This document shows positions 1 through 40,380 of a DNA stretch of 40,380 nucleotides, piece by piece; within the stretch, counting starts at the first letter, position 1; the number at the start of each line of letters is the position of its first letter. The notes under the pieces were generated by a model. The model was not told where the DNA came from, did not search any database, and saw nothing but the letters and a program-made list of their open reading frames with translations. Source of the DNA: a virus (taxonomy: Duplodnaviria > Heunggongvirae > Uroviricota > Caudoviricetes); IMG/VR virus record IMGVR_UViG_2744054872_000003, positions 1 through 40,380 of that record; one strand, 5' to 3'. The translations under genes and the position numbers were made by a program.

Positions 1-111
1 AAGTCGCTGTCGTTCTCAAAATCGGTGGAGCTGCATGACAAAGTCATCGGGCATTATCTGAACATAAAACACTATCAGTAAGTTGGAGTCATTACCTAAC
101 AAGGAATAGTG

Positions 112-627
112 ATGAAATTTAAAAAATGTCTTCTGCCTGTGGCAATGTTAGCGTCATTCACTCTGGCAGGATGCCAGTCAAATGCTGACGATCATGCCGC
201 CGATGTTTATCAAACCGATCAACTGAATACCAAACAAGAAACTAAAACCGTTAATATTATTTCCATTCTTCCCGCAAAAGTTGCCGTAGACAACTCCCAA
301 AATAAACGGAACGCACAAGCCTTCGGCGCGCTTATTGGCGCAGTCGCTGGCGGTGTTATCGGCCACAACGTCGGTTCTGGCAGCAATTCCGGAACGACGG
401 CAGGGGCAGTTAGCGGCGGAGCTGTAGGCGCGGCAGTGGGTTCTATGGTGAATGATAAAACCTTAGTGGAAGGTGTTTCTTTAACATATAAGGAAGGCAC
501 CAAAGTGTATACCTCTACCCAGGTGGGTAAAGAGTGCCAGTTTACGACAGGTTTAGCCGTTGTTATTACCACAACGTATAACGAAACGCGTATTCAGCCA
601 AATACTAAATGTCCTGAAAAGAGCTAA
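112..627 (+). CDS. Lipoprotein with Gly/Ala-rich glycine-zipper segment (SlyB/YcfJ-like outer membrane lipoprotein)
   Basis: Signal peptide ending in lipobox LAGC; GALIGAVAGGVIGHNVGSG glycine-zipper stretch; AAGGAA RBS 6-11 nt upstream of ATG at 112 (the ORF-track start at 109 is a GTG one codon earlier). Confidence 0.6.
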   Translation: MKFKKCLLPVAMLASFTLAGCQSNADDHAADVYQTDQLNTKQETKTVNIISILPAKVAVDNSQNKRNAQAFGALIGAVAGGVIGHNVGSGSNSGTTAGAVSGGAVGAAVGSMVNDKTLVEGVSLTYKEGTKVYTSTQVGKECQFTTGLAVVITTTYNETRIQPNTKCPEKS

Positions 628-642
628 TAATCAGGAGGAGTC

Positions 643-1182
643 ATGAAGAAAGTTTTTCTTTGCGCCATCTTGGCCTCCTTAAGCTATCCGGCTATCGCCT
701 CATCATTGCAGGATCAACTCTCTGCTGTAGCAGAAGCTGAACAGCAAGGTAAAAATGAAGAGCAAAGGCAGCATGACGAATGGGTCGCGGAGCGCAACAG
801 GGAAATCCAGCAAGAGAAGCAACGTCGCGCAAATGCCCAGGCCGCCGCTAACAAAAGAGCGGCAACGGCAGCGGCAAATAAGAAAGCTCGTCAGGATAAA
901 CTGGACGCCGAAGCCTCTGCGGACAAAAAACGCGATCAAAGTTATGAAGATGAGCTACGCAGCTTAGAGATTCAGAAACAAAAACTGGCGCTGGCAAAAG
1001 AAGAAGCCCGCGTTAAGCGAGAAAACGAATTTATCGATCAGGAACTGAAGCACAAAGCTGCGCAAACCGATGTGGTGCAATCTGAAGCTGACGCCAACAG
1101 AAATATGACTGAAGGCGGTCGCGATCTGATGAAAAGCGTGGGCAAAGCAGAAGAGAACAAATCGGAAAGCTGGTTTAATTAA
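643..1182 (+). CDS. Secreted, highly charged coiled-coil protein of unknown function
   Basis: N-terminal signal peptide (AIASS), then K/E/R/Q/A-rich low-complexity sequence; GGAGG RBS upstream; tightly linked to the lipoprotein gene. Confidence 0.5.
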   Translation: MKKVFLCAILASLSYPAIASSLQDQLSAVAEAEQQGKNEEQRQHDEWVAERNREIQQEKQRRANAQAAANKRAATAAANKKARQDKLDAEASADKKRDQSYEDELRSLEIQKQKLALAKEEARVKRENEFIDQELKHKAAQTDVVQSEADANRNMTEGGRDLMKSVGKAEENKSESWFN

Positions 1183-1220
1183 TCGATGTTAGTAACTTCA
1201 AGCCTATGATTCTTGAAGAT

Positions 1221-1251
1221 AAAAAACCCTCTGTAGTAACAGAGGGTTTTG
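1221..1251. terminator. Bidirectional intrinsic terminator between the plus-strand gene pair and the convergent lysis cassette
   Basis: Hairpin CCCTCTGT-AGTA-ACAGAGGG flanked by an A6 run upstream and a T-run downstream, so it gives a U-tract on either strand. Confidence 0.6.
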
Positions 1252-1399
1252 TTCATTCATAGTGCAGGGTCAAATCATTCCCACTCAATCATTTACGAAA
1301 ATCATAACCAATTGAGTGATAACACTTTTCCAAAGCTCAATTTTCCTCGTACCGTTTTATATACCGTCACAGGAAATCAGTACCATGAAAAATGCCATA

Positions 1400-1882
1400 C
1401 TATCTGGTCAGGGTGTCGTACTGTTTTTCGCAGACTCTTCCGGCTTCGGCTGCCCGGTCAGCATACTCTGCCAGTTGTCTGTTTCTCTCGAGAGATTTGC
1501 TGAGCACGTCGGCAAGCAAAACTCCGGTGTCTGCGGCTGACGTCCCAGCGCCGACAATGGCGTTATACTGCCTGAGCTGATCACGGATGGCAACGAGCTG
1601 TTGCTGCAACCGGCCAGCGCGAGCGGCAGCATCAAGAGCATCATTGCGCGCCTGGTCGATCCTCTGCTGAGCTTCACGTTCATTGGTCGTTTTCTCCTGT
1701 TCGTAGTGCTGACGAACTCTCTCATCTTCAGCTTTGCGGTCTTCCTTCGCCTGCGCATACCCGGCGTTGTACTGACGACTTCCGTGTACATTCCAGGCAA
1801 CAACTCCTGATATGACCAGAACAGCAAGCATCACCACGATAAGCAACTGTTTCCAGTATGCTTTTACGAATGCCCAGATCAT
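1400..1882 (-). CDS. i-spanin (Rz-like)
   Basis: N-terminal transmembrane helix followed by a charged coiled-coil periplasmic domain; overlaps the endolysin stop by ATGA; last gene of the lysis cassette. Confidence 0.6.
1408..1644 (-). CDS. o-spanin (Rz1-like lipoprotein) embedded in the +1 frame of the i-spanin gene
   Basis: Internal start [13 protein letters not shown] gives a lipobox signal; short Pro-rich mature region; fully nested in the i-spanin gene. Confidence 0.5.
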   Translation of the reverse strand: MMLLMLPLALAGCSNSSLPSVISSGSITPLSALGRQPQTPEFCLPTCSANLSRETDNWQSMLTGQPKPEESAKNSTTP

Positions 1883-2508
1883 ACCGCCAGCACCTTACTG
1901 GCAGTGACGTACCGCGCTCGCCTGTCGTCGATGCCGTTCCTGCCACCATTGATAATCAGAGTTACACGTGCAATATCGCCGGTATACTTCATGCAGCCTT
2001 TGCTGGAGAAAAACCACGCCGCGCTACGAGCCGCATATTCGTCCTGCGCCAGCAGTTCAGGATTCTCCAGCAGGTCCACTTTCAGGCCGTTTCCGCAGTC
2101 ACGATAGTTATTCAAACCGGTAATCTGAATAAGCCCGCGCCCACGGTAATTCCAGCCATCTCCGGGGGCATTGTTCCCCATGCGTTTGCTGTATACAAGA
2201 TTTGCGATCGCTCGCTGGCGCTCGAGTGGTAATGGCGGTTCACCAGCACGGCGACCCAGTGCATTAGCCTGTCCCTGAGTGAGGCGCCCAGCCCGAACGA
2301 AGTTAGCCAGTCCGGTGACGCTGTAGTTGAAATTCTCCTGCAACCGGGTGAAACCACCAGACTCATGCCCGACCTGAGCAATAAACATTGCCTGATCTTC
2401 GGGTTTGCTGATACCAAACTCTTTCATCGCAGAAGTTATATGCGAGAACCAGCGTGCGGCCAGCGCCTCGCTAATACCAGCAGCTCGCTGGAATTGTTTA
2501 ATCTCCAT
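1879..2508 (-). CDS. Endolysin, glycoside hydrolase family 19 (chitinase-like lysozyme)
   Basis: Motifs [17 protein letters not shown] and [13 protein letters not shown] typical of GH19 phage endolysins; start taken at internal ATG (MEIKQF) preceded by GAGGT RBS, because the upstream part of the ORF-track frame overlaps the holin. Confidence 0.75.
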
Positions 2509-2806
2509 GTTTAGACCTCGATATTTTGAAAATCTGAACAACGTTACCGCGTGTTTTAATAACCGCTGCAAGCATGACAGCGTTGATAATGACCTCAGAT
2601 AAATCCACAGCCATTGGTGTGCGTAACCAGATTGCATAGACGACACGAACAGGAATACTAGCCGCAGCAACAATCAGGAAATAAGCAAGCCACCCTCCCC
2701 ATCTTCGATGTTGAGCTCCGTTACGCCGGAATGTGACAACGCGAATTGCTATGCCAGCACAAATAACTGCATTGGTGATAAGCAAAAAAAACTCATGCGT
2801 TACCAT
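2498..2806 (-). CDS. Holin-like membrane protein
   Basis: About 100 aa with two or three hydrophobic helices, immediately upstream of the endolysin. Confidence 0.45.
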
Positions 2807-3209
2807 CGTCTTTTCTCCCCGGAATTAACTCGCGTGGATTATCAGAACGGTGGTAGAGCCAGATGCCAATTCGCACTGCGACAATTGCTGATACGAATGC
2901 GCCAGCAGAGAAAACAATCCCTTTCTCGAAAGAGTCCTTAGTTATAGTAGGGATCAGACTGGCGATACCGATAAGAATTGATGCTGTCGGTTTGTAGAAG
3001 AGAAGGCCGCAAAGGAAACTGAGCATCGACAGGAGAACCCTGCGATTAATGGGATACTCAATGGCAGAGGTAACAAAAATTACCGCACCAGACAAAGCTC
3101 CCAAAGCCACCTCAGGAGGAGCACCTGCTATCACTGCAACAAGAGAACTCATACTAAGCCACTGATTTAAAGATTCACTGGTTAGCTGGACTGACATAAA
3201 AACCACCAT
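2793..3209 (-). CDS. Holin-like membrane protein (first gene of the lysis cassette)
   Basis: Multiple transmembrane segments; GGTGG RBS; promoter-like TTGAAA-N18-TATGAT upstream on the minus strand. Confidence 0.45.
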   Translation of the reverse strand: MVVFMSVQLTSESLNQWLSMSSLVAVIAGAPPEVALGALSGAVIFVTSAIEYPINRRVLLSMLSFLCGLLFYKPTASILIGIASLIPTITKDSFEKGIVFSAGAFVSAIVAVRIGIWLYHRSDNPRELIPGRKDDGNA

Positions 3210-3289
3210 TTACTGTGCATGAATACAACTTTAGTTAGTGCATCCATCATACACAACAAACCATATATGTTTCAAAACCACCACCAAAA

Positions 3290-3304
3290 TTACCCTAAAG
3301 GTAA
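3290..3304. promoter_or_regulatory. Operator-like inverted repeat TTACC-CTAAA-GGTAA upstream of the lysis promoter
   Basis: Perfect match to the recurring TTACC-N5-GGTAA motif; lies just upstream of a -35/-10 pair reading toward the holin gene. Confidence 0.5.
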
Positions 3305-3661
3305 TAAATTAATGTTATGTATTTTAAGGATGTAAAATACTTAATTTATTCGACAGGTACACATCTCTATTATTTTTGATGTAGCGGGTACCCACACTGA
3401 GCATCATATAGTTTTTTTAATTCTGACATGAATATCTTCATGTTTGATTTAGTATGTATCTCCTTATAAGAATTCATGATACAAGACGTTTGCTAACCAG
3501 ACATTTGAAAAATTCATATTGCTTTGAAATATATATTCAAAAAAAGACACCAAAATATATAAATAAATTACACCAGCATACCATAACAATATTTATCTTC
3601 ACATATATTGTATTTCCTACAGTGTTTATGTCCTGGCATTTAATACATAAAATAATTTTAT

Positions 3662-3685
3662 ACGCCCTTCCATGGGCGTTTTTTA
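3662..3685. terminator. Hairpin terminator at the 3' end of the tailspike gene
   Basis: ACGCCC-TTCCAT-GGGCGT stem with a T6 run on the plus strand and an AU-rich tract on the minus strand. Confidence 0.4.
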
Positions 3686-5941
3686 GTTCAATGCAGTCCA
3701 ATCATTACTAGTGAGACCATGAGACTTCCACCATTTACTTGTCCCTGGAAGCCATACCTCTTGACCAATAAATCGAGGTGTCACGTTACCAACAGGAGTG
3801 CTCATTCCGGCACTTGTAACAACATATCCATATTTTGCTGGGCCTGTTCCATTATTAAGGATTGTATCCTTTGTTATGCCTGTTGCCCCATTGTACCATT
3901 CCAAATCACTACCGCTAGCACCGCTAATAAATTCAGGCATAAAGTGTGAAAATGAATTATTGGCATCCACTCTTGCACCATGGTAAGCCTTATAACCGCT
4001 GGCTTGAGTATTGCTCCACCTCCCTCCTTTTACACTACCAGCAGATGAAGAGAAAAATCTTGCCGCATATCTTGCAAAACCGGCTATATTTATATCATTC
4101 AATTCATAATCAGAAAGAGACGCAATTGACATACCATCATTATTAGGAATACCTGATGCTATTTGTGGGTTTGATGCATATCCTGTTAATGTTGCTCCGT
4201 TAATATATATCCCCGTGCTTGGCCCAGTCTCTGATGTGTATATTCCAACTCCAGAACAGTTAAAAACCTGAAGATCTGTTATTCTAACATTTCTGGCACA
4301 ATTAAAGCTCAAGCCACGCTCAGCTGGTGAATAGGTATCGCGCATAGGATATCCGACATCACGCAAGCGAACTCCGTTAATGCTAATGTTGCTAGGATTC
4401 ATACCTTGTGTTACTGACTCAAAACCTTCAAATGTAATGCCATTACCAACATTGACTCCCACTACATTACTGACATGAATATCTGAGACATACCTTTTAA
4501 ATCCGATAACTCCATGGGCACAATTACGACCAACAACGTTGGTGATAATGCAATTACGTGTACCTCCTGGCACCGCTGCAGAACAATAAATTCCCAAATC
4601 CCGACAATTATCTACGAGAAGGCCGTCAATGACGGAATCTATAGCGCTTGCATACATCAGGCATGAATCAGGAGCATTAACAAGTTCAACATTCTTTAGT
4701 GTGCAACGTGCTCCACCAAAGGTAAGGATATCAGCTACAGCATAAAGCTTGTTGTTTTCTTGATTACCATCAATGCGTAAATCACGTATATGAACATCAT
4801 TAGCCCCCATGTTGTGAACAAGGTAGTAGGCCTGTGTTTTATCAACACAAATATCATCCGCAAATTTAAGCCATCCCCCAGCACCGATAAGTATTGTTTT
4901 CTCCTTGATCTGTAATCCAGTAAATATCCATGGATCTCCATCTTTATTCTTTGGAGTAATCTTTATTGCACAATAACCAGGAACAGAACCAGAATAATCA
5001 AGTGCTGCCTGTAGCGTCTGCTGATCTGTCATGCTACCAAACATAAAAGAACGCACATCAATACAGTCATCAACCTGTAATTCCAATTGTAGGCCATCAA
5101 AACGGTCAACAATAACAATACCATCTGCAGTAATACCCGTATTTGGAGTTACTGAGTACTTATTATAACTACCGGCAGAGTTTTTAACCGCCACCAGGCG
5201 ACCTTCAACGGTAGTGTTTGTTGTCAGCTCAGCCTGAGTGTCGAGCTCCATCGCAATGCCACCAATAAGTGAAGCTCCGGTAGGCTTTGCGAGTTCAATC
5301 AGCACATCTGAAGCAGAACCTGAAGGAGGTAAAACAACAATAGGGTTACCGCCGTTGTCGAAAGCTGGAATTTTATTAGCACGGGTAGCGGCATCAGGAA
5401 GTTGCGGTATCTGCTCCTGAACGCGCAACGTATTTCCTAGATTAGTACTGAGCAGTGTATCAACATAATTTTTAGTAGCAGCATCTTGAGGCTTTGAAGG
5501 ATCGCGTAAATTACGGATGTAATTGTTTAGCGCATCATAATAGTTAGCCACGAATGATGGTTTACGCAGCGCCAGGCTAAACCAACTTCTAACCTGCTGA
5601 ATCAACATCGTTAACTTATCAAACGCATCCTCATGCACCTCAGCAAAAAACTTACCCTGATTGCGCAGATCAGTTTCCTGTGTAACCGGTAGCTCTCGTG
5701 ATATAGAAATCTGATAATCGTTAGCCAACGCCTTCGACAGAATTACATTGCCTCCGTTATACCCTCCCGCACCAGTGACTGTGTAATCAGTATCAAGAAC
5801 CAGCACAGTGATATTCTCGTCAAGGTCAATCACCTGCACAACCAGATCAGATTTCTGGAATATCCTGAAGGTATAAGGGAATGTCGTTGTAACACCGTTA
5901 CCGGTGTATTCGTTGTGGTCAACTTCGGTTGAGACCGTCAT
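3683..5941 (-). CDS. Tailspike protein with T7 gp17-like N-terminal attachment domain and beta-helix-type central domain
   Basis: N-terminus YTGNGVTTTFPYTFRIFQKSDLVVQV resembles the conserved podovirus tail-fibre/tailspike N-terminal domain; central region has Asn/Gly/Val-rich repeats typical of a parallel beta-helix depolymerase. Confidence 0.75.
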   Translation of the reverse strand: MTVSTEVDHNEYTGNGVTTTFPYTFRIFQKSDLVVQVIDLDENITVLVLDTDYTVTGAGGYNGGNVILSKALANDYQISISRELPVTQETDLRNQGKFFAEVHEDAFDKLTMLIQQVRSWFSLALRKPSFVANYYDALNNYIRNLRDPSKPQDAATKNYVDTLLSTNLGNTLRVQEQIPQLPDAATRANKIPAFDNGGNPIVVLPPSGSASDVLIELAKPTGASLIGGIAMELDTQAELTTNTTVEGRLVAVKNSAGSYNKYSVTPNTGITADGIVIVDRFDGLQLELQVDDCIDVRSFMFGSMTDQQTLQAALDYSGSVPGYCAIKITPKNKDGDPWIFTGLQIKEKTILIGAGGWLKFADDICVDKTQAYYLVHNMGANDVHIRDLRIDGNQENNKLYAVADILTFGGARCTLKNVELVNAPDSCLMYASAIDSVIDGLLVDNCRDLGIYCSAAVPGGTRNCIITNVVGRNCAHGVIGFKRYVSDIHVSNVVGVNVGNGITFEGFESVTQGMNPSNISINGVRLRDVGYPMRDTYSPAERGLSFNCARNVRITDLQVFNCSGVGIYTSETGPSTGIYINGATLTGYASNPQIASGIPNNDGMSIASLSDYELNDINIAGFARYAARFFSSSAGSVKGGRWSNTQASGYKAYHGARVDANNSFSHFMPEFISGASGSDLEWYNGATGITKDTILNNGTGPAKYGYVVTSAGMSTPVGNVTPRFIGQEVWLPGTSKWWKSHGLTSNDWTALN

Positions 5942-6045
5942 GTTAAATCTCCAGATAGTCGCAGCACCCGTTGCGCCGCATATCTGGTTATTCTATTACC
6001 TGAAAAACCACATATGGATAGAAAGACTGTGAATATGAATAGATA

Positions 6046-6060
6046 TTACCTTTCGGGTAA
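6046..6060. promoter_or_regulatory. Operator-like inverted repeat TTACC-TTTCG-GGTAA
   Basis: Perfect motif copy upstream of the 6137 gene. Confidence 0.5.
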
Positions 6061-6099
6061 TTTGCAAAACGTGCTGGATAGCAAACAAATTATTTGATA

Positions 6100-6115
6100 C
6101 TGTATAAATATACAG
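6100..6115. promoter_or_regulatory. LexA (SOS) box CTGTATAAATATACAG
   Basis: Matches CTGT-N8-ACAG with an AT-rich centre, one mismatch from the E. coli consensus CTGTATATATATACAG; 21 bp upstream of the 6137 start. Confidence 0.65.
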
Positions 6116-6136
6116 TTATTGCATGGAGAAGATAAG

Positions 6137-6394
6137 ATGCAGCAGTATCACTATCCACTGGAAGACGGATTTACCGAAAGGATTCACACGCCGGGAGGCG
6201 TCAGGTCACTGGTGGAGGGATCGCATTTGATGAAATTACTCCGGGATCTCGATAAGGATGGATTTAATGTCGATGGCCCACTTGCCGAACTGACTGCACT
6301 GATTAACTACGTCACCAGCTCACAGATGTCTATGCGGGATCTGCAAACACATCTCGACTATTGTGCCGAACAATTACGAAAACAAACCAGATAA
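6137..6394 (+). CDS. Small protein homologous to the C-terminal domain of the adjacent antirepressor
   Basis: Aligns over about 85 aa with residues about 145-228 of the 6708..7394 product (shared pattern PL-G-IH-P-GV-L-E-S-LM-LL-DG-V-G-AELT-Y-RD-QTH-Y); GGAGAAG RBS. Confidence 0.55.
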   Translation: MQQYHYPLEDGFTERIHTPGGVRSLVEGSHLMKLLRDLDKDGFNVDGPLAELTALINYVTSSQMSMRDLQTHLDYCAEQLRKQTR

Positions 6395-6425
6395 GGTTTG
6401 CAATTGCCAAGTGGAGTGCTTATAT

Positions 6426-6440
6426 TTACCTTTGCGGTAA
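6426..6440. promoter_or_regulatory. Operator-like inverted repeat TTACC-TTTGC-GGTAA upstream of the antirepressor leader
   Basis: Perfect motif copy. Confidence 0.5.
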
Positions 6441-6707
6441 ATTTACATCGCACTCCTCTTGTGCCATAGTAATCGGGCACTGGCAAAATCCAGTGCCGGG
6501 ATTGGCGTCCCGAGTTACTACAGAGGCACATATGCCGCATAAGCGGTTTTTTTTATGTGTAAAGCGCACCTATTCTATGGTGGGCTGTGTGGGGGCACCG
6601 AAAGGTGCGCCGGGTCCTTTGTAGCCGGTTACGCCAACCCTGCACAGTTCACCACCAACCGATTGGCGTCGGTAGTGGTGATTAACCTAACTACAAAGGT
6701 GATCACT

Positions 6708-7394
6708 ATGACTGCTAACGTAACCCCATCTGTTTTTCATTTTGAATCAGAAGCAACCATTCGAGCCATTGTTATTGATGGAAATCCTTGGTTTGTTGCC
6801 AAAGACGTTATTAAAGCTCTTCAACTGACAAACCCCACTATGTCAATAAAATCTCTTGATGATGATGAAAGGGCTAAATTTAACTTAGGCCGTCAAGGCG
6901 AAACCAATATTATCAACGAGTCAGGCCTCTACACACTGATCCTCCGCTGCCGCGATGCAGTAACACCAGGCACTATCCCCTACCGCTTTCGCAAATGGGT
7001 TACAGGTGAGGTACTTCCTCAGATCCGCCGCACCGGAAGTTACATTAAAAACTCGCTCCCGCAGGAAGAACGCATAAAGATGGTTGCCGACCAGGTAGCC
7101 AACGCCACGGCGTCAGCAGTGATGCAGGCAATGAAGATAGAGAACAAAACCTACAGTGCCCCACTGAAGCCCGGCTACCGTAGCCTGATTCATTCGCCGT
7201 CTGGTGTTCTCGGCCTGACGGAGAACTCACTGCTGATGAATCTGCTGAACAAGTTACAGGAAGACGGGCACGATGTATCGGGCGCGGCAGCGGAGCTGAC
7301 CACCATGTTCTGCTACATCGTCGGTGTGAGCAAATGCCTGCGTGATATCCAGACGCACGCGGAGTACATCAACGACAAAGCAGGGTTCTTCTGA
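6708..7394 (+). CDS. Antirepressor, Bro-N domain protein
   Basis: N-terminus FHFESEATIRAIVIDGNPWFVAKDV...NESGLYTLILR fits the Bro-N pattern; AAGGTGA RBS before ATG at 6708; the ORF-track extension to 6555 looks non-coding. Confidence 0.7.
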   Translation: MTANVTPSVFHFESEATIRAIVIDGNPWFVAKDVIKALQLTNPTMSIKSLDDDERAKFNLGRQGETNIINESGLYTLILRCRDAVTPGTIPYRFRKWVTGEVLPQIRRTGSYIKNSLPQEERIKMVADQVANATASAVMQAMKIENKTYSAPLKPGYRSLIHSPSGVLGLTENSLLMNLLNKLQEDGHDVSGAAAELTTMFCYIVGVSKCLRDIQTHAEYINDKAGFF

Positions 7395-7466
7395 CAAGCG
7401 GTGGCACAGGGATGTGCCTTTAAATAATTCTGTACAGATTGCAGACTGTGGGTGAATAGCGTACTA

Positions 7467-7481
7467 TTACCTTAAAGGTAA
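7467..7481. promoter_or_regulatory. Operator-like inverted repeat TTACC-TTAAA-GGTAA overlapping the RBS of the 7494 gene
   Basis: Perfect motif copy directly abutting the AAGGAGG Shine-Dalgarno. Confidence 0.5.
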
Positions 7482-7493
7482 AGGAGGCGCGAT

Positions 7494-7661
7494 ATGACAG
7501 CGTTGAAAAATCGTACTCAGCACAATGAACAAGCCAAGCAATGCTGGGATGTCATTGGAAAAGTTATGCTTGGCCGCGCAAGCAAAGAGCGCGACAAGGA
7601 TATGGTTTACCAGACAGGAACATCTTTCAGCGACTTCAAGGCGGCATTTCGCTCCAAATAG
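7494..7661 (+). CDS. Small hypothetical protein (55 aa)
   Basis: Strong AAGGAGG RBS; protein-like composition; not in the ORF track because it is under 60 aa. Confidence 0.4.
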   Translation: MTALKNRTQHNEQAKQCWDVIGKVMLGRASKERDKDMVYQTGTSFSDFKAAFRSK

Positions 7662-7681
7662 AAGCACATCAGGAGTTTTCC

Positions 7682-8122
7682 TTGAAGTTTAACATTAGAA
7701 TATCTAATAGTTTTCTACATGGGGAAAGCAACACCCCTTTCGCTGTAGACGGACCTTTCCTTACTGATGATGAAATAAAAATCATACAAAGTTTTTTAGA
7801 GGATGTTGCCAATGGAAGGGCGCTTGTTGGAAAAAACAAGCCCTCGTGGGTTGATGATAACCATGATAAAATTCCCGGCTCAGACAATTATGAGCAAGAG
7901 AATTATTGGCATTATCATTGTGGGCCAACATGGTATCCAAACACATTTAAGAATTATACCATTAACTTAAATTTCAACCCTGGCGGAAGGCATTCTAATG
8001 AATGCATTCATTATGCAAAAAATGATAATGAAATTGTCATTGTTGGATTTTCAAGAGAACACATACCTTTCCTTTCATCAGATGGAAACAACAATCCGCT
8101 TTTTAATGATGAAGAAGAATAG
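7682..8122 (+). CDS. AT-rich accessory gene of unknown function (147 aa), probable TTG start
   Basis: ORF with no in-frame ATG after 7541; AGGAG RBS 6 nt before TTG at 7682; markedly AT-rich; acidic C-terminus; ends at a strong terminator. Confidence 0.45.
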   Translation: MKFNIRISNSFLHGESNTPFAVDGPFLTDDEIKIIQSFLEDVANGRALVGKNKPSWVDDNHDKIPGSDNYEQENYWHYHCGPTWYPNTFKNYTINLNFNPGGRHSNECIHYAKNDNEIVIVGFSREHIPFLSSDGNNNPLFNDEEE

Positions 8123-8143
8123 CCCGCGCTGCGGGCTTTTTTT
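8121..8143 (+). terminator. Rho-independent terminator
   Basis: AGCCCGC-GCT-GCGGGCT hairpin followed by T6. Confidence 0.75.
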
Positions 8144-8215
8144 GTGGACGAAACAAAAGTCAGTGCTACACTCATTGACGCCACATTGAGGTGGCTTATA
8201 GATGGAAATTTCACA

Positions 8216-8377
8216 ATGAAAAAAGCATTTGCTGCACTGTTCGTTTTGTTGTCTCTGGTAGCTTCAACTCAGGCCTTTGCCGGTCGTTGTCAGCACGACA
8301 GCGACACTGCTGCTGACGGCTCACGCTGCGGTGGGCGTTCTGCGGATTCCCGCCCAGGCGGCGGTGGCATTCGTTAA
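8216..8377 (+). CDS. Small secreted Gly/Cys-containing peptide (53 aa precursor)
   Basis: Signal peptide MKKAFAALFVLLSLVASTQAFA then a 31-aa Gly/Ser/Asp-rich tail with two Cys; weak RBS. Confidence 0.3.
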   Translation: MKKAFAALFVLLSLVASTQAFAGRCQHDSDTAADGSRCGGRSADSRPGGGGIR

Positions 8378-8383
8378 AAACAA

Positions 8384-8400
8384 GGCCGCGAAAGCGGCCT
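8384..8400 (-). terminator. Intrinsic terminator after the 8409..8705 gene
   Basis: GGCCGC-GAAA-GCGGCC hairpin followed on the minus strand by TTGTTTTT. Confidence 0.55.
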
Positions 8401-8412
8401 GTGACATGTCAC
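8401..8412. repeat. 12-bp palindrome GTGACATGTCAC, copy 1
   Basis: Perfect palindrome overlapping the stop codon of the 8409..8705 gene and abutting a terminator hairpin; identical copies at 25932 and 28197. Confidence 0.6.
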
Positions 8413-8705
8413 GTCCCTTTTCTGAATGATAGCCATTCGAAAAATGATGACATTCCACCGCAGACAATAGCAAAGATGATCCCACCAAAGAAGAGAAGGC
8501 CAGCCTGCCACCACTCCCACCGCCATACATCCACAGCACCAACCATACCAACAATCGCTCCAACAAATGGAATATAGCTCACGATGAAAGCAATGGGGGC
8601 TGCAATTATCCAGTGCAATCCCCACCATGATTCAAGCCCAGCCATAATTGCTGCCAACTGAAAAAGACCAACGACGATATAAACAATGAATCCTATAGCT
8701 TGCAT
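8409..8705 (-). CDS. Small multi-pass membrane protein
   Basis: 98 aa, three or four hydrophobic helices, Trp-rich loops; downstream of the virion gene block. Confidence 0.45.
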   Translation of the reverse strand: MQAIGFIVYIVVGLFQLAAIMAGLESWWGLHWIIAAPIAFIVSYIPFVGAIVGMVGAVDVWRWEWWQAGLLFFGGIIFAIVCGGMSSFFEWLSFRKGT

Positions 8706-8900
8706 GTAGTCACCTATTTACCCAGTAAAAATCAGAGGCCTCCCCTCAATAAGGCTTGCAACAAGAACTATTCCCTGCACAACAAAGATAAACCAGCAAA
8801 TAGCTTGAGTCTGAGGGTTAAGAAAATATTTGTAGCGGTCAATAAATAACAACCCACCAGAAATTATCACACTCAAAACAATTAAAAACACAACACTTCC

Positions 8901-11375
8901 TTATTGCGGAGTGACATCCTGAGGTCTCCACCAGTATGTCTGGTTAAACTCTTTCTTCGAACGTTGCTCCATTTTACGCAAATAGCCTGGTGAAAAATAC
9001 TCCTGCATCTGGTTAAAGATCATGTGATCGAGAGCCGCCTTCAAGTACCAGAGATTCGCACCAGGCATCAAACCTTTCCCCAGCTTAACCAGATCACCAC
9101 CAGTCTGCTCATTCTTCCCTTCCACAGCATTTAACGGTATGCCCTGAGCAATCTTCACTACGTCATCAACCAGACCAGCTACCGGGCCAAGCATCGACGC
9201 CAGCGCGCCGCTTCCGTACCTGGTGTGATCTGACAATAAAAAGTCACCGTAAAGGCCAAGACCACCACCTTTCAGTAGAGCACCAAGCCAGAATTTTGCG
9301 GCATCTTCTCCTGTCATCTCTCGAGGATTACGACCAGACGCAAGGTCGTTAAGTTGCTGCGACAAAGCACCAAGAATGGTCGTACTGGCAATAAACGTCG
9401 CAATATATGCCGCACGCCCACCAGCAGACGGCATACCCATAGCGCGTGACCAGTGACGCATAACCACCGAGATAGGGAACGATTTAAACAGGAAAACACT
9501 TCTCGTTAATTCACCTTTCCATGTTCCACGCTGAATACCAGAACCGGTTATCAGTTGCTCACGTGCTCCCGGTGTAATAACAGCCATATCAACTTCTTCA
9601 GTTACGGCACCGAGCAGTTTACGCATTGCCTCAAATTTCACGCGTTCAGGCTCACCAAGATGTTTAACTGCTGAATCAGGGATACGCATAATGCTTTCCG
9701 GTGTCAGCATCGTATTATTGCCGTTCCCCCAGTCCTCCTGTTGCGCCAGCCTCCATACGCTCCAGTCTGTGTCAGTAATCCCTTTGCTTTTCAGGATACG
9801 ATAATCAGAATCATCGAGGCTATGAAGGTCTGGTGTCCGTGACACTACTTCTCCCAGGCTTCCCATCATGGTTACGCCATAGGCGCGCTTGTGCGCATCT
9901 GACCATGCTGTAAGCCCACTGGCACGCATTACCGCCGTTGCAGCCCAACGAGACACAGACGGCCCCATATTATCCATCGCCCAGCGGTTAACGCTGCCAA
10001 GTAGAGATTCCATCGCCAGACCAGCGCGGCGCGCCCGCGCAAGCTCAGTACGGTTCGTTGGGTCCATAGCTTCAAGCTGGTTGCGGAATAACTGGTTCAT
10101 TGGAAGGTTGGTCACCTTCGCAGACAGATACATGGTTCCAAGATCAGAGAACGATGACAGCAACGCGGATCCGAGTCTGCTGGCAACCAGCCAGTTGCGG
10201 ATATTGTCAGACCATCGCGCGATGTGCGGATTCGCTACAGGCTGTGTCTTTCCGGAAATAAAGTTGTACAGATTCTCTGTGTTGTTCGCCAGCCGCTCGA
10301 CTTTACCGGTTTTACTCGGGTTAGCTGTTGCCGTTTCTGCCTTAACCTGATCAAGAAGGGAGCGGAAAACATGATCGGGGTTTGGACCATATGTTTCCAC
10401 CAGAGCAATATCTTTACTGATACCTTCCAGGTGACCGACCATGATTTCCCATAGAGAGCGATCGCCATAAAGTTGTTGATATTGGAGATAGGAATCTGCA
10501 TCTTTGAAATGTATCTGTCGTGATGCATTACCACGGTTAGCACGTGCGCCGGAAATTCGCATTCCGGTATCAGTAAGCTTATTCAGCCCACCAGTAGCGA
10601 TCGTGTTATAAGCCTCTCCAAGAAATGCAGACAACTCGGCATCGTTCATCAGTTGTCCATCGGCTCGGATATAATATTTGCGATCCAGCTTACCTATAAC
10701 ATCGCTAACCCACTTATCCTTTGATACCGCCCCAACCTTTTCCATAGAATGATGTTGAGGGATCCCCCAGTTTTCGAGATAGCCAATGTCCCCACCAGCA
10801 TCATTAAACCGGCGGCGCAGTAGATCTGTCACTTCTCTCCACGCCTTAGCACCTTTTCTTGCTTTAGCATTGCCAGTATTTTGCCCTCGCATTTCATATA
10901 CCAGGTCACGCACGCCAGTTTCATCTTCAAACAGGCCAAAAAAGCGAGGATCAACTGCTTCAAATGCCTCTTGCAATTGACTCAATGCATAATCACGAGT
11001 GGCTTTTGTTCTGGACTCCACAGAGAGGAAATTCGATTTACCGTCTGCATTAAAAGCAATAGTACGGTTAAGAGCGCCAAGTTTCCCATCAGCCCCTTGA
11101 TAGCTATTGATAAATTTATCCAATCTCTGACGTGCGGCTATAGTGAGGGCCACACGACGTTTCTTTAATGCCGCTTCTCGCTGTAATTCTTCAGATGCCA
11201 ATTGTGCTGCACGATATAGCCGCTCTGATTCGGAAAGTTGTCTCCACGACATCGGGTCATCACGAGCAATGGAGCGCATATTTCGATAAATGCGGTCTTC
11301 AATGTTCTGTATTTCTCGCGCCGTTAACGTGCGCTGCGCCGCCTGCTGGACCGCTTGTATACATTCCTGTCTCAT
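8901..11375 (-). CDS. Internal virion / ejection protein (large)
   Basis: 824-aa protein in the position T7-like genomes use for internal core proteins; no recognised catalytic motif. Confidence 0.55.
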   Translation of the reverse strand: MRQECIQAVQQAAQRTLTAREIQNIEDRIYRNMRSIARDDPMSWRQLSESERLYRAAQLASEELQREAALKKRRVALTIAARQRLDKFINSYQGADGKLGALNRTIAFNADGKSNFLSVESRTKATRDYALSQLQEAFEAVDPRFFGLFEDETGVRDLVYEMRGQNTGNAKARKGAKAWREVTDLLRRRFNDAGGDIGYLENWGIPQHHSMEKVGAVSKDKWVSDVIGKLDRKYYIRADGQLMNDAELSAFLGEAYNTIATGGLNKLTDTGMRISGARANRGNASRQIHFKDADSYLQYQQLYGDRSLWEIMVGHLEGISKDIALVETYGPNPDHVFRSLLDQVKAETATANPSKTGKVERLANNTENLYNFISGKTQPVANPHIARWSDNIRNWLVASRLGSALLSSFSDLGTMYLSAKVTNLPMNQLFRNQLEAMDPTNRTELARARRAGLAMESLLGSVNRWAMDNMGPSVSRWAATAVMRASGLTAWSDAHKRAYGVTMMGSLGEVVSRTPDLHSLDDSDYRILKSKGITDTDWSVWRLAQQEDWGNGNNTMLTPESIMRIPDSAVKHLGEPERVKFEAMRKLLGAVTEEVDMAVITPGAREQLITGSGIQRGTWKGELTRSVFLFKSFPISVVMRHWSRAMGMPSAGGRAAYIATFIASTTILGALSQQLNDLASGRNPREMTGEDAAKFWLGALLKGGGLGLYGDFLLSDHTRYGSGALASMLGPVAGLVDDVVKIAQGIPLNAVEGKNEQTGGDLVKLGKGLMPGANLWYLKAALDHMIFNQMQEYFSPGYLRKMEQRSKKEFNQTYWWRPQDVTPQ

Positions 11376-11380
11376 TTAAT

Positions 11381-13183
11381 TTAACCTCTCAAGAAACACG
11401 CCACAGCGACATCAAACAGACTGGAATCCTGTATTGCCTGCTCACTTTCCCTGTTCGCTTCATCCAGTACTTCACGCGCGCTGCGCGATTGTGGATTACC
11501 ATCATCATCCAGCACGGTGATTATCATGTCAGGTGATTCAAGCAGCGAGTCTTCAGCTATGCGCAGATCAATATCTCCTGCCTGATCCGCCATCATTTTT
11601 TGTTCTGCCTGTTGCAATATTTTATCAGGCTCAAAAGGAGCTACTTCGTCTGGCGCCCTGACATCTGCTGTTTTATAGAATGAAACAGCCTGAGCATTAA
11701 GTTCACTTTCTACCTGCAGTCGCCGTGCCAGTTCTGCTCGAGCTTCAAAAAACTGACCGCCAGGCTCATGCGGTGCCAACGCGTTACGAGAAAATTCCAG
11801 GCGTTCTTGTGCCTGCCGGATTCGTTGGTCAATATCGCGAAGTCTGGCCTGTTTATCTGATCGAGCACGAGATAAAGCCTTACCGCTACCGGTTGGCTCT
11901 TCTGCAAGAATTTGTGCGCGCTGTTCAGTGAGATTTTCAATAATTCGTTGGCTATTAGCGATTTCAGACTGGTAAACCAGTCTATCGCCACGCGGCAAAA
12001 GCTGCGCGGCCTGTTCTTCAAGCAACCGATTTTCTATAGCGCGCGCCGTTACTCCATCATCTACAGATGACAGAGCCTCATTAACTGCCTGAGAAAGCAG
12101 ACTCTTGCGCCCAGGAATTTCACTGAAAGATGCAGACTCAACAATGCTGGCAACGTCTACAGGTCTCCCCTGGCTAACATCAGACATGGCTTTTCGCAGA
12201 GCCTGAATGTGCGAATTACGCGAAAGCACGTTGATCGGCACACCGGGAGCAATATCAATTTCAGCATGATGAGCGGCATTCGCCGCCAGTGCAGCATCGA
12301 CATCAACTGGTGAAAAATTTGGTGCGCTTGTAGACTCGCCGCGAGAGTTAATAAATCTGCCGACACCACCAAACGCCACTCCAAGAACAGCATCAATAGC
12401 AATTGCCTGTCGATCCAACACATCATACTGATTAGCCATTTCGCTATAGCCACCATCACGAAGCGTTTTTGCAGTAAGCCCACGCTGTGCCATACCGAAC
12501 GCAATATTTGTACCTGCGGTATAGGCAATATCTGGCGTTGCACGTACTGCTGTTGCTGCGGCGCGTCGCACTGAACTTTCACCAGTCCGCGCAAGCTGAG
12601 CCGCCACACCTTCCGCCAGCGCACCACCAGCACGTAACCCGAGGCTCATAGGGATCAGTGTTCCGGCACCAGCAGTAATACCCTGCACTAATCCCGCTTC
12701 CTGCGCCGTCCTGAAATCAACACCCTGTGCTGTCAGCCGTTCAAACTCAGAAAAACCCTGTAGCGAAGTTACCGCCGCAGCACCTCCGACCGGACCACCG
12801 AGCGTTGTACCGACAACAGCCTGCCCGCCCATATCGAACAACCCATAAAGGACCTGCCCGGCGGTTCCGGTTGTCGCGGCATCAGGCGTCAGCCGCTTAA
12901 CCTGCTGCTCTGCTAGTTTTCTCTGCTCAGCAATGTATGAAACTGAAGTGTCATTGAGCGAGGTGTTTTCGTTAACAAACTGAGCAATCGGGGATACGAT
13001 TTTATCCATCCCTGCCCATAGCAACTGATCTGGCTTTGCCACCAGCCCGGAGTACAAACCAGACAATGCCGCTCCTACAGCATTGTCGAAAAAACCAACA
13101 TCGCTGTTAAAGCCAACTGGATTTGATGCTGCTTCGTCAAGCTGCTGATTCTGGTTTACTGGATTAAGGCCAAAGTAACTCAT
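11381..13183 (-). CDS. Internal virion / ejection protein
   Basis: 600-aa Gly/Ala-rich protein within the core-protein block. Confidence 0.5.
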   Translation of the reverse strand: MSYFGLNPVNQNQQLDEAASNPVGFNSDVGFFDNAVGAALSGLYSGLVAKPDQLLWAGMDKIVSPIAQFVNENTSLNDTSVSYIAEQRKLAEQQVKRLTPDAATTGTAGQVLYGLFDMGGQAVVGTTLGGPVGGAAAVTSLQGFSEFERLTAQGVDFRTAQEAGLVQGITAGAGTLIPMSLGLRAGGALAEGVAAQLARTGESSVRRAAATAVRATPDIAYTAGTNIAFGMAQRGLTAKTLRDGGYSEMANQYDVLDRQAIAIDAVLGVAFGGVGRFINSRGESTSAPNFSPVDVDAALAANAAHHAEIDIAPGVPINVLSRNSHIQALRKAMSDVSQGRPVDVASIVESASFSEIPGRKSLLSQAVNEALSSVDDGVTARAIENRLLEEQAAQLLPRGDRLVYQSEIANSQRIIENLTEQRAQILAEEPTGSGKALSRARSDKQARLRDIDQRIRQAQERLEFSRNALAPHEPGGQFFEARAELARRLQVESELNAQAVSFYKTADVRAPDEVAPFEPDKILQQAEQKMMADQAGDIDLRIAEDSLLESPDMIITVLDDDGNPQSRSAREVLDEANRESEQAIQDSSLFDVAVACFLRG

Positions 13184-15693
13184 TGCGGAATATCTCCGGA
13201 GAATCTCTGACGCTTCTGTGTCAGATTAAGAACAACGGGAGAACCATCATCTTTCAGCAGATAACCAGTACCAAGTTTCACCAGGTACTGACTATCGCCG
13301 TAACTTTGCAAACCATACTGACCAGGCGGTGTTTTTATCCCTGAGCCGACAACTTGTTCATTCCAAGCCTGATTAACCTGCTTATCGAATTGCTCTGCAG
13401 ACATTCCCCACGGCAAAAGGACATTCCCCATTCCGTTATAGTCATGCACGCCACCTGTAGCTACGTTAACAGCCTGTTTCCAGATATCATTGTCAATTTC
13501 GCCTGATACCACGCCTTTTTTCGCCATCACACCAGCGTAATAGTCCTTTGCGATCTCGTATGCCATTGATGCCCCCTGAGCATCACCAGCAAATGCATCC
13601 TTCACCATGTCAGAAAACTCAAGGCGAAGATCAGCATCTTTAGGCATCGGAATACCTTTCGCATCATCAGTACCTTTACGAGCCGCCGCGCCAGCAAGAA
13701 TTGTCTGCGCAGCGGTTTCAGGTGACACGGAAACATCCGGATTAAACCAGTTTTTTTCTGCCAAAATACCACCAGGTTTATCCATCAGTATCCCGGCAAC
13801 GGCAGCAGATGGAGCGTTGGCACTGATCTGCTGTAGTGCTGACATATACACCTGCCCACCACCAGTGCTTTGCCTGATGGTATCGAGATATGCTGCCTGT
13901 TGGGAAACGGGCGCATCACGAAAGAAAACACCGATCTGATTGGCCTCGTCTTTGGAAAAGAACGTCAGTGGAGTGCCATATGACTTGGCAAGGTCACTGA
14001 CCTGAGCGGCACGCAAGGCAACGCTCTGTCCAAAGTTATCCTTATTGCTCATGTCGATAGGCTTTGCCTGTCCGGCGGCAAGAGAGAACTGCACAGGATC
14101 CGATTGCCGCTGCTTTATCACCTGATTTGCAGCCGAAACAACGTTGTCATAAAGAGCTGCGCGTGCCGCATACCCCTCCCCTGTCTCACCAGTATCCGGG
14201 CGTAATTGCTCAACATATGCTGTAATGCTGCTTGTCGGCATGTTGCGGAAAGAGCCTATATACTGTCCGGCGATCTGCGTATTTCTGAACTCGGTATATC
14301 GCAGGTTTCCTTCTCTGACGCCATAAGCTGCAATAAAATCAGCCTCACCAGGTGGATTAGGAAATTCAACGCCACGCATATACGCAGCCGTCGCATCGCG
14401 AACCTGGCTGTCAATCATCGTTTTATATTCAGCCTGCTGCTGCCGACGCAGTTGATCCGCCTGTCGCATAAAACTTGCCTGCGCCTCAGGAGAGGCCGCA
14501 TCGAATGCTGCATTACCGGTATAGCGTTTGATGTTGGTTGGAATTGTTGATAAACCAAGTGCTGCACTGACACCAGCAGTTAACTGCTGATCACTGTATG
14601 GCTGGCTACCGTTCTCATGATGGATAATTGCTGCACAAAGCGCCTTCAGGGTATCAGGATTTGATGCATCGAGAGGCTCATCAGCAGAAACGCCAAGTTG
14701 TTCGCACACTGCTTTGATATACGACATAGTGTCATTTTTATCAGTAGGCGGTGCCCAGCGATTAATTATCTCGCTGACGGTATCAATACCCTGCCTCTGA
14801 TACGACATCAGGTTCCGCCCTAATGCACGAATCCCGTGTTCAGGTGTTTCGAATTTAGCAAATCGACCATCATCACCGGTCTGGCCTACCCACGGATTAG
14901 TTTTGCTGTATTCGAGATTTCCTGGGTTATTGTTGCGTATGCCACGGGCACGCTCGGAAGAGTCACTATCTGCTACAGCACGGCGAGCTCCAGCAGCAGT
15001 ATCACTTAACTCGCCATTACTTTGGATGAATGCGGTCGCATTGTTTGCCGACCAGTGGGACAATGCGGCATCAGCAACCTTCTCTTTAAACTCGATTTTC
15101 TTGGCCTGGATTTGCTCGTCGCTCCAGCCATGCGCAATGCCGTAATCCTCAATTTGCTGGAAAGTTTGCTTATTAGCCAATACGTATGCGGCGTTGTCGC
15201 CATACAATGCTGCGGCATTTTTACCATTGTTCAGCAGCGTCGCCTGAAACTGGCCTTCTTCGTAGGCATTTATTTGCCCTATCTCGTGTCGCCCGGCCTG
15301 CGTAGTGAACTGAATGCGCTGCTGCTGCGCCTGCTGCATGAAAGCATTACGAGCCTGTTCATCAGGCAGCGACATAGCCAGTTTCTCGACCTGGGCATCA
15401 AACTGCTGCGTATACTCCTGACCTTTTCCAATAGCATTTTTCCCTTTCAGGTTAAGCAAACCTGTTTCAGGGTTATTCAGCAGATCGCTGCTTATCTGGC
15501 TTAAGCTAAGAGAAGCATCCTGAGCCATAGCAACATTCGCACGCTGTTTTGCCTGCGCAATAATACCTGCATATTGCTCTGCAACATCGCCAAGTACATC
15601 ACCGACATTTGGTGTCTGAAACGATGAGAATCCCTGCGTCGAAATCCCTCTGCTCTGAACCTGACGGCCCGATGTTGTTGGTACAACTGGCAT
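13180..15693 (-). CDS. Internal virion / ejection protein with a possible enzymatic central domain
   Basis: 837 aa; central block GIRNNNPGNLEY...WVGQTGDDGRFAKFETPEHGIRAL looks like a conserved globular domain, possibly cell-wall-directed; translationally coupled to the next gene. Confidence 0.5.
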   Translation of the reverse strand: MPVVPTTSGRQVQSRGISTQGFSSFQTPNVGDVLGDVAEQYAGIIAQAKQRANVAMAQDASLSLSQISSDLLNNPETGLLNLKGKNAIGKGQEYTQQFDAQVEKLAMSLPDEQARNAFMQQAQQQRIQFTTQAGRHEIGQINAYEEGQFQATLLNNGKNAAALYGDNAAYVLANKQTFQQIEDYGIAHGWSDEQIQAKKIEFKEKVADAALSHWSANNATAFIQSNGELSDTAAGARRAVADSDSSERARGIRNNNPGNLEYSKTNPWVGQTGDDGRFAKFETPEHGIRALGRNLMSYQRQGIDTVSEIINRWAPPTDKNDTMSYIKAVCEQLGVSADEPLDASNPDTLKALCAAIIHHENGSQPYSDQQLTAGVSAALGLSTIPTNIKRYTGNAAFDAASPEAQASFMRQADQLRRQQQAEYKTMIDSQVRDATAAYMRGVEFPNPPGEADFIAAYGVREGNLRYTEFRNTQIAGQYIGSFRNMPTSSITAYVEQLRPDTGETGEGYAARAALYDNVVSAANQVIKQRQSDPVQFSLAAGQAKPIDMSNKDNFGQSVALRAAQVSDLAKSYGTPLTFFSKDEANQIGVFFRDAPVSQQAAYLDTIRQSTGGGQVYMSALQQISANAPSAAVAGILMDKPGGILAEKNWFNPDVSVSPETAAQTILAGAAARKGTDDAKGIPMPKDADLRLEFSDMVKDAFAGDAQGASMAYEIAKDYYAGVMAKKGVVSGEIDNDIWKQAVNVATGGVHDYNGMGNVLLPWGMSAEQFDKQVNQAWNEQVVGSGIKTPPGQYGLQSYGDSQYLVKLGTGYLLKDDGSPVVLNLTQKRQRFSGDIPQ

Positions 15694-15705
15694 CTTATTA
15701 TCCCC

Positions 15706-16245
15706 TTATCGACCGGTTGGAGTGCCAACAGCAGCAGAAATCGGCGCAGCCTTCTGAGAGAACGGGCTCCACGTTCCTCCGCCCATCTGGTATGCACCGT
15801 ATGCTTTTAGTGGTGCCGTTAACAAAGTGCTGGTCATCGATGATTTAGCAGCCGACTGAGCAGCAGCCCCCTGTGCCTGAGCATTCATTCCCTGAACCTG
15901 ATACCCATATGCCTCACGCTGAGCATTATTCACTGTCGTTAACGCATCAAGAGTGCCGAACTGAGCATTATCCGCAAAAACGTCAAGAGCTGTTCCGCTA
16001 CTTAATTCCGCACCGGTAGCCCCCATAGTAGCCGCCGCAGTGCCTGAGCGTTGACGCATTTCACGACGACGCTGATCCGCTTCAATATTCCCACGATTGA
16101 TTGAATCCTGTGCCTGAGCTTCAGCAATTTCAGCATTCCGATCAGCTACGGCTGACTGGTATTTTGCCTGCTTGCTCTGGCTGTACATTGATGCGGCTGT
16201 GGATGCCACTGTGACTGCAACCAAAGCGATGGCTGGGTTACACAT
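15706..16245 (-). CDS. Internal virion protein (T7 gp14-like position)
   Basis: N-terminal hydrophobic helix then Ala/Gln-rich sequence; sits between the putative nozzle protein and the core proteins. Confidence 0.45.
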   Translation of the reverse strand: MCNPAIALVAVTVASTAASMYSQSKQAKYQSAVADRNAEIAEAQAQDSINRGNIEADQRRREMRQRSGTAAATMGATGAELSSGTALDVFADNAQFGTLDALTTVNNAQREAYGYQVQGMNAQAQGAAAQSAAKSSMTSTLLTAPLKAYGAYQMGGGTWSPFSQKAAPISAAVGTPTGR

Positions 16246-16709
16246 TATTTTCTCTCCATGTGAAATCTGTGGAAATTAAGACCAAGAGCACCATAAGGCG
16301 CGGATTCTTCAAGCCTGAATCCAAGCCAGTGCAGCCATGCTTTGGCAACATGGTTTCGCTCGTCGACGTAGTTTTCCAGGCGCGGATAAACTGCCAGCAT
16401 CTGCTGCAATACAGGGCGGCAGTGGCGAAGAAATGTCTTCTGATATTTTTCAATACGGCTGGTTCCGACCAGCCATGGCGTACCATTGCCACCGATCATT
16501 GACGCCGGAGATACGCCAAACATGGTTACCAGTTCTCCGTTCGCAAATCCTGACCAGGCCATAGTCGCAGTGCGAAGACCAACACGCAGCGCATCTTCGG
16601 TAGTCATCAGCGATACCGCATACAGTTCGTCAATATCAGCCTGACGAACATCCGGCAAAATCATCTGAAGATGATCTTCGGTAGCGGGAATAATTCGAAT
16701 ATCGATCAT
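16245..16709 (-). CDS. Hypothetical virion assembly protein
   Basis: 154 aa; ATGA overlaps with both neighbours. Confidence 0.4.
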   Translation of the reverse strand: MIDIRIIPATEDHLQMILPDVRQADIDELYAVSLMTTEDALRVGLRTATMAWSGFANGELVTMFGVSPASMIGGNGTPWLVGTSRIEKYQKTFLRHCRPVLQQMLAVYPRLENYVDERNHVAKAWLHWLGFRLEESAPYGALGLNFHRFHMERK

Positions 16710-19180
16710 CAGAATCCCCCAACAGTAAGGCGAGGAATAACGGCAAGAACAGACAGCGGCAACGGGTCAAGCTGACGGATTCTTACACGTCCGTTTTTGC
16801 CCCAGTTACTGTCCAGTTTCACCTCAACTTTTCCGGTAGCGTCATCAACAGGATCATCGTAGAACTCGAATTCACGCTGTGGATATTCGTACCATTTACC
16901 GCCTGGCGTAGTCGCCCAGATGCCGCGACTGGCATTCACAACCAGAGTAACGGACGGAATCACCTGTTTTTTGTCCAGCAGCGTTTCCTGTCCGTTAATG
17001 TTGATATCCAGTGTTTCGAATTCAGCAGTTATTGGCAGGCCGATGTGCACTACAGCCCCCGGAGATTCCAGAGTGACGGCACCTCCGGAAACAACTTTCT
17101 GTGGTTCCACGTTCGCATCAGAGAGAATGTTTACGGTCTGGCCTTCAAGATGAGACAGGCCTCCAAATGTCCGGCGCGCCATCTGCCAGTTCGTGGTGGC
17201 CACATTCCTGAGGGATGGCGGGACGTTCCTGTTAGCACGAACCACTACAGCGGTATTGCTGGTTACAGAAATAATGTCGCAACGTAATTCTTTTGACACT
17301 TCATCGCCAGTATCAGGATCAGTTCCGGTATAAGGGAACTGTAGTTGAGCACCGACATCACTACTGGTGAAGTACGCACCACCAGAAACACTGATTGTAT
17401 ATTCCGCGCGGTAATTCCATTCGCCAGAACCACCAGTGATGATCATCGTTCTGTCAGACGTATTTCTTCCATCATAGCTAAGGCCAGAATCAACAAAGAA
17501 AGCATCTTCATCGCTGGTAAATAAACGGCTGGACAGTCGCTCGATGTATCTCACTGTTTGCCCGTTAACAGTTCGGTTAACGACGAAATACACCGCATCT
17601 TCATTGCCTTCGCTGATACTGCATGTACTTTCATATTTTCCGGTACTGGACTGTGGTGCCCATGCAAAAACCTGTTGATCACGCAGATAGGTCATCACCA
17701 GTAATTTGCCGTCATCACGAATGCAGAAGGCGCTGGAGTAAGGGACAATAGAGAAGCACCAGTCAACAATGCTGTGCTTCTGAAAAAGATGATTGGCAAG
17801 GATGGTCAGGTCGTTCCCCTGATAGCCGTCAACATCGAATGAATAGGCCAGATCACGGACAACACTGCCTTTCTCCTGGACGAACAGAGCAATATTCGCT
17901 ACGGCAATTGGTGGGACATTGCTCGAGCCATTTGATCCCTGAGAGCTGAATGCAAATGATGATGGGGTAAGCACTTTGTTCTGGTCGCCAGTGATGACGT
18001 ACTCACCTCCGGAAGTCAGCGCCACCAGCGAACCAACATCAATCAGGTGACGGATCTCATTAACCTGACGCCCGGCATAGGTGTAGATAATTCTGTCGTC
18101 ATCCTGCGTAGGATTGCTTTTGCCAAAATCCTTATAATCCCCAGTACGGCTGGCCCAGATAGTCTGAGGGAACGCAGTCGATGCAGCGAAGTAAAGACGT
18201 TGTTGATAATAAACAACAGCGCCAGGATAACCATTAACACTGTTCCAGGCATATTTAGCCCATTTATAGCTGGCATTATCCTCGCCAACTACCTGCGAAG
18301 GGATATAGGAAATCACCTCGGCAGTTGCAGTAGTTCCATTTGCAGCAGTGATACGGGCAATGCCAAAACCACTGTGCAGATATTCCCACTCAATGCCGGT
18401 ATCATCATCTCCGGATCCGCCCCAGCCATCCCATGATGTGCCTTCTGTATGCGAAGGGCGCAAAGTGCCTGTTTTACCTGCTGTAACAGCGCGATAGTAG
18501 TTACTGTCTGCACGGCGAACATCGTCAATCGACGTACTCTTACTGGTTTCCCATACCGGCACTGAATCCACTGCAGGCTGTTCCAGATAGAACAATTTGC
18601 CTACCTGCTCCGCGCCAAAAATAGAGGCGCTTGCCGTTAACGTAATTGTCCCGGTGCTGGCGCTGGCATAAACCGTCACTGACTCGTCAATATTGATATC
18701 TTCAAATGGCCCGTTCTTCGTTACCACATCAACCAGTTGCCAGTTGTCATGCGCATAGCGGCGCAACTCTTTCGGCGGGTATGCCGGGTGAACCAGCGTA
18801 AGCACGTCGGCGCTTTGCGTGAATTTAATTCGGAACAGATCGGCTTCAGTATATGGCGTGGCAATTTCATAAATAACATTGCTGCTGTTCAGCACCAACG
18901 CACCATCTTTGATAACGCGCATGTACTGGTGTCCGAACTCCAGAGCATAGGTCTGAACCGTCGAGAACTGGAACGGGATCAGACGGCATTTCCGATTTGG
19001 GTATTTTGCGGCACCGACAAAACGCGTACCAGGTCGATTCTCAACGCCGCCATACTGCCGCACGATAAAATTATCGCACTTGCGCAATGCCACCTGGTAC
19101 TTCGCCATGTCGATACGTCCGTACAACGACGGTCCAATCTCACCACCAGCAAAGCTGGGCTGGATCCAACTGATAGCCAT
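16709..19180 (-). CDS. Tail tubular protein B-like (nozzle)
   Basis: 823 aa; N-terminus MAISWIQPSFAGGEIGPSLYGRID resembles the start of T7 gp12-like proteins; follows a gp11-like gene. Confidence 0.55.
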   Translation of the reverse strand: MAISWIQPSFAGGEIGPSLYGRIDMAKYQVALRKCDNFIVRQYGGVENRPGTRFVGAAKYPNRKCRLIPFQFSTVQTYALEFGHQYMRVIKDGALVLNSSNVIYEIATPYTEADLFRIKFTQSADVLTLVHPAYPPKELRRYAHDNWQLVDVVTKNGPFEDINIDESVTVYASASTGTITLTASASIFGAEQVGKLFYLEQPAVDSVPVWETSKSTSIDDVRRADSNYYRAVTAGKTGTLRPSHTEGTSWDGWGGSGDDDTGIEWEYLHSGFGIARITAANGTTATAEVISYIPSQVVGEDNASYKWAKYAWNSVNGYPGAVVYYQQRLYFAASTAFPQTIWASRTGDYKDFGKSNPTQDDDRIIYTYAGRQVNEIRHLIDVGSLVALTSGGEYVITGDQNKVLTPSSFAFSSQGSNGSSNVPPIAVANIALFVQEKGSVVRDLAYSFDVDGYQGNDLTILANHLFQKHSIVDWCFSIVPYSSAFCIRDDGKLLVMTYLRDQQVFAWAPQSSTGKYESTCSISEGNEDAVYFVVNRTVNGQTVRYIERLSSRLFTSDEDAFFVDSGLSYDGRNTSDRTMIITGGSGEWNYRAEYTISVSGGAYFTSSDVGAQLQFPYTGTDPDTGDEVSKELRCDIISVTSNTAVVVRANRNVPPSLRNVATTNWQMARRTFGGLSHLEGQTVNILSDANVEPQKVVSGGAVTLESPGAVVHIGLPITAEFETLDININGQETLLDKKQVIPSVTLVVNASRGIWATTPGGKWYEYPQREFEFYDDPVDDATGKVEVKLDSNWGKNGRVRIRQLDPLPLSVLAVIPRLTVGGF

Positions 19181-19785
19181 CAGGACAACCTCGCAATGGT
19201 AAACTCATCAACCGGTGGCTGTGGTTCCTGTGATTCATTCTGGCTATGCGAGCCAGCACTAAGAATCACGCGATTGTACATATTGAGGGCAAACGTACCG
19301 AGGTCTGCATTCCCAGTCAGCGCCATGTTAATAGCTGCCGCAAGACGCCAGGCCAACGCCTCCATAAAAATGGCATCAAACATGTTCACATCTGTAACGC
19401 GAGAGACATACTTGAGCCATGCCTGAGGCTGGTCTGTGTAGATCAATTTTCCTGTTCCGTTGGTGTCTGCACCAACTTCGTACTGAACGCGCATTGCTGC
19501 TGTTGGATTGCGTACACCAGGAAGCATAATTTCAGTAATGCGCAGACAATCTGACGGGTACTGGTACGCATATTCCCAGTCAGGCGGTGAATTGCTCGTA
19601 TCTGCAAGCGCCACGCGTTTGGTAGCAAAGTTCCAGTCAAAATCAGAAAGCACAGCATCACGGCAGGCCTCAAAGTGCAGCGAACATTCTCCCGCTTCCT
19701 TGCTGGCTTCCGTCAGGCTGTTAATGCTGCGGCTATTGCCAATATTGGACAGCGCACGATTGCAGATCTCTACTACAGAGGCCAT
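19180..19785 (-). CDS. Tail tubular protein A / adaptor-like
   Basis: 201 aa; N-terminal pattern VEICNRALSNIGNSRSINSLTE resembles T7 gp11-like proteins. Confidence 0.5.
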   Translation of the reverse strand: MASVVEICNRALSNIGNSRSINSLTEASKEAGECSLHFEACRDAVLSDFDWNFATKRVALADTSNSPPDWEYAYQYPSDCLRITEIMLPGVRNPTAAMRVQYEVGADTNGTGKLIYTDQPQAWLKYVSRVTDVNMFDAIFMEALAWRLAAAINMALTGNADLGTFALNMYNRVILSAGSHSQNESQEPQPPVDEFTIARLS

Positions 19786-20108
19786 TACTCACCCCCATTG
19801 CCGTACAGAGTTTCAGCCGCTGATTTTTCTACATCCCCGGAAACAGGAGCGATCGCCATATCAGTGATCTGCAGATCGGCGCTGCGATTAACACCATCGT
19901 CAGTTTCTCTGGCAGACAGGCCTCGAATAACAGCCTTTGCAGTTATCATCACTTCTGTTCCAACGCCCTGAGGTTGAGCCTTCAGCTTATTCAATGTGTC
20001 GTTATTCAGCGTGATGCACAGCCCCCACGGGTATTCATCGCGAGTTCTGGTTTCTCCGCTCTCATCCTGGTAGCTGTCAGTGCCGGTTTTGAGGTTTACG
20101 AGTTCCAT
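19785..20108 (-). CDS. Hypothetical head or neck protein
   Basis: AGGAG RBS before ATG at 20108 (the ORF-track start is a GTG two codons earlier). Confidence 0.4.
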   Translation of the reverse strand: MELVNLKTGTDSYQDESGETRTRDEYPWGLCITLNNDTLNKLKAQPQGVGTEVMITAKAVIRGLSARETDDGVNRSADLQITDMAIAPVSGDVEKSAAETLYGNGGE

Positions 20109-20124
20109 ATACACTCCTGCAATA

Positions 20125-20140
20125 AAGGGGCCGAAGCCCC
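20125..20140 (-). terminator. UUCG-tetraloop hairpin inside the structural operon
   Basis: GGGGC-TTCG-GCCCC followed on the minus strand by TTTATT; partial terminator or RNA-stability element. Confidence 0.4.
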
Positions 20141-20158
20141 TTGTCTGATTCGCGAGGC

Positions 20159-20494
20159 TTACACGCCCAGTTCTTTACGCTTATCTGCGATCTTCTCGCG
20201 GAGCGTTTCGGCTTTGGCGTTATGGTGTGGCTTCTCGTTAAAGAGCAATTCGTACTCTTCACGGAGCTTATCCAGTTCACCATCATCTGACACATCGTTG
20301 ATGATTTTGGTGCTGGTTGCTGCCATTGACACCTTTCCTGCAACTTTTGCTTTTGCCTGTCTGGCTGCATCGTTAACAGGTTCCAGTGCGCTACCAGGCT
20401 CACCTTCGTATTCGATTTCTGCCCCCTCCGGCCACAGTGTGTTATGGATATGAGAGAGGCGCAGAACGCGGTATCTTGGTTTCTCACCTGACAT
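20159..20494 (-). CDS. Hypothetical head protein
   Basis: AAGGTGA RBS before ATG at 20494. Confidence 0.4.
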   Translation of the reverse strand: MSGEKPRYRVLRLSHIHNTLWPEGAEIEYEGEPGSALEPVNDAARQAKAKVAGKVSMAATSTKIINDVSDDGELDKLREEYELLFNEKPHHNAKAETLREKIADKRKELGV

Positions 20495-20504
20495 CGATAT
20501 CACC

Positions 20505-20942
20505 TTAACCAGTTACTTTTGAGCGGATCGGATACGGCGTATTGGCATCAACATCAAGACTGATACCAGCAGTGAATTCGCCAGCCGTTAGTGGGCCAGT
20601 TGCGACGGAGTAGTTAACACGCAGATATCGCTGAACACCGGCAGGCACCTTTGCAGAAACAACTCGTTTACCTGCTGTCAGGGCGGTCTTTGCCAGTGCG
20701 CCACTATCATAAATAGTGGTCCATGAGCTGTTATTCTCACTCGTCTGCAACTGGATGTTTACAGTTGCATCACCGCTTGCCGCGGCGGCTGTGTTAACCA
20801 GCGCCCAAAACTCAAGCGGGTAACCCACGCCGATATCACGACGTTTTCCGTCAATTGGACCGAGATCGATTACGTCAGTAGAAGCCGCGGTATTCGTAAC
20901 CGCCTGAGCTTCGGAGAACATCAACAGTTTGTCGGTGATCAT
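20505..20942 (-). CDS. Capsid decoration / cement-like protein
   Basis: About 145 aa, immediately after the major capsid gene; N-terminus MITDKLLMFSEAQAV resembles small capsid accessory proteins. Confidence 0.45.
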   Translation of the reverse strand: MITDKLLMFSEAQAVTNTAASTDVIDLGPIDGKRRDIGVGYPLEFWALVNTAAAASGDATVNIQLQTSENNSSWTTIYDSGALAKTALTAGKRVVSAKVPAGVQRYLRVNYSVATGPLTAGEFTAGISLDVDANTPYPIRSKVTG

Positions 20943-20958
20943 CTTCTTTCTCCATTAG

Positions 20959-20978
20959 TGGGTCTGTTACGACCCACA
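20959..20978 (-). terminator. Hairpin immediately after the major capsid gene
   Basis: GTGGGTC-GTAACA-GACCCAC in the 51-bp gap after the capsid stop; no clear U-tract. Confidence 0.35.
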
Positions 20979-20993
20979 GGTTAATAACAGGCG

Positions 20994-21986
20994 TTACACC
21001 ACGCGGGCTTCTGTTTCCAGAAGCGCATCAGTTTCACGGATTGGTACACCACGGAATGACGTCCACCACTCGCCTTCTGTCTCTTTTACGCTGATCGCCA
21101 GAGATGTTTTCTCCAGAGATTGCAGATCAAGAGCCTGGCCTACAGTGCGGTTCATGTAGAACACCGGGCGACCCATGCCACGGTTTGGAATGCGATGCAG
21201 TGCTTTAACCATCAACTTCGCAATATTTGCGGCAGAGGAAGGTTCTGAAAGATTGCTGACATCGATGTTTGCAATGCGAACAACATAACGCCAGTCACGC
21301 AGAGCAAGTCCGTTATCCCATTTGTAATGGGTGCGATAGCCTTCGTACTTGCCGCCATTAGCATCTTCCAGTGTCACCTGGCCTTTATCTTCCATCTGGA
21401 TGCCAGCCTTCTGCCCTTTCGGGAAGATGCCATGCACGGTGTTTTCGCCCCACACCACTAACCAGATTGAGGTGTTATCTGTACCCGTGCCACCAGCATC
21501 AATGATGTTCTGAGCATTACCCGCAGACAGGCTGGAATAGCGGGAGGACAGTCCCATAAACTGCTGAGGGTTAACGCTGGAATCACCATAAAACAGCGTC
21601 TGCGCCATCTGCTGATTCATCGCTTCAATAAATGCGCGGTCTTCAGACAGGCGGAATTCGGCGGTATTGCCGTTCAGATCAGCCAGTGACTTATCGACTT
21701 CAGCATAGGTTTCCAGCATGCCAACGGAATCGGTTACCTGCACTGTGGTTGATTTGCTTGGCTGTACGCCATAGTTCAGCAAACGCCAGGTAGCTGAAGG
21801 TAAACCAGAACGAATGGTGGTTCGGTGTCCGGTAGGAAGGTTCCCTTCGACAAAAGGCATATCCTGAAGGATCGGGTTAGTTTGACCGAGAAGCTCGATA
21901 ATCTTATCGACTTTCCCGTTTGGATCGACGCGCTTACCCCAGTCAGCCAGCGTTAGCGCAGTTAAGCCTTTAACAGCCATTGTCAT
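20994..21986 (-). CDS. Major capsid protein
   Basis: 330 aa, between scaffold and decoration genes; size and position match podovirus major capsid proteins. Confidence 0.7.
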   Translation of the reverse strand: MTMAVKGLTALTLADWGKRVDPNGKVDKIIELLGQTNPILQDMPFVEGNLPTGHRTTIRSGLPSATWRLLNYGVQPSKSTTVQVTDSVGMLETYAEVDKSLADLNGNTAEFRLSEDRAFIEAMNQQMAQTLFYGDSSVNPQQFMGLSSRYSSLSAGNAQNIIDAGGTGTDNTSIWLVVWGENTVHGIFPKGQKAGIQMEDKGQVTLEDANGGKYEGYRTHYKWDNGLALRDWRYVVRIANIDVSNLSEPSSAANIAKLMVKALHRIPNRGMGRPVFYMNRTVGQALDLQSLEKTSLAISVKETEGEWWTSFRGVPIRETDALLETEARVV

Positions 21987-21994
21987 TTCCTCTC

Positions 21995-22696
21995 TTATTT
22001 GCCATAGAGCACTTCGGCCGCACTACGCTGGCCTTCATTACCACCGGTGACCATGCCATCTTCAGACATCGCCTTTCCGATTTTCACGAACGTTTTGACC
22101 AGATCAGGGTGATTACCCAGCCCGGTGGTGTTCAGATATTCTTTGAGTTCAGGTGTCCCGAACTGGTCAAGCGCACGCTGTGCGACGCTAAGGTTAGAAA
22201 TCAACTTGTCGCCACCGATTTCTTTGTCAGCTTTTACATCCGCAGCCCACTGCTCGGTTGTTTTCTGCCAGGCTTCTGCCTGGCGCTGCTGAACACCTGC
22301 CAGAATCTTCGGATAAGCATCAACCAGCTTTTGCGCTTGCTCGTTGGTCAGGTTAAGTTCTCGCGCCACCGGCTCGAATTCCTTCAACGCTTCTGTATCC
22401 AGATCTACGCCTTCGGCAGCCTGAAACTCGTACTTCTCAGGCGCACCCTCTGGTTTATCGCCGCCCTTTTTTTCATCCTGCTTATCGTTTTCAGGCTTTT
22501 TGTCATCAGCAGGTTTATCGCCATCAGCAACAGGTTGTGGCTTATCACCTTCCTGTTGTGATGGATCACCAACTGGAGCAGGGGTATCACCTGCAGGCGC
22601 TGACGGTTCTGACGCAGCCGGAGCTGCTCCGCCATCAACTGGTTGCTCATTGCAAAGACGGCGATACAGCAAACGCTCAAATAAATTCATGATCAC
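21995..22696 (-). CDS. Scaffolding protein
   Basis: Highly acidic, Pro/Ala/Asp/Lys-rich low-complexity N-terminal half, helical C-terminal half; directly upstream of the capsid gene. Confidence 0.6.
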   Translation of the reverse strand: MIMNLFERLLYRRLCNEQPVDGGAAPAASEPSAPAGDTPAPVGDPSQQEGDKPQPVADGDKPADDKKPENDKQDEKKGGDKPEGAPEKYEFQAAEGVDLDTEALKEFEPVARELNLTNEQAQKLVDAYPKILAGVQQRQAEAWQKTTEQWAADVKADKEIGGDKLISNLSVAQRALDQFGTPELKEYLNTTGLGNHPDLVKTFVKIGKAMSEDGMVTGGNEGQRSAAEVLYGK

Positions 22697-22989
22697 TCCT
22701 GTTCACTGGCCTCTTTGGCCATCTTCAAATACTGTTCAGGGCAATGCGCCATAACGCGCTGAAACAGTTCAAGCGCCAGATTGCGTTGCCCCTCATTAAA
22801 TGCCATTGCCATAGCGTCCATCGGTGAGATAGCGGAAAACACACGGCCTTTCTCCAGCACAGACCAGACAACGCGACGCCCCTGTTCACTGCTCATGACA
22901 AAGCGAATGTCATCAATTTCACGCTGCTCCATGTCACGTTGCTTACGGGCGTTTTCTTCTTTCAGTTGATCGTCTTCGTAATCTGTCAT
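22693..22989 (-). CDS. Hypothetical small acidic protein between portal and scaffold
   Basis: 98 aa; ATGA coupled to both neighbours. Confidence 0.45.
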   Translation of the reverse strand: MTDYEDDQLKEENARKQRDMEQREIDDIRFVMSSEQGRRVVWSVLEKGRVFSAISPMDAMAMAFNEGQRNLALELFQRVMAHCPEQYLKMAKEASEQE

Positions 22990-24665
22990 TGTGATTGCCC
23001 ACCCTGACCACTAACTGCATTCGCCATAGCTGACAAAACACTCGGATCCGAAGTTTTAGCTTCGCTTAGCGTCTTGGCGCCCTGTGCCGCCGCCATCCCC
23101 ATCGCCATCATTTGTTGCTGCTGTTGCTGCTGTGCCCGTTGCTGGCGAGCCTGCTCAACCTGTTCCTGCGGAACAATGACGGTTGGAGACACTCCGGACA
23201 TATCAGCGAATGCATCGATCGCCTGATCAACGTTGAGTTTGTCGAGAGCTTCTGGTTTCGCTTGCGCAAGTTGACCAATGAAGTTGACCGTAGACGCCAG
23301 ACTGGACAGGCCGATAGACTTCTGCGCCTGAGCCATGACGGAAATGTATTCGACCTTCAGGGGCATACCTTCCATCGCGTCAGGCGGTGGCGGCAGCATG
23401 TTTTTACGCACCATCATCGAGAAAGCGCGGTCAATGAGAGGATTAAGACATTCGTCGTTCAGACGCTCCAGAACCGGCCCCAACATCAGAAGTTTTTCTT
23501 CTTTCATTTCGATCACCGCTTCAACAGGCATCGAGCGGGTATTGATGTTCTGCAACATCATGAACAGATCGACAAAGTAGGCGCTGTTAATGATTTGACG
23601 AGTGTCCTGAATGTCTGCCACCAAATCTGCTGTACTGGGGTTAACCAGATAAGCAGGCCTGAAGCCATCCTGACCAGTAATCTGATCGATATACGTGATG
23701 TCGCCAGGAAGAAGGGAGGCGCGCTGATTCTTGAGGGAAGTCGGAGCAACCATCGGCGGATTGGTGGCTTTATCAATCAACTGCGACTTGCGCTTCTGGA
23801 GAAGCTGCAATGCCTTAACAGGTCCAAGCGCCAGCATACCCGGGCATGATGATCCATAAACATCTTCGCCGTTAACTTCCCAGCGCGGAGCCATAATTGG
23901 AAACTCATCGAATCCGGACTCACGCAACAACTTGTCGTTATCGCCACCAACCTCGTAATAAACCGATTTGAATGGCTTGTTCTTGCTATCCAGCTTCGAT
24001 GTATCGCGGTCAATGTTCGGGTAAACCGAATGCATCACTTCAATCCACTTCTCGTAGGTGCCGCTTTCCCACATGCTTTTTACGGATTCGCTGACGTTAT
24101 TTAGCCCGAACTCCTGAACAAGCTGACGAACAGTCATAGAGAACTTGCGAAAACAGGTGTCCACACTGCCACGAGGTGAGTTAGCCAGGTAGTAACTGCC
24201 TATCGGGAATGGCATTGTGCGAATGATGTCCTCGTCATCCTCCAGCACCGCCATTGCACCAGTGCTGTATGTGCCGAGGCTTCCGTATAACTGCGGAAGA
24301 GACTGGTAGAGATTCGACTTATTGAACATATCGTTCATGCGGTTCTGCACCGCCTCAAGCCACAACTTAACAGGGCCATAATCCATCATTTCAGGATCTG
24401 TCGTAGCCAGGCGAAACCACGGACGCGCGGGGCTTGTGATGCCTGACATCATGCCGCTGGCGAGAGTGCGCGCCGCCATAGTCCCGGTCGAATCAATAAT
24501 GCGTGTATTGCGTCGATCGTTACGGTTGACCTCAGAAGTCAGAAAGCGGGAACCACGCGGGTTGATGTAATCACTCAACTCGCGCCAGTGCGGCTCGAAC
24601 GACTGACGCTCGCTTTCAAGTTGTGCGAACTGTTTGTTCAATCGCTCTTTAGTTGTTTCCGCCAT
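22986..24665 (-). CDS. Portal (head-to-tail connector) protein
   Basis: 559 aa with poly-Gln acidic C-terminal tail; position between terminase and scaffold; size matches T7-type portals. Confidence 0.75.
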   Translation of the reverse strand: MAETTKERLNKQFAQLESERQSFEPHWRELSDYINPRGSRFLTSEVNRNDRRNTRIIDSTGTMAARTLASGMMSGITSPARPWFRLATTDPEMMDYGPVKLWLEAVQNRMNDMFNKSNLYQSLPQLYGSLGTYSTGAMAVLEDDEDIIRTMPFPIGSYYLANSPRGSVDTCFRKFSMTVRQLVQEFGLNNVSESVKSMWESGTYEKWIEVMHSVYPNIDRDTSKLDSKNKPFKSVYYEVGGDNDKLLRESGFDEFPIMAPRWEVNGEDVYGSSCPGMLALGPVKALQLLQKRKSQLIDKATNPPMVAPTSLKNQRASLLPGDITYIDQITGQDGFRPAYLVNPSTADLVADIQDTRQIINSAYFVDLFMMLQNINTRSMPVEAVIEMKEEKLLMLGPVLERLNDECLNPLIDRAFSMMVRKNMLPPPPDAMEGMPLKVEYISVMAQAQKSIGLSSLASTVNFIGQLAQAKPEALDKLNVDQAIDAFADMSGVSPTVIVPQEQVEQARQQRAQQQQQQQMMAMGMAAAQGAKTLSEAKTSDPSVLSAMANAVSGQGGQSQ

Positions 24666-24679
24666 TTCAATGACTCCGG

Positions 24680-24886
24680 TTACTGACCAAGCAGCGTTTT
24701 ACCGCTGGTATTAGCGGTTGATGTGTCGCCCTGAGAACCGGTAAGCAGCGTAGAACTACGACCAGCAGCAGCGCGACGGCGACGGGTTTCTTCGTCGCGG
24801 GCATCAACAACGGCGGCATCCTGCTCCTGTGGTGCTGCCTGAACTTCTGGTGTTGCAGGCACTGATGGTGAGCTACCCATGCACAT
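24680..24886 (-). CDS. Small hypothetical protein upstream of the portal gene
   Basis: 68-aa charged protein; GGAG RBS; chosen over the overlapping 24667..24906 frame, which has implausible composition. Confidence 0.3.
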   Translation of the reverse strand: MCMGSSPSVPATPEVQAAPQEQDAAVVDARDEETRRRRAAAGRSSTLLTGSQGDTSTANTSGKTLLGQ

Positions 24887-24954
24887 ATCAATGACTCCGT
24901 ACGCAATTAAATTATTACCAATTTAACCACATGTGATTTATTTATCGTAGATAC

Positions 24955-24991
24955 TTGACATTTAACGCACTAATTATTACCTTTCAGGTAA
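24955..24991 (+). promoter_or_regulatory. Candidate promoter (TTGACA-N17-TACCTT) with overlapping operator TTACC-TTTCA-GGTAA at 24977..24991
   Basis: Consensus -35; -10 lies inside the operator half-site; reads toward the tRNA gene. Confidence 0.45.
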
Positions 24992-25313
24992 GCAAAGAGT
25001 TCATTCCGGTTATTAACCTGACTGGCTTGTCGTTAAATTGAACAGGTGGGGTGAGCTTTTATTTTGAGCAGTACGGTGTATGGCACATGCGCCGATAGCG
25101 GTCTGGATACGTTTAAGGGGCACCCTCCCTTGCTCGGGCAAACGAACCAGGTAGCCGGAATGTGCAAGTCGAGCGGTTTTATTCCGCGCACGGGGATTCA
25201 CCATCCCGGCGATTCGGTGTGACACCTCGGAAGAGACGAGGGTGCAACGATGAGAGCATTTATGGAGCCGCGACAAAGTGTGGTGCCTTAACAGGCTAAG
25301 TGCTCTCAGCGTT

Positions 25314-25390
25314 GTGGCATTAGCTCAGTTGGACAGAGCAACCGCCTTCTAAGCGGTTGGTCGCAGGTTCGAATCCTGCATGCCGCGCCA
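25314..25390 (+). tRNA. tRNA-Arg, anticodon TCT (reads AGA)
   Basis: Hand-folded cloverleaf: 7-bp acceptor stem GTGGCAT/ATGCCGC (one G-U), D-arm GCTC...GAGC, anticodon stem ACCGC/GCGGT with loop CTTCTAA, T-arm GCAGG-TTCGAAT-CCTGC, discriminator G, encoded CCA. Confidence 0.85.
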
Positions 25391-25553
25391 GAATCACGCC
25401 TAAGGACCGTGATGCCAGAAGTTCCAGGGGCTTGGCGGTGATGGTTTCCCTTGAAGGACTATCACAGCCCTTTTTACAGCAGGACGCCATTGCGATGACT
25501 TCATGCTGTAAACCCGTACAGCCACGGAAGGCATAACTCATTGCTTCCAGTTC

Positions 25554-25577
25554 GCCCGGTTCGCCGGGCATTTTTTT
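25554..25577 (+). terminator. Rho-independent terminator after the tRNA region
   Basis: GCCCGG-TTCG-CCGGGC tetraloop hairpin followed by T7. Confidence 0.7.
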
Positions 25578-25588
25578 AAGGTGAGATT

Positions 25589-25927
25589 ATGAACGACCAG
25601 CAAATCGAAAAAGAAATCGTTGAGAAAGGCAAAACCGCCCCGCGCGTTACGCCAGACCATATCGAAAGCATTATTCTTGCGGAAACGTACTTCACTGCTG
25701 CTGATGGAGCTATTGCAACTGGCGATGACTATCACGACAGTTTGGCTCTGCTGACATTTTGTGTATTGACTCTACAAAATGGCTTCACCGTCACCGGAGA
25801 GAGCGCCTGTGCAAGCCCGGAAAACTTTGATGCAGAAATTGGTCGGAAGATTGCCAGGCAGAATGCTGTAAACAAAATATGGATGCTTGAAGGTTACTTG
25901 CTGAAGCAGAAGTTAAGCGAGCAATAA
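25589..25927 (+). CDS. Gp49/Sf6 gp66-like small phage protein
   Basis: 112 aa; AAGGTGA RBS; overall sequence resembles the small Gp49-like family often found next to terminase genes. Confidence 0.5.
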   Translation: MNDQQIEKEIVEKGKTAPRVTPDHIESIILAETYFTAADGAIATGDDYHDSLALLTFCVLTLQNGFTVTGESACASPENFDAEIGRKIARQNAVNKIWMLEGYLLKQKLSEQ

Positions 25928-25931
25928 CACC

Positions 25932-25943
25932 GTGACATGTCAC
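25932..25943. repeat. 12-bp palindrome GTGACATGTCAC, copy 2
   Basis: Five bp after the Gp49-like stop and just before the 25948..25975 terminator. Confidence 0.6.
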
Positions 25944-25947
25944 AAAC

Positions 25948-25975
25948 AGCCAGCCTATGAGCTGGCTTTGTTTTA
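25948..25975 (+). terminator. Intrinsic terminator between the Gp49-like gene and the convergent terminase gene
   Basis: CCAGC-CTATGA-GCTGG hairpin followed by CTTTGTTTTA. Confidence 0.5.
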
Positions 25976-26017
25976 TCCTCACCAGAGGATATCAACGACA
26001 TTATCCCCACCAGCGGA

Positions 26018-27493
26018 TTAAGCATAGGGATCGTAATCTGTAATGGCCTTGCCTTGCTGGTTCTGCTGACCTGGAATTCGCAGACGCTTCGACACAGGGA
26101 AAGCAAACGTCAGCAATAGCGCATCGCCTTTACCCGGCGAACGCCCAAGACGCTCTTTGATATCTTCCTTCGGTTCGATAACGATTTTACCGTCCACACG
26201 AACTTTGTACTCTGCCGCCGACAGGTCGTCTGCAGTTTCCTGGTCATCCAGCATGCCGCCCAGCCTCAGCCATGTCTTACATGAGTTGAACATCTCCCCA
26301 CGCTTGTTAAGCATCTGCGGGTCAGTGGACGCACCGCCGAACGGAACAAGTTGCCATGTACGTCCCCAGCCATCACCGATTGACTTCAAACCGGTTCCGT
26401 AACCGAAGTCGATGAACACCGCGTCAGCCTGGTACTGGTCTTCAAAGTCAGCGATACGCTTCGCCATAATCAGATCGTCGGTGGTCTTGTTGCCGGTCCA
26501 CAGCACCTTACTGTGCAGCCCCTGCCGCAGGTATATCGCCGCGTCATCAACACCGGAGTATGCAGGGTCAACGCCGATTATCACCGGAGCATGTGCCACC
26601 TGCGCAGCAGTTACCACCCGTTTCATTGCCTCGTCAGTAAGACCGGTAGGGATAAACTGCAATTCAGATGCATCAGGGAATATGCCGCGCACACGGATTT
26701 TAACGAAGTCGCTGTCTTCCCCGTAGTCATCAACCCATTTCTGCAACTGCTGTTTGTTGGTGCCTTCCACCGTCCGGCTGTCAATCTGCGCAGTTTTCCA
26801 GCGGTGTTTATATTTGCGGAAACATTCGCGGAAACGTCCGGTATTACGCGTCGGGTTTCCGAACGCCACCCAGATAATCTCAGTGTCTTCGTCCGTCAGC
26901 GCACCCTCTGCTACCTCCCACACCAGATCGGCAATGTTGGATGCTTCGTCGAAAACCACGATGATGCGTTTGCGCTCGTTGTGTAGTCCGGCGAATGCCT
27001 CAGTGTTGTGCTCAGACCAGGGGATTGCGTCAGCTCGCCACCGCTTGTCGTGCCCAGGATCATTGCTGTACATCGCGGTAGCGGTACAGGTAAACCAGTC
27101 TTTCGTGATGGCAAGGTTCGACCACTTGATAATTTCCGGCCAGGTCTTCGTTCGTAGCTGGTTGTCGGTGTTGGCGGTCACCACGACCTTACAATCCTCG
27201 CAAGTGGACATGCCCCAGTTGATCAGCATTGAGATGAATGCGGATTTACCAATACCGTGACCAGAAGCGCGTGCCAGCATAAGCGGCTGATATCGCGTCT
27301 CTGGATTCTGCAGGTGATCACGTATCTCTCGGAACGCATCAGCCTGCCACTGACGTGGACCTGTGGCATGTGCTAATTCAGTCCCCTCTTCCCCCCACGG
27401 GAACGCATAGAGGGCATAGCCAAGCGGATCGTGAGTGAACCCTGCAATATCTTCGATTAACTGCTCTTCAGGAGATAACGCTGCATCTGTCAC
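26018..27493 (-). CDS. Terminase large subunit
   Basis: Walker A-like ASGHGIGKS near the N-terminus, acidic nuclease-type C-terminal half, 491 aa; overlaps the small-subunit gene by ATGA. Confidence 0.85.
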   Translation of the reverse strand: MTDAALSPEEQLIEDIAGFTHDPLGYALYAFPWGEEGTELAHATGPRQWQADAFREIRDHLQNPETRYQPLMLARASGHGIGKSAFISMLINWGMSTCEDCKVVVTANTDNQLRTKTWPEIIKWSNLAITKDWFTCTATAMYSNDPGHDKRWRADAIPWSEHNTEAFAGLHNERKRIIVVFDEASNIADLVWEVAEGALTDEDTEIIWVAFGNPTRNTGRFRECFRKYKHRWKTAQIDSRTVEGTNKQQLQKWVDDYGEDSDFVKIRVRGIFPDASELQFIPTGLTDEAMKRVVTAAQVAHAPVIIGVDPAYSGVDDAAIYLRQGLHSKVLWTGNKTTDDLIMAKRIADFEDQYQADAVFIDFGYGTGLKSIGDGWGRTWQLVPFGGASTDPQMLNKRGEMFNSCKTWLRLGGMLDDQETADDLSAAEYKVRVDGKIVIEPKEDIKERLGRSPGKGDALLLTFAFPVSKRLRIPGQQNQQGKAITDYDPYA

Positions 27494-28083
27494 TGATTAC
27501 CATCCTGACGTTCTTTGAGTCGCTTCCTGGCTGCCGCTATGCGATCAGCAATTGTCACATTCACATTAACATCCAGGCGTTCTTTGAATGCGTTGACGTC
27601 GACGTGCTTACCAATCAGTTCTAGGTTCTTCACCTTGTCAGGCCATTTAATTTTTTTGAGGATTGTCTCTATCGAATCCTCGTTCATGTTCATGATGGTC
27701 GATGACAGATCAAAGCCACTAAGCGTAGTGCGCCAGATTTTCGGCCACTCACGGATTGGTTTAAGGCTCCCATCGTCGTTGAGGATGTCGATCACGTCCA
27801 TCTGGTCGATCTCCACCAGGCGCATGAGAACGTAATCAGCACTGACGCGCATTCGTTTGTTGCGCTCCTCCATCAACTCGGCAATCCGTTTTTGAATGCG
27901 TTCATCGCGCATCATGACACTGGCTTTAACTGCCGCTGTATTTGGTGAGAATCCTGCGTTAATCGCTGCCTGAGTCTGGTTTTCAGGCGTTTTGATGTAT
28001 GACTGGCAATAAGCCTCCTGCATTGCTGTTAGTGGCTTAAATTGCGTTGATTTGCGTTTATAGGTTTTAGGTTCAGCAGGCAT
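27490..28083 (-). CDS. Terminase small subunit
   Basis: TAMQEAYCQSYIKTPENQTQAAINAGFS fits the terminase small-subunit HTH pattern; start taken at ATG 28083 with GGTGG RBS, because the ORF-track N-terminal extension translates a repeat region. Confidence 0.7.
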   Translation of the reverse strand: MPAEPKTYKRKSTQFKPLTAMQEAYCQSYIKTPENQTQAAINAGFSPNTAAVKASVMMRDERIQKRIAELMEERNKRMRVSADYVLMRLVEIDQMDVIDILNDDGSLKPIREWPKIWRTTLSGFDLSSTIMNMNEDSIETILKKIKWPDKVKNLELIGKHVDVNAFKERLDVNVNVTIADRIAAARKRLKERQDGNQ

Positions 28084-28085
28084 AA

Positions 28086-28118
28086 TAACCACCGTGGTAA
28101 TAGTTACCGTTGTGGTAA
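28086..28118. promoter_or_regulatory. Two tandem operator-like sites upstream of the terminase operon
   Basis: TAACC-ACCGT-GGTAA at 28086..28100 (one mismatch) and TTACC-GTTGT-GGTAA at 28104..28118 (perfect), giving the appearance of a GTGGTAATAGT direct repeat. Confidence 0.5.
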
Positions 28119-28136
28119 TAGTACCATGCAAAATAA

Positions 28137-28155
28137 AGCCGCCATAGTTGGCGGC
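28137..28155 (-). terminator. Intrinsic terminator between the nin-like region and the terminase genes
   Basis: GCCGCCA-ACTAT-GGCGGC hairpin followed on the minus strand by TTTATTTT. Confidence 0.55.
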
Positions 28156-28196
28156 AGTATTCAAAACCCATCAAATTCATCATGCATAATCTACTC

Positions 28197-28208
28197 GTGA
28201 CATGTCAC
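28197..28208. repeat. 12-bp palindrome GTGACATGTCAC, copy 3
   Basis: Overlaps the stop codon of the 28205..28546 gene, upstream of the 28137..28155 terminator. Confidence 0.6.
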
Positions 28209-28546
28209 ACTATTAATTTCGTTTCATGCCAGCCTTTAGTCACCCAGCATTGTGAGTCACCATTACACGGACATGAATTAACTGGAACTCTCTCGCCGCA
28301 CTTACCGCAACGTTTTCTGCTGATCGATTTTATACGCCCGCGCACCCTGGCATCATCCTGGCGGATCAGCAGCGCGATGTACTCGGCCATTTCATAGGGA
28401 TCTCGACCAGGGCGCCGGGCGGCGCAGTTCCGCTCCAGCATTTCAATTTCCTGAGCATCAAGCACAATCTCCAGCTTACGTACACCGGATTCAGCTTGTC
28501 TGGCTCTCTGAGCGGCTTTGCGCTCTGCTGCTGATTTAGCCATCAA
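28205..28546 (-). CDS. Small basic protein with C-terminal Cys cluster (possible zinc ribbon)
   Basis: 113 aa; Arg/Ala-rich helical N-terminus and C-terminal CGKCG...CPC motif; last gene before the terminase module, so a late-regulator role is possible but unproven. Confidence 0.45.
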   Translation of the reverse strand: MMAKSAAERKAAQRARQAESGVRKLEIVLDAQEIEMLERNCAARRPGRDPYEMAEYIALLIRQDDARVRGRIKSISRKRCGKCGERVPVNSCPCNGDSQCWVTKGWHETKLIV

Positions 28547-28817
28547 TATTCACCTTTATCGCGAACACCTTTACCGGTTTATCGCCGAAGTGCGGATGTG
28601 TGATTGTCTTGATCTCATATCCGTCATACGGAACATCAATTCTACGGCTGGAATCGTCGCGCTTCGGATATCCCCTTGTGATAATCAGGCGGTCATACTC
28701 CCGGAACATAATTCGCTTATTCCAGTAGTCATTACACAGGCGATACTCTTCCGTTTTCTCTCCGCGAATCATGGCATCGAAGTATTCACCTTTGACAGCA
28801 AGTTGCAGGTTAGCCAT
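28536..28817 (-). CDS. ASCH/DUF3850-like small protein
   Basis: N-terminus MANLQLAVKGEYFDAMIRGEKTEEYR matches the pattern seen in small ASCH-like phage proteins; GGAGGT RBS. Confidence 0.45.
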   Translation of the reverse strand: MANLQLAVKGEYFDAMIRGEKTEEYRLCNDYWNKRIMFREYDRLIITRGYPKRDDSSRRIDVPYDGYEIKTITHPHFGDKPVKVFAIKVNIDG

Positions 28818-29077
28818 TACCGCACCTCCAGTCTCCATACCGCCTGACCAATCCGGCTGGCATAGGTATCTTTGGATACTGTTCCGTCTTTAGCCATCTC
28901 CATAAGAATTTTGCGCAAATCTGCCGAACGCCATTCTTCATCAGGAAATTCCTTCTCCATTGCCAACCGCAGATTCCAGGTTGCCATCCTGAATGGATAT
29001 TCCCCGCCGAGAGCTTTATCTTGCAGGGCAGCCCGGGAACGCATCACCTGCAAAACCTTCTCTTTTACATCCATCAT
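28817..29077 (-). CDS. Hypothetical protein
   Basis: 86 aa, translationally coupled within the nin-like operon. Confidence 0.4.
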   Translation of the reverse strand: MMDVKEKVLQVMRSRAALQDKALGGEYPFRMATWNLRLAMEKEFPDEEWRSADLRKILMEMAKDGTVSKDTYASRIGQAVWRLEVR

Positions 29078-29886
29078 TTCACCTCCTGCGGCGGTTCTGG
29101 TAGCGGCATCCAGTGTGTGACATTGCTAATCAGGTCATATTCATTAGTTTGAGGATGGTTGCCGCTATCATCTCCATATTTAAGACTCTCCATAAAACCA
29201 TAATGCTTATTCCCATTAACTCTCACAAAGCCGTAATAAGCAGGTATAACGCCGATCTCACACGTAACCAGTAAAGGAAAACTAGTTCTCCAATTTAGCT
29301 CGCCAATTACAGGCATTCGCTCACTACAGCTTATCCAGCCATCCGGAGTTACCGGATAGTTGCCAGCGGCCTCGGGCATATCCGGACCTTTGCGAATAGC
29401 CTTTGCAAGCTCAACAGGGTCATCGTAAAGCCAGTCGCCAGTTTGTGGGTGATTTGCTTCTGCAAGCTGCGCAGCCCATTCAAGACCATCTTTTTGACCT
29501 TGGAGATAATCAAGCGGCAACTCTTCATGATTACTTGCAGGTTCGGCACCATAGAGCATGGCAGCGCGGCAGGCGTTCCAGCCTTCATCAAAACCGACTA
29601 TGCCATTATTTAAAGACGGACGAGCATCTGGCACCACCGGCACTGGCTTGGCTATATATAGCGGCTGAACATACCAGCCCTTTGATAACCAACTGTCAGC
29701 AATGTTTTTACTCCTGGTTATTGCCGGAATACCTAAGCCATTGTCTGAATGTAGCCATGCCACCGGCTCTGCTTCCAGCGATGCCAGTGCAATCCGTGCC
29801 AGTTCCATTTGTTCGCCACGGGTAAGCCCGTTATCAAGCGGATTTTTAATGAATAATTCGATACGTTCTTTGGTAATAGTGGTCAT
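29074..29886 (-). CDS. DUF551-like phage protein
   Basis: C-terminal THWMPLPEPP is the characteristic end of DUF551 proteins. Confidence 0.5.
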   Translation of the reverse strand: MTTITKERIELFIKNPLDNGLTRGEQMELARIALASLEAEPVAWLHSDNGLGIPAITRSKNIADSWLSKGWYVQPLYIAKPVPVVPDARPSLNNGIVGFDEGWNACRAAMLYGAEPASNHEELPLDYLQGQKDGLEWAAQLAEANHPQTGDWLYDDPVELAKAIRKGPDMPEAAGNYPVTPDGWISCSERMPVIGELNWRTSFPLLVTCEIGVIPAYYGFVRVNGNKHYGFMESLKYGDDSGNHPQTNEYDLISNVTHWMPLPEPPQEVK

Positions 29887-29888
29887 AG

Positions 29889-30080
29889 CTATTTCACCTT
29901 AATCTCAACATTTCGCAGCTTTAGCTCTACTGGCAGGTCTGACTTTCCTGTTAACGCTAATGCGAGATTTTCTGGAGTAATGAGAGCTGTTATTGTTTTC
30001 CCCATCGCCAGACGAATAATCAGTCGTATCTCGCGATCGTCACATGCTCCCGGTCGAACAATTGATATTTGCCCGTTCAT
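29889..30080 (-). CDS. Small hypothetical protein (63 aa)
   Basis: GGAGAGTGAG RBS before internal ATG at 30080; upstream part of the ORF-track frame overlaps the preceding gene. Confidence 0.35.
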   Translation of the reverse strand: MNGQISIVRPGACDDREIRLIIRLAMGKTITALITPENLALALTGKSDLPVELKLRNVEIKVK

Positions 30081-30081
30081 C

Positions 30082-30693
30082 TCACTCTCCTTTGATGCGA
30101 ATGCCAGCGGCGCGTGGCACATTAACTTCCACGATGCGCACAGTTGGTTTGTACATCTCAATCGCAGTCAGCCAGTCAGCGCCAGTCATGCGCTTTTCTG
30201 CATCGCCATTAGTCCACTTAACCGGTACACCAATAGCCTTCATCGCGATTTCTATTTCCCCGGCAATGGCGCTTTTTCCGCAACCAGTAAAACCAGATAC
30301 AACGACCAGAACTTCACCTTTGGCTGGTTTTATTCCCCGCGCTTCCAGTTCTGCTATGCGCTTACTTCCATCCGAGATAACACCTTCGTAATACTCACGC
30401 TGCTCGTTGAGTTTTGATTTTGCCAACTCCAGTTGTTTTGTTAGTTCCGCAATACGGCAAACATCGTTGATACGCGTTTCCTCTAATGCGTTGATCTCAT
30501 CCAGTAGTGCCAGCACGGTTTCTGGTCCGGCCAGAAATTTGAAGGCGTTGAGGGCATCAATATCAACACCGCTATCTTTAAGTTCCTGTTCGCTTATCAG
30601 ATCATCATCAACTGGCAACATTAACAGGCGTTCCATTGCCGGAATTGCACGTTCCGCCGCCTCACGCAGTGCCTGGTAATTAATTTCGCTCAC
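30082..30693 (-). CDS. Ead/Ea22-like protein
   Basis: N-terminus MSEINYQALREAAERA and an internal coiled coil (AKSKLNEQREYYEGVISDGSKRIAELEA) resemble lambdoid Ea22-like proteins. Confidence 0.45.
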   Translation of the reverse strand: MSEINYQALREAAERAIPAMERLLMLPVDDDLISEQELKDSGVDIDALNAFKFLAGPETVLALLDEINALEETRINDVCRIAELTKQLELAKSKLNEQREYYEGVISDGSKRIAELEARGIKPAKGEVLVVVSGFTGCGKSAIAGEIEIAMKAIGVPVKWTNGDAEKRMTGADWLTAIEMYKPTVRIVEVNVPRAAGIRIKGE

Positions 30694-31121
30694 TGGTTGC
30701 CTCCTTTGCGAAGCTGGGCAGCAAAGTCACGGATAGTGCCATCAAGGTCTGGACACAACAGATTGTCAGCAAACATCTCAACCCCCTGTGCACGAATTTC
30801 AGCCAGGAAAGTATCGGTGGCTGGGGTGTCTGATTGCAGAGACTTTGCGCGATAGTCATTCCACCCTCTTGCATACATGGGATTAACTTGCACTCCATCT
30901 TTTACGCAATATGCCTGCCCTCCACGGTTGATAACCTTGATTTCGTCCATATCGCCAGACTTCAGCCCCGCATTCTCCGCTGCCAGTGCCGCGCACTTGG
31001 CCTCTGATTCAGCAAATTTACGCACCAGATATTCAGCGTTTGTTTCGTTAACCTTTAAATCTCGTGGGATGCATTTACCTTTCAGAAAACCATCCATCTC
31101 AATTAGTGACATTTGTTTCAT
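30690..31121 (-). CDS. Hypothetical nin-region protein
   Basis: Start taken at ATG 31121, which is ATGA-coupled to the upstream small ORF; the ORF-track start is an upstream GTG. Confidence 0.45.
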   Translation of the reverse strand: MKQMSLIEMDGFLKGKCIPRDLKVNETNAEYLVRKFAESEAKCAALAAENAGLKSGDMDEIKVINRGGQAYCVKDGVQVNPMYARGWNDYRAKSLQSDTPATDTFLAEIRAQGVEMFADNLLCPDLDGTIRDFAAQLRKGGNQ

Positions 31122-31294
31122 TTCTTCCCACTCCGCCACATCGCATTAGCACGCACCAGTTGCACTTCCAGTTGCGTTGCCAAATCGCTGATCAGCTTTG
31201 CCACGCTGCGCATATCAACGGCACCACATTCTGCTTTCAGTTCCGAAGCCATCTCATGCCCGGCGGCAACTAACCCTTTGATATTACTTTCCAT
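31118..31294 (-). CDS. Small hypothetical protein (58 aa)
   Basis: GAGGG RBS; translationally coupled to the next gene; under the 60-aa track cutoff. Confidence 0.3.
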   Translation of the reverse strand: MESNIKGLVAAGHEMASELKAECGAVDMRSVAKLISDLATQLEVQLVRANAMWRSGKK

Positions 31295-31355
31295 CTTTAC
31301 CCTCGCTTATCCACATAACTTATTGATTACATTGATAACTAAAAAGATCGTCGAT

Positions 31356-31700
31356 TCAGAACTCTTCGATGTTCCAGCCACCACCTGCTTTCTTTGGTTT
31401 AACCGTTACCCCGATGATTCGGAACGGATACTGATCTGCGGCGACTTTGGTTTTCACCCTGGCGTCGTCGGTCCAGAGACCTTTCACTTCGTGCAGTCCC
31501 ATCTCGCCGGTGGCGAGCATCACAGCAAAATCGGGCGTATAGAACGTGTTGTCAGCTAACCGCAGCTTGATACCCTCAAATCGATACCAGACGATTTCTC
31601 CTGCACGTTTACGCAGCTCAAGGTGCTGGCAATACGCAGATTCTGTTTTGTTCATCTGGCCTGTTTTGAGTCGACCAAGAGCCTGTATCTGTTTTCTCAT
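31356..31700 (-). CDS. DUF1064-like phage protein
   Basis: ESAYCQHLELRKRAGEI...YTPDFAV...HEVKG pattern resembles DUF1064; AAGAGG RBS overlapped by an operator site. Confidence 0.55.
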   Translation of the reverse strand: MRKQIQALGRLKTGQMNKTESAYCQHLELRKRAGEIVWYRFEGIKLRLADNTFYTPDFAVMLATGEMGLHEVKGLWTDDARVKTKVAADQYPFRIIGVTVKPKKAGGGWNIEEF

Positions 31701-31703
31701 GAT

Positions 31704-31718
31704 TTACCTCTTAGGTAA
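31704..31718. promoter_or_regulatory. Operator-like inverted repeat TTACC-TCTTA-GGTAA overlapping the DUF1064 RBS
   Basis: Perfect motif copy. Confidence 0.5.
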
Positions 31719-31765
31719 TTAAGAACCACATAAGACACGAAATCAATAGAGTTTAGAATATTTTG

Positions 31766-31780
31766 TTACCTGATAGGTAA
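31766..31780. promoter_or_regulatory. Operator-like inverted repeat TTACC-TGATA-GGTAA
   Basis: Perfect motif copy, 48 bp upstream of the previous one. Confidence 0.5.
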
Positions 31781-31817
31781 TCATTGAGGCGTAAAAAAAT
31801 GCGCTATCGCGCTGGTA

Positions 31818-32603
31818 TTACTTGATAAATCCTGCCGCCTTTCCCCGCCTGTATTCCTCCATCAGCCACTGCGCCGGTGTTATTCCCCCAAGGGTGGCGG
31901 CGTTAGGCATGCACCCGAAACTTCGCCCTGGTGGATGGTAAACGTCTCTCCCTGTGTCCGGAGGTGTACTCATGGGCTCTCGCTTTGCCTGTATGCTGAT
32001 CACCGGATCGGGTATCTGCTGTCCGGAAGCTACCTTTTTCGCCCAATCATCGAGCAGCCTGCGCGCGTGTTTCTCAACCTCAATCTCGCTAAGCTGGCGC
32101 TGATACATTGCACGGCGGGTATCACATACGACCCAGTACATAACCGGATGTCGCCACGGGAATCTTTCGGGACCACCAGGATATAAACTTTTTTCCTTGC
32201 TGTACCGGTGAAACTCCGCCATCACATCGTCAATGGTGACGCCAAGAACCATCTTGCTGTCTTTACACCACTTGATGAATTGCCCTGGCGACGGCCAGAA
32301 CGGAGACTCACTGGCGCGGGCGTGGCGCATACCAGCAGAAACCTGTTCACGGGTTCGGATCCCCCCTTCGGCAAACGCAGCAATCCACTGCTGTTTTGCA
32401 GCAACTTCCTGCTCTGGCGTCTTCAGGTTGGTTACCACTGCCGCCGGAAACAGTTGTTTCAGCTGTTTGAAAAGGGCATCAACAAGCCTCTCTGCTGACA
32501 TGTTCACCACGTTGTCATTGTTGGTGTACTGATGCTCATAACCTGACATGCGAGAAAGGGCTTCTCCGTCACGGTTTTGTATCGCGGTAAAAACGTTGTT
32601 CAC
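31818..32603 (-). CDS. Replication protein P-like (helicase loader)
   Basis: Central block LFPAAVVTNLKTPEQEVAAKQQWIAAFAEGGIRTREQVSAGMRHARASESPFWPSPGQFIKWCKD closely parallels the equivalent block of lambda P as recalled; start taken at GTG 32603 with GGAGGA RBS, overlapping the O stop. Confidence 0.7.
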   Translation of the reverse strand: MNNVFTAIQNRDGEALSRMSGYEHQYTNNDNVVNMSAERLVDALFKQLKQLFPAAVVTNLKTPEQEVAAKQQWIAAFAEGGIRTREQVSAGMRHARASESPFWPSPGQFIKWCKDSKMVLGVTIDDVMAEFHRYSKEKSLYPGGPERFPWRHPVMYWVVCDTRRAMYQRQLSEIEVEKHARRLLDDWAKKVASGQQIPDPVISIQAKREPMSTPPDTGRDVYHPPGRSFGCMPNAATLGGITPAQWLMEEYRRGKAAGFIK

Positions 32604-33415
32604 AAGAAATCCTCCCATGCTTCAGGGCTGTTCCAGTGCGGAACGTTGTTATCAGGTAATGTTAATTGCTTCTGTCTGCTAATCTGCAGCCTCCTTGCCA
32701 GCTTCTGCTCCCACTGTGCCTGATGGTATGCCTTACCCTCAGCCATCCAGTAAATTCTGAACTCTGCAAGTTCCTGTGCCGTTGGCAGACTGTCCAGGTA
32801 GATCCCCTGCAATGAGCTTTTCCGAAGAAAGTCATCTGATGGTTGCCATTGTTCATGCATGACAAATTTGCCTAATTGCCCTGGCCCACCAGGAGGAACA
32901 AAGTTATTCATCACGGCGTTGTTTGCGCCGGGGTCATGAGACACAGAATCCCCGTTTTTTGTCCTGCTCTCCCTCTCTTGGTTAAATGACTGGTTATATG
33001 ACTGGTTCTGGATCCCGTTTTTGGGATCATTCAACATCCCGTTTTTGGGATCATTCAACATCCCGTTTTTGGGTATATTCCCGTTTTCGGTAAAATTACC
33101 GTTTTCGGGTTCATTACCCCCTTCCCGGTTGCCTTTAATGTTCCCGTTTTTGGTTATATTAAGAGAGAAAACCCGCACTCTTTTTGTCGCTCCCTTTCTC
33201 TCTCCGGTATCTGAAATAAGCCCCATTTTCATGAGCGATATAAGCCCGGCCTGTACGGTTTTTTTATTCAGGCAAGTGTCTTTAACGAGGCGTTCTATGC
33301 TGGGGTAGCAGAGGTTATATTCATCGGCTCTGTCAGCCATCGAGAGCAGTATGAGCTTTAATGATGAGCTACCTGGATCTGTCTCCCAGGCCCAATCTGT
33401 TGCATGTCTGCTCAT
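32600..33415 (-). CDS. Replication initiator (O-like) with origin iterons inside the gene
   Basis: N-terminal HTH-like domain, internal Asn/Gly/Pro repeat region encoded by the iterons, helical C-terminal domain; immediately upstream of the P-like gene. Confidence 0.6.
   Translation of the reverse strand: MSRHATDWAWETDPGSSSLKLILLSMADRADEYNLCYPSIERLVKDTCLNKKTVQAGLISLMKMGLISDTGERKGATKRVRVFSLNITKNGNIKGNREGGNEPENGNFTENGNIPKNGMLNDPKNGMLNDPKNGIQNQSYNQSFNQERESRTKNGDSVSHDPGANNAVMNNFVPPGGPGQLGKFVMHEQWQPSDDFLRKSSLQGIYLDSLPTAQELAEFRIYWMAEGKAYHQAQWEQKLARRLQISRQKQLTLPDNNVPHWNSPEAWEDFL
33012..33160. repeat. Iteron array (putative replication origin)
   Basis: Two perfect 24-bp tandem copies of TCCCGTTTTTGGGATCATTCAACA at 33012..33059, then at least four degenerate copies with core CCCGTTTT(T)GG. 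Confidence 0.7.
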
Positions 33416-33430
33416 GATTAATCTCCGCTA

Positions 33431-33631
33431 TCAGCTTGAATGTTGTGGGGAGGAATTAATCATGATCTGCTTAATCTCTGCCCTGATGCGACGGTTTGAT
33501 TCCATGGTGCACTCAACACAGTGTCCGTTGTAAACCCAGCGTTCACTGTCATGTCCGTGCTTACATGGTTTTCCGGTGTAGTAGCGTTTAAGTCCGCGCT
33601 TTGCGGCATCAATACGTGTAATGATTTCCAT
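33431..33631 (-). CDS. Small Cys/His-rich protein (possible zinc finger) in the cII-equivalent position
   Basis: CKHGH...CVEC motif; start uncertain, chosen at MEIITR with AGGG RBS; alternative upstream starts at 33667 (ATG) and 33694 (TTG). Confidence 0.4.
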   Translation of the reverse strand: MEIITRIDAAKRGLKRYYTGKPCKHGHDSERWVYNGHCVECTMESNRRIRAEIKQIMINSSPQHSS

Positions 33632-33711
33632 GGTAAGCCCTGTTATTAGTATTGGGATTACGGTCATTTTGTGCTGACACAAAAAAAAGATCAACCAGAT
33701 TTGGTTATTTA

Positions 33712-33726
33712 TTACCTTTGAGGTAC
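33712..33726. promoter_or_regulatory. Operator-like site TTACC-TTTGA-GGTAC (one mismatch)
   Basis: Lies between the tR1-like hairpin and the 33431 gene. Confidence 0.4.
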
Positions 33727-33740
33727 GAATAGATATGAAA

Positions 33741-33760
33741 AGACCGCCGGGTAGCGGTCT
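33741..33760 (-). terminator. tR1-like terminator after the cro-like gene
   Basis: AGACCGC-TACCCG-GCGGTCT hairpin followed on the minus strand by TTTTCAT. Confidence 0.55.
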
Positions 33761-33781
33761 ACAGAGGGTTGTAGCTGGATA

Positions 33782-34012
33782 TCATGAGTAGAAGAAGTAT
33801 GCCAGTTCTGCTTTTGAGCGCAGCCATTGTCTTGTTTTACAGGCTTTAAAAAGCCCATTCATCAATACTTTACCTGGCATTTTTCGCTTGCCTGTTAAGT
33901 GAGTCTGGATATAGTGACTCGTCGTTCCGGCTTCCTGTGCGAAGGCTTCACGCTCATCCGGAGTAAGTGCAAGCCAGTGCTTTTTGAAATCGAAATGTCC
34001 GTTATCGCTCAT
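33782..34012 (-). CDS. Cro-like small DNA-binding regulator
   Basis: 76 aa, transcribed divergently from the repressor gene across the tripartite operator region; HTH-like segment around AQEAGTTSHYIQTHLTGKRKMPG. Confidence 0.5.
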   Translation of the reverse strand: MSDNGHFDFKKHWLALTPDEREAFAQEAGTTSHYIQTHLTGKRKMPGKVLMNGLFKACKTRQWLRSKAELAYFFYS

Positions 34013-34048
34013 AGCTATTGCCTGATATTTATTTCAGATAATAAATAT

Positions 34049-34111
34049 TCACCCATAAGGTAACAAAAATCAAGGATAGTTACCTATGAGGTGCATTTAC
34101 CTGTTGGGTAA
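34049..34111. promoter_or_regulatory. Tripartite operator region with divergent promoters (OR-like)
   Basis: Three motif copies: TCACC-CATAA-GGTAA (34049..34063), TTACC-TATGA-GGTGC (34080..34094), TTACC-TGTTG-GGTAA (34097..34111); the minus-strand TTGTTA-N17-TATTAT promoter for the cro-like gene overlaps the first. Confidence 0.65.
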
Positions 34112-34166
34112 TATTGCTTTAAATTGAATCATCTACTGATTCATATATGAGACGATTTTCCAGAAA

Positions 34167-34751
34167 ATGAAAAGTATCCAGGACGTCCGCAGGCAAAATC
34201 TCAACGACTTGATCGACCGTGAATTCAATGGTGTTCAGACGCGGATGGCAGAAAAACTTGGAACTCAGGCAAATCTGGTAAACCGCTGGGCTCTTGGCAA
34301 GAAGGTTATCGGCGACCAGGTTGCGCGAAAAATTGAAGCTGCCGCCAATAAACCCCGTAACTGGCTTGATATCGATCGCTCGCTTTCTCAGGAAGGTTTT
34401 CAGCCTGTCGGCCCAAGCGACATTGGTCAGCTGGCGGCTCACAACCTGGAACGCTGGATGAGCGAAAGCCGCGACCTTTCAACACAGGGAAAACTTCACC
34501 GCGCATCCGGCGTCGCCCAGGTGACAATCAGCCGCCTGTTAAACAATGAGGTCAGCGTTTCCATTTCCACCCTGGAGAATGTTGCATCTGCATTCGGGCG
34601 TCACGGATATGAACTACTGATTCATCCGCATGACCCTGCAACTATCAACTATGACCGCTCGCGCTACGCATTGTTACCTGAAACAGAGAAGGCAAAGATC
34701 GAAAGTTACATTGAATTTGTCATCAACCAGAACGAAAAAAGCAAACAATAA
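34167..34751 (+). CDS. Prophage repressor (cI-like) with HTH domains and no S24 peptidase domain
   Basis: N-terminal XRE-type HTH (MAEKLGTQANLVNRWALGKKVIGDQVARKIE) and a second HTH-like segment; no Ala-Gly/Ser/Lys autocleavage module; sits upstream of the early-left promoter in cI-like orientation. Confidence 0.65.
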   Translation: MKSIQDVRRQNLNDLIDREFNGVQTRMAEKLGTQANLVNRWALGKKVIGDQVARKIEAAANKPRNWLDIDRSLSQEGFQPVGPSDIGQLAAHNLERWMSESRDLSTQGKLHRASGVAQVTISRLLNNEVSVSISTLENVASAFGRHGYELLIHPHDPATINYDRSRYALLPETEKAKIESYIEFVINQNEKSKQ

Positions 34752-34772
34752 AACTATAGTTTTCAGCAAGTA

Positions 34773-34798
34773 AGCCGCCTCATGGCGGCTTTTTTATT
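34773..34798 (+). terminator. Rho-independent terminator after the repressor gene
   Basis: AGCCGCC-TCAT-GGCGGCT hairpin followed by TTTTTATT. Confidence 0.75.
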
Positions 34799-34808
34799 GC
34801 CCTTGCAA

Positions 34809-34885
34809 TTACCTTACGGGTAATTTTTTTAACTCATATCTATTGACACCAAACCAAATACGCATAATCATTACCTCAACGGTAA
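34809..34885 (+). promoter_or_regulatory. Early-left promoter with two flanking operators (pL/OL-like)
   Basis: TTACC-TTACG-GGTAA (34809..34823), -35 TTGACA (34843..34848), -10-like CATAAT/TAATCA, then TTACC-TCAAC-GGTAA (34871..34885). Confidence 0.6.
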
Positions 34886-34904
34886 CAAGCCGAGGTAACA
34901 AGTT

Positions 34905-35057
34905 ATGCAGTGGAAAATCATCAACGGTTGGTACTGCGTTACTGCATGCGGATTCATGAGCTGGAAGTTCCGCACCTTACAGGAAGGCATTAAGTGGGCT
35001 TTCGTCAGCAAAGAAGCTCGCGATGTGGCCAACGATAACGAGATATGGGAGGGCTGA
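34905..35057 (+). CDS. Small Trp-rich hypothetical protein (50 aa), first gene of the early-left operon
   Basis: GAGGT RBS 8 nt upstream; translationally coupled to the next gene. Confidence 0.35.
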   Translation: MQWKIINGWYCVTACGFMSWKFRTLQEGIKWAFVSKEARDVANDNEIWEG

Positions 35058-35059
35058 TA

Positions 35060-35359
35060 ATGAACGTTAATCAGCAGAAAAATCTTCAAAAAATCATGCT
35101 GGCATTCGACAAGGACTACCGCCTGTCAGAACAGCTATATGACCGACAAGTCGAACTGATTGAGAGTATCCGGCTTCATCAACTGGCCTCAACTTTTGAC
35201 GTTGTAACAGGCAAAGGCGTTCGTCAGGAAGTACTGGAGGCTGCTAAAGACAGCCCTGAGTTCGAAGAACTGATGGATGCCTATCGGCGAGAGGCAATGG
35301 CAATTATCGCCCGCTGGGATCTGGCGGATCAGCTTGATGGACAGAGGGACGCGGCATGA
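35060..35359 (+). CDS. Hypothetical early protein upstream of the recombination genes
   Basis: 99 aa; ATGA overlap with the exonuclease gene; a nuclease-inhibitor role is only a positional guess. Confidence 0.45.
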   Translation: MNVNQQKNLQKIMLAFDKDYRLSEQLYDRQVELIESIRLHQLASTFDVVTGKGVRQEVLEAAKDSPEFEELMDAYRREAMAIIARWDLADQLDGQRDAA

Positions 35360-36177
35360 AACCGGGAATTTATTTCGACATCAGCAACGAAGACTACCAC
35401 GCCGGTGACGGCGTGAGTAAGTCGCAACTGGACATGGTTGCCAAGAATCCGGCGCTTCTTAAATGGGTCCAGGCAGCACCAGAAGACGAAGAGAAAAAGT
35501 CTGCACTGGATATTGGAACCGCATTGCACTGTCTGCTTCTGGAGCCTGGAGAATTCGACAAACGCTTCATTGTTTCACCGAAGTTCGATCGTCGGACGAA
35601 ACAAGGTAAAGCTGACGAAGAAGCATTTCTTCGTGATGTAGCGGATATGGGGATTACGGTACTTGATGCCGAGCAGTGGCGGAAACTGGAGCTGATGCGT
35701 GATAGCGCAATGGCTCACCCGGCGGCACGCTGGATGCTGGAAGCACCTGGTTACTGCGAAGCATCAATGTACTGGAATGATGAAGAGACTGGTGAGTTGT
35801 GCCGCATTCGTCCAGACAAATGGCTGAACGAGCACAACGTGATCGTCGACGTGAAAAAGGTTGCAGATATGGACCGTTTTGCACGCCACATCGAGGAATT
35901 CCGCTACCACGTGCAGGACGCAATGTACCGCGAAGGCGCAATGAGGGTTACTGGTCAGCCGCATGGTTTTTTCTTTCTTGCCGTGAGCGAAAGCATTGAT
36001 TGTGGTCGGTATCCGGTACGCGTGTTCGAGCTGGATGCGCCGGATGTCGATGCCGGGCACGCTCTGTTCCGCCGGGATCTGAATACCTATCACGAATGCC
36101 GCATAAATGATGAATGGGGCGGTGTGGAAATCATTAAACGCCCTGAGTGGGCACGCAAACAGGATATGTACATATGA
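35356..36177 (+). CDS. PD-(D/E)XK-family exonuclease (RecE/YqaJ-like partner of the annealase)
   Basis: RIRPD...VIVDVKKV matches the D-x(n)-(D/E)-x-K core; translationally coupled to the RecT-like gene. Confidence 0.6.
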   Translation: MKPGIYFDISNEDYHAGDGVSKSQLDMVAKNPALLKWVQAAPEDEEKKSALDIGTALHCLLLEPGEFDKRFIVSPKFDRRTKQGKADEEAFLRDVADMGITVLDAEQWRKLELMRDSAMAHPAARWMLEAPGYCEASMYWNDEETGELCRIRPDKWLNEHNVIVDVKKVADMDRFARHIEEFRYHVQDAMYREGAMRVTGQPHGFFFLAVSESIDCGRYPVRVFELDAPDVDAGHALFRRDLNTYHECRINDEWGGVEIIKRPEWARKQDMYI

Positions 36178-37115
36178 GCAACGACATCGCAAACATCAAC
36201 GCACCAGTAGACACAGCAATCGCTGGAACTGCTGCAACTATTTTCAGCCCAGACGGCTTGAACCAACTGATGAAATTCGCCGAGGTAATGGCGCAAAGCC
36301 GCGTAACGGTACCGGCGCACCTCGCCGGGAAACCAGCTGATTGCATGGCCGTGGCAATGCAGGCTGCGCAGTGGGGAATGAACCCGTTTGCCGTGGCTCA
36401 GAAAACCCATGTTGTGAACGGCACGCTAGGTTATGAAGCCCAATTAGTAAACGCAGTTATCTCAACGATGTCGCCAACAAAAGATCGCATCAACTACGAG
36501 TGGTTCGGGCCGTGGGAACGCGTGATCGGTAAGTTTGTTGAGAAAACATCCAAAAACGGCAATCCATATATCGCACCAGGCTGGACTCTAAAAGACGAAG
36601 AAGGCTGCGGTGTTCGCGTATGGGCAACCATGAAGGGCGAGGATCAACCTCGAGTGCTTGAGTTAATGCTGTCTCAAGCACAGGTAAGAAACTCCACACT
36701 TTGGGCCAGTGATCCGAAACAACAACTCGCATACCTTGCGACAAAACGCTGGTCTCGCTTGCACTGTCCTGACGTAATCATGGGCGTCTACACACCAGAC
36801 GAATTACAGGAAACGGCACCGCGCGTTGAGCGAGACATTACTCCGCAAACGACCACTGCTGCGGGAATGAACAGTCTGATCAACGCTAAACCAGTGAAAA
36901 AGCCTGATGAGCAAACTCGTAAAGCGGATAGCCGTGATCCAGAAGAAATGCTGATGGCCTTTACCAGCGCAGCGATGAATTACAGCACTGTCTCCGAACT
37001 GGATAAGGCTTACAAATACATTGCACAAAAACTTTCAGATGATGACGAACTGCTGGCAAAAGCCACCGACGTTTACAGCGTTCGTCGGGAAGAATTAAAC
37101 GAAACATCTATGTAA
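36174..37115 (+). CDS. RecT/Bet-family single-strand annealing protein
   Basis: Central block ...LWASDPKQQLAYLATKRWSRL... resembles the conserved RecT/Bet core; start at ATG 36174 overlapping the exonuclease stop. Confidence 0.6.
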   Translation: MSNDIANINAPVDTAIAGTAATIFSPDGLNQLMKFAEVMAQSRVTVPAHLAGKPADCMAVAMQAAQWGMNPFAVAQKTHVVNGTLGYEAQLVNAVISTMSPTKDRINYEWFGPWERVIGKFVEKTSKNGNPYIAPGWTLKDEEGCGVRVWATMKGEDQPRVLELMLSQAQVRNSTLWASDPKQQLAYLATKRWSRLHCPDVIMGVYTPDELQETAPRVERDITPQTTTAAGMNSLINAKPVKKPDEQTRKADSRDPEEMLMAFTSAAMNYSTVSELDKAYKYIAQKLSDDDELLAKATDVYSVRREELNETSM

Positions 37116-37164
37116 CCACCACCGCGGCGCCACACGCGCCGCACTGCAACCAAGAGAGGTATTT

Positions 37165-37413
37165 ATGAAAGGTGCATTAGGTAAGAAGGAACTCCTGGCG
37201 GTGGTGCCACTGTCATGGAGCACTATCGACCGTATGGAGCGCGCAGGGGAATTTCCTAAACGCTGGTATATCACTGACAAACGCTGCGCATGGAACCGTG
37301 ACGAAGTTGAGCGTTGGCTTGATGAACGTCAGGCAGCAAGCCCGGCAGAGTTCCAGGGTAAAAAACCTCCTGTTCAGCAACGTGTATATCGTCCCGTGAG
37401 CAACGCTGCATGA
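37165..37413 (+). CDS. AlpA-family phage regulatory protein / excisionase-like
   Basis: LSWSTIDRMERAGEFPKRWYITDKRCAWNRDEVERWLDER fits the AlpA/Xis winged-helix pattern. Confidence 0.55.
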   Translation: MKGALGKKELLAVVPLSWSTIDRMERAGEFPKRWYITDKRCAWNRDEVERWLDERQAASPAEFQGKKPPVQQRVYRPVSNAA

Positions 37414-37522
37414 GTGCGCTGCTAAGGCACTGGAGCAAATGGTCAGGATGGTACTTATTCCTGGCCTCTGTTTCAGCATGGCTTTATCTGCTGGCATTAA
37501 TTTTCAGAGAGGGTTGGATTAA

Positions 37523-37822
37523 GTGAGAAAGTTAAGCCGACTTGAAAAATATCACATGAATAAGGTTTCAATGCGCAGTCCGTCAAAGATTGTCGCCGTT
37601 ACTCCTGCGGCGATAGAGATCGAAAAACGCGCGATTGAAAGAGAGAAAAAAGGGCAGTTCCGCATTGCCGCTCACCTTTGGCTTCAGTGTATGGATGTTG
37701 CTTCTGGTGATGTTGAACGTGCAAGGATCGCGGTTCGCAGGGACCAATGTATCACAAAAGGTAACGGCCTTCGCCGTGGCGACTATAGCGGCATAGGATG
37801 TTGTGGGGTGGTTTATGACTAA
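37523..37822 (+). CDS. Small basic regulator-like protein (possibly PerC-like)
   Basis: FRIAAHLWLQCMDV resembles the PerC family only weakly; GTG start with GAGGG RBS assumed, alternative ATG at 37556. Confidence 0.35.
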   Translation: MRKLSRLEKYHMNKVSMRSPSKIVAVTPAAIEIEKRAIEREKKGQFRIAAHLWLQCMDVASGDVERARIAVRRDQCITKGNGLRRGDYSGIGCCGVVYD

Positions 37823-38465
37823 GAAATACACACTAATCTATGCAGATCCACCCTGGGTATACCGGGACAAAGCCGCAGATGGTAATCGCGGTGCCGGTTT
37901 TAAATATCCGGTTATGAGTGTGCTGGATATCTGCCGCCTTCCTGTGTGGGATTTGGCCGATGAAAACTGTCTGTTGGCCATGTGGTGGGTGCCAACACAA
38001 CCACTCGAAGCACTAAAAGTTGTTGAAGCCTGGGGATTCCGTCTGATGACGATGAAGGGCTTCACGTGGATAAAATGTGGTAGTCGACAACCAGATAAAC
38101 TTGTTATGGGTATGGGACACATGACTCGCGCCAATAGTGAAGATTGCCTGTTTGCGGTAAAGGGAAAACTACCTACGCGCATTAATGCAGGGATCGTTCA
38201 GTCATTTACCGCACCGCGGCTTGAGCATTCAAGAAAGCCAGATATCGTTCGTGAAAAACTTGTGCAATTATTAGGCGATGTTTCTCGCATTGAACTGTTC
38301 GCCCGCCAGACGTCTCATGGCTTCGATGTTTGGGGTAATCAGTGCGAAGACCCGGCAGTGCAACTACACCCTGGATACGCGTTGGATATTGGCGGATTAA
38401 CAAATGCATTCAGCAATGCTCCGCTGTCACCAACAGACAACCAGGGACGGGAGCGTGCTGCATGA
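37815..38465 (+). CDS. MT-A70-family DNA N6-adenine methyltransferase
   Basis: Catalytic DPPW motif in [12 protein letters not shown] near the N-terminus; about 216 aa. Confidence 0.8.
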
Positions 38466-39121
38466 ACCTATATCAACGCATCAATGGCGCTGACTGGTGC
38501 AATATCTTCGTCGTCGGCGATCTGCATGGGTGCTACACGCTGCTGATGAACGAACTCGACAAAGTTTCATTCGACCCGGCGCGCGATTTACTTATTTCCG
38601 TTGGTGACCTTGTTGACCGCGGCGCTGAAAACGTCGAATGCCTGGATTTGATTACTATGCCGTGGTTCCGAGCTGTTCGTGGCAACCATGAGCAGATGAT
38701 GCTGGATGCACTGGTCAACGGCGGAAGTTTCGGACATTGGATGTCAAACGGCGGTGGATGGTGGCACCAACTTGATTCTGAGCAGGATGTGCAACTCAAA
38801 TACCTTCTGCCAAAGATTACCAACCTCCCGATGATTATCGAACTAGTTACCGGCAATAAGAAGGTCGTCATCTGTCACGCAGACTACCCGCACAACGAAT
38901 ACGCATTCGATAAGCCAGTACCAGAAGAAATGGTGATATGGAATCGTGAGCGGGTTAGCGACGCGCAGGACGGTATTGTCTCGGAGATAACCGGTGCCGA
39001 TTTGTTCATCTTCGGTCATACGCCAGCACATCACCCACTGGTGTATGCAAACCAGATGTACATCGACACCGGCGCAGTGTTCTGCGGAAATCTGACGCTT
39101 ACCAAAGTCCAGGAAGGATAG
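38462..39121 (+). CDS. Ser/Thr protein phosphatase (PPP-family metallophosphatase, lambda-PPase-like)
   Basis: Motifs GDLHG, GDLVDRG and RGNHE; start at ATG 38462 overlapping the methylase stop. Confidence 0.85.
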
Positions 39122-39123
39122 AA

Positions 39124-40380
39124 TTATTTATTACTGTCTTCCATCCACCTCTCAAACTTCGACGGGGAGAACGGAATCAGATCCGTATGCTCCCCGTTAA
39201 TCCAGGAATCAATCATATCGGCCCACTGCTGCAACATGTAGGCGCGCTGTCTGGCGTATTCCGCTTTGTTATATACGGCGCGCACACCTTTCTGCTCATG
39301 TGCCAGAGCCTTTTCAATCCAGTCTGAAGGATAACCAGCCTCATGCAACAACGTACTTGCTGTACGGCGCATATCGTGTACGGTGAAGTCCTGAATATGC
39401 TCACCATCTTCATTTATTATTTTCACCGTTCTGTCGATCAGAGAGTTCAGCGCGGCATTAGATAATGGCTTCCGGAAATTGTAACGACCAGGAACCAGAT
39501 ATTCACTTCCACCAGCGCACATCTGCAACCCAACCAATATATCCTGTGCCTGTTTAGGCAGGTAAATAACGTGCGCCCGGCTTCCCTTCATGCGGTCTGA
39601 AGGAATTGTCCATGTCCATTTTTTAAAATCTATTTCATCCCACGTTGCATTGGTGAATTCGCCTTTACGAACCATAGTGATAAGCACCAGCTTTAAAGCC
39701 ATTTTCATAGTGCCCATAGCACCAATGGCATCCAGCGTGCGGAAGAACAGGCCAATTTCTTCTGGTGTCAGTGTTCGCTCTCGTGGTTTAAATATGGCGA
39801 TAGACGAAGGTTTAATGTCAGCCGCAGGATTAAACAAACCATGACCACGGTCATTGGCGTGACGGTATACGCTGCTGATGATCTCCCTGGCCTGTACTGC
39901 TGTTGCCCGACCACCGCGTTCGACAATCCGGTCACACAAATCACGAACCATCGATGTGGTAATTTCAGCCATCATTTTGTTGCCAAGAACCGGAAGTATG
40001 TCACGGTCGATCACCGCCTGCTTCATTGCGCGGGTACTGTCAGCCAGGATGACGTGTTTCATATAACTGTCGGTATGTACCGCAAACGTCTCGGCACCAC
40101 GAATCTTTTTGATACCGTCACGTTTAGCCGCAGCCGGTGACTGTCCTGCTTTAAGCAGCTTCTTTGCAGCAATCAGTTCTTCCCGCGCTTCTGCCAGGCT
40201 GATACCGTCACGCCCATACTGCCCGATTACCAGTGTTTCGCGGCGACCGTTGATACGGTAGTCATAGCGAAACGAGACCGTACCTGACGTAAGCACAGCT
40301 ACATACAGCCCGTCACGATCGGAGACTTTGTACAGTTTGTCCTGCGGCTTGAGGTTTTTTAATTTTGTATCGGTAAGCAC
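39124..40380 (-). CDS. Tyrosine integrase, P4-like, 5' end at or beyond the window edge
   Basis: N-terminal arm-binding domain LTDTKLKNLKPQDKLYKVSDRDGLYVAVLTSG; catalytic HDMRRT (HxxR) and C-terminal Tyr in VRAVYNKAEY; the first codon in the window is GTG at the very last bases, so the true start may lie outside. Confidence 0.85.
   Translation of the reverse strand: MLTDTKLKNLKPQDKLYKVSDRDGLYVAVLTSGTVSFRYDYRINGRRETLVIGQYGRDGISLAEAREELIAAKKLLKAGQSPAAAKRDGIKKIRGAETFAVHTDSYMKHVILADSTRAMKQAVIDRDILPVLGNKMMAEITTSMVRDLCDRIVERGGRATAVQAREIISSVYRHANDRGHGLFNPAADIKPSSIAIFKPRERTLTPEEIGLFFRTLDAIGAMGTMKMALKLVLITMVRKGEFTNATWDEIDFKKWTWTIPSDRMKGSRAHVIYLPKQAQDILVGLQMCAGGSEYLVPGRYNFRKPLSNAALNSLIDRTVKIINEDGEHIQDFTVHDMRRTASTLLHEAGYPSDWIEKALAHEQKGVRAVYNKAEYARQRAYMLQQWADMIDSWINGEHTDLIPFSPSKFERWMEDSNK

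Follow-up and report, generated by a model that had tools for sequence, protein, structure and literature searches.

We found that a conserved 12-bp motif of strict spacing, GTGAC-NN-GTCAC, lies at gene ends and is linked to the gene for a 112-aa phage protein. The motif looks like the operator of this protein, as judged by their co-occurrence, the predicted fold of the protein and the symmetry of the sites, and the sites together with this small, uncharacterised protein look like a new operator–regulator pair. The linkage of operator and regulator is one of guilt by association, and the protein is a candidate binder. From the placement of the sites, we favour a boundary or roadblock over antitermination, looping or recombination; we give about an even chance to the proposal that GTGAC-NN-GTCAC, bound by the ribbon-helix-helix (RHH)/Cys4 protein, acts in this way at the ends of transcription units. 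To our knowledge, there has been essentially no study of late-gene control or operon insulation in epsilon15/phiV10-like phages, a group that counts O157 typing phages and serotype-converting Salmonella phages among its members. A literature search for the motif and its variants returned no description of it (the exact-sequence matches were unrelated primers), and the topics of the vB_EcoP_ZX5 paper are only Rep, Ant and Int.

The window, that is, the whole stretch of 40,380 nt analysed here, is a complete epsilon15/phiV10-like (Uetakevirus) prophage whose late genes lie on the minus strand. The epsilon15-type version of the motif, GTGACATGTCAC, occurs exactly at the three positions named in an earlier, sequence-only reading, 8401..8412 (site 1), 25932..25943 (site 2) and 28197..28208 (site 3), and allowing up to two mismatches revealed no extra copy in the window. 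The uniform chance expectation is 40380/4^12 = 0.0024, in agreement with the earlier value of about 0.002, and 0/100 dinucleotide-preserving shuffles contained any copy. Three units are closed by the sites: the structural operon, the convergent Gp49/Sf6-gp66 moron beside TerL, and the early-right operon. It was also correct that each copy is found at a stop codon and that the sites border the accessory island, the tRNA/Gp49 island and the late-operon entry. Site 1 closes the late structural operon of the minus strand, towards which the anti-repressor operon converges on the plus strand, and contains the TGA of the minus-strand ORF 8409..8705 (98 aa, membrane type, PHROG 3075). Site 3 marks the end of the early-right operon and contains, in the same register (G-TGA-CATGTCAC), the TGA of the minus-strand regulator ORF 28205..28546. 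Site 2 lies between TerL and the convergent moron gene of the Gp49/Sf6 gene 66 family (25589..25927, plus strand; PF13876, E 1.8e-34), beginning 4 nt past its TAA.

A terminator stands next to each copy, as stated earlier, but the true gaps are 0 to 41 nt rather than 3 to 45 bp. The hairpins at 8383..8400 (minus strand; AGGCCGCTTTCGCGGCCT + TGTTTTT; gap 0 nt), 25948..25967 (plus strand; AGCCAGCCTATGAGCTGGCT + TTGTTTT; gap 4 nt) and 28138..28155 (minus strand; gap 41 nt; sequence highly conserved across the genus) all conform to the definition of an intrinsic terminator. Sites 1 and 3 have to be read on the minus strand, which corrects the earlier description; the T-run next to site 1 is present on that strand only. 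At site 2, the T-run faces the plus-strand moron, which this terminator serves, and in the late (minus-strand) order the hairpin comes first and is followed by the palindrome, without a good U-tract. A roadblock at site 2 would also face late transcription leaving TerL, and there seems to be little need for a roadblock ahead of a terminator that is itself perfectly good; both points count against the boundary model. The palindrome itself was rejected as an intrinsic terminator (it folds at −1.2 kcal/mol and has no U-tract) and, given this folding energy and no competition with the terminator stems, as an RNA hairpin or antiterminator alternative structure. As a promoter −35 element, it gave merely 9/12 matches, at two sites, and no convincing promoter adjoins any of the three window sites. 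A cos or pac end was considered since the phiV10 record begins inside site 3; the record is merely cut after the last stop codon, and this reading was rejected because three copies would fragment the genome.

Downstream of site 3, two immunity-repressor (Rep) operators (ATTACC-N5-GGTAAT, 28085..28119) lie just upstream of the first late gene, which encodes the terminase small subunit (TerS; 27490..28083, minus strand). Their motif is unlike the palindrome, and an equivalent site is annotated in the epsilon15 record. The Rep operators of late units in the window are at 3289, 6045, 24976 and 28085/28103, one set per late unit. With a Rep operator of its own, each late unit would start independently, and the units would therefore need mutual insulation. 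Oriented towards site 1, the anti-repressor operon under SOS and Rep control (6045..8377, plus strand) consists of a Rep operator (6045), a LexA box (6100), isrK, C4 antisense RNA, Ant (6555..7394) and two more ORFs.

Absence of the palindrome from close relatives had been named as the outcome that would speak against its significance; instead, the junctions are conserved. At only ~80% DNA identity, epsilon15, SPN1S and Tyrion have an exact palindrome at each of the three junctions; phiV10 has exact copies at two junctions and a further copy with one mismatch. Among close IMG/VR relatives, site 1 is exact in 70/77 (a one-base variant in the remaining 7), the hairpin-plus-palindrome block of site 2 in 55/78, and site 3 in 77/79. 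Natural variants of the half-sites are GTGAAATGTCAC and GTGACATGCCAC. One-base mutant sites occur in ~9% of close relatives, and the sites are thus not indispensable to a resident prophage, which also counts against the boundary model. The genes around the conserved blocks vary. The last late-operon gene (8409..8705 in the window) differs between relatives; site 1 is flanked by at least three different upstream genes and at least three downstream contexts, and at least five different convergent morons end in TAA-CRCC-palindrome at site 2. Homology between relatives breaks exactly at the palindrome–terminator block. These mosaic breakpoints lend circumstantial support to the earlier suggestion of a module-boundary recombination site, according to which the stop–palindrome–terminator block would be a crossover point for cassettes such as morons and end-of-operon genes. 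We nevertheless consider this very unlikely: no recombinase or nuclease travels with the motif, some sites are intragenic, any conserved intergenic element resembles a mosaic boundary, and a stretch of 12 bp does not suffice for homologous exchange, being below the length that Red/RecET-type exchange requires.

The general motif accompanies homologues of the 112-aa protein in unrelated backbones, including epsilon15-like, ZF40, N15, P2-like, Vibrio and lambda-like phages. In 1.14 Mb of regulator loci, the 2-nt centre gave 88 matches versus ~1.1 expected; in the same sequence, centres of 0, 1, 3, 4, 5 and 6 nt gave 0–1 matches each, which is the level of chance. Lambda has no copy. In 35 species-level loci, we counted 52 matches versus 0.6 expected, and in ~27/35 of them the motif coincided with the regulator stop or was no more than 36 nt away from it; as a rule, one copy overlaps the stop codon of the regulator itself. 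Thus, Pectobacterium myovirus ZF40, whose regulator is 69% identical, has three exact copies of the palindrome, one of them 2 nt past the regulator stop; N15 has GTGACTGGTCAC three times, once on the stop of gp46; and a Yersinia P2-like phage has GTGACGCGTCAC on the regulator stop. Yersinia phages have a single site in the genome, Vibrio and lambda-like phages 2–4 copies each. In the reverse test, 18/80 IMG/VR stretches picked solely by the 14-mer CGTGACATGTCACG had a regulator homologue within a few kb, in a scan of short stretches that mixes true sites with random matches. Family members with no motif nearby were found in loci L250–L253, of which the Mu-like L253 has a homologue and no full motif. 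The existence of such members, and of intragenic sites, is a point against the boundary model.

The half-sites are invariant and the centres vary (AT, CT, AC, GC, TG, GG), which is the signature of a dimeric double-stranded DNA binder and not of an RNA hairpin. This strictness of half-sites and spacing holds across 30%-identical regulators and argues for protein recognition, and against recombination. Together with the co-occurrence in unrelated backbones, the invariant half-sites and the strict 2-nt spacing provide good, if indirect, support for two proposals of the sequence-only reading, a protein-binding site and the Cys-rich protein of 28205..28546 as its candidate binder. A different assignment, which we regard as most improbable, is that a host factor (MatP or other) binds the sites, or that they are RNA elements (3'-end stabiliser, translational operator), the gene linkage being hitch-hiking. 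The half-sites are indeed matS-like, and the motif, in which TGA and ATG are both present, frequently overlaps a stop or start codon. However, the 3-nt spacing of matS is at chance (1 match versus 88 for 2 nt) and true matS is avoided by prophages (PMC3603311). An RNA element is contradicted by the folding energy given above and by an invariant stem with a variable 'loop', the opposite of an RNA hairpin. Rfam 15 covariance models gave no match at the three sites; in the window they matched only C4 antisense RNA, isrK and tRNA-Arg.

The 112-aa candidate binder (28205..28543, minus strand) is assigned to PHROG 536, 'transcriptional regulator', and has no Pfam hit; its gene is the last of the early-right operon. 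The predicted layout is an N-terminal basic helix, a ribbon-helix-helix and a Cys4 knuckle (C79, C82, C91, C99). The prediction thus includes the strand-helix-helix fold of ~45 residues by which the RHH (Arc/MetJ/CopG) superfamily is recognised, and Arc (1arq) is among the structural neighbours. The perfect dyad, the invariant half-sites and the rigid spacing of the motif are consistent with an RHH dimer, which in this superfamily places a two-stranded ribbon in the major groove of symmetric or repeated operators. A PDB sequence search with the protein found no relatives (the best matches were spurious phycobilisome linkers), and Foldseek against PDB and BFVD returned nothing significant except a fragment of its own family. 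The counterparts are phiV10 gp55 and epsilon15 gp49, and N15 gp46 is related. The family comprises ~159 clusters at 50% identity, without a Pfam model, and is found in podo-, myo- and siphoviruses, including P2-like and N15-type phages; the hosts of phages with homologues were Enterobacterales, Vibrio or Aeromonas.

The stop codon of a long ORF lay within −15..+4 nt in 191/208 motif matches. The 66 non-redundant sites included 29 in tandem, 17 in convergent and only 2 in divergent arrangement. In 24/154 non-redundant sites scanned, a terminator was present at 0–12 nt, with at least seven unrelated hairpin sequences. This recurrent adjacency makes the earlier notion of a site controlling termination plausible, although many sites in other phages are without a terminator and are located just upstream of a promoter or within genes. 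Intragenic sites are those in N15 repA and in ZF40-like phages, where the motif supplies C-D-M-S codons. The ATG of the palindrome was rejected as the start of the ZF40-like early gene: an upstream in-frame ATG with a strong Shine-Dalgarno places the site inside the gene.

Promoter-side sites lie between a stop codon and the next promoter, their centres at ~−43 to −66 and not phased, so that an insulator fits better than an activator. The N15 site at 28550 precedes by 24 nt the −35 of the promoter, TTGACG-18-TAGAGT, that heads the c4-type immA operon, and in loci L089, L090, L095 and L097 the site is 2–7 nt upstream of a LexA-boxed promoter. Such sites would suit a classical promoter-proximal repressor or activator that tunes the anti-repressor module and neighbouring promoters, the terminator adjacency being incidental to scarce intergenic space. 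Arc and Mnt of P22 are RHH regulators of ant, and window site 1 and the tandem sites of L247 adjoin the 3' ends of Ant/Bro-N operons. The likeness extends to small phage-encoded RHH proteins with short symmetric operators, and anti-repressor operons are frequent neighbours of the sites described here. In contrast, the P22 operators differ in sequence and overlap promoters in a divergent control region, whereas the sites described here are at 3' gene ends and terminators, and the phage protein adds an N-terminal basic helix and a Cys4 domain. We find regulation of this kind improbable, considering that divergent promoter regions hold just 2/66 non-redundant sites, that the promoter distances are not helically phased and that the three window sites adjoin no convincing promoter. 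Terminators with unrelated hairpins occur at 0–12 nt too often for their presence to be incidental.

In the boundary model that we favour, the 112-aa protein would bind the 12-bp operator as a symmetric dimer. As the last product of the early-right operon, it would be made as a delayed-early protein and would then occupy its sites at the 3' ends of the early-right operon, at the TerL/moron junction and of the structural operon. The bound protein and the adjacent intrinsic terminator would together block read-out of RNA polymerase into the next unit. This would prevent read-through into late units that Rep controls separately, as well as antisense transcription of convergent genes.

The position of the regulator gene also invites comparison with lambda Q and tR': in both systems, the early genes end with that of the regulator, after which come a DNA site, a terminator and the late genes. 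This is the classic place for a late antiterminator, here ahead of a strong conserved terminator and TerS, and the order of palindrome and then terminator is kept at all three sites. The regulator at the palindrome could engage RNA polymerase through its Cys4 domain, a motif reminiscent of the zinc-binding Q and Ogr proteins, and permit local read-through, site 3 turning early-right into late transcription. We judge this rather unlikely. The protein has no Pfam Q or Ogr match and no Q-family signature, no convincing promoter is found at the site (only a 9/12 promoter-like match with the palindrome as −35), and extra copies lie at operon ends. The features of a lambda Q-type late antitermination module, a Q-family protein whose binding element is embedded in a late promoter ahead of the terminator, were thus not found here. 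Furthermore, the family member in N15 coexists with a true Q, the separately encoded, Q-like gp40, and the P2-like, Mu-like and lambda-like phages that carry the family possess late regulators of their own. Many sites have no terminator to be overcome, and read-through at sites 1 and 2 would yield RNA antisense to Ant or TerL. The Rep operators ahead of each late unit point to separate late promoters, which is also against antitermination.

If the sites are the protein-dependent boundaries that we favour, transcription termination in temperate phages would gain a further, regulated level, and the exchange of morons at precisely these points would be explained. Now that it is paired with a precise DNA motif, this unannotated protein family can be tested directly. 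The motif marks transcription-unit ends in many temperate phages and offers a compact marker for annotating such ends, and the regulator family, in prophages.

A further comparison is with MatP and matS. The outer half-sites, GTGAC and GTCAC, are identical in matS and the phage motif, as are the R/Y neighbours in most phage sites (GTGACA-TGTCAC), the predicted binder is again an RHH protein, and there are few sites per replicon. The matS consensus, GTGACRNYGTCAC, is 13 bp with a 3-nt centre (PMC6907758, PMC3603311), and Bobay et al. found no matS among 500 prophages (PMC3603311). The phage motif differs in being strictly 12 bp with a 2-nt centre (88 versus 1 in 1.14 Mb). We therefore did not equate the phage sites with matS: all window copies and the 88 family-wide copies have the 2-nt centre and depart from the consensus. 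Whereas matS belongs to the chromosomal Ter region, the phage sites are gene ends on phage DNA. Likewise, the 112-aa protein was not placed in the MatP family; MatP, the organiser of the Ter macrodomain in E. coli, has a four-helix bundle, an RHH and a C-terminal coiled coil, the phage protein a Cys4 knuckle in place of bundle and coiled coil, and homology is not claimed because hhalign against E. coli MatP was not significant (E 0.12).

The same observations bear on DNA bridging or looping after the manner of MatP/matS. Dimers at 2–4 sites per genome would pair by way of their C-terminal domain and so arrange the phage DNA in insulated loops, for example a 2.2-kb terminase loop from site 3 to site 2. 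This seems improbable to us in view of the insignificant match to MatP, a model with neither four-helix bundle nor coiled coil, and the single-site genomes of Yersinia phages. More speculative still, and less probable, is that the RHH/Cys4 protein and its 'matS-minus-one' sites are the phage counterpart of MatP/matS and partition the phage genome into insulated domains; such a system could terminate or insulate transcription without an RNA signal and interfere with host machinery that organises DNA by reading matS-like sequences (MatP, MukBEF-type SMC complexes), and the shared half-sites would stem from common ancestry or from mimicry, not from coincidence. That the half-sites are identical to those of matS raises an evolutionary question, the origin of MatP specificity.

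Finally, the boundary model has a likeness in the stoperators of mycobacteriophage L5 and cluster A, short protein-binding sites outside the immunity region, scattered over tiny gene-end gaps, that are presumed to halt polymerase during elongation. The immunity repressor binds stoperators, which are asymmetric, follow the direction of transcription and are present in 20–30 copies per genome, whereas the sites described here are palindromic and number 1–4 per genome. The palindrome was rejected as a motif of the immunity-region operators, which are ATTACC-N5-GGTAAT (34808, 34870 and others), and no copy with up to two mismatches is present in the immunity region. By analogy, we think that the palindrome may work like stoperators, whose location in short gene-end gaps outside promoters it shares (191/208 matches near stops; 2/66 sites divergent).

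The palindrome GTGACATGTCAC is present exactly three times in the window, at 8401..8412 (site 1), 25932..25943 (site 2) and 28197..28208 (site 3), which bears out the count of the sequence-only reading. No further copy was found in the window when up to two mismatches were allowed, and none of 100 dinucleotide-preserving shuffles contained even one copy. The order claimed in that reading, gene end followed by palindrome and intrinsic terminator, was found at all three sites from the flanks, the ORF list and a terminator scan, the correct reading strand being minus for sites 1 and 3. At these two sites, the TGA stop codon (of ORFs 8409..8705 and 28205..28546, respectively) lies inside the palindrome in the identical register, G-TGA-CATGTCAC, and the hairpin gap is 0 nt at site 1 and 41 nt at site 3. 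Site 2 reads on the plus strand: 4 nt separate the palindrome from the TAA of ORF 25589..25927 on its upstream side, and another 4 nt from the hairpin downstream. Folded as RNA, the palindrome reaches only -1.2 kcal/mol and is no competitor of the terminator stems, which counts against the RNA-element form of one rival explanation, that the palindrome is an RNA element or the target of a host factor.

Megablast against phage records identified the window as a complete epsilon15/phiV10-like (Uetakevirus) prophage with its late genes on the minus strand, as judged from the phiV10 and epsilon15 annotations. The early-right operon ends at site 3; its final gene encodes a 'transcriptional regulator' of 112 aa (PHROG 536; without a Pfam match) and lies upstream of a conserved terminator, two operators of the immunity repressor Rep, and TerS (27490..28083). 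Site 2 separates TerL from a Gp49/Sf6-gp66 moron (PF13876), which runs convergently. The structural operon ends at site 1, facing a convergent plus-strand operon that contains a Rep operator, a LexA box, isrK, C4 antisense RNA and the anti-repressor Ant.

The Rep operator motif, ATTACC-N5-GGTAAT, occurs directly upstream of the lysis genes (3289), the tail-fibre gene (6045), the gp3-to-structural block (24976) and TerS (28085/28103). Further copies are at 31703/31765, 34096, 34808 and 34870, the motif being found in the immunity region as well as before late units, and equivalent sites are annotated in the epsilon15 record. Thus, the late region is not one operon but a set of several units under separate control, and the operator positions imply that these units would be under direct Rep control. 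The Rep operator at 6045 and a LexA box, CTGTATAAATATACAG, at 6100 head the anti-immunity operon. Rfam matches on the plus strand to the Hfq-binding RNA isrK (6477-6553; 74 bits) and to C4 antisense RNA (6573-6659; 79.5 bits) were both listed as just upstream of the Ant gene (6555..7394), and therefore the prophage has a P1/N15-type c4-RNA-controlled anti-immunity operon.

Other features of the layout were also seen. The terminator between the regulator gene and TerS (28138-28155) is near-invariant in sequence, including the loop, in relatives from Escherichia, Salmonella, Enterobacter, Citrobacter and Klebsiella; the spacer beside it exists in two versions with a difference of ≈ 19 nt. Since this conservation exceeds the need of a plain terminator, the element may have a second role. 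The moron island that separates TerL from the head genes contains a tRNA-Arg(TCT) gene (25314-25390), whose plus-strand orientation is opposite to late transcription. Between the lysis cassette and the end of the prophage are two cargo genes (109-627 and 643-1182) on the plus strand, opposite to the lysis genes; their products are a DNA methyltransferase-like protein (PHROG 1277) and a protein of unknown function (PHROG 1094).

The check in close relatives proposed with the original observation supported it: epsilon15, SPN1S and Tyrion, with only ≈ 80% DNA identity to the window in conserved genes, carry the exact palindrome at all three equivalent junctions. phiV10 has two exact palindromes plus a one-mismatch copy spanning the record ends. 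Among close IMG/VR relatives, site 3 was exact in 77 of 79, and in its intergenic alignment the palindrome stands out as an island of conservation, after which the spacer varies. Site 1 was exact in 70 of 77, the remaining 7 having single-base variants. The hairpin-plus-palindrome block of site 2 was exact in 55 of 78; 7 others had single-base variants and ≈ 15 had other cargo in its place. Single-base mutant sites occur in ≈ 9% of relatives. The flanks are mosaic: site 1 is preceded by at least three different genes, and the convergent morons that end TAA-CRCC-palindrome at site 2 are of at least five kinds; this mosaicism would fit a recombination linker, one of the rival explanations. In epsilon15, the lysis cassette ends with a two-mismatch copy, GTGACATGGCAT (26618-26629), overlapping the stop codon (TGA) of the Rz spanin gene; its register matches that of sites 1 and 3, and it could be a decayed fourth site or due to chance.

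Using tblastn with the 112-aa protein, we found regulator homologues in unrelated phages. The Pectobacterium myovirus ZF40, whose virion genes are different, encodes a 69% identical regulator and has three exact palindromes, one of them 2 nt past the regulator stop. In N15, the gp46 stop overlaps GTGACTGGTCAC, of which there are two further copies; in a Yersinia P2-like phage, the stop of the homologue overlaps GTGACGCGTCAC; and there are three sites in Vibrio phage K233. GTGAC-NN-GTCAC is therefore the general form of the motif; it gave 52 matches versus 0.6 expected in 652 kb (35 species-level loci encoding a homologue) and lay at or within 36 nt of the regulator stop in ≈ 27 of the 35. It was still present with homologues of only 23-38% identity and was absent from four regulator-encoding loci, one of them Mu-like. 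Vibrio-type loci have two to four sites, one of them 23-31 nt upstream of the TerS start codon; in a lambda-like phage, a convergent Bro-N/HTH junction carries the motif twice, 23 bp apart, and in one contig the motif lies on the regulator start codon. In 1.14 Mb of regulator loci, the 2-nt centre gave 88 matches (≈ 1.1 expected) versus zero or one for each other centre (0, 1, 3, 4, 5 and 6 nt); lambda had none. Conversely, 18 of 80 IMG/VR stretches picked solely by the 14-mer CGTGACATGTCACG encoded a homologue within the few kb around it that were searched.

The regulator family is small (776 clusters at 90% and 159 at 50% identity), and its members, where named, are called 'hypothetical protein' or 'phage protein'; phage records label the regulator only 'transcriptional regulator' or 'hypothetical'. 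In alignments, the members share a strand-helix-helix core and four cysteines as well as a basic N-terminal segment in which R8 and R13 are near-invariant, and the AlphaFold2 model was confident (pLDDT 92). The invariant 5-bp half-sites, free centre and rigid spacing are the pattern given by a symmetric dimer on double-stranded DNA. On the basis of co-occurrence, predicted fold and site symmetry, we assign the palindrome as the putative operator of the regulator. Neither the motif nor its variants turned up in a relevant context in the searchable literature. The putative operator-regulator pair would be new but of a familiar general type, that of the phage ribbon-helix-helix (RHH) regulators. 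It stands out by the unusual, conserved position of its sites at stop codons and terminators, and by an unexpected likeness to matS.

The MatP site matS, GTGACRNYGTCAC (PMC6907758 Table 2; PMC3603311), is contacted via a ribbon-helix-helix (PMC12756933). Its half-sites are identical to those of the phage motif, a striking likeness, whereas its centre is 3 nt. We rejected the phage motif as a true matS, the 13-bp spacing being at chance level in regulator loci, and the regulator as MatP, the profile comparison being not significant; in the predicted model, its domain architecture is unlike that of MatP. True matS was reported absent from 500 prophages (Bobay et al., PMC3603311). The differences at the protein level count against MatP-like looping, a rival account of the palindrome.

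The stop codon of a long ORF lay within -15 to +4 nt of the motif in 191 of 208 matches. Genes at 66 non-redundant sites were arranged in tandem (29) or convergently (17) and only twice divergently; 17 sites scored as intragenic, in some cases through crude ORF prediction. A strict terminator was found within 75 nt at 37 of 154 non-redundant sites, in 24 of these at 0-12 nt, with at least seven unrelated hairpin sequences; Q-like local antitermination is a rival reading of these sites. Sites in other phages fall between a stop codon and the following promoter, at distances that are not helically phased, as with the LexA-boxed promoters in loci L089, L090, L095 and L097 and the c4-type immA operon promoter of N15. 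The placement is that of a terminator or insulator and not of a typical promoter operator, as Arc/Mnt-like control of the anti-repressor module, another rival, would have it. For this reason we favour, from placement alone, a protein-dependent boundary at unit ends. The delayed-early regulator would occupy the ends of transcription units, and together with the adjacent hairpin the bound regulator would curb read-through, be it into the following unit with its separate Rep control or into convergent genes.

Gene-end placement is a strong tendency and not a rule, because of the single-base mutants in relatives and of intragenic sites in ZF40-like prophages (ZF40 itself, L085, at 5125 and 7622; L098, L099, L101, L102 and L104). 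Here, one palindrome falls within an early-left ORF of ≈ 100 aa and another within cII, each in the frame xGT GAC ATG TCA C (C-D-M-S); the nucleotides are exact through synonymous positions and the flanking codons diverge. In N15 (L086), the GTGACTGGTCAC sites are at 28550, upstream of the immA (c4-type) promoter, at 33237, inside repA, and at 39269, at the gp46 stop. Approximately 300 nt past this last site, an unannotated gap contains a LexA box (39564), which may head the SOS-controlled antirepressor gene. In several Citrobacter, Pseudocitrobacter, Erwinia and Kluyvera prophages (L089, L090, L095 and L097; ≈ 10336-10450), the stretch between palindrome and TerS has an insertion comprising a LexA-boxed sigma-70 promoter plus a small ORF, of 85 aa in L089. 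Serratia and Symbiopectobacterium prophages (L102, L104 and L105) have a LexA box right after the regulator stop, without the palindrome.

Follow-up and report, generated by a model that had tools for sequence, protein, structure and literature searches.

In the window, i.e., the whole stretch of 40,380 nucleotides of the viral record IMGVR_UViG_2744054872_000003 that was analysed, two blocks of minus-strand genes, one with the portal and a gp3-like gene (22986-24886) and the other with the large terminase subunit TerL (26018-27493), flank a unit encoded on the plus strand, as the initial annotation had described. In this segment (24955-25975), a small unit transcribed early from a prophage of the epsilon15/phiV10 type (Uetakevirus), a repressor-controlled promoter is followed by a 245-nt structured RNA, a tRNA-Arg(UCU), then terminators and a gp49-family gene, with one last terminator at the end (Table 1). 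The tRNA, first noticed from the sequence alone, is returned by both ARAGORN and Rfam (69.4 bits against a gathering threshold of 29 for RF00005) and folds into a cloverleaf with an identifiable anticodon. Its codon, AGA, is used 4.8-6.2 times per 1000 codons in the window, mostly in tail and replication genes, the capsid, portal and terminase genes being devoid of it. The UUCG terminator already noticed initially was recovered by the terminator scan, its end lying 11 nt upstream of the start codon of the next gene, directly before the ribosome-binding site; the epsilon15 record annotates the same arrangement of terminator and gene. The assignment of this gene to the Gp49 family likewise stands (E = 1.8e-34, 118.5 bits, threshold 27). 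Of note, the CUUUUUACA motif of the weaker terminator-like site is common to a Klebsiella relative (locus L012) and to mEp460.

Table 1. Features of the early transcription unit and of its structured RNA (positions in the window).
Feature	Position	Strand	Source or remark
Putative sigma-70 promoter: -35 TTGACA (24955-24960), 17-nt spacer, -10 TACCTT (24978-24983)	24955-24983	+	read from sequence
Operator-like palindrome TTACCTTTCAGGTAA, TTACC-N5-GGTAA	24977-24991	.	overlaps -10 and start site
Conserved core, ~170 nt	25072-25244	+	helices P1, P2, P4, P6 and 19-nt block
Helix P1 hairpin	25074-25082/25086-25094	+	
Helix P2	25102-25106/25147-25151	+	
19-nt block GGUAGCCGGAAUGUGCAAG	25150-25168	+	nearly invariant in BLAST-collected alignment
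Variable region	about 25169-25191	+	
Helix P4, UCACC loop	25193-25196/25204-25207	+	
Conserved GGUGUGAC	25216-25223	+	
Helix P6, GAAGAGA loop	25225-25229/25237-25241	+	
P7 long closing helix 25243-25262/25297-25316, 34-nt variable insert	25243-25316	+	
tRNA-Arg, anticodon UCU (TCT), reads AGA	25314-25390	+	ARAGORN; Rfam RF00005
Weaker terminator-like hairpin, then AGCCCUUUUU	25438-25475	+	terminator scan
Strong intrinsic terminator GCCCGG-UUCG-CCGGGC + U7	25554-25577	+	terminator scan
112-aa protein, N4 gp49 / Sf6 gp66 family	25589-25927	+	Pfam PF13876 Phage_gp49_66
Last terminator of the unit, pointing towards the 3' end of the TerL gene	25948-25975	+	terminator scan

Transcription of the unit would start near 24990 from the putative plus-strand promoter, whose -10 element has three of six consensus matches, so that the promoter falls below the threshold of the consensus scan and is not listed by it; it was recognised in the sequence itself and through its conservation in related loci, its arrangement being retained by the Klebsiella relative. 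The operator seen to overlap this promoter in the initial annotation is well founded, the palindrome lying on the -10 element and being present in 14 copies in the window against 0.64 expected by chance (none of 100 shuffles reached 14). Further sites are found in the immunity region (34049-34111), beside a gene for an HTH repressor, and at the corresponding location the epsilon15 record has an annotated repressor site. An operator on a tRNA promoter had been regarded as unusual; the promoter belongs, however, to the early operon, of which the tRNA is only a cargo, and the operator is that of an early-operon promoter within a multi-operator repressor regulon, an ordinary situation for such phages. 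The structured RNA begins about 85 nt downstream of this operator-controlled promoter.

Rather than being a tRNA leader, the segment 25072-25316 is a self-standing RNA module with a length of about 245 nt, and it is a member of a previously unannotated, strongly conserved family of structured RNAs. Its core matched the covariance model on the plus strand with 140.7 bits (E = 1e-44). The helices are backed by covariation, counted on an unbiased MAFFT alignment: pairing is found in 96.2% of the cells (slid controls, 30-48%), and compensatory changes occur at 10 pairs (70 cells), values that none of 500 shuffles reached. RNAalifold concurs on P2, P4 and P6. Moreover, G-U pairs, which are tolerated on one strand only, are invariant or frequent, and their frequency establishes the plus strand as the RNA strand. 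The pattern of identity is one of conserved blocks with variable helices between them; the 19-nt block is identical in 12 of 13 phage loci gathered independently by BLAST and is missing only in the deletion remnant of epsilon15. Such extreme conservation of unpaired bases would be compatible with binding to a conserved host machine. The folding stability of the single sequence is unremarkable and uninformative (z = -1.8 for the plus strand and -1.5 for the minus strand).

The leader has real structure according to the comparative data; the long-range pairings quoted initially as examples are not the conserved helices. GGCACCCTC/GAGGGTGC (25119-25127 with 25238-25245) is present in the minimum-free-energy fold of the window and has no family-wide support in the partner-swap control, and CGGAAT/ATTCCG joins the invariant block to a variable region, with by eye no conserved counterpart in mEp460 and only a bulged one in phage P1. 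A P5 hairpin, GGUG-UGA-CACC, was rejected by eye, being broken by the variants of mEp460 and phage P1 and competing with P6. Rejected together with the first of the quoted pairings was a pseudoknot between the interior of P2 and the sequence after P6, as the best-helix statistic equalled the partner-swap control (5.56 vs 5.49). P2 contains a conserved YUCCYUG motif with complementarity to the 3' strand of P6, with which it does not covary, and GCACAU and AUGUGC, both invariant, are able to pair instead of the P1 hairpin.

That the leader has no credible reading frame, as stated initially, holds across relatives: no conserved frame was found on either strand, the best one being open in 17 of 40 sequences. 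A protein-coding reading was accordingly rejected, although several records annotate ORFs there, and the hypothetical proteins annotated over the RNA in mEp460, Ayreon and others are probably spurious. With the Rfam 15 covariance models, at E <= 10 over 24600-26100, the tRNA was the sole match; the other scores were far below gathering and none fell within 25040-25313, so that the scan suggested initially recovered the tRNA and gave no family for the leader. No description of such an RNA was found in the literature, either by sequence string or by description, nor any annotation of it in public records.

The family proved to be widespread. With the exact 19-mer GGUAGCCGGAAUGUGCAAG as a probe, at least 119 viral contigs were retrieved, together with 24 loci among GTDB genomes each representing one species, and the family is present in 1837 of 5426 complete E. 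coli genomes (34%). A lack of conservation in related phages, which would have refuted the initial proposal, is decisively contradicted, the leader being conserved well beyond them. At a chromosomal site of NZ_CP033635.1, the leader of the window (25072-25317) is matched with 100% identity. Three phage lineages with different genome organisations, lambdoid, P1-like and epsilon15-like, carry the RNA. In about 79 lambdoid loci it occupies the PL-leader position, just downstream of a cI-like repressor; all matches to cI-like repressors in these loci (three repressor types) are upstream and on the same strand, the repressor ending about 240 nt ahead of the invariant block, which is the position of nutL and putL. 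The family is also carried by 54 epsilon15-like loci; epsilon15 itself lost most of the RNA and kept the terminator and the gene. In phage P1, the RNA is located mid-operon between trnI and ban; it starts 14 nt after trnI and lies about 95 nt before ban. A promoter is found 0-55 nt ahead of helix P1 in many loci, and in the record of phage Ayreon, according to the depositors' own annotation, 53 nt upstream of the RNA. All three contexts are under the primary repressor (C1 at Pban in phage P1, the repressor at lambdoid PL and the TTACC-N5-GGTAA operator in the window), and strict conservation extends to the orientation of the RNA and to where it is placed with respect to promoter and operon. 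Enterobacterial temperate phages place this family at the head of operons that a repressor controls directly, the copy of phage P1 being mid-operon.

Regarding the 3' side of the module, P7 shows many compensatory variants across loci, such as CAACGGGUAGCUCAC/GUGAGCUACUCGUUG in the Klebsiella relative and CAAUCAAAGAGCG/CGCUCUUUUUGAUUG in locus L028, and terminates at the conserved GUUGUGG junction, whose sequence extends into the 5' end of the tRNA. The resemblance of its 3' strand to boxA is mostly a by-product of pairing, since in several loci covariation takes this strand away from the consensus. The 3' extensions behave as modules, of at least four types, and the tRNA-Arg is one among several exchangeable cargos attached at GUUGUGG; an alternative cargo at this junction is closed by a 7-bp acceptor-like stem (GUGGUGA...UCACCAC). 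The exact junction between RNA and tRNA-Arg is found in 25 of 50 epsilon15-like loci, and 11 loci (about 0.9 expected) have T-arm-like hairpins that are not part of a called tRNA. A neighbouring tRNA is lacking in most loci that were examined, and only 5 of 71 lambdoid loci have a tRNA or T-arm nearby. The leader had been proposed to be a processed precursor, a second non-coding RNA or a regulatory element: it is indeed a structured non-coding RNA, while its framing as a tRNA leader was abandoned.

With respect to function, we tentatively favour, at somewhat less than an even chance, that the RNA is a cis-acting leader of the put or rrn type, counteracting termination or Rho. In such a mechanism, the RNA would fold during its synthesis and act in cis on its own RNA polymerase, directly or through host Nus factors, so that elongation would be kept going through a long untranslated stretch (the leader and the tRNA or other RNA cargo) otherwise exposed to Rho, and the intrinsic terminators ahead of the first protein gene would be at least partly passed. 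The tRNA would supply a decoder for a rare codon, as a swappable cargo and not as the reason for the RNA. A comparable job is done by the put RNA of HK022, by N with the nut sites and by the rrn leader; put, which suppresses terminators in cis, requires the beta-prime zinc-binding domain of the polymerase. Supporting this proposal, no N-like antiterminator is annotated among the first downstream genes, which belong to PHROG families of unknown function or encode a phosphatase or ParB, and the three that were translated have no arginine-rich N-terminus; a boxB/N pair is likewise absent. Ayreon annotates Q but no N, plus an internal terminator in the left operon. For the lambdoid phage LLS, whose early left operon is ST64B-like, a published analysis reported no N homolog and suggested a put-like mechanism (PMC12315714). 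Furthermore, mEp-named phages from one collection are described as Nus-dependent (PMC11893012), and mEp460 and mEp390, judging from their names, would belong to it.

In 49 of 53 epsilon15-like loci, the RNA is separated from the first ORF by terminators. They are not a universal feature, a generalization that was rejected, since a strict scan, blind to long-loop hairpins and Rho sites, detected downstream intrinsic terminators in no more than 10 of the 68 lambdoid loci whose downstream sequence was long enough. In locus L091, a bidirectional terminator and an antisense gene precede the genes of the left operon. On the sense strand downstream of the RNA, 34 of 63 lambdoid loci have a boxA-like YGCUCUUW, whereas control windows have it in 1-3 of 63. 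Of the 34, 28 are one conserved and thus non-independent sequence; an exact rrn-type boxA, GCUCUUUAACAA, is present in L091-type loci, CGCUCUUUUUACAA in 28 mEp460-type loci, and only GCCCUUUUUACAG in the window. Several observations count against an antitermination leader. The RNA has no similarity to put and is about 2.5 times larger, in phage P1 no terminator lies in the ~95-nt gap before ban, and epsilon15 retains terminator and gene despite the loss of most of the RNA. In the window, a fully terminator-proof polymerase would also run antisense into the terminase genes.

Among known systems, put RNA acts in cis on RNA polymerase without any phage protein (PMC9378689). Like the lambdoid members of the family, putL and putR of HK022 and the putL-like RNA of HK639 lie in the nascent leader just past the early-left promoter, on the sense strand, and the phages concerned lack a recognisable N. 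HK639 moreover has, as in this family, one copy in the left operon only, and its put-like RNA is followed by a boxA-like CAGCUCUUUGCG, comparable to the boxA-like sequence downstream of the present RNA in many lambdoid loci. In contrast, put is about 70 nt long with two stems (stem I, AGACG.../...CGUCU), whereas the present core has about 170 nt and at least four helices in addition to the long P7, and the present family also occurs outside lambdoid phages, in P1-like and epsilon15-like ones. Homology to put was rejected: HK022 putL and the annotated putL-like RNA of HK639 were located and are alike each other and unlike this RNA, the covariance model R1 gave no match in HK022 or HK639, and BLAST gave none in HK022. 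The lambda nut site (boxA and boxB) with N and the rrn leader (boxB-boxA-boxC, with Nus factors and SuhB) have the same promoter-proximal position and no counterpart of the core; as here, the long untranslated transcripts of rrn operons include tRNAs.

The fact that the RNA is often fused to a tRNA or a tRNA-like hairpin would suit a processed free RNA just as well. Such a stable non-coding RNA, acting in trans after being cut from the early transcript by tRNA-processing enzymes, is on balance unlikely though a serious contender; its ends would be set by RNase P at the 5' end of the tRNA in the window, by 3' processing of trnI in phage P1 and by the transcription start in lambdoids, and its role might be in anti-defence or host takeover. 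The compact fold, whose 5' hairpin and long 3' closing helix would resist nucleases, the exact tRNA junctions, the 14-nt distance to trnI, the excess of T-arm-like hairpins, the acceptor-like stem of the alternative cargo and the survival of epsilon15 without the RNA all speak in its favour. The P4 CI RNA and the C4 RNA of P1/P7, immunity RNAs processed by RNase P from the early leaders of repressor-controlled operons, are precedents and resemble this RNA as phage regulatory leaders tied to tRNA-type processing. They are about 70-80 nt long and pair with repeated target sites in the same operon; no repeated targets of this kind were found for the present RNA, whose carriers already have protein repressors. 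The rarity of tRNAs and T-arms in lambdoid loci weighs against a trans-acting product as well, and so do the strict conservation of orientation and position, needless for such a gene, the lack of an own terminator after the RNA and the failure to identify complementarity to a target. Another non-coding RNA of the early left operon, lambda PreS (LPR1), is known (bioRxiv 10.1101/2024.10.31.621285); this Hfq-dependent sRNA of 68-88 nt, whose end is at the terminator tL2a deep within the operon, is not related to the present RNA by sequence, size or position. It is rather unlikely that the core represents a new kind of free functional RNA, released by tRNA enzymes and acting in trans as a decoy or inhibitor of a host system of tRNA biology or defence, or as a new ribozyme, and that it is no cis antiterminator.

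A role of the RNA as a cis-regulatory sensor, be it a riboswitch or a leader that binds protein, is improbable; its junction would bind a metabolite, second messenger or protein, and its variable 3' modules would serve as expression platforms. A multi-helix junction with near-invariant unpaired nucleotides in a 5'-UTR, together with the modular 3' extensions, would suit this function, and two mutually exclusive foldings could arise from the YUCCYUG motif and the 3' strand of P6, as could an alternative to P1 from GCACAU/AUGUGC. However, covariation between the YUCCYUG motif and P6 is absent, the sequence next to the core revealed no conserved alternative between terminator and antiterminator, ban follows in phage P1 and a tRNA in the window with no common platform, and there is no candidate ligand. 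A self-cleaving or catalytic RNA processing early polycistronic transcripts, for instance by splitting tRNA or RNA cargo from mRNA, is very improbable: the highly conserved core with a possible pseudoknot, its location at boundaries between RNA cargo and mRNA and the lack of a match to Rfam ribozyme families, which leaves room for a new class, are offset by a size larger than that of most self-cleaving ribozymes and by the lack of a visible cleavage-site signature, making the idea purely speculative. Finally, a recently spread DNA element without RNA function (a recombination module boundary or protein-binding site) or a short protein gene, as the annotated ORFs and the location at mosaic junctions might suggest, appears largely refuted and retains next to no probability, given the helix-preserving compensatory changes, the G-U pairs on one strand only, the absence of a conserved frame, indels that are not multiples of three and conserved blocks separated by variable helices.

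To our knowledge, how RNA polymerase passes through the early left operon has no known answer in many lambdoid phages without recognisable N, including Stx2c- and Stx2a-converting and ST64B-like phages, and HK022-type put RNA, of which few examples are known, is the only established solution that is free of protein. A large, covariation-supported and unannotated RNA at the early-leader position is thus a candidate for the control of early genes in N-less phages, and the same RNA is also found in P1-type phage-plasmids. Should it prove to be no antiterminator, it would still be among the commonest undescribed structured RNAs in E. coli.

The plus-strand unit that the initial annotation had placed between portal and terminase is confirmed by the gene layout of this epsilon15/phiV10-like (Uetakevirus) genome. 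ARAGORN and Rfam concur on its tRNA-Arg(UCU), a terminator scan recovers its UUCG terminator, and its gene indeed belongs to the Gp49 family. Over the 721 bases around the unit, the genome shares 97-98% identity with E. coli podophages, among them phiV10 and TL-2011b, and the leader preceding the tRNA perfectly matches (100% identity) a site on the chromosome of E. coli NZ_CP033635.1.

Features of the window and of related loci
Feature	Position	Strand	Basis or remark
Putative promoter, TTGACA, 17 nt, TACCTT	24955-24983	+	read from sequence
Palindrome TTACC-N5-GGTAA	24977-24991		overlaps -10
All copies of TTACC-N5-GGTAA	3290, 6046, 6426, 7467, 24977, 28086, 28104, 31704, 31766, 33712, 34049, 34097, 34809, 34871		window
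Portal	22986-24665	minus	
Small gp3-like gene	24680-24886	minus	
Large and small terminase subunits	26018-28164	minus	
tRNA-Arg(UCU)	25314-25390	+	ARAGORN and Rfam
Weaker terminator site	25438-25475	+	terminator scan
Terminator GCCCGG-UUCG-CCGGGC + U7	25554-25577	+	terminator scan
ORF, Pfam Phage_gp49_66	25589-25927	+	
Terminator	25948-25975	+	terminator scan
Alternative cargo at GUUGUGG junction, mEp460 (L002)	2745-2875		
Alternative cargo at GUUGUGG junction, Klebsiella relative (L012)	2683-2810		
ORF annotated over RNA, mEp460 (L002)	2443-2811		mEp460_037
ORF annotated over RNA, Ayreon (L158)	7668-7787		Ayreon 0037
ORF annotated over RNA, collected locus L011	2511-2753		
ORF annotated over RNA, Klebsiella relative (L012)	2594-2845		

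By sensitive BLAST against phage genomes (query 25030-25315), the leader proved to be conserved in related phages and also, at 77-83% identity, in unannotated sequence of otherwise unrelated ones, namely P1, P7, D6 and SJ46, the lambdoid phages cdtI, mEp460, mEp390, 2H10 and Ayreon, Stx2c- and Stx2a-converting phages and Klebsiella phages. In the alignment of these loci, near-invariant blocks are separated by variable segments, and 12 of the 13 loci collected carry exactly the 19-mer GGTAGCCGGAATGTGCAAG. Used as a probe, this 19-mer retrieves more than 119 viral contigs and, in the GTDB set (one representative genome per species), 24 loci, i.e., 22 from Enterobacterales genera and two contigs in metagenome-assembled bins. 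Of 5426 complete E. coli genomes, 1837 carry the element, a single genome having it at as many as four sites; 554 of the sites are on plasmids, and no annotation lies beneath it in these genomes. Rfam 15 contains no family matching the leader even at E <= 10; in all records examined the RNA is undescribed, the region being blank or under short hypothetical ORFs, and a literature search including the sequence itself, with poor coverage of subscription papers, returned no description of the family. All hosts are Enterobacterales genera, other than those of Stenotrophomonas phage vB_SmeS_BUCT708 (L006) and of two Firmicutes-labelled bins (L142 and L154; Oscillospiraceae, Bacillota), where the L154 contig measures 1.7 kb and matches in full at 162 bits; for these three, we suspect mis-assigned hosts or mis-binned contigs.

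Covariation across relatives establishes that the leader is structured, as had been proposed from its complementary segments. We aligned 32 non-redundant cores with MAFFT, without structural reference; in this alignment, a four-helix model (P1, P2, P4 and P6) pairs 96.2% of cells, and sliding the partners by 1-3 columns lowers the paired fraction to 30-48%. Changes on both sides occur at 10 of 23 pairs (70 cells), the observed values being reached by none of 500 shuffles, and RNAalifold independently recovers P2, P4 and P6. G-U pairs, found at two invariant positions and frequently elsewhere, would be A-C mismatches on the opposite strand, which assigns the RNA to the plus strand of the window. 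Most members carry after the core a further helix, P7 (~18-20 bp around a 7-96-nt insert), backed by many compensatory variants across loci. A covariance model of the core matches the window at 25072-25244 (+ strand, 140.7 bits) and gives a single match in each related locus searched. The GGCACCCTC/GAGGGTGC helix quoted in the initial annotation is present in the minimum-free-energy fold of the window; however, a partner-swap control gave it no family-wide support. Invariant GCACAU in the loop region of helix P1 can pair with invariant AUGUGC in the 19-mer, an interaction that covariation cannot separate from the P1 hairpin since both segments are invariant in the alignment. The leader had been described as devoid of a credible ORF, and no reading frame is open across the family, whose members differ in length by non-multiples of three. 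Several GenBank records carry hypothetical-protein genes across the RNA, on either strand; as no frame is conserved, they are probably spurious.

Among 155 loci, 54 are epsilon15-like, about 79 lambdoid and 16-17 P1-like. In the epsilon15-like loci, the RNA lies between an upstream portal gene and a downstream terminase gene, which mostly run on the opposite strand. In lambdoid loci, all cI-like repressor matches (three repressor types, down to 28% identity) lie upstream on the same strand and end ~240 nt before the 19-mer, giving the order repressor gene, its terminator, promoter and RNA; the RNA thus occupies the position of nutL in lambda and putL in HK022. Independently, the depositors of Ayreon placed a promoter 53 nt ahead of the RNA; their annotation also includes a Q protein and, inside the left operon, a terminator, but no N. 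No N-like protein is encoded by the first genes downstream of the RNA. The lambdoid phage LLS, with an early left operon of this type, is reported to have no N homolog, and a put-like mechanism was suggested for it (PMC12315714). Phages named mEp stem from a collection described as Nus-dependent (PMC11893012); judging from their names, mEp460 and mEp390 would belong to it. In phage P1, the RNA is part of the C1-controlled ban operon, separated by 14 nt from trnI upstream and by ~95 nt from ban downstream. Epsilon15 itself (L003, 2545-2634) has retained the P1 hairpin and the beginning of P2 but nothing further (35.5 bits), a remnant annotated as an RNase III site, the deletion extending to just before the terminator preceding gp50. 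In one lambdoid lineage (L091, 3340-3932), what comes after the RNA is a bidirectional terminator, an exact rrn-type boxA (GCUCUUUAACAA) and an opposite-strand gene for a 152-aa protein of unknown function; left-operon genes resume only beyond these.

Regarding the operator-overlapped promoter proposed ahead of the leader, the operator part is the better founded, the palindrome occurring 14 times in the window versus 0.64 expected by chance; the promoter remains putative and was not listed by a consensus promoter scan, its -10 TACCTT being too weak. An immunity-region cluster (34049-34111) adjoins a helix-turn-helix repressor gene, another placement is directly ahead of the small terminase gene, and the epsilon15 record has a repressor site at the equivalent spot. 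Hence the palindrome at the leader, which the initial annotation had called unusual for a tRNA promoter, is no peculiarity of such a promoter, and the copies look like a putative dispersed operator regulon, as with C1 in phage P1.

The most economical reading, which we favor tentatively and at somewhat less than even chances, is that of a cis-acting leader that would modify the polymerase transcribing it, as do put RNA, N/nut and the rrn leader. This reading is suggested by the strict placement of the RNA on the sense strand and close to the promoter, in repressor-controlled operons of three phage types, by the lack of an N-like protein, by long untranslated downstream stretches that would be Rho-exposed, by the terminators that precede the first gene in 49 of 53 epsilon15-like loci as well as in individual lambdoid ones, by the extreme conservation of unpaired bases and by an enrichment of boxA-like sequence downstream, although the latter is dominated by one lineage. 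Against it, the RNA is not homologous to the put-type RNAs of HK022 or HK639, the short gap before ban in phage P1 has no terminator, and epsilon15 lost most of the element while retaining terminator and gene. Moreover, complete terminator resistance would drive polymerase antisense into the terminase genes of the window, which an anti-Rho or partial antitermination role would spare. Of note, in HK639 (L133, at ~8230-8245, minus strand) the annotated putL-like RNA runs into boxA-like CAGCUCUUUGCG, and HK022 putL is followed by UGCUCAUUA, so that a coupling to boxA may exist for RNA antiterminators of the put type, too.

As the main rival, a trans-acting RNA released by processing is less probable than the cis-acting leader but keeps an appreciable probability, and riboswitch-like or ribozyme readings have smaller shares still. 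The trans-acting reading draws on the tRNA junctions: tRNA-Arg(UCU) follows the RNA in 25 of 50 epsilon15-like loci and tRNA-Ile(CAU) precedes it in 13 of 16 P1-like loci. In addition, T-arm-like hairpins uncalled by ARAGORN (canonical 5-bp stem, UUCGAUU or UUCAAUU loop) occur outside called tRNAs in 11 loci versus ~0.9 expected. They lie within the RNA or directly behind it, being located in the P7 insert in L009, L010, L007 and L016; further such loci are L079, L102, L106, L135 and L143. These hairpins may represent fragments of tRNAs or processing signals resembling tRNAs, and their excess is a hint that processing of the tRNA type is important on the 3' side. A leader dedicated to the tRNA is disfavored, a tRNA or T-arm-like hairpin being nearby in only 5 of 71 lambdoid loci. 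In the Klebsiella relative and mEp460, the GUUGUGG junction leads into a different ~110-125-nt domain, which a 7-bp stem (GUGGUGA...UCACCAC) closes; homology to the window resumes beyond this domain, and the tRNA is therefore exchangeable cargo. With its conserved hairpins GCGCA-GGCUGA-UGCGC and CCGG-AGAUCAGCA-CCGG, this alternative cargo may be a second structured RNA. As for AGA codons, whose enrichment in late genes the initial annotation had suggested checking, the capsid, portal and terminase genes (20505-28164) have none. Usage in the phage (4.8-6.2 per 1000 codons; roughly 2 in E. coli) is concentrated in tail and replication genes, reaching 13 per 1000 in large tail/injection genes (8901-19180) and 22 in one replication-region gene (32600-33415). 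This usage is in keeping with the rare-codon explanation usually given for such a tRNA.

Under the cis-acting explanation, the family is a new structural class performing a known kind of job; should the RNA prove to be trans-acting or catalytic, the family would stand further from anything known.

Follow-up and report, generated by a model that had tools for sequence, protein, structure and literature searches.

The DNA analysed here, hereafter the window, comprises 40,380 nucleotides and belongs to a phiV10-like (epsilon15-like) Uetakevirus. Its putative immunity region is organised around the gene rep and includes the following elements:

33782..34012, minus strand: cro-like gene, 76 aa, divergent from rep; it matches phrog_35 'transcriptional repressor' (E=4.9e-12) and is syntenic with phiV10p41 and SPC32H_042.
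34049..34111, no strand: candidate operator region OR with three TTACC-N5-GGTAA sites, at 34049-34063 (1 mismatch), 34080-34094 (2 mismatches) and 34097-34111 (exact).
34167..34751, plus strand: rep, 194 aa, stop codon included in the coordinates; from its open reading frame and homology a probable lysogeny repressor of the SPC32H/epsilon15/phiV10 type.
34772..34799, plus strand: intrinsic terminator after rep, with an 8-bp stem (6 GC pairs) and a T-run; annotated as a terminator in phiV10.
34809..34885, no strand: candidate operator region OL with two exact TTACC-N5-GGTAA sites, at 34809-34823 and 34871-34885, their centres 62 bp apart.

The 2 kb of DNA around rep are 97-98% identical to phiV10, the O157 typing phages 9 and 10, PAS61, ZX5 and others. 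The encoded protein, Rep, has an exact (100%) counterpart in a frame of phage HEMP4 and shares 99.5% identity with both phiV10 gp40 and ZX5 ORF21, the repressors of these E. coli uetakeviruses differing from it by at most one residue; the GenBank record of phiV10 gp40 had already noted "two helix-turn-helix motifs". More distant homology is found in Salmonella phage SPC32H, whose rep (KC911856) encodes a protein of 42.7% identity in a tblastn comparison. The SPC32H Rep chain 5d50_A aligns with Rep over nearly its entire length (E=3.5e-42, aa 1-190 aligned to 2-197), 5d4z, which covers Rep residues 92-198, matches the C-terminal half, and in a Foldseek search with the whole Rep model 5D50 and 5D4Z rank first. 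PDB 5D50 is the SPC32H Rep-Ant complex and 5D4Z the Rep 92-198 fragment (Kim & Ryu 2013; Kim et al. 2016). Functional information comes from ZX5, in which free phage disappeared and lytic-gene (holin, endolysin) transcripts fell by more than 99.9% when ORF21 was overexpressed (PMC9782041). Since the gene is divergent from the cro-like gene, is situated between both early operons, is the orthologue of SPC32H rep and is represented by ORF21 in the ZX5 data, a repressor role can be assigned to it, in agreement with the preliminary description, which had proposed a prophage repressor at the position of cI. The repressor is not new, as it is a member of a known and structurally solved family, and it would be better labelled as the Rep repressor of an SPC32H-type Rep/Ant switch than as a generic XRE regulator or a VapI antidote.

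Three modules and one linker can be delimited in Rep:

34167..34382, plus strand: N-terminal HTH domain, aa 1-72, the likely DNA-binding domain (AlphaFold2, Foldseek, invariant NLVNRW, charge +5).
34383..34427, plus strand: flexible, poorly conserved linker, aa 73-87 (pLDDT <50 at aa 74-84; 0-27% identity to distant homologues).
34428..34622, plus strand: middle domain, aa 88-152, with a predicted five-helix XRE/HTH_3 fold (Pfam and 5d4z profile match), equivalent to the middle dimerisation domain (MDD) of SPC32H Rep.
34623..34748, plus strand: C-terminal domain, aa 153-194, equivalent to the CAD (tetramerisation/Ant-binding) of SPC32H Rep (5D50/5D4Z alignment up to aa 190).

This division follows the description of SPC32H Rep in passages of PMC9986798, according to which an N-terminal DNA-binding domain is joined to the MDD and to the CAD, the latter both tetramerising Rep and binding Ant. 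An AlphaFold2 single-chain model of Rep built from 26 homologues (mean pLDDT 76), together with Foldseek and domain profiles, suggests that all three modules are present at fold level as in SPC32H Rep. In the model the N-terminal domain consists of four helices (4-19, 24-31, 35-43 and 50-59), among which helix 24-31, a turn and the recognition helix 35-43 (ANLVNRWAL) would form the HTH. The linker is predicted to be disordered at aa 74-84, the middle domain to comprise helices 83-100, 107-114, 118-125, 133-142 and 147-151, and the C-terminal part to contain a low-confidence stretch (157-166) and a long helix (172-193). The profiles of the individual domains match 5d50 residues 2-74 (N-terminal) and 5d4z_A residues 4-68 (middle, E=6.8e-20). 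With the N-terminal domain alone, Foldseek returns the N-terminal domain of 5D50 first, and then the HTHs of lambda cI, HigA, HipB, SinR, C.BclI and YdaS.

In Pfam, HTH_3 (PF01381) is detected in Rep at aa 106-147 only (E=1.2e-9, 38.5 bits vs a cutoff of 23), and HTH_26 likewise scores above its cutoff for this second HTH; the N-terminus gives only below-cutoff matches, to YdaS_toxin (aa 21-61, E=3e-4) and DUF739. SPC32H Rep displays the same pattern, with HTH_3 at aa 109-150, within the crystallised 92-198 fragment. The XRE-type HTH that the preliminary description had placed at the N-terminus is hence acceptable at fold level, its sequence being only weakly HTH-like, and the second HTH-like segment named there, VAQVTISRLLNNEVSVSISTLENVASAFG, corresponds to Rep aa 116-144 and is borne out by the HTH_3 match. 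What had been overlooked is the third module (~aa 153-194) beyond the second HTH. The opposing architecture considered at that stage, in which one HTH is followed by an unrelated oligomerisation fold at the C-terminus, was right in anticipating an additional oligomerisation module but not in the number of HTH folds, of which there are two, the second itself probably oligomerising. A recent internal duplication of the HTH was also considered and rejected, as the two domains compared with each other in hhalign give a match that is in register but weak (probability 11%).

The palindrome TTACC-N5-GGTAA occurs at 14 sites with at most one mismatch in the window, against 0.64 expected, and in each of 100 shuffles the count stayed below 14. 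In the window and likewise in phiV10, SPC32H, BUCT711 and Tyrion, no other 5+5 palindrome is as frequent as this one, whose sites are intergenic and syntenic. The centres of the OR sites are 31 and 17 bp apart, a three-site OR of the same arrangement is present in SPC32H, and the first site overlaps the predicted minus-strand promoter of the cro-like gene (34066->34038). The OL sites flank the predicted promoter of the recE/recT operon (TTGACA-17-AATCAT, 34843-34871), and this pair is kept at a spacing of 62-63 bp in all five genomes. Elsewhere in the window, further operator-type sites were located by the palindrome search:

31704..31780, no strand: second operator-type pair with 62-bp spacing (31704/31766), upstream of the DUF1064 gene block; kept in all five genomes.
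6046, 6426 and 7467: sites upstream of ant, of the Bro-N gene and of a small cassette, respectively.
3290, 24977 and 33712: sites upstream of the lysis genes, of the head genes and of the gene after cro, respectively.
28086/28104: sites directly ahead of the terS ATG.

Judged by position and conservation, TTACC-N5-GGTAA is likely the operator of Rep, rather than that of the cro-like protein or of both. As the dispersed sites precede many gene blocks, and as their positions are kept in five Uetakevirus genomes, they suggest genome-wide control by Rep, either alone or jointly with the cro-like protein. The epsilon15 genome paper reportedly presents a similar 17-bp inverted repeat as a putative operator. 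Of published work on operators in Uetakevirus, a literature search brought up the ZX5 paper and no other. The window also holds a tRNA gene (25314-25387, plus strand; Rfam tRNA, 69 bits), which separates the terminase block from the head block, as in ZX5 and SPC32H.

Far from rep, a second locus contains the components of an antirepressor system:

6046..6060, no strand: operator-type palindrome upstream of the ant promoter, syntenic with sites at SPC32H 20013, phiV10 20877, BUCT711 16965 and Tyrion 21776.
6100..6115, no strand: LexA box CTGTATAAATATACAG, an exact match to CTGT-N8-ACAG, 21 bp upstream of the ant ATG.
6137..6394, plus strand: ant, 85 aa, matching 5d50_E 'Anti-repressor protein' (E=1.4e-46) and ~87% identical to SPC32H Ant.

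The ant gene is preceded by the ribosome-binding site GGAGAAG, 5 nt upstream of its ATG. In SPC32H a LexA box, CTGTATGTTTATACAG, occupies the equivalent position upstream of ant, and the order of operator-type palindrome, LexA box, ribosome-binding site and ant is common to both phages. The preliminary description had predicted that inactivation of the repressor would depend on an antirepressor; the Ant homologue and its perfect LexA box, in the SPC32H layout, agree with this prediction. The conserved parts and their arrangement support the view that Rep does not cleave itself but is relieved by a small antirepressor under SOS control, and the 85-aa frame 6137..6394 should be labelled as the SOS-controlled antirepressor of Rep. 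Ant of the SPC32H type reportedly attaches to the C-terminal domain, without competing for the surface that binds DNA. Divergence between the two phages is uneven, with Ant ~87% identical to its SPC32H counterpart and the Rep domain that is reportedly bound (34623-34748) 43% identical, as is Rep overall.

Homologues of Ant in the window are the frame 6137..6394 and the C-terminal part of the protein encoded by 6555..7394. This protein has a Bro-N domain (E=7.7e-20) and, over its last ~80 residues, homology to the small Ant (5d50_E, E=2e-13; phrog_450). From its sequence, the Bro-N protein can be regarded as the second carrier of the Rep-binding Ant module in the window. The true start of its gene is probably the ATG at 6708, since the first 51 codons of the frame 6555-7394 overlap a C4 antisense RNA (Rfam match 6573-6659, 79.5 bits). 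This RNA and an isrK Hfq-binding RNA (Rfam match 6477-6553, 74 bits) both lie in the interval from ant to the Bro-N gene. The stretch 6432-6556 is much more stably folded than its shuffles (z=-4.7) and has a terminator at its end, and ahead of both RNAs a promoter is predicted (TTGCAA-17-TATATT, 6398-6426) that abuts or overlaps the operator-type palindrome 6426-6440. In this arrangement, the region 6398-6659 resembles a P1-type immI (c4-ant) module that may control the second antirepressor. In ZX5, overexpression of a Bro-N antirepressor ('ORF4 anti-repressor') lowered lysogeny (PMC9782041); ORF4 is probably the counterpart of the Bro-N gene of the window rather than of the small Ant.

Downstream of the Bro-N gene, a two-gene cassette (7494-8122) consists of a 55-aa frame (7494..7661, phrog_8607) and a frame of ~143 aa (phrog_5954) inside 7541..8122. 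It is preceded by an operator-type palindrome (7467-7481) and a strong ribosome-binding site, and followed by a terminator-like hairpin near 8123-8145. Neither Pfam nor PDB gave a match for the cassette, which could represent a moron or a defence or toxin pair. The 193-aa frame 7541..8122 was also considered as a phiV10-type Bro-N antirepressor and was rejected, having no PDB or Pfam match.

The record of phage BP9, in which the gene is annotated as 'antidote protein VapI', would imply an antitoxin of the XRE/HigA/VapI type or an accessory regulator in place of an immunity repressor, and the HTHs of the antitoxins HigA and HipB are indeed among the fold neighbours. However, no toxin gene is adjacent, and the divergent position opposite the cro-like gene and between two early operons, the orthology to the genetically and structurally characterised rep of SPC32H, and the overexpression data of ZX5 favour a repressor, which renders an antitoxin very unlikely. 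As regards the mode of inactivation, many prophage repressors act by RecA-stimulated self-cleavage, and Rep might do so by means of an unrecognised cleavage site or catalytic domain. We found no supporting evidence for such cleavage of Rep. The absence of an S24 peptidase module, claimed in the preliminary description, held in a Pfam search in which Peptidase_S24 gave no match even at E<=10, and inspection for a cleavable linker revealed no Ala-Gly or Cys-Gly dipeptide anywhere in the 194-aa sequence. In addition, the C-terminal 107 residues align with the all-helical or short-strand structure of Rep 92-198 and not with a LexA-like beta fold, and a LexA-controlled Ant is present in the window. 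Taken together, these points make a self-cleaving Rep extremely improbable.

A further matter is which of the two HTHs reads the DNA. The preliminary description had suggested tandem contact with DNA by the two HTHs of each chain, whereby a chain or dimer would span two adjacent operator elements. It could be argued in its favour that of the two HTHs the second is the closer match to Pfam HTH_3 and carries the typical SQ...G(V/I)(A/S)Q.T(I/V).R pattern, with Q107, Q118 and R123 invariant in 26 closer relatives, that the Foldseek neighbours of the middle domain include the DNA-binding domains of NHTF, SinR and DdrO, which genuinely bind DNA, and that two OR sites are only 17 bp apart. Yet in a comparison set of four phages, whose Rep proteins are 43-78% identical and which have the operator palindrome in common, the N-terminal recognition-helix motif NLVNRW (aa 36-41) is invariant, and the canonical contact positions of the second HTH vary, Q107 being replaced by E and Q118 by P in SPC32H. 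The operators hold one type of half-site only (TTACC), which is kept in SPC32H despite these replacements. Identity to SPC32H Rep amounts to 53% in the N-terminal, 34% in the middle and 43% in the C-terminal domain, and the net charge is +5 in the N-terminal and zero in the middle domain. Moreover, a dimerisation role is ascribed to the equivalent domain of the solved homologue, whose binding to DNA requires the tetramer: according to passages of PMC9986798 and PMC9638917, SPC32H Rep dimers bind DNA only weakly, the tetramer being the binding form, in which the paired DNA-binding domains belong to different dimers. An operator spacing of 62 bp also lies beyond the reach of two domains on a 15-aa linker. 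All this speaks indirectly against tandem reading, which we consider unlikely; the second HTH is most likely a dimerisation module rather than a second DNA reader, and DNA is probably read by the N-terminal HTH in spite of its lower score. As the example shows, the domain with the strong HTH_3 match is not necessarily the one that reads DNA. An intermediate case is conceivable because Q107, Q118 and R123 are invariant in the closer relatives and the HTH_3 signature is strong: the middle domain might dimerise and also keep a DNA contact, for example next to or between paired operators, or one restricted to the E. coli/Enterobacter branch. There is little probability of this either, but Rep would then be bivalent, and with its disassembly by Ant both kinds of DNA contact would be lost together.

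The reading that we prefer, and hold to be very probably correct as a whole, is that rep encodes a lysogeny repressor orthologous to SPC32H Rep and acting as an Ant-sensitive tetramer. The N-terminal lambda-repressor-like HTH (aa 1-72) would read TTACC-N5-GGTAA, the middle XRE-fold domain (aa 88-152) would form Rep dimers, and the C-terminal domain (aa 153-194) would join two dimers into a tetramer, the latter two functions having been shown for the 43%-identical homologue. The paired operators fit a tetramer with two pairs of N-terminal domains better than they fit reading by the two HTHs of a single chain. One such tetramer, bearing both pairs on flexible linkers, could occupy two palindromes at once, and its paired targets would be the OR sites 17 bp apart and the OL sites 62 bp (~six helical turns) apart around the promoter. 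The spacings of all operator pairs, i.e., 17 bp at OR and 62 bp at both OL and 31704/31766, appear compatible with binding of a tetramer. Upon DNA damage, LexA would leave its site at 6100-6115 and the 85-aa Ant would be made, as has been shown for SPC32H. Tetrameric Ant, which according to passages of PMC9638917 binds two Rep dimers and thereby breaks the Rep tetramer, would then be expected to bind the C-terminal domains of Rep dimers here as in SPC32H, so that the DNA-binding tetramer is broken and the operators are freed.

Among known systems, the closest is that of SPC32H. It has in common with the present phage full-length homology of Rep, the three-part layout, the Pfam pattern, the genomic position, the operator palindrome and the three-site OR, as well as a small Ant behind a LexA box. 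The differences lie in the extent of sequence conservation (43% identity overall, 34% in the middle domain), in the host, which is E. coli for the present phage, and in the Bro-N-fused Ant-domain protein of the window, which has no annotated counterpart in the SPC32H record. The lambda CI, P22 C2 and LexA type of repressor resembles Rep in the lambda-repressor-like N-terminal HTH, in the divergent cro-like gene and in the several operators at OR and OL that are occupied cooperatively. Unlike these proteins, Rep has neither an S24 autopeptidase domain with its Ser-Lys dyad nor an Ala-Gly or Cys-Gly cleavage site, would oligomerise via an HTH-fold domain and a small tetramerisation domain, and would be inactivated by sequestration or disassembly and not by cleavage.

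The antirepressors of coliphage 186 (Tum) and of Gifsy/Fels-2 offer a parallel to the regulatory logic, as the SOS input is likewise conveyed by a small LexA-repressed antirepressor and not by repressor cleavage. The repressor and antirepressor families of these switches are, however, not known to be related to Rep and Ant. A comparable architecture is also displayed by Rco of the Bacillus plasmid pLS20, for which passages of PMC9986798 describe an N-terminal HTH DNA-binding domain, a p53-like domain for tetramerisation at the C-terminus, looping of the DNA from one operator to another and relief by the protein antirepressor Rap. In contrast to Rep, Rco is without a middle HTH-fold dimerisation domain; it also belongs to another type of element, and the signal that it obeys is a peptide-sensing Rap rather than SOS and LexA.

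Follow-up and report, generated by a model that had tools for sequence, protein, structure and literature searches.

We find that the MT-A70 methylase gene and the lambda-type phosphatase gene standing side by side in this viral DNA are best explained as two independent accessory genes. They close the early-left operon of a temperate podovirus that is phiV10/epsilon15-like, and lie between excisionase and integrase; the methylase likely protects progeny DNA and the phosphatase is a NinI brought in by cassette exchange. We give this reading a probability of about three in four. The window, i.e. the whole analysed stretch of 40,380 nucleotides, carries the two genes as follows.

37815-38465, plus strand: orphan MT-A70 (beta-class, DPPW) N6-adenine methyltransferase, 216 aa (Pfam, PHROG, motifs and fold)
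38462-39121, plus strand: lambda NinI-type PPP-family Ser/Thr(/Tyr) phosphatase, 219 aa (metal-binding motifs intact)

A preliminary description of the same DNA had proposed the pair as a counter-defence module. The gene families, the direct ATGA overlap, the lack of a restriction partner and the position at the operon end all held, while the fixed two-gene module did not. Both ORFs are homology-backed genes under purifying selection and not chance ORFs (dN/dS 0.04-0.06 for the methylase and ~0.15 for the phosphatase); because of this selection, both are probably functional.

The prophage and its early-left operon

The carrying element is a phiV10/epsilon15-like (Uetakevirus) temperate podovirus prophage, integrated beside guaA. 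The sequence is ordinary and already known, being 98.9-99.9% identical to annotated public records (98.9% for phage vB_EcoP_PAS61, 99.9% for E. coli SCEC020022). Many E. coli genomes already have both genes annotated, as 'MT-A70 family methyltransferase' and 'serine/threonine protein phosphatase', and the identical arrangement of the two occurs in 143 complete genomes of this species and in one deposited phage genome (PAS61). Performing an Rfam search over 37000-40380, we found no RNA element, and a repeat search of the same interval returned short, chance-level repeats only. The operon and its surroundings comprise the following features.

34772-34791, plus strand: intrinsic-terminator-like hairpin 3' of the repressor gene (8-bp stem with 6 GC pairs, T run)
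34809-34823 and 34871-34885, plus strand: operator-like palindromes TTACC-N5-GGTAA, flanking the promoter-like site
34843-34871, plus strand: promoter-like site TTGACA-17-AATCAT, putative start of the early-left operon
35356-36177, plus strand: PD-(D/E)XK exonuclease (DUF3799), recombination gene of the operon (E 2.4e-22; PGAP)
36174-37115, plus strand: RecT-family single-strand annealing protein (PF03837, E 2e-44), with the start that PGAP gives in a 99.9% identical genome
37165-37413, plus strand: AlpA-family excisionase/regulator (PF05930; PHROG 66 excisionase, E 2e-16)
37523-37822, plus strand: PerC-family transcriptional activator (PF06069, E 6e-07; PHROG 868, E 5.7e-62)
39124-40380, minus strand: P4-type tyrosine integrase, int (ORF, profile match and PGAP annotation of a near-identical genome)

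The earlier placement of the two genes at the end of an early operon, together with the recombination genes, is borne out by the hairpin, the promoter-like site and the palindromes, and no plus-strand terminator was predicted in the early-left operon before 39121. The phiV10 record annotates a terminator at the position equivalent to the hairpin, which would here shield the early-left operon from transcription of the repressor gene (34167-34751). The window has 14 copies of the palindrome where 0.64 would be expected, and those at 34049 and 34097 stand upstream of the repressor gene. Judging from these sites, the operon looks repressor-controlled.

At the distal end the genes are tightly packed. 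The PerC stop and the methylase start overlap by 8 nt (ATGACTAA); PGAP places the PerC start at 37571. The phosphatase gene is convergent with int across a gap of 2 nt, and no terminator was predicted between them.

An orphan MT-A70 methylase

Matching the methylase, which starts with ATG, against Pfam, we find PF05063 (MT-A70) over the whole profile (positions 1-172 of 172) with 80 bits, the cut-off being 23.9 (E 2.6e-22), and PHROG 359 'DNA methyltransferase' matches it as well (E 3e-120); NCBIfam has no model for it. The DPPW motif occupies residues 11-14 and so precedes the SAM-binding region, as in the permuted order, and the C-terminal ELFAR...WGNQ (~160-177) aligns with MTA1 and METTL3. 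The earlier assignment as a DPPW-type adenine methyltransferase was thus correct. The catalytic core spans about residues 1-177, followed by a clade-specific tail (178-216) that is conserved and predicted to be disordered. The structure model has a moderate mean pLDDT of 65 and supports the core fold and the disordered tail only. Since most members of the family are ~195 aa long and end at WGNQC, and the tail has a pLDDT below 50, the protein appears to have no target-recognition domain (TRD) and is, on the model, a minimal, TRD-less MT-A70 catalytic domain.

We found no restriction endonuclease in the annotation of near-identical prophages or in Pfam scans of the window's unnamed ORFs. The neighbours of the methylase are PerC and the phosphatase, which is not a Type II restriction-modification arrangement, and beyond int the annotated near-identical genome carries guaA, guaB and xseA. 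As neither the prophage nor this flank encodes a nuclease of the restriction-modification type, we regard the methylase as an orphan despite its match to the PADLOC type II DNA methylase model (MTase_II, E 2.7e-77). The absence of a restriction partner, noted before for the window, thus extends to the flank outside it.

A role in anti-restriction is plausible by analogy. Prophage orphan methylases stay off in the lysogenic state and protect once they are expressed, as M.EcoGII shows (PMC5778455). The window's methylase would likewise be off in the lysogen and be produced as soon as induction or infection sets in. If DNA is its substrate, it would modify phage DNA during replication and, incidentally, that of the host, and the likeliest benefit would be that progeny DNA is shielded when the next host has adenine-methylation-sensitive restriction. 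Searching the literature on phiV10, phage MT-A70 and orphan methylases and exo-xis methylases, we found no functional or methylation data for this methylase or its close homologues. We rejected its identity with M.EcoGI/M.EcoGII, which are 349-aa DPPY enzymes, and with M.EcoGIX, a plasmid-borne single-strand-specific methylase.

Alternatively, the methylase could be mainly a developmental or epigenetic regulator that tunes lysis-lysogeny, replication or packaging by marks on phage or host DNA, in line with other genes of the exo/xis-int interval. Its company agrees with such a role: in two unrelated phage groups it adjoins genes of the lambda Orf63 type, which shift the balance between lysis and lysogeny, a PerC-family activator precedes it with overlapping reading frames, and some relatives have it paired with a DndB/ParB-like DNA-binding protein. 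However, the epsilon15 match spans the AlpA-PerC part only and the methylase gene is absent from epsilon15 itself, so it is dispensable for the phage life cycle. Moreover, an enzyme that has no recognition domain would be of low specificity and fits site-specific regulation poorly. We consider the regulator role unlikely and favour the protection of progeny DNA.

A lambda-type phosphatase in an exchangeable slot

The phosphatase matches PF00149 (E 1.4e-15) and PHROG 246 'NinI-like serine-threonine phosphatase' (E 8.6e-108). Aligned with lambda PPase (1G5B), it is identical at 145/217 positions (67%) without gaps over residues 1-217 (E 9e-100), with GDLHG at residue 19, GDLVDRG at 48 and GNHE at 74, and it keeps D20, H22, D49, R53, N75, H76, H139 and H186. 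The lambda-PPase likeness that had been noticed from the letters alone is therefore confirmed, with all metal ligands kept. By this alignment the protein is a full-length orthologue of lambda NinI (ORF221), and the identical active site suggests a Mn-dependent phosphoprotein phosphatase, which would dephosphorylate a protein in vivo. It does not stand in the nin-region order (ninH - ninI - Q); it lies between the methylase and the convergent int. In lambda, ninI is non-essential (PMC10695390). An upstream start at GTG 38342 was rejected; that stretch evolves in the methylase frame, whose third codon positions take 15-20 of 25-29 differences.

A non-protein substrate, i.e. nucleotide signals such as Ap4A or 2',3'-cyclic phosphates, seems quite improbable. 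Phosphodiesterase and 2',3'-cyclic phosphodiesterase activities have been reported for lambda PPase in vitro, and among sequence relatives ApaH-type Ap4A hydrolases and the polynucleotide kinase-phosphatase (its phosphatase domain) rank next after lambda PPase. The ApaH likeness, however, is limited to the N-terminal metal-binding motifs (residues 14-82), and lambda PPase, whose active site is identical here, is a biochemically established phosphoprotein phosphatase.

The junction with the methylase and the break points of homology define the slot that the phosphatase gene occupies.

38462-38465, plus strand: ATGA start/stop overlap of methylase and phosphatase, left junction of the cassette (sequence)
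38467-39141, no strand: exchangeable cassette relative to phiV10 (homology break points)

Homology to phiV10 ends just after ATGAA and restarts within the last int codons; in between, phiV10 has a DUF1382/Orf63 gene instead. Checking the slot after the methylase in the 80 nearest IMG/VR methylase loci, we found DUF1382/Orf63 in 55, the phosphatase in 19 and another gene in 6. Among ~537 E. coli genomes carrying this methylase allele, the phosphatase adjoins it in 143; in about three quarters of the carriers Orf63/DUF1382 or another cassette takes its place. A third cassette, found in few relatives, consists of an 82-aa ORF and a gene for an AntA-domain protein. DUF1382, which is lambda Orf63 (PMC10869804), also stands 3' of an 83%-identical methylase in Stx2a phages. 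The phosphatase is thus one of several interchangeable cargo genes and not a fixed partner of the methylase. The ATGA overlap, described before for this pair, is present in 53/53 IMG/VR loci that have both genes, and every alternative cassette is joined at the same ATGA; because of this, the overlap is no evidence of a methylase-phosphatase partnership. The overlap, which would provide translational coupling, is a property of the slot, and the NinI orthologue, normally of the lambdoid nin region, would have replaced the usual Orf63-like gene exactly at this junction.

The two genes have separate histories, as judged from their divergence. A near-identical phosphatase (dS 0.08) adjoins methylase alleles whose synonymous sites are saturated (dS >2); between locus L130 and the window, the phosphatase dS is 0.084 and that of the adjacent methylase is about 3.3. 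No methylase accompanies 27/80 of the phosphatase loci in IMG/VR. The ~80%-identical phosphatases have NinB...NinI...NinG/Q surroundings, and no methylase lies less than 4 kb away; a nin context is seen for phosphatase relatives at ~80% and at 65-68% identity. By these comparisons the nearest outside relatives are those of lambdoid nin regions, and the phosphatase belongs to a cassette of the lambdoid nin-region type that has been mobile recently.

These results bear on the idea of a functional counter-defence module, with the methylase acting against restriction and the co-translated phosphatase against kinase-based abortive-infection signalling. The ATGA coupling, the place of the pair within the early operon and the purifying selection on both genes had spoken for it. 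The adjacency also persists beside diverged methylase alleles, 81-83% identical in loci L130, L132 and L136 and 52% in L137, and both families share nin regions in some lambdoid phages (1.7-2.3 kb apart in 16/50 nin-region loci of the MT-A70 sister clade). Some selective association of the methylase with the phosphatase may thus exist. But the slot census, the phosphatase loci without a methylase and the discordant dS show that the pair is not inherited together, and the same ATGA serves each alternative cassette. Running PADLOC, we obtained no defence-system match for the phosphatase, PerC, DUF1382 or the third cassette, and in the literature we found no E. coli kinase-based defence linked to the phosphatase. 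The anti-defence phage phosphatases aRES/NARP1-AP are Macro-domain ADPR-1''-phosphate phosphatases of an unrelated fold, not PPP enzymes. We therefore see a two-gene module as very unlikely, and the earlier suggestion that the phosphatase reverses a kinase-based defence found no backing.

It would be a long shot to read the methylase-int interval of phiV10-like prophages as a dedicated exchange site for early host-takeover or counter-defence effectors, with a lambda-type phosphatase that has a real anti-defence or host-reprogramming target. Such a site would take up unrelated cassettes at one ATGA junction, namely Orf63, the PPase, the 82-aa ORF with AntA and the upstream DndB-like gene, with their translation coupled to that of the methylase. 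If so, near-isogenic phosphatase and Orf63 variants would make the phosphatase target findable, and the old question of lambda PPase function in vivo could be addressed.

Under our preferred reading of two independent accessory genes little changes, as both are routinely annotated. A useful by-product is that the module idea is corrected and the usual partner of the methylase turns out to be a lambda Orf63 homologue. Near-identical prophages differing only in this cassette also offer a natural experiment, which bears on the role of lambda PPase in vivo and on the target of the TRD-less MT-A70 clade.

Comparison with known systems

The closest counterparts of the methylase are phiV10 gp33 'DNA methyltransferase' (YP_512288), the PAS61 gene and WP_000163459.1, with proteins 98-100% identical to it; in phiV10, PAS61 and E. 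coli the gene has the same place (after PerC, before int) and the same overlaps. In PAS61 and in the 143 E. coli genomes named above, the phosphatase follows as well, whereas phiV10 has DUF1382/Orf63 in the next slot.

The phosphatase shares the GDxHG, GDxVDRG and GNHE motifs and every metal and catalytic residue with lambda NinI/ORF221 (PDB 1G5B). Lambda NinI, however, is a gene of the delayed-early nin region, where ninH and Q flank it, whereas the window copy is the last early-left gene. E. coli PrpA and PrpB (pphA/pphB) belong to the same PPP subfamily (NCBIfam E 3e-79 and 9e-66), but with 266 and 222 bits the phosphatase does not reach the respective equivalog cut-offs of 326 and 332 bits, so it is not an orthologue of either.

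The methylase has the fold, the DPPW and the ELFxR...GNQ of ciliate MTA1/AMT1 (DNA 6mA) and human METTL3. The sequence match to MTA1 has an E of 4e-13, and Foldseek against MTA1/METTL3 gives an E of 5e-9 with a TM of ~0.55 at an identity of only 20-24%. These eukaryotic enzymes are heterodimers, with an inactive paralogue and DNA- or RNA-binding partners, whereas the 216-aa methylase stands alone, and we found no such partner gene in the window. That it is an RNA m6A methylase is barely credible: some records read 'N6-adenosine-specific RNA methylase IME4' and METTL3 is among the closest solved folds, but the IME4 label is a COG name inherited from eukaryotes, the ciliate DNA methylase MTA1 gives the best match by sequence and by fold, and the PADLOC match is to a DNA methylase model.

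M.EcoGII and M.EcoGI are alike in concept, being prophage-borne, non-specific beta-class orphan adenine methylases that stay silent in lysogens and, once expressed, can block many restriction enzymes (PMC5778455). They differ in belonging to another branch, with 349 aa, DPPY and a central recognition domain, so that the homology holds at the class level only. That the window's methylase is non-specific, too, would be a guess.

The exo-xis genes of lambda and Stx phages (Orf60a, Orf63, Orf61, Orf73, Ea22) occupy a similar place, in the distal part of a pL-type operon near xis/int. Neither a methylase nor a phosphatase belongs to the described exo-xis set. Like the window locus, the exo-xis region has one conserved and one variable part, and the usual neighbour of the methylase, the Orf63 (DUF1382) homologue, is shared with it.

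Prophage context and the early-left operon

The window, oriented as a prophage, is a temperate podovirus of the genus Uetakevirus and resembles phiV10 and epsilon15. Over the 2.1 kb round the methylase/phosphatase pair, identity is 98.9% with Escherichia phage vB_EcoP_PAS61 and 99.9% with the chromosome of E. coli SCEC020022, where guaA adjoins the integrase gene. The ORF coordinates and ATGA coupling in the preliminary description proved exact in every detail.

Features of the early-left region and its right flank
34167-34751, repressor gene, with a strong terminator-like hairpin downstream (34772-34791)
34843-34871, promoter-like site TTGACA-17-AATCAT, after the hairpin
37523-37822, + strand, PerC-family ORF immediately 5′ of the methylase, its end reaching 8 nt into the methylase gene
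37815-38465, + strand, methylase, 216-aa ORF, N-terminus [14 protein letters not shown]
38462-38465, + strand, ATGA overlap common to methylase and phosphatase
38462-39121, + strand, phosphatase, 219-aa ORF
39124-40380, − strand, integrase gene, convergent with the phosphatase gene across a gap of 2 nt

From the promoter-like site to 39121, every gene lies on the + strand, mostly overlapping, in the order two small ORFs, PD-(D/E)XK exonuclease, RecT, AlpA-type excisionase, small membrane ORF, PerC, methylase and phosphatase. Since no + strand terminator is predicted in this interval, it is a sound inference that the pair ends the early operon and would be expressed with the recombination genes, as had been proposed. 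The phosphatase and integrase stops lie on opposite strands 2 nt apart (39119-39126), with no terminator between the two genes. Early-left transcripts should therefore continue into int in antisense, and int transcripts should likewise cross the phosphatase and methylase genes in antisense. The PerC-family activator ORF also has a weak ANR-family match; PerC/Pch homologues activate the LEE virulence genes of EPEC and EHEC.

The palindrome TTACC-N5-GGTAA brackets the promoter-like site (copies at 34809 and 34871) and also occurs upstream of the repressor gene (34049 and 34097), a layout resembling lambda OL/OR. Allowing at most 1 mismatch, we found 14 such sites in the window against 0.64 expected, a number reached in none of 100 shuffles; four of the 14 flank the repressor gene, two upstream and two round the early-left promoter-like site. 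The sites look like an operator set spread over the genome and recall the way in which C1 operators are dispersed in phage P1.

Positions of the 15-nt TTACC-N5-GGTAA sites
3290, 6046, 6426, 7467, 24977, 28086, 28104
31704, 31766, 33712, 34049, 34097, 34809, 34871

Elsewhere, tandem Rfam matches to isrK (74 bits) and to C4 antisense RNA (79.5 bits) lie at 6477-6659 (+). They immediately precede a Bro-N antirepressor-like ORF (6555-7394, +) and extend over its start. Together these elements make up an antisense-controlled antirepressor module of the P1/P7 immI type within a Uetakevirus prophage. The end opposite int carries a glycine-zipper/TraT-like lipoprotein (109-627) and a DUF5384 protein (643-1182), likely cargo for lysogenic conversion or exclusion. 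Between the portal and terminase genes is a tRNA-Arg(TCT), at 25314-25390.

The methylase

The assignment of the methylase to its family stands: it covers the whole Pfam MT-A70 profile (80 bits) and also matches PHROG 359 'DNA methyltransferase' (E 3e-120) and a PADLOC model for type II methylases (E 2.7e-77). Among solved proteins it is nearest to MTA1, a DNA 6mA methylase of ciliates (E 4e-13), and to METTL3; the AlphaFold model also matches these two folds (Foldseek E 5e-9, TM ~0.55; mean pLDDT 65, core 70-86, residues 165-216 below 50). The gene is under purifying selection (dN/dS 0.04-0.06). Among 2,556 family matches in Enterobacterales, the majority are ~195 aa and end just past the conserved WGNQC, leaving no separate target-recognition domain.

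The window's allele continues into a 39-aa, clade-specific C-terminal tail (residues 178-216, window 38346-38465; [36 protein letters not shown]), predicted to be disordered; homologues in Stx phages and nin regions lack it. The tail's protein sequence is conserved even beside the methylase body of the relative L137, which is only 52-58% identical. Against relatives ~20% diverged in DNA, 15-20 of 25-29 substitutions fall at third codon positions of the methylase frame. On this pattern the tail is real coding sequence, and the same bias fixes the phosphatase start at ATG 38462.

The claim of no visible restriction partner was borne out. No restriction endonuclease appears in the annotation of near-identical public prophages, in Pfam scans of the window's unnamed ORFs or beside int, and the methylase is an orphan. 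Some relatives, such as E. coli CRKP-1 (locus L166, 3934-5001) and Salmonella phage SPN1S (locus L165, 2009-3004), have a gene inserted immediately 5′ of the methylase, again overlapping by ATGA. It encodes a DndB/DGQHR-domain protein (331-355 aa; PF14072 E 3e-46; TIGR03187 E 1e-56) that is absent from the window and could be a DNA-binding partner for the TRD-less methylase.

We propose that the enzyme is an N6-adenine DNA methylase of low specificity that stands alone, probably as a dimer, and would be turned on with the early genes and then mark replicating phage DNA. A regulatory role is a live alternative because of the neighbours, namely PerC, Orf63 and, in some relatives, the DndB/ParB-like protein.

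The phosphatase and the exchangeable slot

The phosphatase was also correctly described as lambda-PPase-like. It aligns with lambda PPase (1G5B) without gaps (E 9e-100; 145/217 residues identical), conserves all metal/catalytic residues, matches PHROG 246 'NinI-like' (E 8.6e-108) and does not reach the equivalog cut-offs that NCBIfam sets for PrpA and PrpB, the host enzymes. With dN/dS ~0.15, it is under purifying selection. By homology, it is an orthologue of lambda PPase/NinI and almost certainly an active lambda-type enzyme; lambda ninI is non-essential (PMC10695390).

In phiV10, the methylase is followed instead by a 64-aa DUF1382 protein, likewise ATGA-overlapped. Here the window and phiV10 are near-identical up to ATGAA and then unrelated until the final few codons of int, which places the phosphatase on a ~675-bp cassette (38467 to ~39141). 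The last int codons are exchanged along with it: ...MEDSNK beside the phosphatase and ...MAGE in the AntA-cassette locus L017, the type found with non-phosphatase cassettes. In the 80 IMG/VR loci with the closest methylases (identity 98% or more throughout), the slot held DUF1382 in 55, the phosphatase in 19 and neither in 6. Four of these 6 carry a 1.27-kb insert that encodes an AntA-domain protein as well as an 82-aa ORF, which again starts at the ATGA. In Stx2a phages, a different phage group, DUF1382 likewise comes after a methylase of 83% identity. The slot is a swap site, with DUF1382, the pro-lytic lambda Orf63 of the exo-xis region (PMC10869804), as the methylase's usual partner. Among 5,426 complete E. 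coli genomes, 537 carry the window's methylase allele; its phosphatase allele, at 95% identity or more, is found in 146 records, and 143 genomes have the pair.

That the two genes form a functional counter-defence module, as the preliminary description proposed, is not supported. Adjacency is retained in the diverged relatives L130, L132, L136 and L137, the last with a methylase body only 52% identical, which speaks for some association. However, most carriers lack the phosphatase, and the two genes of L130 have discordant histories: measured against the window, phosphatase dS is 0.084 while that of the abutting methylase is ~3.3, saturated; a near-identical cassette has therefore landed beside anciently diverged methylase alleles. 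The phosphatase stems from a nin-type background: outside the slot, its nearest relatives (78-81% identity) are found in nin-type contexts of lambdoid phages (NinB...NinI...NinG/Q; canonical ninH-ninI-Q in HK446) with no MT-A70 gene within 4 kb. Our literature search found no link between PPP phosphatases and counter-defence; the 'phage phosphatases' recently credited with an anti-defence role are enzymes of the Macro-domain type.

In lambdoid phages of the HK97/HK446 type (L168-L187, IMG/VR lambdoid contigs, ~3001-5900 in locus coordinates), a methylase sister clade (196 aa, ~70% identity) immediately follows ninB. Of 50 such nin-region loci, 16 have NinI a further 1.7-2.3 kb downstream, which may speak for some association; both families therefore also share nin regions, without adjacency.

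The simplest reading is that methylase and phosphatase are both cargo genes common among temperate enterobacterial phages and assort independently. The arrangement is ordinary, since public records of phages and of E. coli already contain and annotate it. For the methylase, the closest functional analogy is M.EcoGII, a prophage orphan that is silent in the lysogen and gives broad protection against restriction when expressed (PMC5778455); M.EcoGII belongs to a different branch, with 349 aa and a DPPY motif.
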